A stretch of DNA of 27,445 nucleotides from positions 1 to 27,445 of IMG/VR virus record IMGVR_UViG_3300024246_000004. The stretch is one strand, 5' to 3'. A model generated the notes under the pieces. It did not search any database, was not told the origin of the DNA, and was given only the letters and a program-made list of their open reading frames with translations. Position numbers and translations under genes: made by a program. The first letter of the stretch is position 1. Each line of letters begins with the position of its first letter. This stretch comes from a virus. Lineage: Duplodnaviria > Heunggongvirae > Uroviricota > Caudoviricetes. This document shows positions 1 to 27,445 of this stretch, piece by piece.

Positions 1-10
1 GCCGAAGCAG

Positions 11-31
11 CCCCCCCCCCCCCCCCCCCCC
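11..31. repeat. Poly-C homopolymer (21 nt)
   Basis: Seen directly; near window start, possibly an assembly or sequencing artefact. Confidence 0.8.
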
Positions 32-98
32 TTCCGCCGGTGACCACGCTTCGATGGCCAGTGCTGTACCGAGACTCCATAGTGCGGGCGCCATCGGA

Positions 99-143
99 GC
101 CGATAGCCCCCAGGCAATCCACCACGGCCTGGGGGCTATCGGC
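99..143. terminator. Perfect 17-bp inverted repeat, terminator-like hairpin
   Basis: GCCGATAGCCCCCAGGC (99-115) / GCCTGGGGGCTATCGGC (127-143), 11-nt loop, upstream of the SSAP gene. No U-tract, which is common in actinobacteria. Confidence 0.55.
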
Positions 144-214
144 ATGTCAGTGGCAGATGGTTGAATAGCCCTTGCGTCTCAACCCCACGGGGTCATATCG
201 CAAGGAGCATGTGC

Positions 215-1198
215 ATGACCGAAGAAACAGCGGTGGCCGAAGAGGCACCCGAGGAGCCCGTAGTCACCCAGCGCCTAACGCCTGCACAGCGGCGCCGTCT
301 GCTGCGCCCGCTCGACCAGGGCCGCGTCAAGAAGAACCCCAAGGGCTACAGTTACATCCCGCACAACGAGTCGCGCGCTGAACTGATCAAGACGTTCGGC
401 CTGTGCGGGTACACCCTGGAGACGCTGGACCTCGAACAGGTTTCCCTGCGCACCAACGACGCGGCCACGCGTTTCTGGGTGGTGTACCGGGCGACCGTCC
501 GGCTCACGATCAAGGACGAGAACGGAAAGACCCTCGCGGTCTACAGTGCGTCGGGCGCCGGTTCCGCGCAGAACCAGCCGAACGAGGGCGACGCCGTGGA
601 CAACGCGATCAAGGGCGCGGAGTCCGAGGCGTTCAAGCGCTGCGCGATGAACCTCGGCGACCAGTACGGCCTGAGCCTCTACGACGGCGGCTCGCTGGAG
701 TCGGTGGGCGGCTCGCTGGTGGACTCGCCCATCATCCAGGCGTCGGCGCCGCAACAGGCCACTGCGGTTACGGCGTTCCTCGACGCGGACGGCCGCGAGC
801 GCGTTGAGCTGCTGGCCACCCGGATCGGTCTCAAGTCTCTCGGTGAGACCCTCTATGCCGCCAGCATCATCACCGGCGAACCCGTCGGCTCGCTCGCCGT
901 GCTGAAGGCCGACGCGGGAGCCCTGGTGCTCTCCGCCCTCGACGAGATCGGCAGCCAGAAGCGCCCCATGGAGGCCCTCGCCGAGCGGCTCGGCAAGTGC
1001 GTCCAGCCGAACCGGGACGACGCCCTCCTGCGCACGCTGCACAACAAGATCACCACATCCTCGTCGCAGGCCGTGCTGCGCGCCGTCGTCGAGGATGTGC
1101 GCGAGAACCTCGGCCGCTTCAAGCTGAACTGGACGGATTACCAGGGCCTCATGTCGATCGCCCAGCAGCGGCTGACCGGCCTGAAGGTGCCTGCGTGA
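215..1198 (+). CDS. Rad52/Rad22-family (Sak-like) single-strand annealing protein, 327 aa
   Basis: Motifs GYSYIPH, YRATVRLTI, A-I-K-G-A-E-S-E-A-F-K-R-C-A-M-N-L-G-D-Q-Y-G-L-S-L-Y-D match the Rad52 core; AGGAG 7 nt before ATG 215; SSB two genes downstream. Confidence 0.88.
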   Translation: MTEETAVAEEAPEEPVVTQRLTPAQRRRLLRPLDQGRVKKNPKGYSYIPHNESRAELIKTFGLCGYTLETLDLEQVSLRTNDAATRFWVVYRATVRLTIKDENGKTLAVYSASGAGSAQNQPNEGDAVDNAIKGAESEAFKRCAMNLGDQYGLSLYDGGSLESVGGSLVDSPIIQASAPQQATAVTAFLDADGRERVELLATRIGLKSLGETLYAASIITGEPVGSLAVLKADAGALVLSALDEIGSQKRPMEALAERLGKCVQPNRDDALLRTLHNKITTSSSQAVLRAVVEDVRENLGRFKLNWTDYQGLMSIAQQRLTGLKVPA

Positions 1199-1719
1199 GC
1201 ACCCAGGACGCCGCCGCGCGGGTGGCCGTCCTCTCCGCTCTGCGTGACGCCATCGCCGACGAGCTGACCGGGGCCAAGGAGGAGCTCTCTACGGCCCTGG
1301 CGGCGCTGCACCGCGACCACGGCACCGACCGCACCGCAGCGGTCCTGCCGGGCGGCGAGAAGGTCGCCACGATCTCCTGGGTGCCCTCCGCCGTGCGCTT
1401 CCGGGTCAGCGACGAGGCGGCGTTCTCCGAGTGGGTGCTCGCCAACCATCCCACCGAAGTACGCACCGTCTTGATGGTCAGGCCCGTATGGCAGACGGTG
1501 TACCTCAAGAACGGCTTGAAAGCCTCAGGATCATCCGCTGTTGACGTAGACACCGGAGAAATCGTCCCCGGAATCGAGGCGTTCAACAGCGCCGAATACG
1601 CGCGCCTGAACTTCACGGACGAAGGACGCGGAGCCGTCGCGGCGGCATGGCGCGAAGGCCGCATCACCACCAACTTCCTGGCGGTGCTGCCGCCGACCCC
1701 CGCAGAAGGAGAACACTGA
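1195..1719 (+). CDS. Hypothetical phage recombination-module protein, 174 aa
   Basis: GTGA overlap with SSAP stop and TGATG overlap with SSB start; N-terminal coiled coil; DVDTGEIVPGI motif typical of actinophage proteins next to annealases. Confidence 0.75.
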   Translation: MSTQDAAARVAVLSALRDAIADELTGAKEELSTALAALHRDHGTDRTAAVLPGGEKVATISWVPSAVRFRVSDEAAFSEWVLANHPTEVRTVLMVRPVWQTVYLKNGLKASGSSAVDVDTGEIVPGIEAFNSAEYARLNFTDEGRGAVAAAWREGRITTNFLAVLPPTPAEGEH

Positions 1720-2171
1720 TGGCTGGCGAGACGCGCATCACCCTGGAAGGCGGCCTGACCAGGGACCCGGAACTGGCATTCGGCTCCTCCGGCAAGGCCT
1801 ACGCCCGCTTCGCCGTCGCCGTCGGCAGCAGGCAGAAGAACCAGGACGGCAGCTGGGGAGACGGTCCGGCCGCGTTCTGGGACTGCACCGCGTTCGGTTC
1901 TATCGCTGAACACGTCACCGAATCGCTGCACAAAGGCGACCGCGTGATCGTCGTCGGCGAACTGCGGCCGGAAACCTACACCAAGGACGGCGTCGAGAAG
2001 CGCACCATCAAAGTGATCGTCGAGAACGTCGGCCCGTCGCTGCTGTTCGCCACGGCCGCCGTCACCAAGGCACAGCGTTCCGGCGGCGCCCAGCAGGCGG
2101 CTCAGCCACAGCAGGCCGACACGTGGGGCAACGACCCGTGGGCCAACGGCGGGGATCAGCCGCCGTTCTGA
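1719..2171 (+). CDS. ssb: Single-stranded DNA-binding protein, 150 aa
   Basis: GGLTRDPELAF..SGKAYARFAVAV, FWDCTAF, LHKGDRVIVVG OB-fold motifs; acidic C-tail DQPPF; RBS AAGGAG. Confidence 0.97.
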   Translation: MAGETRITLEGGLTRDPELAFGSSGKAYARFAVAVGSRQKNQDGSWGDGPAAFWDCTAFGSIAEHVTESLHKGDRVIVVGELRPETYTKDGVEKRTIKVIVENVGPSLLFATAAVTKAQRSGGAQQAAQPQQADTWGNDPWANGGDQPPF

Positions 2172-2728
2172 TCGGGCGCGTGCGTCCGGGGGCGGGGCAG
2201 CTGGGGGGCGACGCGCTGGGCCAACGCCCGCGCCTCCGCCCCCCGGCCGTACTGCACGAGGTGGGAGATCCGCGTGAGGGCTAGAAACAACTCGCGCGGC
2301 ACGGCGATGTGTTCCCCCTCTTCCACGAGATCGGCGGGGAGCCATCCTCTGCGGTAGGCGAGAATCGCCAGGTGTGTGCGGTTCGCGATCTCCAGTTTGT
2401 CCAAGATGCTGCGCATGTGCGTTTTGACAGTATCAACGGAGATGCCCAGTTCCGTTGCGGTGTCTCCGTTTCCCAGGCCCCGTATCGCAAGCACCGCCAC
2501 CTGCCATTCGCGTTCGGACAGACCGCAGCTCGCCGGGCGCGGCGTCAACAGCGCCGTCTGGGCACGCCGCTCGCGCTGAACCCGGCGTGGTACGCGGCCG
2601 TTGCGCATCTGGCCGACGTTCTCCAGGTACTTCTCGCGTGCCGCAGTGCACCCTTCGCAGGCGATGCTGCCCTGCTGCTGGTGGCGTTTCCAGCCATCCA
2701 CCGTGCCGCACTCGGCGCGCAGCGTCAC
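2156..2728 (-). CDS. LuxR-type HTH regulator with N-terminal Cys/His Zn-binding motif, 190 aa
   Basis: LSEREWQVAVLAIRGLGNGDTATELGISVDTVKTHMRSILDKLEIANRTHL is a LuxR HTH; N-terminal CGT..GW.RH...G...CEGC motif; GTGA overlap with upstream gene. Confidence 0.85.
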   Translation of the reverse strand: MTLRAECGTVDGWKRHQQQGSIACEGCTAAREKYLENVGQMRNGRVPRRVQRERRAQTALLTPRPASCGLSEREWQVAVLAIRGLGNGDTATELGISVDTVKTHMRSILDKLEIANRTHLAILAYRRGWLPADLVEEGEHIAVPRELFLALTRISHLVQYGRGAEARALAQRVAPQLPRPRTHAPDQNGG

Positions 2729-3192
2729 GCAGCCACACCCTTCGGGAACCCGGCGACGGCGAGCGCCTCACGCACTTCGTCCGCGCGCCACACGGTACCC
2801 ATGCGCAGTTTGTCGGCCGGGCGCACCGGGGCGCGGTCGCGGGCCACGGCGTGGACGTTGCCGCTGACGAAGCCGCCGAGCCGGGCGAAACCCTCCGCCG
2901 CGATCAGTTCCCCCGTGTAGCCGTACTCCCAGTCCTCGATGCGGGGGGAGACCGGCAGGTCGGCGCGCAGCCTGTCGTGGCGGCGCAGGGCGTCTTTGAC
3001 GTCCCGCAGGAACCAGTAGGGCCACCGCTGTAGTTCGGGGTAGATGTAGCCCTGGGGCGATGGGAACCAGTCGAGGGCGAGCATTCCGCCGTTGACATTC
3101 TGGCGTGTGGTCTGGGTGAGGTGGGCGATCTCGGAGATCCCGGCGTAGAGGCCGCGATAGACCAGGTCGCCGAGGGTGGGTGGTGTGGGCAT
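2725..3192 (-). CDS. Putative tandem-HTH DNA-binding protein, 155 aa
   Basis: Two AlpA/excisionase-like units (AGISEIAHLTQTTRQNV...WFLRDV; LIAAEGFARLGG...VWRADEV); RBS AAAGGAG before ATG 3192; own promoter. Confidence 0.6.
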   Translation of the reverse strand: MPTPPTLGDLVYRGLYAGISEIAHLTQTTRQNVNGGMLALDWFPSPQGYIYPELQRWPYWFLRDVKDALRRHDRLRADLPVSPRIEDWEYGYTGELIAAEGFARLGGFVSGNVHAVARDRAPVRPADKLRMGTVWRADEVREALAVAGFPKGVAA

Positions 3193-3215
3193 GTGCGCTC
3201 CTTTTCTCAGCGTAG

Positions 3216-3244
3216 ATCCTAGAGTGGATTGACGGGACACACAA
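3216..3244 (-). promoter_or_regulatory. sigma70/HrdB-type promoter TTGTGT-17-TAGGAT
   Basis: Hexamers and 17-bp spacing read directly, just upstream of ATG 3192. Confidence 0.6.
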
Positions 3245-3274
3245 CCGCCCGGCCGTGGGGACCGGGCGGTTGTG
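3240..3274. terminator. 13-bp stem hairpin, likely terminator of the leftward operon
   Basis: CACAACCGCCCGG (3240-3252) / CCGGGCGGTTGTG (3262-3274). Confidence 0.55.
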
Positions 3275-3364
3275 GCGCGGCGGCGGGTTTTGAATGGATC
3301 TTGGGTCCGCTATGGCCGCCGCAGGCCCGCTAGAACCAGCAGGACCTTCTGTACGTCTCCTCAA

Positions 3365-3583
3365 TCACGTCCGGTCCCCTCGGAAGCCCAACCACAGGAT
3401 GAACACCACGAGCGCGACGAGCGGCAGCACCAGCGGCCAGAACAGCGAGCCAATACCGCACTCCAGAGCCTCGCGCCACGCCTTGCCCTGCGGGTTGGCC
3501 CTGCGGGCGCTGCGGTAGGTTCCCGTGAACACCCAGAGGGCGATCAGCCCGTACGCGATCCCGCACCAGAACTCGACCATCAT
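3365..3583 (-). CDS. Small two-TM membrane protein, 72 aa
   Basis: Two hydrophobic segments; ATGA overlap with upstream gene. Confidence 0.7.
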   Translation of the reverse strand: MMVEFWCGIAYGLIALWVFTGTYRSARRANPQGKAWREALECGIGSLFWPLVLPLVALVVFILWLGFRGDRT

Positions 3584-3861
3584 GTGCCCCCCTTCGTCTC
3601 CTGGGCGCGCACCCAGTCGAGTACGCGTCGCTTCTCGTGCTCCACTTCGTCCAGATCGATATCGAAGAACTGGGCAACAGCGCGCTGCGCCTCTGAGCCG
3701 GTGCCGACCATGTAGACATCCCGGCCCGTGTCGTTGACCGAGCACAGCACCGGGTCCGTGCTGTCCCCAAGCCACTCGATGATCTCGAAGAATAGCTGAG
3801 TGCGTTCCGCGACCTTGCCCAGCTTGTCGCACTCCGGCGTCGGCGGGTAGTCGATGGTCAC
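3580..3861 (-). CDS. Hypothetical phage protein, 93 aa
   Basis: GTGA overlap; YPPTPECDKL...FIEWL...FDIDLDEVEHEKR pattern; phage-like codon use. Confidence 0.75.
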   Translation of the reverse strand: MTIDYPPTPECDKLGKVAERTQLFFEIIEWLGDSTDPVLCSVNDTGRDVYMVGTGSEAQRAVAQFFDIDLDEVEHEKRRVLDWVRAQETKGGT

Positions 3862-4220
3862 CGCTCCACCCATCCCGGGCGCTTGCGGCGCACCTCGTTG
3901 CGGACCTGCGCGAGCCTGTCCATGGCGATCAGGACGCTGTCGTTGTAGTCGCTGCTCCAGTTGCGCGGGAACGGCCGCCGGTCGTCCTGGCGCTCCTGCG
4001 GGTAGCTGATCTCCGCCCGCGCCTGTTGCGCGCTCTCAATCAACTCTTCGAGGGCGTGCTGCGCGTCCTCCTCCGCCTGATAGCAGCGCCAGGCGAGCCT
4101 GAGTGCCTCGTCCGGGTCCGTCGCGTCCACGTCGCCGATGCTGCCGATGGCGGCGACCAGGGCCCGCAGGACCAGGATGCTTCCCTCGCGGGCCACGTGC
4201 TTCGCTACGTCGCCCATCAC
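3858..4220 (-). CDS. Hypothetical helical protein, about 120 aa
   Basis: GTGA overlap with upstream stop at 4217; start may be ATG 4217 instead. Confidence 0.7.
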   Translation of the reverse strand: MMGDVAKHVAREGSILVLRALVAAIGSIGDVDATDPDEALRLAWRCYQAEEDAQHALEELIESAQQARAEISYPQERQDDRRPFPRNWSSDYNDSVLIAMDRLAQVRNEVRRKRPGWVER

Positions 4221-4552
4221 ACCCACCCCGCCGTTCCGGCTTCGATCCCGGTGCGCAGGCCCCGCAGCTCGGCCTCCAGGATCACCACCATGGTTCCACC
4301 CATGGCGTTGGAGTCCACGAACTCACCGCCGGTCCCGATGGACTGGGCGTAGGTGGTGGCCTGCCGGGAGGCGTTCTCCAGGGCCGCCCGCAGCCGCCGC
4401 TCGGCGTGGAGCAGGCGTAGCCCGAGGCCCACCAGGTAGCCCTCGGGCAGCTGGTCGATGACGTCCTCGCGCACCCTGGCGCGCCGCAGCGCGGCACGGT
4501 GCATGTCGCCGGGGACGTCGTCCTCGGGGTTGAGACTGCTCAACACTGGCAT
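4217..4552 (-). CDS. Hypothetical protein, 111 aa
   Basis: GAAGGA RBS before ATG 4552; fits operon packing. Confidence 0.7.
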   Translation of the reverse strand: MPVLSSLNPEDDVPGDMHRAALRRARVREDVIDQLPEGYLVGLGLRLLHAERRLRAALENASRQATTYAQSIGTGGEFVDSNAMGGTMVVILEAELRGLRTGIEAGTAGWV

Positions 4553-4553
4553 G

Positions 4554-4784
4554 TCAGTGTCCTTCCGTCGTGATGGTCCAGACCTGGCCGGTGTCGGTGT
4601 AGGACTGCCAGCGCGAGTCGGTGATCTCGTGGACCTGGCCGCCAAGCAGCAGCCAGCCCTCGTCGGGGGCCAGCAGCTGCTCCAGCAAGTCGTCGGTGAG
4701 GACGTCCAGGTCGTCCGAACCCGACTCGAAGCACCCCAGGAAGTTACGCAGGACCTGACGGAACTCGTCGCGCGCTTCACGCAT
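4554..4784 (-). CDS. Hypothetical protein, 76 aa (paralog family B)
   Basis: TGATG overlap; GWLLLGGQVHEI...VWTITT resembles 18493-18744 and 18737-19153. Confidence 0.7.
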   Translation of the reverse strand: MREARDEFRQVLRNFLGCFESGSDDLDVLTDDLLEQLLAPDEGWLLLGGQVHEITDSRWQSYTDTGQVWTITTEGH

Positions 4785-5197
4785 CAGGCGCGGTCCGTTC
4801 CGAGCCACGGTGCCTCGAAGTCCACGACGCCCTCGGCGTCCTCCAGGGCGACCACGCGGTCCCGGCTCAGATCCCGCACCGGTGGCTGGGCGAGCCGCAC
4901 GGCGATCTCCTTGAGCCACTTGCTCCGGTTGCCCCTATCAGCGGGGTTGGTCCCGTCGAACACGTTGTACTGATCGTAGAGGCCGAGCGCAAGCACGGCC
5001 TGCGAGTACGCACTGAGCGTGCCCTCGTTCGCCCGGCCCGCGAATGCCGGGTGGTTCCTCCACAGTTGCCCGAGAGGACAGTCCTGGTAGCTGGCCATAT
5101 CCAGCTCGGCCTCGTTGATGTAGTGCTCCCAGCCGGGCAGGTTCCGGTCCAGGAACACCGCCGCGATGCGCACCGTCTCAGGCACGAAGGTCTCCAT
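4784..5197 (-). CDS. Hypothetical protein, 137 aa (paralog family A)
   Basis: AAVFLDRNLPGWEHYINEAELDMASYQDCPLGQL; TGATG overlap. Confidence 0.8.
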   Translation of the reverse strand: METFVPETVRIAAVFLDRNLPGWEHYINEAELDMASYQDCPLGQLWRNHPAFAGRANEGTLSAYSQAVLALGLYDQYNVFDGTNPADRGNRSKWLKEIAVRLAQPPVRDLSRDRVVALEDAEGVVDFEAPWLGTDRA

Positions 5198-5403
5198 CAG
5201 AGCGTCTCCCCCCACGGCCAGAGGTTGCCGCCCTCGGCCTTCATGGTGTCGTCGAGGTAGTTCGCGATGTCGAGGATCATCTGCTTGACATCCTCGCGGT
5301 CCCCGTCCTCCAGGTCGTCCAGGCGCTGGTCCTCGGCGAAGAGGTTGCCCAGCAGGTCGGCCGCGATCTGCTGGGCCAGCTTGGTCTTCTCGGTGATGTC
5401 CAT
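5197..5403 (-). CDS. Small acidic hypothetical protein, 68 aa
   Basis: AGGAGG RBS before ATG 5403; stop overlaps next start. Confidence 0.75.
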   Translation of the reverse strand: MDITEKTKLAQQIAADLLGNLFAEDQRLDDLEDGDREDVKQMILDIANYLDDTMKAEGGNLWPWGETL

Positions 5404-5405
5404 GG

Positions 5406-5774
5406 TCAGCCCTCCTGGACCGCGCGGCGCGCCTCGATCAGGGTCACGAACTCGCTGGTGCTGTGGGAGAAGTTGTAGAGCCCGGCGTCGTCGATCCTTG
5501 CCTGGGAGCCGATGGCATCCCCGAGCTTCTCCAGCGCCTCCGTCCAGCCGTCGCAGTCCGCGAAGTACGGGTGCACGTTGAGCTGGTAGCCGAGGACGCA
5601 GCGGGAGACGCTCCACATCTGCAACTCGGGCAGGTGGATGTTCTCGTCCCAGCCGGGAACGACGTTGTCGAGCAGCAGCGCGGCCCGCGCGGTGGACTTG
5701 CCGATGCCGAGTTCCTGCGCGAGCGCCTCGACGGCGGCCTCGTCGGGCTCCGGAATGAGGGTCAGGTCGATCAT
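5406..5774 (-). CDS. Hypothetical protein, 122 aa (paralog family A)
   Basis: RAALLLDNVVPGWDENIHLPELQMWSVSRCVLGYQL; AAGGAGG RBS before ATG 5774. Confidence 0.8.
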   Translation of the reverse strand: MIDLTLIPEPDEAAVEALAQELGIGKSTARAALLLDNVVPGWDENIHLPELQMWSVSRCVLGYQLNVHPYFADCDGWTEALEKLGDAIGSQARIDDAGLYNFSHSTSEFVTLIEARRAVQEG

Positions 5775-5806
5775 ATGGACCTCCTTGTATCGGGATGGGC
5801 GGGGAG

Positions 5807-5881
5807 TCCCCCTGCGCGGACTCGAACCGTGCCTAACGCAGCTTGCTGAGGCTGCGCACCTCTCCGGTCGAGGCAGGGGGA
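5807..5881 (-). tRNA. Atypical tRNA-like element with 8-nt anticodon loop (CU-CAGC-AA)
   Basis: Minus strand: acceptor UCCCCCU(G)/(C)AGGGGGA; D arm CCUC-GACCGGA-GAGG; anticodon stem (GC)GCAGC/GCUGC(GU) with loop CUCAGCAA; T arm CACGG-UUCGAGU-CCGCG (one mismatch). No encoded CCA. Confidence 0.7.
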
Positions 5882-5946
5882 TGCGCCCGGCGGCGGGGAC
5901 ACCCTGGGTTGCGTGCGTCACTTGGCCGCCGGGCGGTCGTGCGGTG

Positions 5947-6702
5947 CTACTCGGCCGGGGTCGCGCTGCGGCGCCCGCTGATGATCTTGAGCCACTCCGA
6001 GCCGTAGCTCGCGAAGGCGGTCTCGTGGCCGAACGTCACGGGCTCCTGGCCACGCAGGAACTCGACGGTGTCGTTGTAGTTCACGTAATCCGAAAGCCTC
6101 CCGTCCTGGCTGGCGAGCTGGCCGAGGATGCACTGGTCAGTGGACCCCATGTCCAGCACGTCGAGGTCGATGAACTGCTCCCAGCCAGGCAGCTGTCGGT
6201 CGAGCAGTTCGGCGGAGCGCATGGCCGCCCTGGAAACTCCCACGGCGTCGGCGCGCTCTCGCAGGCCCTGCTCGCGCTCCCGGTGGGCTTCGCGCTCGGC
6301 CTGCACGCGCTCCCGCGCCTCCCGCGCCTCCCGCTCGGCCAGAGAGAACAGGCCCTCGGCGCCGGTGCGCGTCTCGTACGCCTGCTGCGCGCTGTTGCGC
6401 CTGGCCGCGTTGGTGCTGCGGTACCGCCGCACGATCCGCTGCACCTCGGGGGGCAGCGCCACGACCTCGGGCGGCGTCAGGCCGAAGTCGTCGCCGCGCT
6501 CGATGATCAGGGCCTCCACGGTGGCGACCTGCACGGGGGTGGCGAAGGACTGGAACTCGTTCCAGAGGCCCTGGACGGCCGTGTGCGGGGTGCGCCCGCC
6601 CAGGAGGGCGTCCATGTACAGCGTGTGGACGTGCGTGGCCAGGGTGGCGGCTTTCTCGGTGCCGATGAACTCGATGGGCGCTTCCTGGGTGTCTTCGGTC
6701 AC
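5947..6702 (-). CDS. Hypothetical protein, 251 aa; C-terminal family-A domain after a coiled coil
   Basis: AAGGAGG RBS before GTG 6702; RSAELLDRQLPGWEQFIDLDVLDMGSTDQCILGQL in the C-terminal third. Confidence 0.8.
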   Translation of the reverse strand: MTEDTQEAPIEFIGTEKAATLATHVHTLYMDALLGGRTPHTAVQGLWNEFQSFATPVQVATVEALIIERGDDFGLTPPEVVALPPEVQRIVRRYRSTNAARRNSAQQAYETRTGAEGLFSLAEREAREARERVQAEREAHREREQGLRERADAVGVSRAAMRSAELLDRQLPGWEQFIDLDVLDMGSTDQCILGQLASQDGRLSDYVNYNDTVEFLRGQEPVTFGHETAFASYGSEWLKIISGRRSATPAE

Positions 6703-6782
6703 AGGTCCTCCTTGGTTTCGGGGAAGGTGCGGCGTGGGGAGCGCTGGGCCTCGGTTCCTCCCTGGCCGCTCGGTTCGGGAGT

Positions 6783-6811
6783 AACGTATCACGGTGCGCG
6801 TGAAGCGTCAA
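6783..6811 (-). promoter_or_regulatory. Strong sigma70/HrdB-type promoter TTGACG-17-TACGTT
   Basis: Near-consensus hexamers with 17-bp spacer, about 80 nt upstream of GTG 6702. Confidence 0.75.
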
Positions 6812-7226
6812 CCTTCGCGGTGAGGTTCCTCGGGGGGCGTCCCGAGCGCGCGCCGCCGCGCCGCTCCACCTGCGAAGCCCACGCCCCGTCCAGGAGGTTG
6901 ATCCTGTAACTGTTTACGTTCGCCCACACGCTCCCGTCGAAGCCGTAGTCGTAGAGGGTCTGCGCGAGAGGCCACTTCCCGAACACCACGAAGGCGGCGC
7001 CGTGGTACGTGTCGGTGGATGCGGCGGCCAACTGCGGGTGCATCATGGGGAGCATGCGCTCGCGCACGCGTGGATCGTTGAGCATGAGCTGGCCCAGGAC
7101 GCACAAAACGGGGCTCGCCATGTTAATCCGCGCGGCGCGCACATGGAGCGCCCAGCCCGGCAGTTCGTCGTCGAGGAGGAGCGCACCACGCTGGGCTCGT
7201 GCGCTAGTCGAGGCGTTGTTGACCAT
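6789..7226 (-). CDS. Hypothetical protein, 145 aa (paralog family A)
   Basis: QRGALLLDDELPGWALHVRAARINMASPVLCVLGQL; GGGAG RBS. Confidence 0.78.
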   Translation of the reverse strand: MVNNASTSARAQRGALLLDDELPGWALHVRAARINMASPVLCVLGQLMLNDPRVRERMLPMMHPQLAAASTDTYHGAAFVVFGKWPLAQTLYDYGFDGSVWANVNSYRINLLDGAWASQVERRGGARSGRPPRNLTAKVDASRAP

Positions 7227-7252
7227 CGTTCTCCCAGGTCGGAGGTTCGGGG

Positions 7253-7289
7253 TTGCATTAACGTATCGTGTGCGCTAGGTTTACCGCAA
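7253..7289. promoter_or_regulatory. Overlapping divergent promoters
   Basis: Plus: TTGCAT(7253)-17-TAGGTT(7276). Minus: TTGCGG(7289)-18-TACGTT(7265). Sits exactly at the strand switch. Confidence 0.65.
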
Positions 7290-7317
7290 TCCGCACGGCT
7301 ACCAGGGAGGATCTCAC

Positions 7318-8316
7318 TTGCTTACTACTGGAATCGCGGTCCCCGCACGGTCCGACGCCTTCGGCACCCCCATCGACGAGATGTACGACAGGTACGGCGT
7401 GGATGTGGACTACGACCTGGCCACACTCTGGCTTGACGAGGACATCAACAAGCACAACCGCAAGTTCAAGAAGCTGCGGCTGGACCGCTACGCCGACGAC
7501 ATGTACAACGACCGGTGGTACCGCAACGGCGCCGCGATCTGCTTCGGCCGCGACGGCGAAGGCAACATCGTCATGGACGACGGACAGCACCGCCTGGAGG
7601 CGCTGCGCATCGCCGCCCGCCGCCGGGAAGCCACGGGGCGCCCGAAACTGGTCATCCGCTTCCTGGTCTACGGGGAGCTGAGCCGCAACGCCCGCCTGGT
7701 CATCGACAACAACGCGCCGCGCACCTACGCCGACGCCGGAGTCATCGGCCAGAGCATCCCCTACGCGAAAAGCGTCGTGCCCATCGGCAAGCGCGTCTAC
7801 AACTGGCTGGAGGGCCAGAACCCGGTACCGAGCGGCAACAACCGCCTGATCCCCAGCGAGCCGGTGTTCAACGAGTTCTACCTCAAGCACGTCAGCGCGC
7901 TCAACCAGGCGGCGTACTGGGGCGGCCACCTCAACCAGCGGATCAAGACGCCGGTGATCTCCGGCGGGTTCGCGCACTACCTGATCCACGAGGTGTCCGA
8001 CCCGCACTACGACGAGACCGACGTGGACGTCGCGCAGGCGTTCTTCCAGGCGGTCGCCACCGGCGCGGAGCTGATCGAGGGCCACCCGGCCAAGGCGCTG
8101 CGGGACACGGTCGTCAACCGGCGCGCGACCCGTACGCTCAACAGCGAGATCGCGCTGGCGTTGTACCTGCGCGCCTGGAACGCGTTCGCCCAGGAGCGGC
8201 TGTACCGGGCGGCGGTGCTGCCGGAGGGCATGACGGTGACCAGCGGCAACCTGGCGCTGCCAGTGCCCCCGAACCCGGACTGGACCGGGAGCGTGTACAG
8301 GTCGCTGCACCAGTGA
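7318..8316 (+). CDS. ParB/Srx-like (DGQHR-motif) domain protein, 332 aa
   Basis: NR....LDRYADDM...W...G.AI.F...GNIVMDDGQHRLEAL pattern; GGAGG RBS before TTG 7318. Confidence 0.7.
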   Translation: MLTTGIAVPARSDAFGTPIDEMYDRYGVDVDYDLATLWLDEDINKHNRKFKKLRLDRYADDMYNDRWYRNGAAICFGRDGEGNIVMDDGQHRLEALRIAARRREATGRPKLVIRFLVYGELSRNARLVIDNNAPRTYADAGVIGQSIPYAKSVVPIGKRVYNWLEGQNPVPSGNNRLIPSEPVFNEFYLKHVSALNQAAYWGGHLNQRIKTPVISGGFAHYLIHEVSDPHYDETDVDVAQAFFQAVATGAELIEGHPAKALRDTVVNRRATRTLNSEIALALYLRAWNAFAQERLYRAAVLPEGMTVTSGNLALPVPPNPDWTGSVYRSLHQ

Positions 8317-8375
8317 TACGCTAGTCGAGGCGGCCACAACCGGGCGGAACCCCTGATCCACACGCCGCCACGGAC

Positions 8376-8415
8376 GTACAGCCCGGCCTCGCGCCCCCCC
8401 CGGGCCGGGCTGTAC
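8376..8415 (+). terminator. 13-bp perfect hairpin after the DGQHR gene
   Basis: GTACAGCCCGGCC (8376-8388) / GGCCGGGCTGTAC (8403-8415). Confidence 0.55.
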
Positions 8416-8435
8416 ACACAGCTACAATGAGCGTC

Positions 8436-8517
8436 GCGGCACAGCCCCGGAGCGTTCGGGTTGTAGCTACCCGTTCGGGTTTCACGGGCAAGTTCCCTGA
8501 ACCCGGGGCTGTGCCGC
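8436..8517 (+). ncRNA. Candidate structured small RNA or leader (long interrupted hairpin)
   Basis: 15-bp perfect outer stem (8436-8450/8503-8517), inner GTTCGGG/CCTGAAC and CCCGT/ACGGG stems; begins about 7 nt after a TACAAT -10 box (8423-8428). Confidence 0.45.
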
Positions 8518-8622
8518 CGACAACGCGGGGAGTGTGCACCCCCCTTGGGGTGGTCGTATCGCCACCTCGAAACCCGACGGCGTCCCCTCCCGGCCAGGAC
8601 TGGCGCTGCGGTATTGCACGGC

Positions 8623-8701
8623 CTGTGCGGCTGGCTGCTTCCTCCCCGGAGCTGGCCCGGCTCCCCCACCCGCCGAGTGGGTTCGATTCCCACTGCACGG
8701 A
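8623..8701 (+). ncRNA. Degenerate tRNA-like element lacking a D stem
   Basis: Perfect T arm GUGGG-UUCGAUU-CCCAC (8677-8693); acceptor CUGUGCG/UGCACGG with two GU pairs; 5-bp stem with 7-nt loop GGAGC-UGGCCCG-GCUCC; no D stem, no U33. Confidence 0.35.
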
Positions 8702-8727
8702 CTTGTTCTTGCGTCGAAAGGAGCTCC

Positions 8728-8928
8728 ATGATCAATGCGATATACGTCCTCTGGCTGGCGGGCGCCCTGCTGACCATGCTATGGCTGGACAAGCGCGTGG
8801 ACCGCAGCGGCCTGATCCTTCCGGCCCGCTTCGGGCTCACCGTGATGGTGTGGCTGAGCAGCCTGCTGTTTCCGCTGACCTGGCTGGCCGTCGGCATCGG
8901 CCGCGTGAAGCGGCGGTGGCGCGCATGA
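8728..8928 (+). CDS. Small membrane protein, 66 aa
   Basis: AAAGGAG RBS; two hydrophobic helices, basic C-terminus. Confidence 0.75.
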   Translation: MINAIYVLWLAGALLTMLWLDKRVDRSGLILPARFGLTVMVWLSSLLFPLTWLAVGIGRVKRRWRA

Positions 8929-9098
8929 TCAAGGAGCTTGTCCGCCTAGCACTGTGCTGTGGCGGCGGCGCCGGTTTCCTGGTGTGGATGTTCTCTTCGC
9001 GCCTCACCGCCGGTGGGGCTTTGATCTCGGGCGTGGGCTTCGGCCTGTGCGTCCTGGGCGTCATCGAAGCGGTCCGCGACCTGCGCCGCCGAAACTAA
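8925..9098 (+). CDS. Small membrane protein, 57 aa
   Basis: ATGA overlap; two hydrophobic helices. Confidence 0.7.
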   Translation: MIKELVRLALCCGGGAGFLVWMFSSRLTAGGALISGVGFGLCVLGVIEAVRDLRRRN

Positions 9099-9182
9099 CG
9101 TAGGCAGTTTCTGGTAGGATAGAGACACAAGCGGCCCAAGTACGCGCGAAACCCAAACAAGCCCCGCCGCCGAAGGAGAACC

Positions 9183-9695
9183 ATGCCGAAGACCCCGACC
9201 GAGGTTACCGAAGACCGGTTGCGCCGCGCCGCAAACCGCCAGGGAAAGCGCCTGGTCAAGTCCCACGTGCGCGACCCGCGCTCCCCAGAATACGGCCGGT
9301 ACTTCTTGACCGAAGCCGACGGAGTGCTGGTGGCCTACACAGGCAAGCCGCGCGAGGACGCCCTGACGCTCGGGCAGGTCGAGGAGCGACTGCTCTACCC
9401 GCTGCACCAGGAGTCGCTCGGCCGCTGGTTTTCCCGCGAAGACCAGCTGCGCAACGGCTGGGCCGTGGACCGGGGCTACTTCGCGCGGGAAGTCGTGGAC
9501 ACCCGACGGTGGTACGAAGTGCGCCAGGTCATCTTCGAGGCGCCCGACGACGGCCACATGTACGCGGTGGACCTGTGCTACGGACTCACCGAATACCAGG
9601 AGATGGACCCGTTCGAGCACCTGGAGGAGACGGTCTGGTGCGCGCGCATGGAGCAGCGCCCGGTCACGGAGCTGCGTTGGGTCCCGGTGCAGTGA
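9183..9695 (+). CDS. Hypothetical, apparently two-module protein, 170 aa
   Basis: AAGGAG RBS; N-module RLRRAANRQG.RLVKS..RDPRSPEYGRY and C-module RWYEVRQVIF...YGLTEYQE. Confidence 0.8.
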   Translation: MPKTPTEVTEDRLRRAANRQGKRLVKSHVRDPRSPEYGRYFLTEADGVLVAYTGKPREDALTLGQVEERLLYPLHQESLGRWFSREDQLRNGWAVDRGYFAREVVDTRRWYEVRQVIFEAPDDGHMYAVDLCYGLTEYQEMDPFEHLEETVWCARMEQRPVTELRWVPVQ

Positions 9696-9696
9696 G

Positions 9697-10149
9697 ATGA
9701 CCGAGCGACCTCTCCCTTTCTCGCCCCCCCTGCGGATCCTGGTCACCGGTTCACGCATGTGGGACAAGCCGGGCCTGATCCACCACGTATTAGACGAGGC
9801 CGCCCGCGACTGGTGCGGGGAAGTCGTCATTGTGCACGGCCAGTGCGACCCGCGCGACAAGCTCGGCAAAGTCGTCCCGTGGGAGCGTGCGCTGACCTAC
9901 GACGACTTCCTGCTTGGAGCCGACTGGCACGCCGACCGCTACGCCGTCGCGCGGGGTTGGACACGCGAACCGTACCGGGCGAAGTGGGACCTGTACGGCA
10001 ATTCCGCTGGGCATCGGCGCAACGCGGAGATGGTGGCGCTTGGCGCGAACCTGTGCGTGGGCTTCCCGCTCGGGGACTCGCCGGGCACGCGCGGCTGCGT
10101 GGGGATGGCGCTCAAGGCGCACATTCCGGTGCGCACGGAAGAAGGCTGA
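9697..10149 (+). CDS. SLOG-superfamily protein (DUF2493/YspA-like), 150 aa
   Basis: RILVTGSR, VIVHG, GADWHAD, AGHRRNAEMV, SPGT...A....IPV motifs. Confidence 0.85.
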   Translation: MTERPLPFSPPLRILVTGSRMWDKPGLIHHVLDEAARDWCGEVVIVHGQCDPRDKLGKVVPWERALTYDDFLLGADWHADRYAVARGWTREPYRAKWDLYGNSAGHRRNAEMVALGANLCVGFPLGDSPGTRGCVGMALKAHIPVRTEEG

Positions 10150-10150
10150 C

Positions 10151-10795
10151 ATGCCGAGGCATGAGCTGGTGGACATTCCGGCGGGGCCGCTTACGCACAA
10201 GAACTGGATGCTGCCCGAACTTGGCACCGACCCCTACCCGGGCCGCGACGAGGGCGACGACTTGAACGGCTTCACTGTCCAGCATTTCGGCAGTCACCGA
10301 GGACTCTACGAGTTCTGCCGGAAGCGCCGGGTCGAGGAGTGGGGCGAGACCGTCCAGGCGTACGAGGCGAACCCGCGCCGGTTCGGCGCCGCATGGCGGT
10401 ACCTGGATGCCCACCCCATCCTGTACAAGTTCCGCATGAAGGAAGACGCGGAACTGTCCGACATCCTCCAGGAACGCAACCTGGAACACGAGTTCGGCGT
10501 GGACCGCATCTTCCACCGCGTTGCCGAATGGTGCTCCGAGCAGTGGGAGTGCGACGACGACGAGTGCGGGCACCGCAAGGTGGACATCCACTACATGGAG
10601 CTGGGCAAGTGGGAGTGGCCGCGCGACAAGGATGAGCGCGACCACGACTTCGAGCCGCGCCCCGGTGCCCACAGCTACCACGACTACGAGCTGGACGTGT
10701 ACGGGGGCAACTACGAGGAATGCATCCTCCAGGCCGCGTACCTCGTGTGGAAAAAGTACGGATCCGACCGCCGTATCGCAGACAAGGAGACCTGA
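10151..10795 (+). CDS. Hypothetical protein, 214 aa
   Basis: GAAGG RBS before ATG 10151; acidic and aromatic rich; TGATG overlap downstream. Confidence 0.75.
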   Translation: MPRHELVDIPAGPLTHKNWMLPELGTDPYPGRDEGDDLNGFTVQHFGSHRGLYEFCRKRRVEEWGETVQAYEANPRRFGAAWRYLDAHPILYKFRMKEDAELSDILQERNLEHEFGVDRIFHRVAEWCSEQWECDDDECGHRKVDIHYMELGKWEWPRDKDERDHDFEPRPGAHSYHDYELDVYGGNYEECILQAAYLVWKKYGSDRRIADKET

Positions 10796-11082
10796 TGGGG
10801 TGGAACAGCGGCAACGACATCTTCGACCCTGTTGCCGAGGCGCTCGTCGAGACCGACGCCGATGACGTGGTCCTGCGGCACGCCCTCAGTATCCTGATCG
10901 GCGTACTCCAAAGCGAGGACTGGGACACCGAGTATGAGTCGCTGGAGCGTTTCGCGAACTATCCGCCGGTCGTCGCGGCCTTCCGCGAGCACGGCATCAT
11001 CCTTAAGTGCGGCTGGCCAGACGGGGGCGGCCCCTTCTGCGGGCTGCCGCGCAACCACCAAGGCGATCACAAGGAGAAGTGA
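10795..11082 (+). CDS. Hypothetical phage protein, 95 aa
   Basis: AAGGAG RBS; MGWNSG..IFD...DWDT..ESL pattern; C-terminal C..C...H..H. Confidence 0.75.
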   Translation: MGWNSGNDIFDPVAEALVETDADDVVLRHALSILIGVLQSEDWDTEYESLERFANYPPVVAAFREHGIILKCGWPDGGGPFCGLPRNHQGDHKEK

Positions 11083-12108
11083 ATGCGCGCTCTGAGTAAG
11101 GTCAAGCAGGCCCTGATCAACCACGTTGCCTTCGTGCTCGACGGCTCCTACTCCATGAACCCGTGGCGCAACGACGTCGTCTCGGTGACCGACGACCTGA
11201 TCAAGTTCCTGGCGCGGCGCTCCAAGGAGCTGAACCAGGAGACGCGCGTCACTGTCTATGTTTTCAGCGACAGTTCCGTGTGGTGCGTCTTCTACGACGT
11301 GGATGTGCTGCGCATGCCGTCGATCAAAGACCACTACCGGCCCGACGGCGGAACGCCGCTGCTCAAGGCCACGCTCACCGCGCTGGACGAACTCGACGAG
11401 ACGGCCAAATTGCACGGCGACCACGCCGACCTGGTCTACGTCCTGACCGACGGCGAGAACAACCGCGACTACGGCATGCAGTCGATGCTGGAGAAGCGGC
11501 TGGCCGCGCTGGCGGGGAACCGCACCGTGGGCATCCTCGTGCCCGACCAGAACGGCCGCAGGCACGCCGAAGGGTTCGGGTTCCCGCCGGACAACGTCGC
11601 GATCTGGGACCCTACTTCGGCCGAGGGTGTGGCGCGCGGCGGTCGCACCATCCAGGACGCCACCGAGTCGTACATGACCGGCCGTTCCGTGGGCGTCCGG
11701 GGCACGCGCACGCTGTTCTCCACCGGCGTGGACGCGGTCAACGACGCCACGGTGAAGTCCGCGCTGACCCCGCTGCCCTACTCGCAGTACAAGCTGATCC
11801 CGGTGGGGCCGGAGGATGCCGTCATTCGGCCTTTCGTGGAGGGCTGCGGGTACACCTACCGCATCGGCGATGCCTTCTACCAGCTCATGAAGCCCGAGAC
11901 GATCCAGGCCCGCAAGGAGATCATGATCGTCGAGAACGCCACGGACAAGGTTTTCACCGGCCGCGCCGCCCGCGACCTGATCGGGCTGAAGGACCAGAAC
12001 GAGCGCGTCAAGCCCGACGCGAACAAGCTCTACACCATCTATGTCCAGTCCACCAGCGTCAACCGCAAGCTGCCCGCTGGTAGCAAGCTGTTGCTGCTCA
12101 CCCGCTAG
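11083..12108 (+). CDS. von Willebrand factor A (vWA) domain protein, 341 aa
   Basis: MIDAS elements VAFVLDGSYSM, GGTPL, YVLTDGENN; about 120-aa C-terminal extra domain. Confidence 0.88.
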   Translation: MRALSKVKQALINHVAFVLDGSYSMNPWRNDVVSVTDDLIKFLARRSKELNQETRVTVYVFSDSSVWCVFYDVDVLRMPSIKDHYRPDGGTPLLKATLTALDELDETAKLHGDHADLVYVLTDGENNRDYGMQSMLEKRLAALAGNRTVGILVPDQNGRRHAEGFGFPPDNVAIWDPTSAEGVARGGRTIQDATESYMTGRSVGVRGTRTLFSTGVDAVNDATVKSALTPLPYSQYKLIPVGPEDAVIRPFVEGCGYTYRIGDAFYQLMKPETIQARKEIMIVENATDKVFTGRAARDLIGLKDQNERVKPDANKLYTIYVQSTSVNRKLPAGSKLLLLTR

Positions 12109-12122
12109 CACAAGGAGGAACC

Positions 12123-12266
12123 ATGGGCACGAAAGACCCCGAAGGCGCGCAGGACAAGAGCAGGCAGGAGAAGCAGGACGCGCTCGACAAGAGCAGCCGC
12201 GAATTCAAGGGCGAACCGGAGCCGAAGAACAGCAACCCTGAGGGCGTTCCGGAAGGGGACAGGTGA
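12123..12266 (+). CDS. Small charged, low-complexity protein, 47 aa (not in ORF track)
   Basis: AAGGAGG RBS then ATG 12123; MGTKDPEGAQDKSRQEKQDALDKSSREFKGEPEPKNSNPEGVPEGDR; stop overlaps next GTG. Confidence 0.7.
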   Translation: MGTKDPEGAQDKSRQEKQDALDKSSREFKGEPEPKNSNPEGVPEGDR

Positions 12267-12601
12267 CGGCCGCCGCGTCGCCGCTCGTGGTCATTAGACC
12301 CCTGATGATCGGCGGAGTCCGCTGCATGTGGGGCATCGTGGACCCCACGGACGACCTTGTGCTGTTCGGCGCCGTCGGCCGGAAGGAGGCCGAGGACCTC
12401 GCCGAGATGTGCCAGTACCCCGGCGAGCTGGAGGCGGCGCGGCGCAACGCGCTGAGCCACGCCCACGAGCACACGGAGGACGGCATCGTGTACGACGAAC
12501 GGCGTGCGGCGCACCTTCCCGCCGCCAGTGACTTGCGGGTGCTGGAGCGCGAGCCGATCCCCGGGCGCCCTGCCCCGCCGAAGGACGGTATGGTAGTCTA
12601 G
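12263..12601 (+). CDS. Hypothetical protein, 112 aa
   Basis: GTGA overlap with the 47-aa ORF. Confidence 0.65.
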   Translation: MTAAASPLVVIRPLMIGGVRCMWGIVDPTDDLVLFGAVGRKEAEDLAEMCQYPGELEAARRNALSHAHEHTEDGIVYDERRAAHLPAASDLRVLEREPIPGRPAPPKDGMVV

Positions 12602-12673
12602 GGGCTCCCCGAGGGGCCGCTCTTGGTTCGAAACCCAAAGTACGTCCGCCCCTCGCCGCACAGGGGAGTCTCT

Positions 12674-13060
12674 GTGGACGCTTGGCACCATGCGCAATCC
12701 GCTGCACGCGCTTTCGGGGGAGACCCTGACCTGTACTACCCGATCGAGCGATTCATCGATCAGTCGAAGGAGGGCAGTGTCGGCGACGTCCGGCACCGCG
12801 CCCTCCTGCACCACACCGAAGGCATCCGGATCGTCATCGAAGTGTTCGGCTCCACTCTCGCGGTGCCGCGCACGAACGGCGTGGTCCGGGTGCCTCTTCG
12901 GCGTATCGCGGAACGGCACATCCTGGAGGACGTGGGCTGGCTGCCGAGCCACAAGGACTGGCTTGGCGACACCCCGATCAGGGCGTGGATGTCCGGCTCC
13001 CAACGCAAACAAGTCCCCCTTTCCCACCTCCTCCTGCGAGCCCCTGGAGAAGCAGCATGA
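12674..13060 (+). CDS. His-rich conserved protein (recalled as DUF6915-like), 128 aa
   Basis: WHHAQS.A..FGG, IDQSK...DVRHRALLHHTEG, VP.R.IAERHILEDVG..PS..DW; GGGGAG RBS before GTG 12674. Confidence 0.75.
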   Translation: MDAWHHAQSAARAFGGDPDLYYPIERFIDQSKEGSVGDVRHRALLHHTEGIRIVIEVFGSTLAVPRTNGVVRVPLRRIAERHILEDVGWLPSHKDWLGDTPIRAWMSGSQRKQVPLSHLLLRAPGEAA

Positions 13061-13884
13061 CCGACACGGCCGAACGTAACTTCCTCGGCATTCCGATCAC
13101 GGGCGACGTCAACAGCGAGCGGTCCACGCCGCAGCGCACGAAGGAGGAGTTCGCGGCGATCATGCAGCCGGTGCTCGACGACCCGACGATCACCGCGTTC
13201 GGTTGGCGGCAGTACACCCCGTACTTCAACGACGGCGAGACCTGCTACTTCAACGCGTACAGCCCGTGGTTCAAGACGATCGCCCCCGCGCCCGAGCCGG
13301 TGGTGGAGCGTTCGTATGAGGAGCGGCTGCTCCAGGCGGTGGGCGACCAGTTCCCGTTCCAGTATGTACTGACCACCGCGAATGTCCTCAAGATGGTCGC
13401 CGAGGCCCTCAAGCAGGTGCCGCCGGTGGACCTCGCGAAGGTGCTGGAGGAGCGCGACAGGCTCATCCTGGAGCGGCATGGGGCAGTCCTGGCCCAAGGA
13501 TCTTCTGCGGCCGTCACCTATGTCCAGGGGGTCCTGGCGGACATCCTGGCGCACATCGACGACCCGGAGCCCGACCCGCAGGACGAGGGCGATGATGACG
13601 AATACTGCGATCTCGACGAAGAGTACGGCTTCGAATACGGCAGCAGGCACGGCCTGGGTAAGATCGAGTACGACAGCTGGGGCCAACGACCAGACGGCAC
13701 GCGCGGGCGCCTCAACGAGCGCTACGAGGGCCCGGACGAGGCGCGCTACCGCCGGTGCGAGGCGCTGGACAAGGCGATCCAGGGCGGCGAGTTCGACGCG
13801 GTGCTGCTGGAGCTGTTCGGCGACCACGCGTCGATCACTGTGCGCAAGACGGGCATCGCCGTGGACGGGTACAGCCACGACTGA
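13057..13884 (+). CDS. Conserved actinobacterial/phage hypothetical protein, 275 aa
   Basis: ATGA overlap; FGWRQYTPYFNDGE.C.F and ELFGDHA.ITV motifs. Confidence 0.78.
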   Translation: MTDTAERNFLGIPITGDVNSERSTPQRTKEEFAAIMQPVLDDPTITAFGWRQYTPYFNDGETCYFNAYSPWFKTIAPAPEPVVERSYEERLLQAVGDQFPFQYVLTTANVLKMVAEALKQVPPVDLAKVLEERDRLILERHGAVLAQGSSAAVTYVQGVLADILAHIDDPEPDPQDEGDDDEYCDLDEEYGFEYGSRHGLGKIEYDSWGQRPDGTRGRLNERYEGPDEARYRRCEALDKAIQGGEFDAVLLELFGDHASITVRKTGIAVDGYSHD

Positions 13885-13890
13885 TATACT
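13862..13890 (+). promoter_or_regulatory. Putative promoter TGGACG-17-TATACT
   Basis: Hexamers read directly; predicted start falls at the 5' foot of the 13899 hairpin. Confidence 0.5.
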
Positions 13891-13898
13891 ACGTTAGT

Positions 13899-13955
13899 CC
13901 CCGGACGCGGCCAGGCCCACAGCGAAACCCTTCGGGTCGTCCGCCGCGTCCGGGG
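13899..13955 (+). other. Structured leader: 12-bp stem enclosing a UUCG-capped hairpin
   Basis: CCCCGGACGCGG (13899-13910) / CCGCGTCCGGGG (13944-13955); internal ACCC-TTCG-GGT. Confidence 0.5.
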
Positions 13956-14008
13956 CGATACGTCAAGCAGCTTGCTTTCACCATCGAATTCCACCATGCT
14001 GAGCAACA

Positions 14009-14734
14009 GTGATCGTTGTCCGGCAAGGTGGTGTCGTGTCAGTCTGTCCAGGAAATTGCAACTCGGCTTGGCGTCAAGCGGAGGCTGAGGCGATTCCGCA
14101 CGCAACCACACCACGCCAGGGGTCCCCCGTGTGGTGTTCTTCGTGTGCCCAGGGCATTGAGAGCGCCCTGCGCGCACTGCCGCAGGACCTGGCCAGCCTG
14201 CGCGTCGAGTCCGAGAACGGTTCCACGCCGCAGCACGAACGCGTTTCCGGCACCAAGCCGCACCCCCTCCACCCGCGCGAATCCTTTACGTTCCTCGCGG
14301 AGGACATCTACGGGGTCGTCGTCGCATGGGAAGACGACGTCCGCGACCAGCGCCTCTTCAGCGGTCGGCGCGCTCGCGGCACGCAGGGACGGCAAGTCCA
14401 GGAAGCCGTCCGGTTTCTGACCTCCCACTTCGACTGGCTCATGCAGAGCCATCCACACGCCGAAGCCGTCGTGGACTTCGGACGGGAGATCACCGCGCTG
14501 CACCGCCGGGCGATCAAGGCGATCAAAGCCGACGAGCCGCCGCTGCGCCGGTGCGAGGGCGTGCGCTGCCCGAAGTGCATGATGAAAGCCCTCGTCCATG
14601 AACAGCACTACGACAAGTCCCTGACGGGTTACGTCCTATGTCAGGGCTGTGGGAATCTGCTGACGCAGGCCGAGTACGAGGAGCACCTCAAGCGGGAGGC
14701 GAAAGGCGCGCGCAAGCTGGTGCGCCGTGTTTAA
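14009..14734 (+). CDS. Multi-Zn-finger protein, possible late transcription regulator, about 241 aa
   Basis: CPGNC, CSSC, CPKC and CQGC pairs; position beside HTH and RusA-like genes. Start uncertain; function inferred. Confidence 0.65.
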   Translation: MIVVRQGGVVSVCPGNCNSAWRQAEAEAIPHATTPRQGSPVWCSSCAQGIESALRALPQDLASLRVESENGSTPQHERVSGTKPHPLHPRESFTFLAEDIYGVVVAWEDDVRDQRLFSGRRARGTQGRQVQEAVRFLTSHFDWLMQSHPHAEAVVDFGREITALHRRAIKAIKADEPPLRRCEGVRCPKCMMKALVHEQHYDKSLTGYVLCQGCGNLLTQAEYEEHLKREAKGARKLVRRV

Positions 14735-14960
14735 ATACAGCCTGACGGACCCGCTGTTCGTGGCGATGACCTTCGAGGAGGTCGTCGGTGAGACCGGCCG
14801 CTCCGTGCGCACCGTGCAGCGCTGGGTCAAGGAACGCAAACTCACCGGTTACCAGTCATCCGATGGTACGCTCATCTTCGTGAGGCGCGATGTGCTCCGC
14901 GTGGAGGCGGAGACGTCGGTGCGGCGAGGGCGGCCGGGGGCTCGGCCGCCAACGCTATGA
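14727..14960 (+). CDS. Small HTH DNA-binding protein (excisionase/MerR-like), 77 aa
   Basis: MTFEEVVGETGRSVRTVQRWVKERKLTGY pattern. Confidence 0.8.
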   Translation: MFKYSLTDPLFVAMTFEEVVGETGRSVRTVQRWVKERKLTGYQSSDGTLIFVRRDVLRVEAETSVRRGRPGARPPTL

Positions 14961-15340
14961 ACGACATCAGAATCCTGCTTCCGGCGGGCATGAGTCTGCC
15001 CAACGCCAACAAGAAGGTGCACTGGCGTACCACCTGGCGTCAACAGCAGGCGATCAAGGACCGCACCTATGAGATCGCGATGCTGATGCGCGTACGAGAC
15101 CTCGGCAGGGCCACGTGCACAGCAGTGATCCATCCAGACGTGCGCACGCGGCGATTCGACCCAGCCAATTGGTCGCCCTCGGTCAAGCCCGCAATCGATG
15201 CGGCCGTGCTTGCTGGGGTACTTCGGGATGATTCCTCGAAGTACCTGACGGCGGTCACCTATGTCGCGGGCGCCCCGGTTCCGGGATGGCGCTTGGAGCT
15301 GGTGTTTACTCCGCTTCCGGGGGCTCCGGCCACCACGTAG
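14957..15340 (+). CDS. rusA: RusA-like Holliday junction resolvase, 127 aa
   Basis: RRFDPANWSPSVKPAIDAAVLAGVLRDDS matches the D..N..K...D.....DD catalytic pattern. Confidence 0.75.
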   Translation: MNDIRILLPAGMSLPNANKKVHWRTTWRQQQAIKDRTYEIAMLMRVRDLGRATCTAVIHPDVRTRRFDPANWSPSVKPAIDAAVLAGVLRDDSSKYLTAVTYVAGAPVPGWRLELVFTPLPGAPATT

Positions 15341-15734
15341 TCTCCTCGACGAGCGTCACCCGCTCTCCGCTGAGCCTGTCGTGGACCTCCACGGCGTGCG
15401 CACGGACGCCGTAGTTCCGGGGGTTGTGCGGTTCCAGGTCGAGCGTGAGGCGCACAGGGATGGCTCCGTCCTCCCACTCGTCGTTTTCCTCGCCCTCCAG
15501 GTCGAGTGTGCACACGACGTAGTCGCGGATCATCGGTTCGACCTCGTCGAGCGTACAGGCCTGCGTGGCGCCCTTCTCGATGCCGGGGCCCTGGATGCCG
15601 AAAATCTCCCAGCCGCCCTTCCAGGGCCGGATGGTGGCGTCGTAGCCCCGCTCCTCGGCCTGCGCCCGCTTCGCCTCGCGCTCGCGGCCCTCCCACGCGA
15701 CGTGGCCGCCCGCCGGTTCCCAGATATCGCTCAT
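15306..15734 (-). CDS. HicB-like antitoxin-fold protein, 142 aa
   Basis: Y.ATIR.W.GGWEI....ATQACTLDEVEPMIRDYV resembles the actinobacterial HicB N-domain (TQA..L.E.E.M.RD); GAGG RBS. Confidence 0.55.
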   Translation of the reverse strand: MSDIWEPAGGHVAWEGREREAKRAQAEERGYDATIRPWKGGWEIFGIQGPGIEKGATQACTLDEVEPMIRDYVVCTLDLEGEENDEWEDGAIPVRLTLDLEPHNPRNYGVRAHAVEVHDRLSGERVTLVEETTWWPEPPEAE

Positions 15735-15735
15735 C

Positions 15736-16032
15736 TCATCCTCGCTTTCGGTGGCCCATTTGAATGCGTCCGGCGGCTACGAGGGCCCGGAAGCATGTGA
15801 GCGTGCAGTACAGCAGGTGGTCAGGGCCCGACTTGCAGTGCAGTTCGTAGCCGCAGTTCGCGCAGGCCGAAACGTGGAAGCCGACGTCGCAGGGGAAGCC
15901 GCCGATCGAGCCCAGAAGGTCGCCGTAGTAGCGGCACTGGTGCCCGTTTCCATCCGCCTCGCGCCGCTCGCCAGGGTAATACGCCTTAGCCACTGCCTCA
16001 TCCTCCCAGAAACGCGGCGCCCCCCTCCGCAT
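15736..16032 (-). CDS. Cys-rich hypothetical protein, about 98 aa
   Basis: C..., CANC, HC, C...C; fills the gap in the leftward block; start and RBS weak. Confidence 0.5.
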   Translation of the reverse strand: MRRGAPRFWEDEAVAKAYYPGERREADGNGHQCRYYGDLLGSIGGFPCDVGFHVSACANCGYELHCKSGPDHLLYCTLTCFRALVAAGRIQMGHRKRG

Positions 16033-16069
16033 ATCCGGCGAAGGGGGGCTACTGAGTTAGGGTTTGTAG

Positions 16070-16326
16070 TCAGCGCCATGGCTGATGGCCGTGTGGCCAG
16101 TCCCTGCCGCGTTGGCACAGTCACCGGGCATTCGTGAAGGTTGAGTACGGTGCGAGCTCCCACTGCTCCACCAGCGCATGGAGAGCGCTGGGCCAGGATC
16201 GAACTGGCGACCTCACCGGAATCGTGCCTCGGGTTCTGTGTTACTCCACGCTGTCGCATTGTTTCATTCTGGAGCGGTATTCTGAGGTGTGATTCTCAGT
16301 TTTAGCTTCAGTTTGAACTTGCGCTC
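16070..16326 (-). ncRNA. Circularly permuted tRNA-like (YrlA/Y-RNA-like) ncRNA; core 16109-16251
   Basis: 5'->3': CGGUG, AGGUC (variable loop), T arm GCCAG-UUCGAUC-CUGGC, acceptor hairpin CCAGCGC-UCUCCAU-GCGCUGG, UG, D arm GAGC-AGUGGGA-GCUC, G, CACCG. All four tRNA helices are perfectly paired. The anticodon stem continues as a long interrupted helix (GGCA/UGCC, CCG/CGG, CACAG/CUGUG, GCGUGG/CCAACGC). Extra 5' and 3' hairpins set the outer bounds tentatively. Confidence 0.85.
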
Positions 16327-16332
16327 GGGACT

Positions 16333-16361
16333 AACGTACCACGTCTAGACGCCGAACACAA
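16333..16361 (-). promoter_or_regulatory. Putative ncRNA promoter TTGTGT-17-TACGTT
   Basis: Overlaps the 3' end of the upstream CDS; predicted +1 near 16326 coincides with the first paired G of the GAGCG/CGCUC stem. Confidence 0.6.
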
Positions 16362-17082
16362 ACGCCATGACCGCAGCGCCCGGGTCCTGCGGCGCGGCCT
16401 CCACGGAGTTCGCCTGCTCACGGGCGTGCAGCACCGCCTCGCGCAGCGCGTACAGACGCCCCTGCATGGCCTGCACCTGCGAGGCCGGAAGCGCGCCGGA
16501 GAAGTTCACCAGCTCCCAGTAGCCCGCCAGGTCGTCCCGCGAGACCTCCCTGACCTGCGCCGGGTGCTTGTCGGTGGCGGGGGCCGCGATGACGAAGTCG
16601 GTGATCTTCCGGGTGCGCACCGTCTCCACCGGTTCGGTCTTCCACTGGCCCGCCGTGGTCTCGTCACGGCTCCAGCTCATCGCCGGGTCCAGCGTCGGCA
16701 GGGTGCTGACCAGCGCCAGCATCTCGCCAACCTGCTTCTCCAGGAACAGCAGGTAGCTGACCGGCGCGTCGTGCACGAGGGTCGTGCCGTTCACCACGAC
16801 GTCGGCCTTCGCCTGGGTGTTGGCGAACTCCTTGACCGCGACGATGTCGAACAGCCGGGCCAGACTCGCGCCGACCAGCGTGAGGATCTCCGGCGCGGTG
16901 TACTGCACGCGCTTGCTCTCGGACGGGAGGCGGTCACCTTCCTCGTCCTTCGGCCTGTAGGTCTTGGAGAAGCCGCTGAGCGCGTTGCCGTTGGCCAGGC
17001 CGCGCCTGGCTTCGTCGAGGGCCCGGCTGGTGGTGTCCTGAGCGGACTTGAGGACGGGCAGGATCTGGTGCAGACGGGGCAT
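16345..17082 (-). CDS. Conserved actinobacterial protein (recalled as DUF7873-like), 245 aa
   Basis: L.QI..V.K, SKTYRPKDEEGDRLP.ESKRVQ, PVSYLLFLEKQ, ATDKHPAQV, FSGALPA, AREQAN motifs; AGGAGG RBS. Confidence 0.85.
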   Translation of the reverse strand: MPRLHQILPVLKSAQDTTSRALDEARRGLANGNALSGFSKTYRPKDEEGDRLPSESKRVQYTAPEILTLVGASLARLFDIVAVKEFANTQAKADVVVNGTTLVHDAPVSYLLFLEKQVGEMLALVSTLPTLDPAMSWSRDETTAGQWKTEPVETVRTRKITDFVIAAPATDKHPAQVREVSRDDLAGYWELVNFSGALPASQVQAMQGRLYALREAVLHAREQANSVEAAPQDPGAAVMAFVFGV

Positions 17083-17219
17083 GGTGAACCTCCTGAGGTT
17101 GAAGGCGAGTGTGGGCGCGGCGGCGCAGGTATGGGTTTCGATTTCACCCGGGCCGCGCGGATTTGCGTTAGCGTATCACGCGAGCGCCCCGCAGGACCGG
17201 AGTCTCGCGGGGCGATGCG

Positions 17220-17480
17220 TCAGATCTTGTCCGGATCCACGTACGTCGCGTACGTATCGAGGCTCTCCAGCCTGCCCGCGAACACGCCGCAGACCTGGAG
17301 CGTGCCGCCCTTCGCGCGGGCGTCCTGCTGCGCCATCGTCTCGGCCTGGCGCGGGAGGTCCGTCGGATAGTACTCCAGCCACCTCTCCTGGGTCTCCACC
17401 CAGAAGCCGACGACCGTGCACCAGTCCATCTGCTCCTTGAGCTCCTCGGCGAGGATCTCGGCGGCGTCGCGCGGCGGCAT
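17220..17480 (-). CDS. Hypothetical protein, 86 aa
   Basis: TAATG overlap with the lipoprotein stop. Confidence 0.7.
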   Translation of the reverse strand: MPPRDAAEILAEELKEQMDWCTVVGFWVETQERWLEYYPTDLPRQAETMAQQDARAKGGTLQVCGVFAGRLESLDTYATYVDPDKI

Positions 17481-18049
17481 TACTTGCGGCCCGCGCTGCG
17501 CGACACGCTGTAGCTGCTGCGCGAGCCCGACGAAGAGGAGTTGGAGTTGCTGCGCGACCCGCCGCCGTAGGACGTGGTGGTGCGGCTGCCACTGCCGAAC
17601 GAGGTGGTGCTGACCTTCGAGCCGGTCACCGTGCCGCCGGTGGACGACTTGTAGACGGCGCGGGAGGACAGGGTACTGACGCCGCGCTGGAACGAGGAGG
17701 AGTGGTTCAGCGTCACGATCGTGACGCTGGTGTAGTGCGACCGGTAGCTGGTCGGAACGTAGGTGTTGTAGTACACCGGGCTCGACCAGTAGTCCCAGTA
17801 CTCTTCCTCCCACGACATCGGCATCGGCGTGGGCATGGACCCGGCCGGGCACAGGCCCGCCGCCATCAGGTTGTACGCCTCCTGGGTGCTGGTCAGGTAG
17901 TAGCACTCCCGGACGTTGCTTACGGTCTGCCAGTATGCAGCGGGCGCGTACGTGACGGGCGCGCTGTCGTCCCAGCCGCTCCCGCAGGCGCTCAGCCCAG
18001 CGGCCAGGCCAGCTGCCGTGAGGGCCCCCGCGATGATCTTCTTGGACAT
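17480..18049 (-). CDS. Lipoprotein with Ser/Gly/Thr-rich tail, 189 aa
   Basis: MSKKIIAGALTAAGLAAGLSA|C lipobox; AAGGGAG RBS; low-complexity C-terminus. Confidence 0.85.
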   Translation of the reverse strand: MSKKIIAGALTAAGLAAGLSACGSGWDDSAPVTYAPAAYWQTVSNVRECYYLTSTQEAYNLMAAGLCPAGSMPTPMPMSWEEEYWDYWSSPVYYNTYVPTSYRSHYTSVTIVTLNHSSSFQRGVSTLSSRAVYKSSTGGTVTGSKVSTTSFGSGSRTTTSYGGGSRSNSNSSSSGSRSSYSVSRSAGRK

Positions 18050-18083
18050 CCAATCTCCCTTCGTCGGTGGGCTTGCTGCGTTG

Positions 18084-18165
18084 AGCGTATACGTTATGAC
18101 GACAGAGTACAAGTTCTTCGAGCCGACAGTTTAGCTTGCATTCGAGCCGACGATCGTGATACGTT
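18084..18165. promoter_or_regulatory. Divergent promoter pair
   Basis: Minus: TTGTAC(18112)-17-TACGCT(18089). Plus: TTGCAT(18136)-18-TACGTT(18160) with extended TG. At the strand switch. Confidence 0.65.
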
Positions 18166-18244
18166 CATCCCCAATCCGGCGGCCAGACTCGTACCGAACT
18201 CCATAACTCCTGCGCTGTTGGACCGTCTCACGAAAGGAGGTCGG

Positions 18245-18496
18245 ATGGACACGACTGGCACCACGTGGCACGAGGCCAGCATCACCGTGGACACCTTCAT
18301 CAACGCCGACGGCGAGGAACGCCCCGGGTACGTCTTCAAACTGAACCACCCGCCGGACTGCCGCGCTGACTGCTGCCTCTTGGAGCAGCAGTACTGGCCG
18401 CCGGAGTTCCACGAGATCCCCGGCATCGGCGACTACCGCGTGCGGTACGTCCCGTTCGACGGCGGCTCAGACGGACTCCAGTGGGAATTCGCGTGA
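18245..18496 (+). CDS. Hypothetical protein, 83 aa
   Basis: AAGGAGG RBS before ATG 18245. Confidence 0.75.
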   Translation: MDTTGTTWHEASITVDTFINADGEERPGYVFKLNHPPDCRADCCLLEQQYWPPEFHEIPGIGDYRVRYVPFDGGSDGLQWEFA

Positions 18497-18744
18497 ACGG
18501 CGAGGCGAAGCTGCGCGAGGCGCTGGAATCCCTGTTCTGCCCCTACGACTGGCACGACATGGAGGGCAACGCCATCGCCCCCTCCGGGTCCACGGTGGAC
18601 GCAGTGCTCGACGTCCTCAAGGGCGGCGAGTGGCTGATCACCGGCGGCACGGTCCAGCACGTGTGGTCCGCGCGTTACGACGGCTCGGTGGTAGAGCACG
18701 AGGACGCCTGGCACCAGAACTGGCGCGTGCGCACCGATGGCTGA
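18493..18744 (+). CDS. Hypothetical protein, 83 aa (paralog family B)
   Basis: GTGA overlap; VDAVLDVLKGGEWLITGGTVQHV...NWRVRT. Confidence 0.7.
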   Translation: MNGEAKLREALESLFCPYDWHDMEGNAIAPSGSTVDAVLDVLKGGEWLITGGTVQHVWSARYDGSVVEHEDAWHQNWRVRTDG

Positions 18745-19153
18745 GCACCGCTCCACGCGCTGCCCGGCCTGCGGGCGCTTCGTGAAGATCCTGCTCGACG
18801 GGACCTTCGCGAAGCACACGAAGCTCAAGGACTTGCGCTCAGGCGAGTGCCCGATGTCCCGGCACCGGCCGCCCACGCCCGAGGCCGCCGAGCTATTGCG
18901 CGAGGTGCTGCGGGCCGCGTTCTGGGAGCACTTCGGGCTGGCTTACGAGGAGTGGGGGCCCGGCCAGGACGACGAGTCCACCGCCGACGCCGCGATCGAG
19001 GCCTTGCGTACCGGCAGTTTCCTGGTCGTGGACGGCCAGATCTACCTCGTGACCAGCAGTCACGAGGTGAGCGAAACCGCTGGCGAACGCCAGTGGACCA
19101 TCACGACAAACGACGAAGGAGACGCATATGGCGCTCGGTTCCAGCTGGATTGA
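18737..19153 (+). CDS. Zn-ribbon + family-B domain protein, 138 aa
   Basis: CPAC...KH...CP ribbon, then ADAAIEALRTGSFLVVDGQIYLV...QWTITT. Confidence 0.72.
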   Translation: MAEHRSTRCPACGRFVKILLDGTFAKHTKLKDLRSGECPMSRHRPPTPEAAELLREVLRAAFWEHFGLAYEEWGPGQDDESTADAAIEALRTGSFLVVDGQIYLVTSSHEVSETAGERQWTITTNDEGDAYGARFQLD

Positions 19154-19658
19154 CCGCATGTGGGACAAGGAGCCGCCGGAGCCGGTGATCGGAAACCGGT
19201 CCGGGCTGACGGTCACGGAGAAGAAGATCCTGCTGGCGTTCGCGCAGGGCTACGAGACCCAGGAGGTGGCCGAGATGAACAAAATGGGCTTGGCCACGTT
19301 CGAGCGGCAGCCTCTGGGGCGTCTGCGCCTGAAGTTGCACGCCCAGGACGCGCGGCGCATGGTGAAGCTGGCCTACGAGCTGGGCGCGCTGGAACTGTCC
19401 GGACCTCCGCTGGAGGGCGTGCACGTCCCCGAGCTCTATCTCGACGTCCTGCTCCTGGTGCCCGACGGCTACCAGAACCACGAGATCTCCGAGAAACTGG
19501 ATCGCCCGCTCGGCACGGTGCGCACGCACATGGGGGTCCTCTCGACGGCGTTCATGGTGAAGCGCGGGATGGGTGGCCGTTCGCAACTGGCGTCGCGCTG
19601 TTTCGAGTTCGGCATCGTTCCCGGCGCGCACGTCTCGACGAAGCCGAAGGCCAAGTAG
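19128..19658 (+). CDS. Tandem LuxR-type HTH regulator, 176 aa
   Basis: Two units: LTVTEKKILLAFAQGYETQEVAE...KLAYELG and LDVLLLVPDGYQNHEISEKLDRPLGTVRTHM...FEFG; AAGGAG RBS. Confidence 0.78.
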   Translation: MALGSSWIDRMWDKEPPEPVIGNRSGLTVTEKKILLAFAQGYETQEVAEMNKMGLATFERQPLGRLRLKLHAQDARRMVKLAYELGALELSGPPLEGVHVPELYLDVLLLVPDGYQNHEISEKLDRPLGTVRTHMGVLSTAFMVKRGMGGRSQLASRCFEFGIVPGAHVSTKPKAK

Positions 19659-19757
19659 TTTCCGGCGCCGGACCCGGGGCCAGAACCCACTCTTTGCGCG
19701 CGCCAGGAAGGCCGCGCCCCGGGCCTGGCGTATTGGGGGGTCATTTTTTTCAAATTG

Positions 19758-19786
19758 TTGCCGCTGGACTTCCCGCGCGCTAGGAT
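19758..19786 (+). promoter_or_regulatory. Promoter TTGCCG-17-TAGGAT, followed immediately by TAACGTA
   Basis: Hexamers read directly, upstream of ATG 19868. Confidence 0.6.
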
Positions 19787-19867
19787 TAACGTATACCGGG
19801 CGGCCAACATGTGCACGCGACCCAGACTCCCCCCGCCGCCCCTCTCCGACGTCAGCTAGGAGGACAC

Positions 19868-20380
19868 ATGCCAGTACTCTCCGAAGACCCCGAGATCGAA
19901 GCCACCGTCCGCGCCGCCCGAGGTGCCGCGCACCTGGACGCCCAATTCCCCGGATGGGAGGCGTACATCGACGTCGAGGCCCTGGACCTCTACAACGGGG
20001 AACTGTGCGTCCTGGGCCAGCTGGGCAACAGGCACCCCGGCTTCGCCGACATCGAACGGCGCGCCTTCAGCTCCTCGTACGCGGATGCGGTCAAGTACCT
20101 GTGTCCGTCCCTGGACTTCACGGACAGCGGTCCCACAGCGCTGGCGTGGCCGCTGCAACACGGCTTCCTCGCCATTCCCGATCACCACCCCGAGTTCGAC
20201 GGGGTGGGCTACGAGCGCCTGCTGCCCGCGTGGAAGGCGGCGATCGGCAGGCGCCAGGAGCGCTTCGCGGTGCGGCCGTCCTCCACGCTGCCGGTCGAGG
20301 CGGCGACGCGGAAGCAGGACGAGGCGTTCCGCGACGAGTACGAGGCGCGTGGGATCTTCGCCGACTCGGAGGCCGAGTGA
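19868..20380 (+). CDS. Hypothetical protein, 170 aa (paralog family A)
   Basis: ARGAAHLDAQFPGWEAYIDVEALDLYNGELCVLGQL; AGGAGG RBS region. Confidence 0.8.
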   Translation: MPVLSEDPEIEATVRAARGAAHLDAQFPGWEAYIDVEALDLYNGELCVLGQLGNRHPGFADIERRAFSSSYADAVKYLCPSLDFTDSGPTALAWPLQHGFLAIPDHHPEFDGVGYERLLPAWKAAIGRRQERFAVRPSSTLPVEAATRKQDEAFRDEYEARGIFADSEAE

Positions 20381-20496
20381 CGTATTACGTTGTCTGGTCT
20401 ATTGTCGGCTCTGCGGCCTTCGGCGTCGCGATTCGCTGCTGGCTGGAGCTACTGCACCGGAAGGCTCGTGAGGGTGATGTCGGGCGGTTGGACTGA
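20377..20496 (+). CDS. Single-TM peptide, 39 aa
   Basis: GTGA overlap; MTYYVVWSIVGSAAFGVAIRCWLELLHRKAREGDVGRLD. Confidence 0.5.
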   Translation: MTYYVVWSIVGSAAFGVAIRCWLELLHRKAREGDVGRLD

Positions 20497-20716
20497 GGTG
20501 CGCGTGCGCTACGTGAATGGCGCGGGCCACCAGGTCTCGTTCGCGTTGGACGGCCGCACGGTGACGGAGAGGCGCGGCGGGGAGCTCGCGGTGACTTTCA
20601 CGAGCAGCCTGCCCGAGGATCGGGTGCGCCATGTGGAGCATCGCGACGAGGCGCTGCGCAGGCAGGGCTATGTCCCGGACTGCGACTGGCGCGTCCTGTT
20701 CGGGGTTGACAATTGA
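20477..20716 (+). CDS. Hypothetical protein, 79 aa (weak WGR-like topology)
   Basis: GAGGG RBS; beta-rich N-half then a helix ending RRQGY. Confidence 0.6.
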   Translation: MSGGWTEVRVRYVNGAGHQVSFALDGRTVTERRGGELAVTFTSSLPEDRVRHVEHRDEALRRQGYVPDCDWRVLFGVDN

Positions 20717-20979
20717 TGAGGCGTATCACCTGGAAGGACGGGGGCCGCTACCCGCACAGCGACGGGTTCGTGGGCGACCGGCAACTCTTCTCGATCCGCT
20801 CCGGGGCGGCCATGGGCGCCCAGCCGATCATGTGGACGCCGCTGAGCAAGCACGGGGATTTCCTGGACAAGCCGGAACGCGCGGCAACGCAGGAGCTGCT
20901 CAAGGAGCGCGCCGAGCGCATCCTGGAGGACTTCGTGACGGCGGCCGGAGCTGTTTTCCCGGAGCGCGGAGAGCAGTAA
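20716..20979 (+). CDS. Hypothetical protein, 87 aa
   Basis: TGATG overlap. Confidence 0.7.
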   Translation: MRRITWKDGGRYPHSDGFVGDRQLFSIRSGAAMGAQPIMWTPLSKHGDFLDKPERAATQELLKERAERILEDFVTAAGAVFPERGEQ

Positions 20980-20988
20980 ACTGGAGCT

Positions 20989-21063
20989 GCGTCCGTATGC
21001 CCTCCCCCTTCTAAGGGGCTGAAAGGCTAATGGATCATGTGGGTTCGAGCCCCACCGGACGCA
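20989..21063 (+). tRNA. Atypical D-armless tRNA-like element (possible UCU anticodon)
   Basis: Perfect acceptor GCGUCCG/CGGACGC + A73; U8A9; T arm GUGGG-UUCGAGC-CCCAC; loop CU-UCU-AA on a 4-bp CCCC/GGGG stem; only 5 nt where the D arm should be; 19-nt variable region; no CCA. Confidence 0.55.
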
Positions 21064-21147
21064 CTGCACGGCCATATGCCCCCCGGTGCCCGAGAAGCCC
21101 ACGCCGTGCTACGCTAGGCAAGCTCAGAGGCCAACTGGATGTTGAGA

Positions 21148-21187
21148 GCCGCCATCCCACTTGACGTGGGGTGGCGGTTTTCATTTA
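21148..21187 (+). terminator. Intrinsic terminator
   Basis: 13-bp stem GCCGCCATCCCAC/GTGGGGTGGCGGT followed by TTTCATTT. Confidence 0.7.
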
Positions 21188-21325
21188 CACTGGCGCTACC
21201 GCTACTTCCCCGCGCCGGTTCAACCGTGGCAGCCACGGCCGCGTACGTTAACGCGTTGAAACTCCCCGCTCTCGCTTCCGGCCGTCCACGCCCTTATCAT
21301 CGAGCCAACGATGAAAGGCATTGGC

Positions 21326-21589
21326 GTGAATGAGCTGCTCTTTGAGCCCCAGGTAGACGACGAACCCGACGAGGGCGACCACCTCATTACCGGCTTCGCT
21401 CCCAACGATCCATGGCACCCACTTGACGCCCCCTTCATGGAATACGAACGTTGGACTCGACAACTTGAGACCGGCACTTGTACCTTGTGTGGTGGACAAG
21501 CACTGCGTGGCATCAAGCGCTGGTGGCACGTTGACGAATCTTGCTGGCCTGTCAAGCCCGGCAGGATCTCAAAATTCCGAGGTGAGTAG
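21326..21589 (+). CDS. Hypothetical protein with C..C/H...C motif, 87 aa
   Basis: GAAAGG RBS before GTG 21326 (ATG 21311 is an alternative); visibly AT-richer codon use. Confidence 0.55.
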   Translation: MNELLFEPQVDDEPDEGDHLITGFAPNDPWHPLDAPFMEYERWTRQLETGTCTLCGGQALRGIKRWWHVDESCWPVKPGRISKFRGE

Positions 21590-21592
21590 CAG

Positions 21593-21865
21593 ATGGTGAA
21601 CATCGAAGAGATCTGGCACGCGCTCGTGCAGAAGATCGAGAATCTCCGCCACCACGTGGACCCGGCGCTGCACCAGGACCTCGACGAGATCGGCCTGCAC
21701 GCCGCGCAATTGAAGGCCGCCGCCGGGGGCGAGGTCACCAAGATCGCGGTGGACGCCAGCAAGTTCGTCGGCGCCGAAGTGAAGGCCGTCGAGGAGGACA
21801 CGCTCAAGGCCGCGCAGAGCGTCGAGACCGCCGTCCCTGCTCCCGCGAAGGACGTCCTGAAGTGA
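21593..21865 (+). CDS. Hypothetical helical protein, 90 aa
   Basis: GAGG RBS; start of a tightly coupled operon. Confidence 0.72.
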   Translation: MVNIEEIWHALVQKIENLRHHVDPALHQDLDEIGLHAAQLKAAAGGEVTKIAVDASKFVGAEVKAVEEDTLKAAQSVETAVPAPAKDVLK

Positions 21866-22146
21866 GCGTCATCGACGCCCCGTTCGAGCAGGCCCTCGTC
21901 TGGCTCAAAGACGGCAAGAAGGTCGCGCGCATCGGCTGGAACGCGCCGGGCCAGTGGATCGTCGCGCAGAAGGGCTACCCGGACGGCATCGCGATCAACG
22001 CGAACACGGCCGCCGCGACCGGTATCCCCGAGGGCGTCGTCGAGATCTTCGACCCGTACATGATGCTGCACAACGCCCAAGGCCACTTCGTGCCGTGGGC
22101 GCCGACGCAGGGCGACCTGTTCGCCGCCGACTGGACCACGGCCTGA
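21862..22146 (+). CDS. tad2: Tad2 / DUF2829-family anti-defence sponge protein, 94 aa
   Basis: FEQAL..LKDGKKVARIGWN and PYM......G.FVPW.PTQGDLFA.DW hallmark motifs. Confidence 0.85.
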   Translation: MSVIDAPFEQALVWLKDGKKVARIGWNAPGQWIVAQKGYPDGIAINANTAAATGIPEGVVEIFDPYMMLHNAQGHFVPWAPTQGDLFAADWTTA

Positions 22147-22364
22147 TGGCCTCACCCAACATGCGCGCGATGCGCGCCAGACTCGACGGCCTCGGCCCCA
22201 CCATGGTCGTGGAGACGCCGCATCCCGGTACGAGCCGGTGGTCCCGGCGGCACTTCGTCAGCCAGGAGAAGAAGATCATCAACACGGTGGCGCGCCCGAA
22301 CTGGACGGACCGATTCCGCGAGGAGTACCGCATCCGGCGCTGGAACGCGGCGCACGAGCGGTGA
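22146..22364 (+). CDS. Basic hypothetical protein, 72 aa
   Basis: TGATG overlap. Confidence 0.65.
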   Translation: MASPNMRAMRARLDGLGPTMVVETPHPGTSRWSRRHFVSQEKKIINTVARPNWTDRFREEYRIRRWNAAHER

Positions 22365-22534
22365 AGGTCATCGTTTCCAGCGGCGACAAACACGTCCACG
22401 TCTACGTCAAGGGCAGCAGTGCGAAGGGGCTCAAGCGCGCCGAGAGGACCGCCGAGAAACTCCTGGAGAAAGCTGTGACGCCGGTCAAGCCGAAGAACCC
22501 GATCGGCTTCGAAGCCCCGAAAGGCGCCGAATGA
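22361..22534 (+). CDS. Small basic protein, 57 aa
   Basis: GTGA overlap; KNPIGF motif. Confidence 0.65.
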   Translation: MKVIVSSGDKHVHVYVKGSSAKGLKRAERTAEKLLEKAVTPVKPKNPIGFEAPKGAE

Positions 22535-22719
22535 GCGAGAATGAGCAGCCGGTCGCCGAACCGGCCGACCCGTTTACGGAACTCGCGCAGGGCTTTATCA
22601 CCGTACACGAGGTCTTCAAGAACTACATGGCCGCTGGCTTCACCGAAGACCAGGCGCTACGACTGATTGCCTATATGGGCCAGCGGCCAACTGCCGACGA
22701 GAATCCGGGGACGCCGTGA
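22531..22719 (+). CDS. Small conserved actinophage protein, 62 aa
   Basis: ATGA overlap; HEVF...MAAGFTEDQAL motif. Confidence 0.7.
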   Translation: MSENEQPVAEPADPFTELAQGFITVHEVFKNYMAAGFTEDQALRLIAYMGQRPTADENPGTP

Positions 22720-23090
22720 AGATTGAGTTCTGCCCAGAGGACCCGTGCCTCGGCCTGGAATGCCCGCGCGCCAACAAATGGGCCGGTTACCAGACCATGG
22801 GCATGAGCTACTTCTTCGATCAGGAGCCCGACGGCGACAACCCCGTCTTCGCCCGGTCGCACCTAGGTCAGATGCTCGGCATCTGCTACGCCACGGATCG
22901 CGATGGCGTGAAGCGCGTGATGAGTGACGCCGAATTCGAAATCCACGCCCTCAACCATGAGGGCAGGCCCGGTTACGTGGCGGTCTACAGCGGCGATGTT
23001 CCACCCGAGGAACTGCTGGTCGCGTCGCCAGAATGGACCGAGGAGCTGCTGCCCGATCTGATCCGTGCCGCGAGCGAGCTGGTCGCGTGA
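22716..23090 (+). CDS. Hypothetical protein, 124 aa
   Basis: GTGA overlaps at both ends. Confidence 0.7.
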   Translation: MKIEFCPEDPCLGLECPRANKWAGYQTMGMSYFFDQEPDGDNPVFARSHLGQMLGICYATDRDGVKRVMSDAEFEIHALNHEGRPGYVAVYSGDVPPEELLVASPEWTEELLPDLIRAASELVA

Positions 23091-23374
23091 CCACGGTTTA
23101 CGCCTGCATCGGCAACAGCGACGACAAGCTGGTCCAGGAGCGTTGGCACCTCTTCTGGATCCAGTTCCGGGCCACCATCATCACCAATGCGCTGCGTATA
23201 TACGGCGAATGGGCGTCGATCGCGGTATCGCCCTATCAGAACGCGTGCATCTGTTTCGAGATCGGCGATGACGGGGTGGCACCCATGAAAGCCGCTCTCG
23301 TGCAACTTGCCCGCGATTACGGCCAAGACTCGATCGCTTGGGCCGAGGCTCCGGTGACCGAATTCCTGGGTTAG
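23087..23374 (+). CDS. Small ferredoxin-like-fold phage protein, 95 aa
   Basis: VY..IGNSDDKL.Q..W, YGEW, YQNAC.CFE, LARDYGQDSIAW; beta-alpha-beta-beta-alpha-beta pattern. Confidence 0.75.
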   Translation: MTTVYACIGNSDDKLVQERWHLFWIQFRATIITNALRIYGEWASIAVSPYQNACICFEIGDDGVAPMKAALVQLARDYGQDSIAWAEAPVTEFLG

Positions 23375-23384
23375 AGGTGATGCT

Positions 23385-23543
23385 GTGACCGAACTGTCGT
23401 ATCTGCTGGCCCTTATCGCTTTCCTTGTCGCGGTTACCGCGCCGAACCGTCCCGCCTTGAGCGATGGCCGGATGATCGCCCTCGGCCTGTTCCTCTGGCT
23501 GCTGCCCGCCGCCCTCACGGCGATGCACATCTCGCATTCGTAA
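23385..23543 (+). CDS. Two-TM small membrane protein (holin-like size), 52 aa (not in ORF track)
   Basis: GAGGTG RBS; MTELSYLLALIAFLVAVTAPNRPALSDGRMIALGLFLWLLPAALTAMHISHS. Confidence 0.65.
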   Translation: MTELSYLLALIAFLVAVTAPNRPALSDGRMIALGLFLWLLPAALTAMHISHS

Positions 23544-23561
23544 CCCAACCCCAGGAGGTGT

Positions 23562-24059
23562 GTGGGACCGACCTATACCCCTGGGCGCTATGTGTGCGTC
23601 AGCGGAACCGGTATCGGCGACCGCATTATCCAGCTCGGCACTTTGAGCCGCTACAGCCACGTCTTCATGATCGAGACGCCGGACGGCGGGATCATCCAGG
23701 CGATGCCCGGCGGCGTGGTGCGCGCCAACATCTCCGACTACGCCGGTCGGCCGATGCTGGCCAACAGCGACCCCATGGACGCCGACCAGCAGCAGGACCT
23801 GCTCGCGTCCATGCGCGGGATGCTGGGCACCAAATACAACGACGCGGGCATCGTGGACGACGGCCTGGAATGCCTGGGCATCTTCTGGAACTGGCTGGGG
23901 AACATCGCCAACAGCGACGGCGAGGTCATCTGCTCCCAGATGACGGTCCTGGTGGGGGCCGCTGCGGGATACGACTGGATGTGCGGCAAGAAGCGCGCCT
24001 CCGAGGTCACCCCGGCGAAGCTCGCGCGGCGCCCCGGCATGCAGAGGCTGGTCGTGTAA
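23562..24059 (+). CDS. Permuted papain-like NlpC/P60 amidase (YiiX/YaeF-like), 165 aa
   Basis: His before Cys: YSHVF ... G.KY ... ICSQM ... VTP..L; AGGAGG RBS. Confidence 0.8.
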   Translation: MGPTYTPGRYVCVSGTGIGDRIIQLGTLSRYSHVFMIETPDGGIIQAMPGGVVRANISDYAGRPMLANSDPMDADQQQDLLASMRGMLGTKYNDAGIVDDGLECLGIFWNWLGNIANSDGEVICSQMTVLVGAAAGYDWMCGKKRASEVTPAKLARRPGMQRLVV

Positions 24060-24421
24060 TGCAGGCCTTCAACTGGACGATCCAGGTCGGCTCCCAGGAG
24101 ACCGCGAGTTTCCTCTTCCAGAACCCCGACGGCACACCCTACAACATCGTCGGGTTCACCTGGGAGTACGTGGTGCGCTTGGACGGCACCGATAGCAGCG
24201 TCACGCCCCTGATCAAGCTGACGACGACCCCGAACAGCCAGGGCGCGATCACCGTGAACACGGGCACCGCGACGGTGGCCGTCACGCTCAACCCGGCGGC
24301 CACCGCGACGCTGCCGGTGCGCCAGCTCTACGCCCACGCCCTGTGGGGCAACCCCGGCACCACCACGGCCACGCCGTGGGTTTCGGGCCAGTTCCTGACC
24401 ACCGCCGTAGCGCAGCCGTAG
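24059..24421 (+). CDS. Beta-sandwich tail-fibre adaptor-like protein, 120 aa
   Basis: TAATG overlap; all-beta Thr-rich sequence directly before the fibre gene. Confidence 0.65.
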   Translation: MQAFNWTIQVGSQETASFLFQNPDGTPYNIVGFTWEYVVRLDGTDSSVTPLIKLTTTPNSQGAITVNTGTATVAVTLNPAATATLPVRQLYAHALWGNPGTTTATPWVSGQFLTTAVAQP

Positions 24422-24428
24422 GAGGTGT

Positions 24429-27400
24429 GTGGCCGATCCAACGATCATCGTCCAGCCCGTCGTCACCACGGTCGAGGTCTCCGCGAACGTCATCGTGCCC
24501 CCGGCCGGACCTGTCACCCTCGGTGGCGTCGTCCTTGCCGGTGACCTGGGTGGCACCGCTTACGCCCCGCTCGTAGAGAAGATCCAGGGTACTGCGATCC
24601 AGGCGCCACCGGGCGTCAACACGAAGTTCCTCGCAGGAGACGGTTCCTGGCAAAGCGGCGCGGGTGGCGTGCAGGTCGGCGGAGATATCGGCGGCACAAA
24701 CAACAGCCCCACCGTCATCGGCATCCACTTCACGGTGCCGATCGGCCAAGGCGGCACAGGTCAGACAACCCAGCAGGCCGCGATCAACGCACTGGCTGGC
24801 ACCCAGACGTCCGGCCGCTACCTGCGCAGCGACGGCACAAACACCACGCTGTCCGCCATTCAGGCCGCTGACGTGCCGACGCTGAACCAGAACACCACCG
24901 GCACCGCCAACAACATCACCGGAGTGGCCGCCATCGCCAATGGCGGCACCGGCCAGACCACGGCGCAGGCGGCTATCAACGCATTGACCGGAACGCAGGT
25001 CTCCGGCCGCTACCTGCGTTCCGATGGAACCAATGCGGCTCTGTCGGCGATCCAGGTCGCCGATGTGCCGACGCTCAACCAGGACACCACGGGTGTCGCG
25101 TCGAACGTGAGCGGCACTGTCGCGATCCTGCACGGTGGAACCGGCCAGACGACGCAGCAGGCGGCGATCAACGCCCTAACCGGCGCGCAGTCTTCAGGCA
25201 AGTACCTGCGCTCTGACGGCACCAACGCCACCCTCGCCGCCATCCAAGTTGGCGACGTGCCGACTCTGAACCAGAATACAACCGGTACCGCCGCAGGCCT
25301 CTCCGCCACGTTGGCCGTCGGCTCCGGAGGCACGGGACAAACCAGTGCTTCCGCAGCGTTCAACGCCCTGAGCCCGATGACTACGCTCGGGGACCTCGAA
25401 TACGAGTCCGGCGCCAGCACTGCGTCGCGCCTGGCAGGCAACACGAGCGCCACCAAGAACTTTTTGACGCAGACCGGCACCGGAAGCGTTTCCGCCGCCC
25501 CCGCCTGGGGAACCATCCAGTCCGGCGATGTGCCGACGCTGAATCAGAACACCACGGGTACGGCCGCGAACATCACGGGCGTGGCGGCCATTGCGAACGG
25601 GGGCAGCGGCCAGAGTACGCAGCAGGCCGCGATCAACGCGCTCACAGGCTCGCAGTCCGCCGGTCGTTACCTACGTTCCGATGGAACGAACGCCACTCTG
25701 GCCTCGATCCAGGTCGCAGACGTCCCCACCCTGAACCAGAACACGACAGGCACGGCCGCCAACATCACCGGCGTCGCAGCGATCGTGAACGGCGGCACGG
25801 GCCAGACGACGCAGCAGGCCGCCATCAATGCCCTCACCGGAACCCAGACTTCGGGGCGCTACCTGCGCTCCGACGGAACCAACGCATCGCTGTCTGCGAT
25901 TGCCGCTGCCGACCTGCCGCAGGCCACCACCTCGGCATTTGGCGCGGTGGAGTACGAGAACACCGTCGGCAATCTCCAGCCTGCGGGCACGCCTGCGCTG
26001 GGGTCCAACAGCAAGGTGCCGGACTCCGGGCACGTCCACCCGTACCCCGCGTGGGTTTTCTCGGTGCTGGCGCAGGGAGCCAAAGGCGACGGGAAGATCT
26101 CCAACACCGGCGCAACCAACGGCACGACGACGGTCACCATCAACGAGTCGGTGCTCACCTCGGGCGACGTCGGCAAAGTCGTCATGGTCAAGAACGCCCT
26201 CCAGAACCAGAGCACCGCCGGACAGACCACCTCCGTCGGCACGATCACCACCGTCAACAGCGGCACCTCGTTCACCGCGACCTGGAACACCACGCCGACC
26301 CTGACAGCCACCGGCTTGCAGGTTCTGTGGGCCACCGACGACACTGTGGCCATCCAGGCAGCCATCGCTGCGGCCAACACCTACGCACAGAACCACTCGG
26401 GGTACGCGGAGGTTTTCTTCCCCACCCCGGCAGGGTTCTACTACGGTGTCGGCGGAACGCTGAAAAGCACCGACGGCACGAACGCCGTCTACAACTCCCA
26501 GTTGACCATTCCGGTCAACGCGGAAACGAACAACGGCGTCACCCTGGTTTTCCGTGGGCCGGAAGACGCTGGCCAGACCAGGTACTGGAACAGCGATTAC
26601 CCGGTGTGGAACGGCGGCATCCAGTCGTTCGGCTGCTTCACGACATCCGGCTCGCAGAGCACGAGCATCACCAACGGCGGAAACCCCAGCGTCATCGGGG
26701 GGCCGACCGGCAAATTCAACTACGGCGTCCTCCAGGGCGCGAACACGACGCCCACATACACGAACACCTGCGTGGTGTTCAGGGACTTCACGGTCCTGAC
26801 GACGCACGTGAACTCCGGGTGGACGTATAGCGCGTTTAACGTTTTCGGGTGCGCGCGGTTCCACGCGGAGAACTTCGCGTACGGCACCAACGGCGTAGTC
26901 CAGTTCTACAAGAACACGCCGAACCTTGGCGACTTCACGAACGTGACGCTCCTTTCCGGCGGCCTCTCCATCGGCGGCCTGATGCCGTCGAACGGGAACA
27001 ACGCGTCCAACGTCCTGAAGAATGTCGTATGCAACGGGGGCTACACCTACGGCCTCTATGCCACGGAGCACACCGTCGGCAACAATGTTACGGTGCTGTA
27101 TTCCTGGTCCGGTATCTGCCCGGTCGGCTCATACGGGGACTCCGCCGGAAGTGGCACGGTTTCCGCACTCCACGCGATGTATTTTGACCAGGCGTGCGTC
27201 GAAGGTTGCACGTTCCACGTCAACATTGTCGGTACCGGCCAGTCGGCCACTGGGCCCATCATCCATATGGTGCTCGACACCGAAGGCACCGTCCAGCTGC
27301 GCGACTCGGAGGCGGCGGGCGCGAACACCGGCGCTGGTTTGGCCGCCGCGCTAGGCGAGATCCGACTGGTGGGCTCGCCGTCCACCGTGACGATCCAGAC

Positions 27401-27445
27401 CGGTACGGGCGCGGGCGGCCTCGGCACCGGCCTGCGGATCATCAA
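24429..27445 (+). CDS. Tail fibre / tailspike with 64-aa repeats and pectate-lyase-like depolymerase domain; more than 1005 aa, truncated by window end (absent from ORF track)
   Basis: AGGAGG RBS, GTG 24429, frame checked open at several points to the window end; repeats then GAKGDG...TDDTVAIQAAIAAA...VFFP motif of parallel beta-helix glycosidases. Confidence 0.88.
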   Translation, partial: MADPTIIVQPVVTTVEVSANVIVPPAGPVTLGGVVLAGDLGGTAYAPLVEKIQGTAIQAPPGVNTKFLAGDGSWQSGAGGVQVGGDIGGTNNSPTVIGIHFTVPIGQGGTGQTTQQAAINALAGTQTSGRYLRSDGTNTTLSAIQAADVPTLNQNTTGTANNITGVAAIANGGTGQTTAQAAINALTGTQVSGRYLRSDGTNAALSAIQVADVPTLNQDTTGVASNVSGTVAILHGGTGQTTQQAAINALTGAQSSGKYLRSDGTNATLAAIQVGDVPTLNQNTTGTAAGLSATLAVGSGGTGQTSASAAFNALSPMTTLGDLEYESGASTASRLAGNTSATKNFLTQTGTGSVSAAPAWGTIQSGDVPTLNQNTTGTAANITGVAAIANGGSGQSTQQAAINALTGSQSAGRYLRSDGTNATLASIQVADVPTLNQNTTGTAANITGVAAIVNGGTGQTTQQAAINALTGTQTSGRYLRSDGTNASLSAIAAADLPQATTSAFGAVEYENTVGNLQPAGTPALGSNSKVPDSGHVHPYPAWVFSVLAQGAKGDGKISNTGATNGTTTVTINESVLTSGDVGKVVMVKNALQNQSTAGQTTSVGTITTVNSGTSFTATWNTTPTLTATGLQVLWATDDTVAIQAAIAAANTYAQNHSGYAEVFFPTPAGFYYGVGGTLKSTDGTNAVYNSQLTIPVNAETNNGVTLVFRGPEDAGQTRYWNSDYPVWNGGIQSFGCFTTSGSQSTSITNGGNPSVIGGPTGKFNYGVLQGANTTPTYTNTCVVFRDFTVLTTHVNSGWTYSAFNVFGCARFHAENFAYGTNGVVQFYKNTPNLGDFTNVTLLSGGLSIGGLMPSNGNNASNVLKNVVCNGGYTYGLYATEHTVGNNVTVLYSWSGICPVGSYGDSAGSGTVSALHAMYFDQACVEGCTFHVNIVGTGQSATGPIIHMVLDTEGTVQLRDSEAAGANTGAGLAAALGEIRLVGSPSTVTIQTGTGAGGLGTGLRII
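24750..25919 (+). repeat. Six in-frame tandem repeats (192-nt / 64-aa period; fourth unit 273 nt)
   Basis: Units start at 24750, 24942, 25134, 25326, 25599, 25791; consensus GGTGQTTQQAAINALTGTQxSGRYLRSDGTNAxLSAIQxADVPTLNQNTTGTAANITGVAAIAN. Confidence 0.92.

Follow-up and report, generated by a model that had tools for sequence, protein, structure and literature searches.

Anti-CRISPR operons with an Aca-type HTH gene resemble the locus described here in layout only, namely, in the combination of small, acidic and fast-diverging genes, a strong promoter and an HTH gene that closes the operon. However, fold searches gave neither sequence nor fold similarity to any solved Acr; the HTH found here is of the GerE/LuxR type, outside the described Aca families; and specific residues are far more conserved than in typical Acr families. 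Polyimmunity-type families of polymorphic toxin systems, such as SUKH/Imm, consist of small domains that are encoded by diversified genes in tandem or joined in multi-domain fusions, as is the domain reported here. Nevertheless, no homology to them was detected, the family studied here belongs to viruses instead of accompanying toxin cassettes, and an invariant Cys is, to our knowledge, not a feature of polyimmunity-type families. The third comparison is with AsiA of phage T4, a small, acidic, all-alpha early protein with anti-sigma function. The present proteins are also small, acidic and all-alpha in prediction, and HTH genes similar to sigma-70 region 4 (GerE) are found near the paralogs, but no sequence similarity to AsiA and, in two VIA searches of 48,161 PDB representatives, no fold match to it were found.

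The locus belongs to a 91-kb, tRNA-rich, uncultured soil actinophage, and the window, by which we mean the whole stretch of 27,445 nucleotides that was analyzed, holds the paralogs in the non-structural arm (Table 1). An initial annotation had proposed five paralogous ORFs with an invariant motif, and all five are present where it had placed them, with good ribosome-binding sites and a GC3 of 0.85-0.96. Their homology is borne out by leave-one-out HMMs, run against the six-frame ORFs of the genome (E 3.7e-12 to 2.9e-19), and by pairwise BLASTP (E 3e-6 to 4e-12). An HMM scan of the whole genome (91,445 bp) retrieved exactly five copies and no sixth, the next match having an E of 0.38. The motif, L-D-x3-P-G-W followed by C-x-L-G-[QY] 16 residues past the Trp, was found in every copy, with Tyr in place of the Gln in paralog 3 only, as was the C-terminal W/F-x3-I/V-x2-R that had also been suggested. 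The marked divergence claimed outside the motif agrees with identities of 27-47% between paralogs over partial lengths, and the proposed clustering with the position of four of them, all on the minus strand within one leftward operon. This operon comprises 13 genes, with the paralogs at its head and a GerE-type HTH gene as its last member.

Table 1. Features of the paralog loci, in positions of the window.
Feature	Position	Strand	Details
Paralog 1	6789..7226	(-)	145 aa, pI 10; first gene of the leftward operon
Paralog 2	5947..6702	(-)	251 aa; GTG start after AAGGAGG
Paralog 3	5406..5774	(-)	122 aa, pI 4.3
Paralog 4	4784..5197	(-)	137 aa, pI 4.7
Paralog 5	19868..20380	(+)	170 aa, pI 4.7
Very acidic gene	5197..5403	(-)	68 aa, pI 4.1; between paralogs 3 and 4
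GerE/LuxR-type HTH regulator	2156..2728	(-)	Pfam GerE 2e-14
Second HTH gene, GerE / sigma-70 region 4-type	19128..19658	(+)	Pfam GerE 1.1e-6
Rad52-type recombinase	161..1198
tRNA-like element	5806..5880	(-)	ARAGORN; between paralogs 2 and 3
Promoter-like word GATACGTTA	7259..7267	(-)	TTGCGG 18 nt upstream; divergent intergenic region ahead of paralog 1
Promoter-like word GATACGTTA, second copy	6782..6790	(-)	TTGACG 17 nt upstream

The individual copies differ in architecture. Paralog 1 (genome HMM E 9.8e-46; leave-one-out E 1.3e-12) owes its high pI to a basic C-terminal tail. Paralog 2 carries the family domain in its C-terminal half (5950-6333; residues 154-280 of a 281-aa frame), preceded by about 125 residues that are unrelated to the family and have no Pfam match, and by a linker rich in Glu and Arg. 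The start of paralog 4 overlaps the stop of the very acidic upstream gene (ATGA), which is not a member of the family and has no Pfam match either. Paralog 5 is isolated, at a distance of 12.6 kb from the cluster, directly downstream of the second HTH gene, and its C-terminus is extended by about 40 residues; its AlphaFold model has a pLDDT of 90. The two HTH genes are weakly similar to each other (E 0.002). The tRNA-like element has an 8-nt anticodon loop, a canonical GGTTCGAGTCC T arm and a fold z-score of -3.3, and gave no Rfam match at E<=1.

The suggestion that several copies sit right behind strong promoters holds in part. The word GATACGTTA, which can be read as TGa-TACGTT, that is, as an extended -10, is found just upstream of paralogs 1 and 2, in the latter case within the 3'-terminal part of paralog 1. 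The word has 18 exact copies genome-wide, or 36 with up to one mismatch, and nine copies within the window where 1.1 are expected. A generic scan for sigma-70 promoters and terminators, on the other hand, gave no match near the paralog genes.

Outside this phage the family is large. When 1.84 billion representatives were searched with a profile, 6586 clusters matched at E<=1e-3, and a word-indexed homologue search gave at least four matches for near lengths and at least eight for longer ones. The family is essentially phage-borne and mostly viral: 83-91% of its ESM Atlas clusters are from viruses, several carrier records are proviruses according to the IMG/VR classification, one of 200 other sampled Actinomycetes genomes holds a copy, and a plasmid collection gave no match. 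Most other phage records have a single copy. Nonetheless the family is often multi-copy, either as tandem genes, such as three in one provirus, or as fusions of two to six domains, the top matches including some 20 fusions of two domains and a single protein with six; one 595-kb phage has four copies. The products are mostly acidic (median pI 4.75). No informative partner was found among the domain fusions, and a 622-aa ENA protein joining the domain to adenylosuccinate lyase was set aside as a single, possibly artefactual case.

The initial annotation could assign no known function, and this outcome persists after searches of Pfam-A 2025, PHROGs v4, NCBIfam 20, PADLOC 2.0 and PDB sequences, and after fold searches, all of them without a match. 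In the five paralogs there was no Pfam match at E<=1, with the exception of a stray one at 0.11, and no PHROG match at E<=0.01; 49 diverse members gave no match in Pfam, NCBIfam or PADLOC, and one member had one PHROG match at E 0.01. The 'named' clusters of the ESM Atlas included no usable match, no source had a name for any member beyond 'hypothetical protein', and the literature on the motif and on actinophage anti-defence genes contained nothing about this family. Confident models predict a compact, all-alpha domain of about 105 residues, with six to seven helices and no strands. For these models no solved structural relative was detected by Foldseek or by the two VIA searches, taking Foldseek E<=1e-3, or a Z well above background, as a match. 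This is a large family with neither a database name nor a characterized member, and its predicted fold appears unlike any solved structure.

Asp, Trp and Cys are near-invariant across the family. Of the 130 top matches, 129 retain the Cys, though this count is biased by the query profile. In an independent sample of 19 domains the Cys is present in 18, and the nineteenth has a Cys two residues upstream; the Gln is kept in 15 of these 19 domains. The Cys is the first of six conserved residues in a row, C-V-L-G-Q-L, with which a helix begins. That Cys, Asp, Trp and Gln are so nearly invariant goes beyond what one would expect if the domain were purely a scaffold, and may instead point to an active site. 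Furthermore, a second Cys lies two or three residues upstream in 57 of 130 members (44%; CxC in 34, CxxC in 23), which is far above the background Cys frequency.

These observations speak for a small thiol-dependent enzyme or redox protein, in which the Cys that heads the central helix would serve as nucleophile or redox centre, with help from the conserved Asp, Gln and Arg. About 44% of members would also have a resolving Cys, and the target could be a host small molecule, a nucleotide or a protein thiol. We nevertheless consider such an enzyme unlikely. First, neither a His nor any other classical partner for catalysis is invariant, His being present in 34 of 116 at the H-G-F position. Second, all five copies in the source phage have a single Cys at the site. 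Third, the predicted all-alpha fold is unlike thioredoxin, papain-like, Erv/ALR and AhpD folds. Fourth, tandem arrays of up to six domains, unusual among enzymes, argue against a conventional one. In CxxC oxidoreductases the indispensable Cys is the N-terminal one, whereas the invariant Cys found here is the C-terminal one; together with the strandless models and the occurrence of CxxC in 23 of 130 members, this speaks against a thioredoxin-like CxxC oxidoreductase. A papain-like or NlpC-P60 cysteine peptidase does not fit either, given the all-alpha model and the lack of an invariant His. The early proposal of a catalytic or metal-binding Cys gains some support from the conservation of this residue and from the frequent second Cys, while the missing partner and the arrays stand against catalysis of a conventional kind.

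Our tentative best explanation is that of a self-contained, modular, thiol-bearing domain that may bind host or defence components, rather than a conventional enzyme. Its conserved hydrophobic core (L, the PGW turn, I, L, the C-V-L-G-Q-L central helix, Y, L, GF, W and I) would hold one small conserved polar site, formed, judging by sequence position, by Asp, Cys, Gln, Arg and two Trp. This site would probably touch a common ligand or partner, with the Cys as a probable reactive, metal-binding or disulfide-forming thiol. Variable surfaces and subfamily-specific C-terminal tails might give each paralog its own target, and phages could then cover several host targets by multiplying the module, whether in separate genes or within fusions of two to six domains. 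The likeliest of these would be components of host defence or host physiology that are met early in infection. It is tempting to go further and to see in the family a new fold class of counter-defence or host-takeover modules, built around a reactive cysteine and widespread in actinophages and huge phages, in which each paralog or array would neutralize a different host target or immune signal, although we regard this extended version as rather improbable.

The same conserved residues, namely, two Trp, Tyr/Phe, Arg, Asp and Gln, are of the ligand-binding type, and the products are small, acidic, multi-copy and encoded behind promoter-like words. This would suit a sponge for a small signalling molecule, with a putative aromatic/Arg/Asp pocket that sequesters a nucleotide-derived host immune signal, and with high copy number and strong promoters supplying stoichiometric amounts. 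We find this the most doubtful of the readings considered, as the fold searches gave no similarity to any solved chain, Tad1, Tad2 and Acb2, which were presumably among the chains searched, are absent from the fold-search lists, and the family showed no link to any defence system.

The genomic setting of the family, within which binding of host or defence components has to be judged, is one of regulatory, recombination and replication genes. In 16 other loci, the neighbours include HTH, HNH, RecT/ERF/YqaJ, DnaB, Bro/ANT and methylase genes, and in the source phage the cluster is flanked by the Rad52-type recombinase on one side and by further non-structural genes on the other, both paralog loci containing or adjoining a GerE-type HTH gene. 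HTH genes as such are a usual component of phage early regions. Such surroundings, and the repeated appearance in Foldseek's weak list of the N-terminal domain of DnaB helicase, which is also all-alpha and of about 100 residues and was the sole fold to recur there, are what could be expected of an accessory factor of phage replication, recombination or transcription without a role in host conflict, for instance an adaptor that binds the phage recombinase, a helicase or an HTH/sigma-like regulator. However, an all-against-all BLAST of neighbours from 17 loci revealed no conserved neighbour gene, which makes guilt by association weak; five kept, diverged paralogs and six-domain fusions are ill-suited to a single housekeeping adaptor; and direct binding to DNA is unlikely for these acidic proteins. 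An accessory factor of this kind seems to us improbable, a little more so than a thiol enzyme.

The early anti-defence or host-takeover role put forward by the initial annotation is plausible in that it fits the circumstantial evidence, namely, the non-structural arm, the promoter-like motifs, the HTH gene at the end of the operon, the acidic products, the multi-copy diversified family and an ArdA-like gene block in phage Stella. The same evidence agrees just as well with a generic accessory role, early or in the recombination region. The block in Stella, which holds an ArdA-like antirestriction gene and an HTH gene, surrounds one of about 28 homologues in cultured Streptomyces phages, all annotated as 'hypothetical protein'. 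The carriers belong to the Beephvirinae and include Stella (gp85), FlowerPower (gp83), Manuel, Immanuel3, WRightOn, JXY1 and some 20 others. Their homologues occupy a conserved place, in the rightmost block of small genes with the HTH and ArdA-like genes, and have the domain at the N-terminus with L-D, P-G-W and C-x-x-C-V-L-G-Q. In contrast to the source phage, each genome has a single copy, and some 110 residues of unrelated sequence make up the C-terminal half of the protein. The HMM match has an E of 1e-23 for Stella gp85, and an E of 2e-17 was obtained in a further search, whereas BLAST of these homologues against the five copies of the window gave weak matches or none.

Since these cultured phages (Stella, FlowerPower, Manuel and others) have one copy each, the family is experimentally tractable. 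With thousands of clusters, sharply conserved residues and a confident predicted fold, it represents well-defined viral dark matter overlooked by curated resources, and it could enter Pfam or PHROGs at once. If the cysteine site is functional, the family would be a new biochemical module of phages of Actinomycetota, the main antibiotic producers, and the five kept paralogs would constitute a natural specificity series; if the domain is merely a structural adaptor, it would provide a useful new domain definition, though a biologically ordinary one.

The duplications within the source phage are old, since four of the five paralogs are nearer to relatives elsewhere (49-61% identity) than to each other (27-47%). 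No close relative of the phage itself emerged when 50,697 phage records were searched by megablast and tblastn, and viral and metagenome contigs yielded no related loci when the queries were paralogs 4 and 5, subfamily alignment A6 and a 332-aa gene nearby. At the protein level, the closest relative of paralog 1 is P0155 (61% identity) and that of paralog 3 the C-terminal domain of P0017 (56%), while paralog 5 is up to 49% identical to P0022, P0039, P0015 and P0020. Paralog 4 is 51-59% identical to P0009, P0011, P0012 and P0027, with which it has the tail motif PPVRDL in common. The contigs of the best metagenomic relatives measure 120 kb (P0012), 66 kb (P0007) and 20.5 kb (P0011 and P0155).

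The motif LD..PGW...C.LG, which the initial annotation had reported as common to five open reading frames, is present in all five translations, and a regular expression of it, run over the six frames of the whole genome, matches these five only. Likewise, an HMM built from the five paralogs found five copies and no sixth member in the 91-kb genome (next match, E 0.38). The paralogs share 31-34% identity in a MAFFT alignment, where A, L-D, P-G-W, C-x-L-G and a C-terminal R are invariant. Given that leave-one-out HMMs recovered each omitted paralog (E 3.7e-12 to 2.9e-19), and that BLASTP between pairs gave E values of 3e-6 to 4e-12, the paralogy of the five genes is real and far beyond chance. 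The start codons first proposed are those with good Shine-Dalgarno sequences, the GC3 of the five frames is 0.85-0.96, four of the five products are acidic, and the family domain of paralog 2 does occupy its C-terminal half.

Paralogs 1 to 4 belong to a single tightly packed minus-strand block of 13 genes that runs leftward from 7226 to 2156, and paralog 5 is solitary, on the plus strand, directly after an HTH gene (see table). Both HTH genes, of GerE/LuxR type (sigma-70 region 4-like), lie within or adjoining a paralog-carrying locus, and their products show weak mutual similarity (E 0.002).

Coordinates of the features discussed (window positions unless another record is named)
Feature	Position	Strand	Remark
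Rad52/Rad22-family recombinase	161-1198	+	E 7e-18
Block gene 13	2156-2728	-	GerE/LuxR-type HTH gene
Block genes 6-12	2725-4784	-	seven small genes, none with a Pfam match
Block gene 5	4784-5197	-	paralog 4
Block gene 4	5197-5403	-	68-aa acidic gene
Block gene 3	5406-5774	-	paralog 3
tRNA-like element	5806-5880	-	between genes 2 and 3; not a protein gene
Block gene 2	5947-6702	-	paralog 2; family domain at 5950-6333
Block gene 1	6789-7226	-	paralog 1
VWA-domain protein	11083-12108	+	
DUF7873 protein	16345-17082	-	full-length, E 2e-83
HTH gene	19128-19658	+	GerE / sigma-70 region 4-type; directly upstream of paralog 5
Hairpin and promoter-like words	19690-19760	+	ahead of paralog 5
Paralog 5	19868-20380	+	
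GATACGTTA	6782-6790, 7259-7267, 8315, 13957, 16332, 17169, 18088, 18158, 19787		
Tandem family genes, L016 (IMGVR_UViG_3300006169_000159)	4570-5719		
Family member, L009 (Saccharibacteria MAG)	5977-6324		
Family copies, L022 (LR756511.1)	23398-23763, 32995-33351, 74042-74185, 134319-134696		

The claim that several members sit behind strong promoters gains support for two of the five genes: a candidate extended -10-like element, GATACGTTA (TGa-TACGTT), shortly precedes each of paralogs 1 and 2, with TTGCGG (paralog 1) or TTGACG (paralog 2) at -35 distance. No promoter near the paralogs was called by a generic sigma-70 scan. With up to one mismatch, GATACGTTA occurs nine times in the window against 1.1 expected. 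Genome-wide, the exact word is present 18 times and, at the same tolerance, 36 times; these copies are mostly intergenic, co-oriented with gene blocks and frequently in the context gt-GATACGTTA-gtc. It is probably the main promoter signal of this phage. Ahead of paralog 5 we spotted by eye a GC-rich hairpin followed, some bases on, by an eight-T run and then by TTGCCG-N17-TAGGAT, where a terminator and promoter scan made no call.

The tRNA-like element inside the block combines an acceptor-like stem and an anticodon stem, each of 7 bp, with a canonical T arm (GGTTCGAGTCC); the anticodon loop is 8 nt long, and ARAGORN reports cagc as an anticodon of four bases. Its folding is better than that of shuffled sequences (z -3.3), it lacks an Rfam match at E<=1, and the main tRNA island of the phage is 22 kb away. 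Possible readings are a tRNA resembling a frameshift suppressor, a tRNA in decay, or a signal for RNase P/Z processing within the operon.

The window covers bases 1 to 27,445 of a 91,445-bp record (66% G+C). The record codes for a portal protein, a large terminase, an SU10-like capsid protein, two RNA ligases and an SPFH protein, and the recombinase, VWA and DUF7873 genes share the non-structural arm with the paralogs. The matches obtained are in keeping with a phage of soil actinobacteria. Neither megablast and tblastn against 50,697 phage records nor related-locus searches of viral and metagenome contigs retrieved close relatives of this phage.

The family itself proved large when, as the initial annotation had suggested, the five-paralog profile was taken to databases: among 1.84 billion cluster representatives, HMMER found 6586 proteins at E<=1e-3, of which 87 also pass E<=1e-10. 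Members are named only 'hypothetical protein' in all sources checked; the five paralogs and 49 diverse relatives have no match in Pfam, NCBIfam or PADLOC, and a single one, in one member, in PHROGs (E 0.01). The typical member is a stand-alone protein of 95-140 residues (median pI 4.75). In the consensus, an N-terminal helix that closes with R-G-A-A-L-L-D is followed by x3-P-G-W, I-D-L-x2-L-D-M-x-S-x3-C-V-L-G-Q-L, Y, L and G-F, and the last helix reads W-x3-I-x2-R-R. One 622-aa ENA protein, P0161, carries the domain (residues 3-104) fused in frame with a complete adenylosuccinate lyase (Lyase_1 and ASL_C), a single case and possibly an artefact of gene calling or assembly.

Because conservation in the best 130 matches, namely, Pro28 and Trp30 in 130, Cys47 and Gln51 in 129, Asp24 and Trp122 in 128, and Arg129 in 121 of 128 (paralog 5 numbering), is biased by the query profile, we recounted in 19 domains chosen solely by the first-helix pattern. 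There Cys, Asp and Trp are all but invariant, with Cys in place in 18 and two residues upstream in the remaining one; 15 of the 19 retain Gln, and P-G-W shows variation at its Gly. A second Cys two or three residues upstream (CxC or CxxC) occurs in 57/130 members, including the cultured Stella protein, and is absent from all five window copies. The stubbornly kept Cys and this frequent motif would suit a thiol-dependent enzyme or a redox role, which we consider unlikely.

AlphaFold2 models from a 130-sequence alignment, for paralog 5 (pLDDT 90) and a compact 114-residue member (pLDDT 93, pTM 0.85), are both all-alpha, with 6-7 helices, and place the invariant Cys where a short central helix begins. 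Foldseek returned no match at E<=1e-3 in PDB and BFVD, and a profile search of PDB sequences gave E 0.43 at best; the predicted fold is one without a detectable solved relative, an absent match being no proof of a new fold.

The ESM Atlas clusters nearest paralog 5 are 83-91% viral. The first-helix pattern yielded loci from ten IMG/VR viral contigs, and from Actinoallomurus, Streptosporangium, Lentzea, Acidimicrobiales and one Saccharibacteria genome. A further sample of 200 genomes from the class to which Lentzea belongs contained just one with a copy, and thus bacterial copies look like prophage cargo. The Saccharibacteria member, from an uncultured Candidatus MAG (0.7 Mb, 55% G+C), lies outside Actinomycetota; actinobacteria are, however, the hosts on which Saccharibacteria live. 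Cultured carriers are about 28 Streptomyces phages (Beephvirinae), with one copy each, always annotated 'hypothetical protein'. In Stella the copy, gp85, belongs to a small-gene block that also contains an HTH gene and an antirestriction gene of ArdA-like type; a putative role in anti-defence or host takeover, as originally proposed, would be compatible with this neighbourhood and with the gene layout. When 118 neighbouring genes from 16 loci were compared with Pfam, the matches were HTH_31/HTH_3, HNH, RecT, ERF, YqaJ, DnaB/AAA_25, Bro-N, ANT and DNA methylase, and no single neighbour was conserved across loci at BLAST level. The family thus resides in the part of phage genomes that carries regulatory, recombination and replication genes. 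That the domain serves as an adaptor in replication, recombination or transcription seems rather improbable.

In a quick maximum-likelihood tree, four of the five paralogs have nearer relatives elsewhere (49%, 56%, 59% and 61% identity), above the 27-47% between copies within this genome. Since the representative P0008 is paralog 2 of the window itself, no outside relative of paralog 2 was seen. Subfamily-specific C-terminal tails are kept, such as P-P-V-R-D-L after paralog 4. Because relatives elsewhere are closer than copies here, the duplication is, on these identities, old and its copies retained, a pattern that favours separate roles over recent amplification.

The best matches include about twenty tandem fusions of two domains and one protein, of 674 aa, with six. 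Conserved positions are chiefly hydrophobic or turn-forming, with few polar ones, and surfaces and tails vary. Since the family is also acidic, phage-specific and multiplied both as genes and as multi-domain chains, the best fit, held tentatively, would be a modular binding domain, in which one small conserved site is combined with varying surfaces and tails. A signal sponge is a long shot. Single copies are found in five other viral records. A provirus fragment (L016) has three family genes in a head-to-tail tandem, each in a different frame, and a 595-kb uncultured phage (L022), the second multi-copy case, has four dispersed copies.

Follow-up and report, generated by a model that had tools for sequence, protein, structure and literature searches.

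The phage DNA analysed here (the window, 27,445 nt) is the left end of a 91-kb virus contig of 66% G+C and carries a tRNA-like gene with an 8-nt anticodon loop, which is probably a non-decoding passenger of an accessory operon, at most a mark for an RNA cutting site, and not a frameshift suppressor, since six related phages do without the element and no gene was found that needs it. In the fuller form of this explanation, to which we give about an even chance, the element is a tRNA-shaped RNA that is transcribed with its neighbours, can be cut by RNase P, does not decode and serves to punctuate the accessory operon. We infer an actinobacterial host for this soil phage from its base composition, its Leu tRNAs with short arms and its weak matches to genes of Streptomyces phages. 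The parts of the element are:

5806 to 5880, minus strand: tRNA-like gene, 74 nt up to the discriminator A (5807), plus a C (5806)
5874 to 5880, minus strand: 5' strand of the acceptor stem, 7/7 Watson-Crick pairs with 5814-5808, pair probability ~1
5859 to 5873, minus strand: D arm, 4 bp with a 7-nt loop containing GG
5836 to 5857, minus strand: anticodon arm, a stem of 7 bp closing an 8-nt loop at 5850-5843, with CAGC at 5848-5845
5815 to 5831, minus strand: T arm, canonical UUCGA loop, five stem positions, one A-C mismatch

ARAGORN makes a single tRNA call in the window, at 5806-5880 on the minus strand with anticodon (cagc). The original prediction had placed the gene at 5807-5881, where the element indeed lies, but the gene is on the minus strand with base +1 at 5880, and 5881 is the U at -1. 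The loop that it had read as C-U-CAGC-A-A is seen at 5850-5843, with C32-U33 and A37-A38 retained, and is 8 nt long in all assemblies; the anticodon stem of 6-7 bp is likewise confirmed as six Watson-Crick pairs and a single G-U, with pair probabilities of 0.97-1.0, and the linker of at most one nucleotide separating the acceptor stem from the D stem was found to be 0-1 bases. The D stem abuts the acceptor stem with U8 absent, or, in an alternative register, follows one linker C as a 3-bp stem; one U separates the D arm from the anticodon stem, the variable loop has 4 nt, and the total length is 74 nt (canonical, 73). The acceptor stem has C1-G72 and C3-G70 and is without G3-U70, and CCA is not encoded, as is also the case in most array tRNAs of the phage. 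An acceptor plus T helix of 13 bp, also suggested previously, requires a U(-1):A73 pair and the A-C mismatch; the natural register is the canonical 7/5 one of 12 positions, of which a single one is mismatched, the one that is A-U in a cluster M phage tRNA-His. The 8/4 and 7/5 registers are equal in energy, and 7/5 is favoured by the CAT leader and by the His-like 3' half, which is nearly the same in the cluster M phage tRNA-His.

The element is real and far from chance expectation. Its 75 bases are identical in the ENA MEGAHIT contig and the Logan contig of SRR7687014, and over 11-17 kb the three assemblies, each a different one, match with 100% identity. Phage DNA simulated with a Markov-3 model (12 Mb) contained the strict acceptor plus T pattern three times, and never together with an anticodon hairpin; in 6 Mb of simulated phage DNA ARAGORN made four calls, none with an 8-nt loop.

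What has changed is more than a single-base insertion: the loss of U8, the 7-pair anticodon stem, the T-stem mismatch and the predicted D-T pairing make this a remodelled tRNA body. The Rfam model RF00005 (gathering score 29 bits) does not report the element even at E up to 10, and scores the array tRNAs at 30-76 bits, the majority above 45. With a custom covariance model built on 60 tRNAs from the phage itself and one relative, the element scores 25.7 bits (E ~1e-4), where canonical tRNAs from other members of the phage group reach 53-75 bits. U8 is present in 59 of the 60 array tRNAs and missing here; A14 and purine-15 are each found in 58 of 60, and no register of the element keeps both. 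The cloverleaf, described as complete in the original prediction, can be drawn but is not the predicted fold: a rod is better by 7 kcal/mol (the median gap for array tRNAs is 2.2). The predicted ensemble retains only the acceptor and anticodon helices, with D- and T-stem pair probabilities of ~0, and the D arm, which on its 5' side is close to complementary with the T arm, is predicted to pair with it there. No near parent was found in the genome by isotype search, the best global matches being Glu, Lys and Leu with similar scores; the His match, from the blastn search of phages, had E 0.07, and the isotype signals are mixed, with a Leu-like D loop, a Cys/Leu-like anticodon stem and a His-like 3' half.

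The element is tRNA-derived, yet it stands outside canonical tRNA, allo-tRNA, tRNA-Pyl and YrlA, and of the features of suppressor tRNAs it has only the loop. With the canonical CCA-less actinobacteriophage array tRNAs (RF00005) it shares the 7-bp acceptor stem, the T loop, the D-loop GG, C32-U33, A37-A38, a discriminator followed by C, and the hairpin-CAT leader; unlike them it stands alone in an accessory operon, without U8 and with a 7-bp anticodon stem and an 8-nt loop, and it departs from canonical tRNA in lacking the U8-A14 core, the 2-nt linker, the 5-bp anticodon stem and the 7-nt loop. The suppressor and quadruplet tRNAs (sufD tRNA-Gly, SufJ and the qtRNAs of PMC9094753) have in common with it the 8-nt loop, U33 and purine 37, but they combine a normal chargeable body with a target site, whereas the element has a remodelled body and no target was found. 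Like the tRNA-Pyl of M. barkeri and of M. alvus and like mitochondrial tRNA-Ser(UCN) (PMC7609411) it has 0-1 linker bases, a long anticodon stem and a short variable loop; it differs in its stem of 7 rather than 6 bp, its 8-nt loop without CUA, and A73 and C1-G72 in place of G73 and G1-C72, and identity with tRNA-Pyl was rejected on the anticodon, G73, G1-C72 and the 6-bp stem. The allo-tRNA/tRNA-Sec-like molecules (8/4, 9/3, 8/5; PMC5389517) have a long variable arm, a long D stem with a tetraloop and G73/U73, and were rejected because the element has a 4-nt variable loop, a 7-nt D loop and A73; a YrlA/Y RNA-like identity (RF02553) was discarded for want of an Rfam match. The yeast mitochondrial tRNA-Thr (PMC3113583) also has a natural 8-nt loop, but it is conserved, charged and reassigns codons.

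The gene lies between two members of one paralogue family in a leftward operon, the features of which are listed here, followed by the leader-box copies of the whole window:

6811 to 6783, minus strand: predicted promoter TTGACG-17-TACGTT, conserved in relatives (function inferred)
6769 to 6729, minus strand: first leader-hairpin copy, downstream of the promoter
5947 to 6702, minus strand: 251-aa accessory gene, with the LD..PGW family domain at the C-terminus and a unique N-terminus, in a lineage-specific block
5884 to 5935, minus strand: leader hairpin and CAT, the box GCGGCCA-N27-CGCCGC within an 11-bp stem
5780 to 5786, minus strand: ribosome-binding site of the downstream gene, 20 nt past the discriminator
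5406 to 5774, minus strand: 122-aa accessory gene, LD..PGW family, with orthologues in four relatives without the upstream tRNA-like element
3280 to 3319, 5890 to 5929 and 6729 to 6769, minus strand: leader-box copies in the window
8330, 13907, 18179 and 19800, plus strand: leader-box copies in the window

The transcript carrying the element likely starts at the 6811 promoter, a call that rests on conservation (a generic sigma-70 scan found no promoter). For the neighbouring proteins, a word search gave no close relatives, neither Pfam nor PHROG had a family for them, and the Atlas held no useful hit. The LD..PGW...C.LG paralogue family (4784-7226 and 19868-20380 in the window) counts 8808 representatives at E up to 0.001, often with tandem domains, and also has no Pfam or PHROG family.

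The leader ties the element to the array of about 37 tRNAs that lies just outside the window (genome 28.5-37.4 kb). A hairpin-CAT leader also precedes several array tRNAs, e.g. Glu(UUC), Ile and Asp, and CAT is the commonest -3 to -1 triplet among the tRNAs of these phages (21/181); because this architecture is common to both, we regard the element as a displaced array-type cassette. The leader box has 17 matches in the genome against 1.7 expected, 16 of them outside genes, and 23 copies against 2.9 expected in G002, the nearest complete relative; the copies sit after promoters and a few bases 5' of array tRNAs. In the general form GCGGCCA-N26-28-CGCCGC, with the inner C and CCA conserved and the spacing fixed, it is also seen in G002 and in L123-L127; more distant relatives show no enrichment, and Rfam has no match. 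The flanking pairs covary and tolerate G-U in the manner of an RNA stem, part of which is built into the search pattern itself. The box could be an RNA processing or antitermination signal.

Relatives were found via the capsid gene and neighbouring proteins, and six of them cover the syntenic site; the element is absent there in all six. In four, the promoter, hairpin and ribosome-binding site lead straight into the 122-aa orthologue; the 251-aa gene is missing, as is any tRNA-like sequence, and one of these four orthologues is extended at its N-terminus by an unrelated stretch. At this site G002 and L125 carry different genes. The block from ~6729 to 5804 (~0.9 kb, the 251-aa gene plus the element) is found only in this genome among those sampled, and the sequence 3' of the element looks like the ancestral leader's 3' arm and spacer. 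The 7-nt loop in reads or relatives, named at the outset as a refuting result, did not turn up: the assemblies have 8 nt, and the relatives lack the whole element, which is not conserved.

No homologue of the element was found in the viral, metagenome, genome or phage collections. The anticodon-arm pattern had three matches in viral contigs, attributable to chance only, as were the matches of the D-loop plus T-loop pattern; the loop plus T-loop pattern found 25 stretches, none with this anticodon arm; and the T arm plus acceptor pattern recovered ordinary Leu, His, Thr and Arg tRNAs only. The search of the genome collection gave 0 matches, blastn of the element against phages gave no homologue, and distant paralogues of the 251-aa gene have no tRNA-sized gap after them where neighbours are visible. 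The literature search turned up no description of such elements in actinophages.

Of the four readings in the original prediction, i.e. a natural frameshift suppressor, a nuclease decoy, an RNA-processing signal or a decaying tRNA, the last two fit best. We propose that an array-type cassette (hairpin, CAT and CCA-less tRNA) joined the accessory operon together with the 251-aa gene in this lineage only, and that its core is remodelled and no longer decodes. The RNA would be co-transcribed from the 6811 promoter; host RNase P would measure the 12-bp acceptor/T helix and cut at 5881/5880, and 3' processing past the discriminator would proceed as in the CCA-less array tRNAs. The upstream cistron would be left with a protective 11-bp hairpin at its end, the downstream cistrons would begin 20 nt 5' of their ribosome-binding site, and the freed RNA, poorly or not charged, would be non-decoding, with a role of dispensable mRNA punctuation. 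The anatomy, the cassette identity, the absence from relatives and the absence of cognate frameshift sites are the observed parts of this scheme.

RNase P cleaves substrates that consist of an acceptor stem and T arm only, and also cleaves mRNAs, and the parts retained here, a 12-position acceptor/T helix and a U at -1, are those that RNase P reads (PMC11143913). The intact acceptor stem (7/7) and T loop, set against the lost U8 and A14/purine-15 core, support a non-decoding role, as do the absence of frame breaks and of GCU-G avoidance and the service of GCU and CUG by the array. Three more elements in the window with a T arm and a broken core, and a lone tRNA-like gene in the Streptomyces phages Ididsumtinwong and PapayaSalad, lend further support. 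Against this scheme, the rod predicted for the unmodified RNA hides the T loop and would hinder RNase P; the downstream gene is expressed in relatives that have no element of this kind, which is thus not needed; and the perfectly paired anticodon hairpin with C32-U33 and A37-A38 exceeds the needs of a pure cutting site.

The other tRNA-like elements are described here in their own right. The one at 20989-21064 (plus strand; G002 orthologue L055:1251-1328, minus strand) is a tRNA-like RNA with no normal D arm and, at 29.7 bits, clears the cut-off of the Rfam tRNA model; its hairpin covaries, and it has an arginine anticodon in both phages (UCU here, ACG in G002), which suggests selection on anticodon identity. 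The T-arm element at ~8650-8700 (8681, plus strand) directly precedes the next gene start and is kept in all six relatives that cover the site. The stem upstream of it covaries, and the most divergent copy is that of this genome. A T-arm element at 16183-16251 (16204, minus strand) follows a DUF7873 gene and has counterparts in G002, G003, G004 and G023. Outside the window, a degenerate short tRNA-Tyr(GUA)-like gene without U8 is found at genome 33836-33907 (L004:6837-6908), where G002 has a normal long-armed tRNA-Tyr; more odd tRNA-like genes occur at genome 32667-32754, at 6603 and 11651 in G002, at 72557 in G021 and at 41395 in G023; and in G004 several aberrant tRNA-like sequences cluster near normal tRNA-Phe and tRNA-Leu (L070:7406-7970). 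A second, isolated tRNA-Ile(GAU) lies far from the array in both phages (genome 59294-59366, minus strand; G002 106709), so lone tRNA genes can be maintained here. In Ididsumtinwong and PapayaSalad (L178:327-423 and L180:330-423) one and the same tRNA-like gene has a Leu annotation in one phage and an Arg annotation in its counterpart, and most of the differences fall in the long-hairpin anticodon arm. That gene (KY092479.1, KY092481.1) resembles the element in its position between small genes, its T and D arms, its aberrant anticodon arm and its lack of CCA, but it has a canonical D arm with U8 and a long-hairpin anticodon arm, and direct homology was not seen.

A rather unlikely alternative to operon punctuation is that the tRNA gene hitch-hiked in the cassette and is now a decaying relic of no role. 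Its single occurrence, with no homologue in any collection scanned, the T-stem mismatch and the competing rod fold speak for this, as does the finding that every related phage has odd tRNA-like genes of its own, e.g. the degenerate Tyr-like gene at 33836. Yet about four indels have left just one broken pair in 23 stem positions, and in simulations the stems and T loop stayed equally intact in 0.7% of cases after 12 random substitutions and in 27% after 4; the genome has no near parent of the element from which to count the changes. From the clean stems it may be argued that selection acted until recently.

It is also doubtful that the freed RNA serves as a decoy, its exposed CU-CAG/AGC-AA loop or its tRNA elbow absorbing host nucleases that target tRNA in defence. 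Fast turnover is typical for counter-defence genes, and such turnover counts for this reading; so do the anticodon hairpin, which is intact and predicted to be very stable, and the sister element at 20989, which retains an arginine anticodon on a scaffold without a normal D arm. In mycobacteria, host anticodon nucleases have been proposed to shape phage tRNA loops (PMC10264068), which again favours a decoy, but that proposal concerns the resistance of working tRNAs rather than decoys, and the element has neither a known target nuclease nor conservation.

Improbable is a working triplet tRNA (Leu CUG or Ala GCU) in which a compensated, tRNA-Pyl-like frame carries the extra base as a nuclease shield. 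The near-canonical length agrees with it; working tRNA-Pyl and mitochondrial tRNA-Ser(UCN) do have a short or absent linker and a longer anticodon stem (PMC7609411), and the yeast mitochondrial 8-nt loop is believed to read triplets (PMC3113583). Those tRNAs, however, have 6-bp stems and dedicated synthetases, against 7 bp, no U8 and no G3-U70 in the element, and the array already covers both codons, GCU by Ala(GGC/UGC), among its three Ala anticodons, and CUG by Leu(CAG).

The natural +1 frameshift suppressor of the original prediction, a GCUG reader, fared poorly and is very improbable, as is its most complete version, a naturally evolved tRNA of compensated structure (linker absent, anticodon stem of 7 bp, loop of 8 nt) that a host synthetase charges and that reads GCUG as four bases in host mRNAs or at a site in the genome part not sequenced. 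The loop does have the sufD-type layout (U33, four bases, purine 37), and with purine 37 fixed CAGC would read GCUG; by base pairing, P-site re-pairing after a +1 slip is unavailable for CAG/AGC, and true four-base reading would be required. An 8-nt loop had been taken as the hallmark of such suppressors but is not diagnostic of them: the one in the natural yeast mitochondrial tRNA-Thr is believed to read triplets (PMC3113583); quadruplet tRNAs made by single-base insertion are often inefficient or toxic (PMC9094753). Charging is doubtful in the absence of the Ala (G3-U70) and Streptomyces Leu (U8-A14) identity elements, the latter required by Streptomyces LeuRS (PMC6614811), and the element gives no clear charging identity; synthetases for other amino acids might charge it.

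Nor was a cognate broken gene found in the contig. No broken gene appeared in 165 protein comparisons, and closer relatives, covering 82 of 135 genes, revealed no frame break (12 flagged joins were gene junctions or antisense frames), with the terminase frame intact; this check spans the contig, from which ~28 kb, about a quarter of the genome including tail and replication genes, is missing relative to G002, a gap that leaves the suppressor some room. In-frame GCU-G occurs at 66 sites in 44 genes, nine of the sites in the portal, protease and capsid genes (identified from position, size and a head-protein match). The GCU-G odds ratio of 1.04 is slightly below that of G002 (1.58), as a suppressor might lead one to expect, but it indicates no depletion, and G009, a relative in which no tRNA was found, has a like ratio (0.97). 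Four GCU-G sites would fuse to a downstream gene, but those genes have their own ribosome-binding sites. A +1 fusion of the 251-aa to the 122-aa gene through the element was rejected (the frame is open from ~6036 and the overlap has no GCU or CUG codon), as was a coding role of the open frame 5921-5406, which has no ribosome-binding site and whose full-length orthologues start at the 5774 position.

An assembly or sequencing artefact hiding a true 7-nt loop is scarcely credible: the three assemblies are probably from one sample, but they agree completely, no homopolymer run occurs in the loop, and the remaining deviations would persist.

The element adds another odd tRNA-like gene to a phage group that already carries several, and provides an example of a tRNA cassette relocating from the array to an mRNA operon. 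It also illustrates that suppression is not predictable from an 8-nt loop alone. Were it charged and did it read in fours, it would be a quadruplet tRNA of natural origin on a new frame, of use for expanding the genetic code. Stronger leads in the vicinity are the repeated leader hairpin and two conserved elements, at 8681 and 20989.
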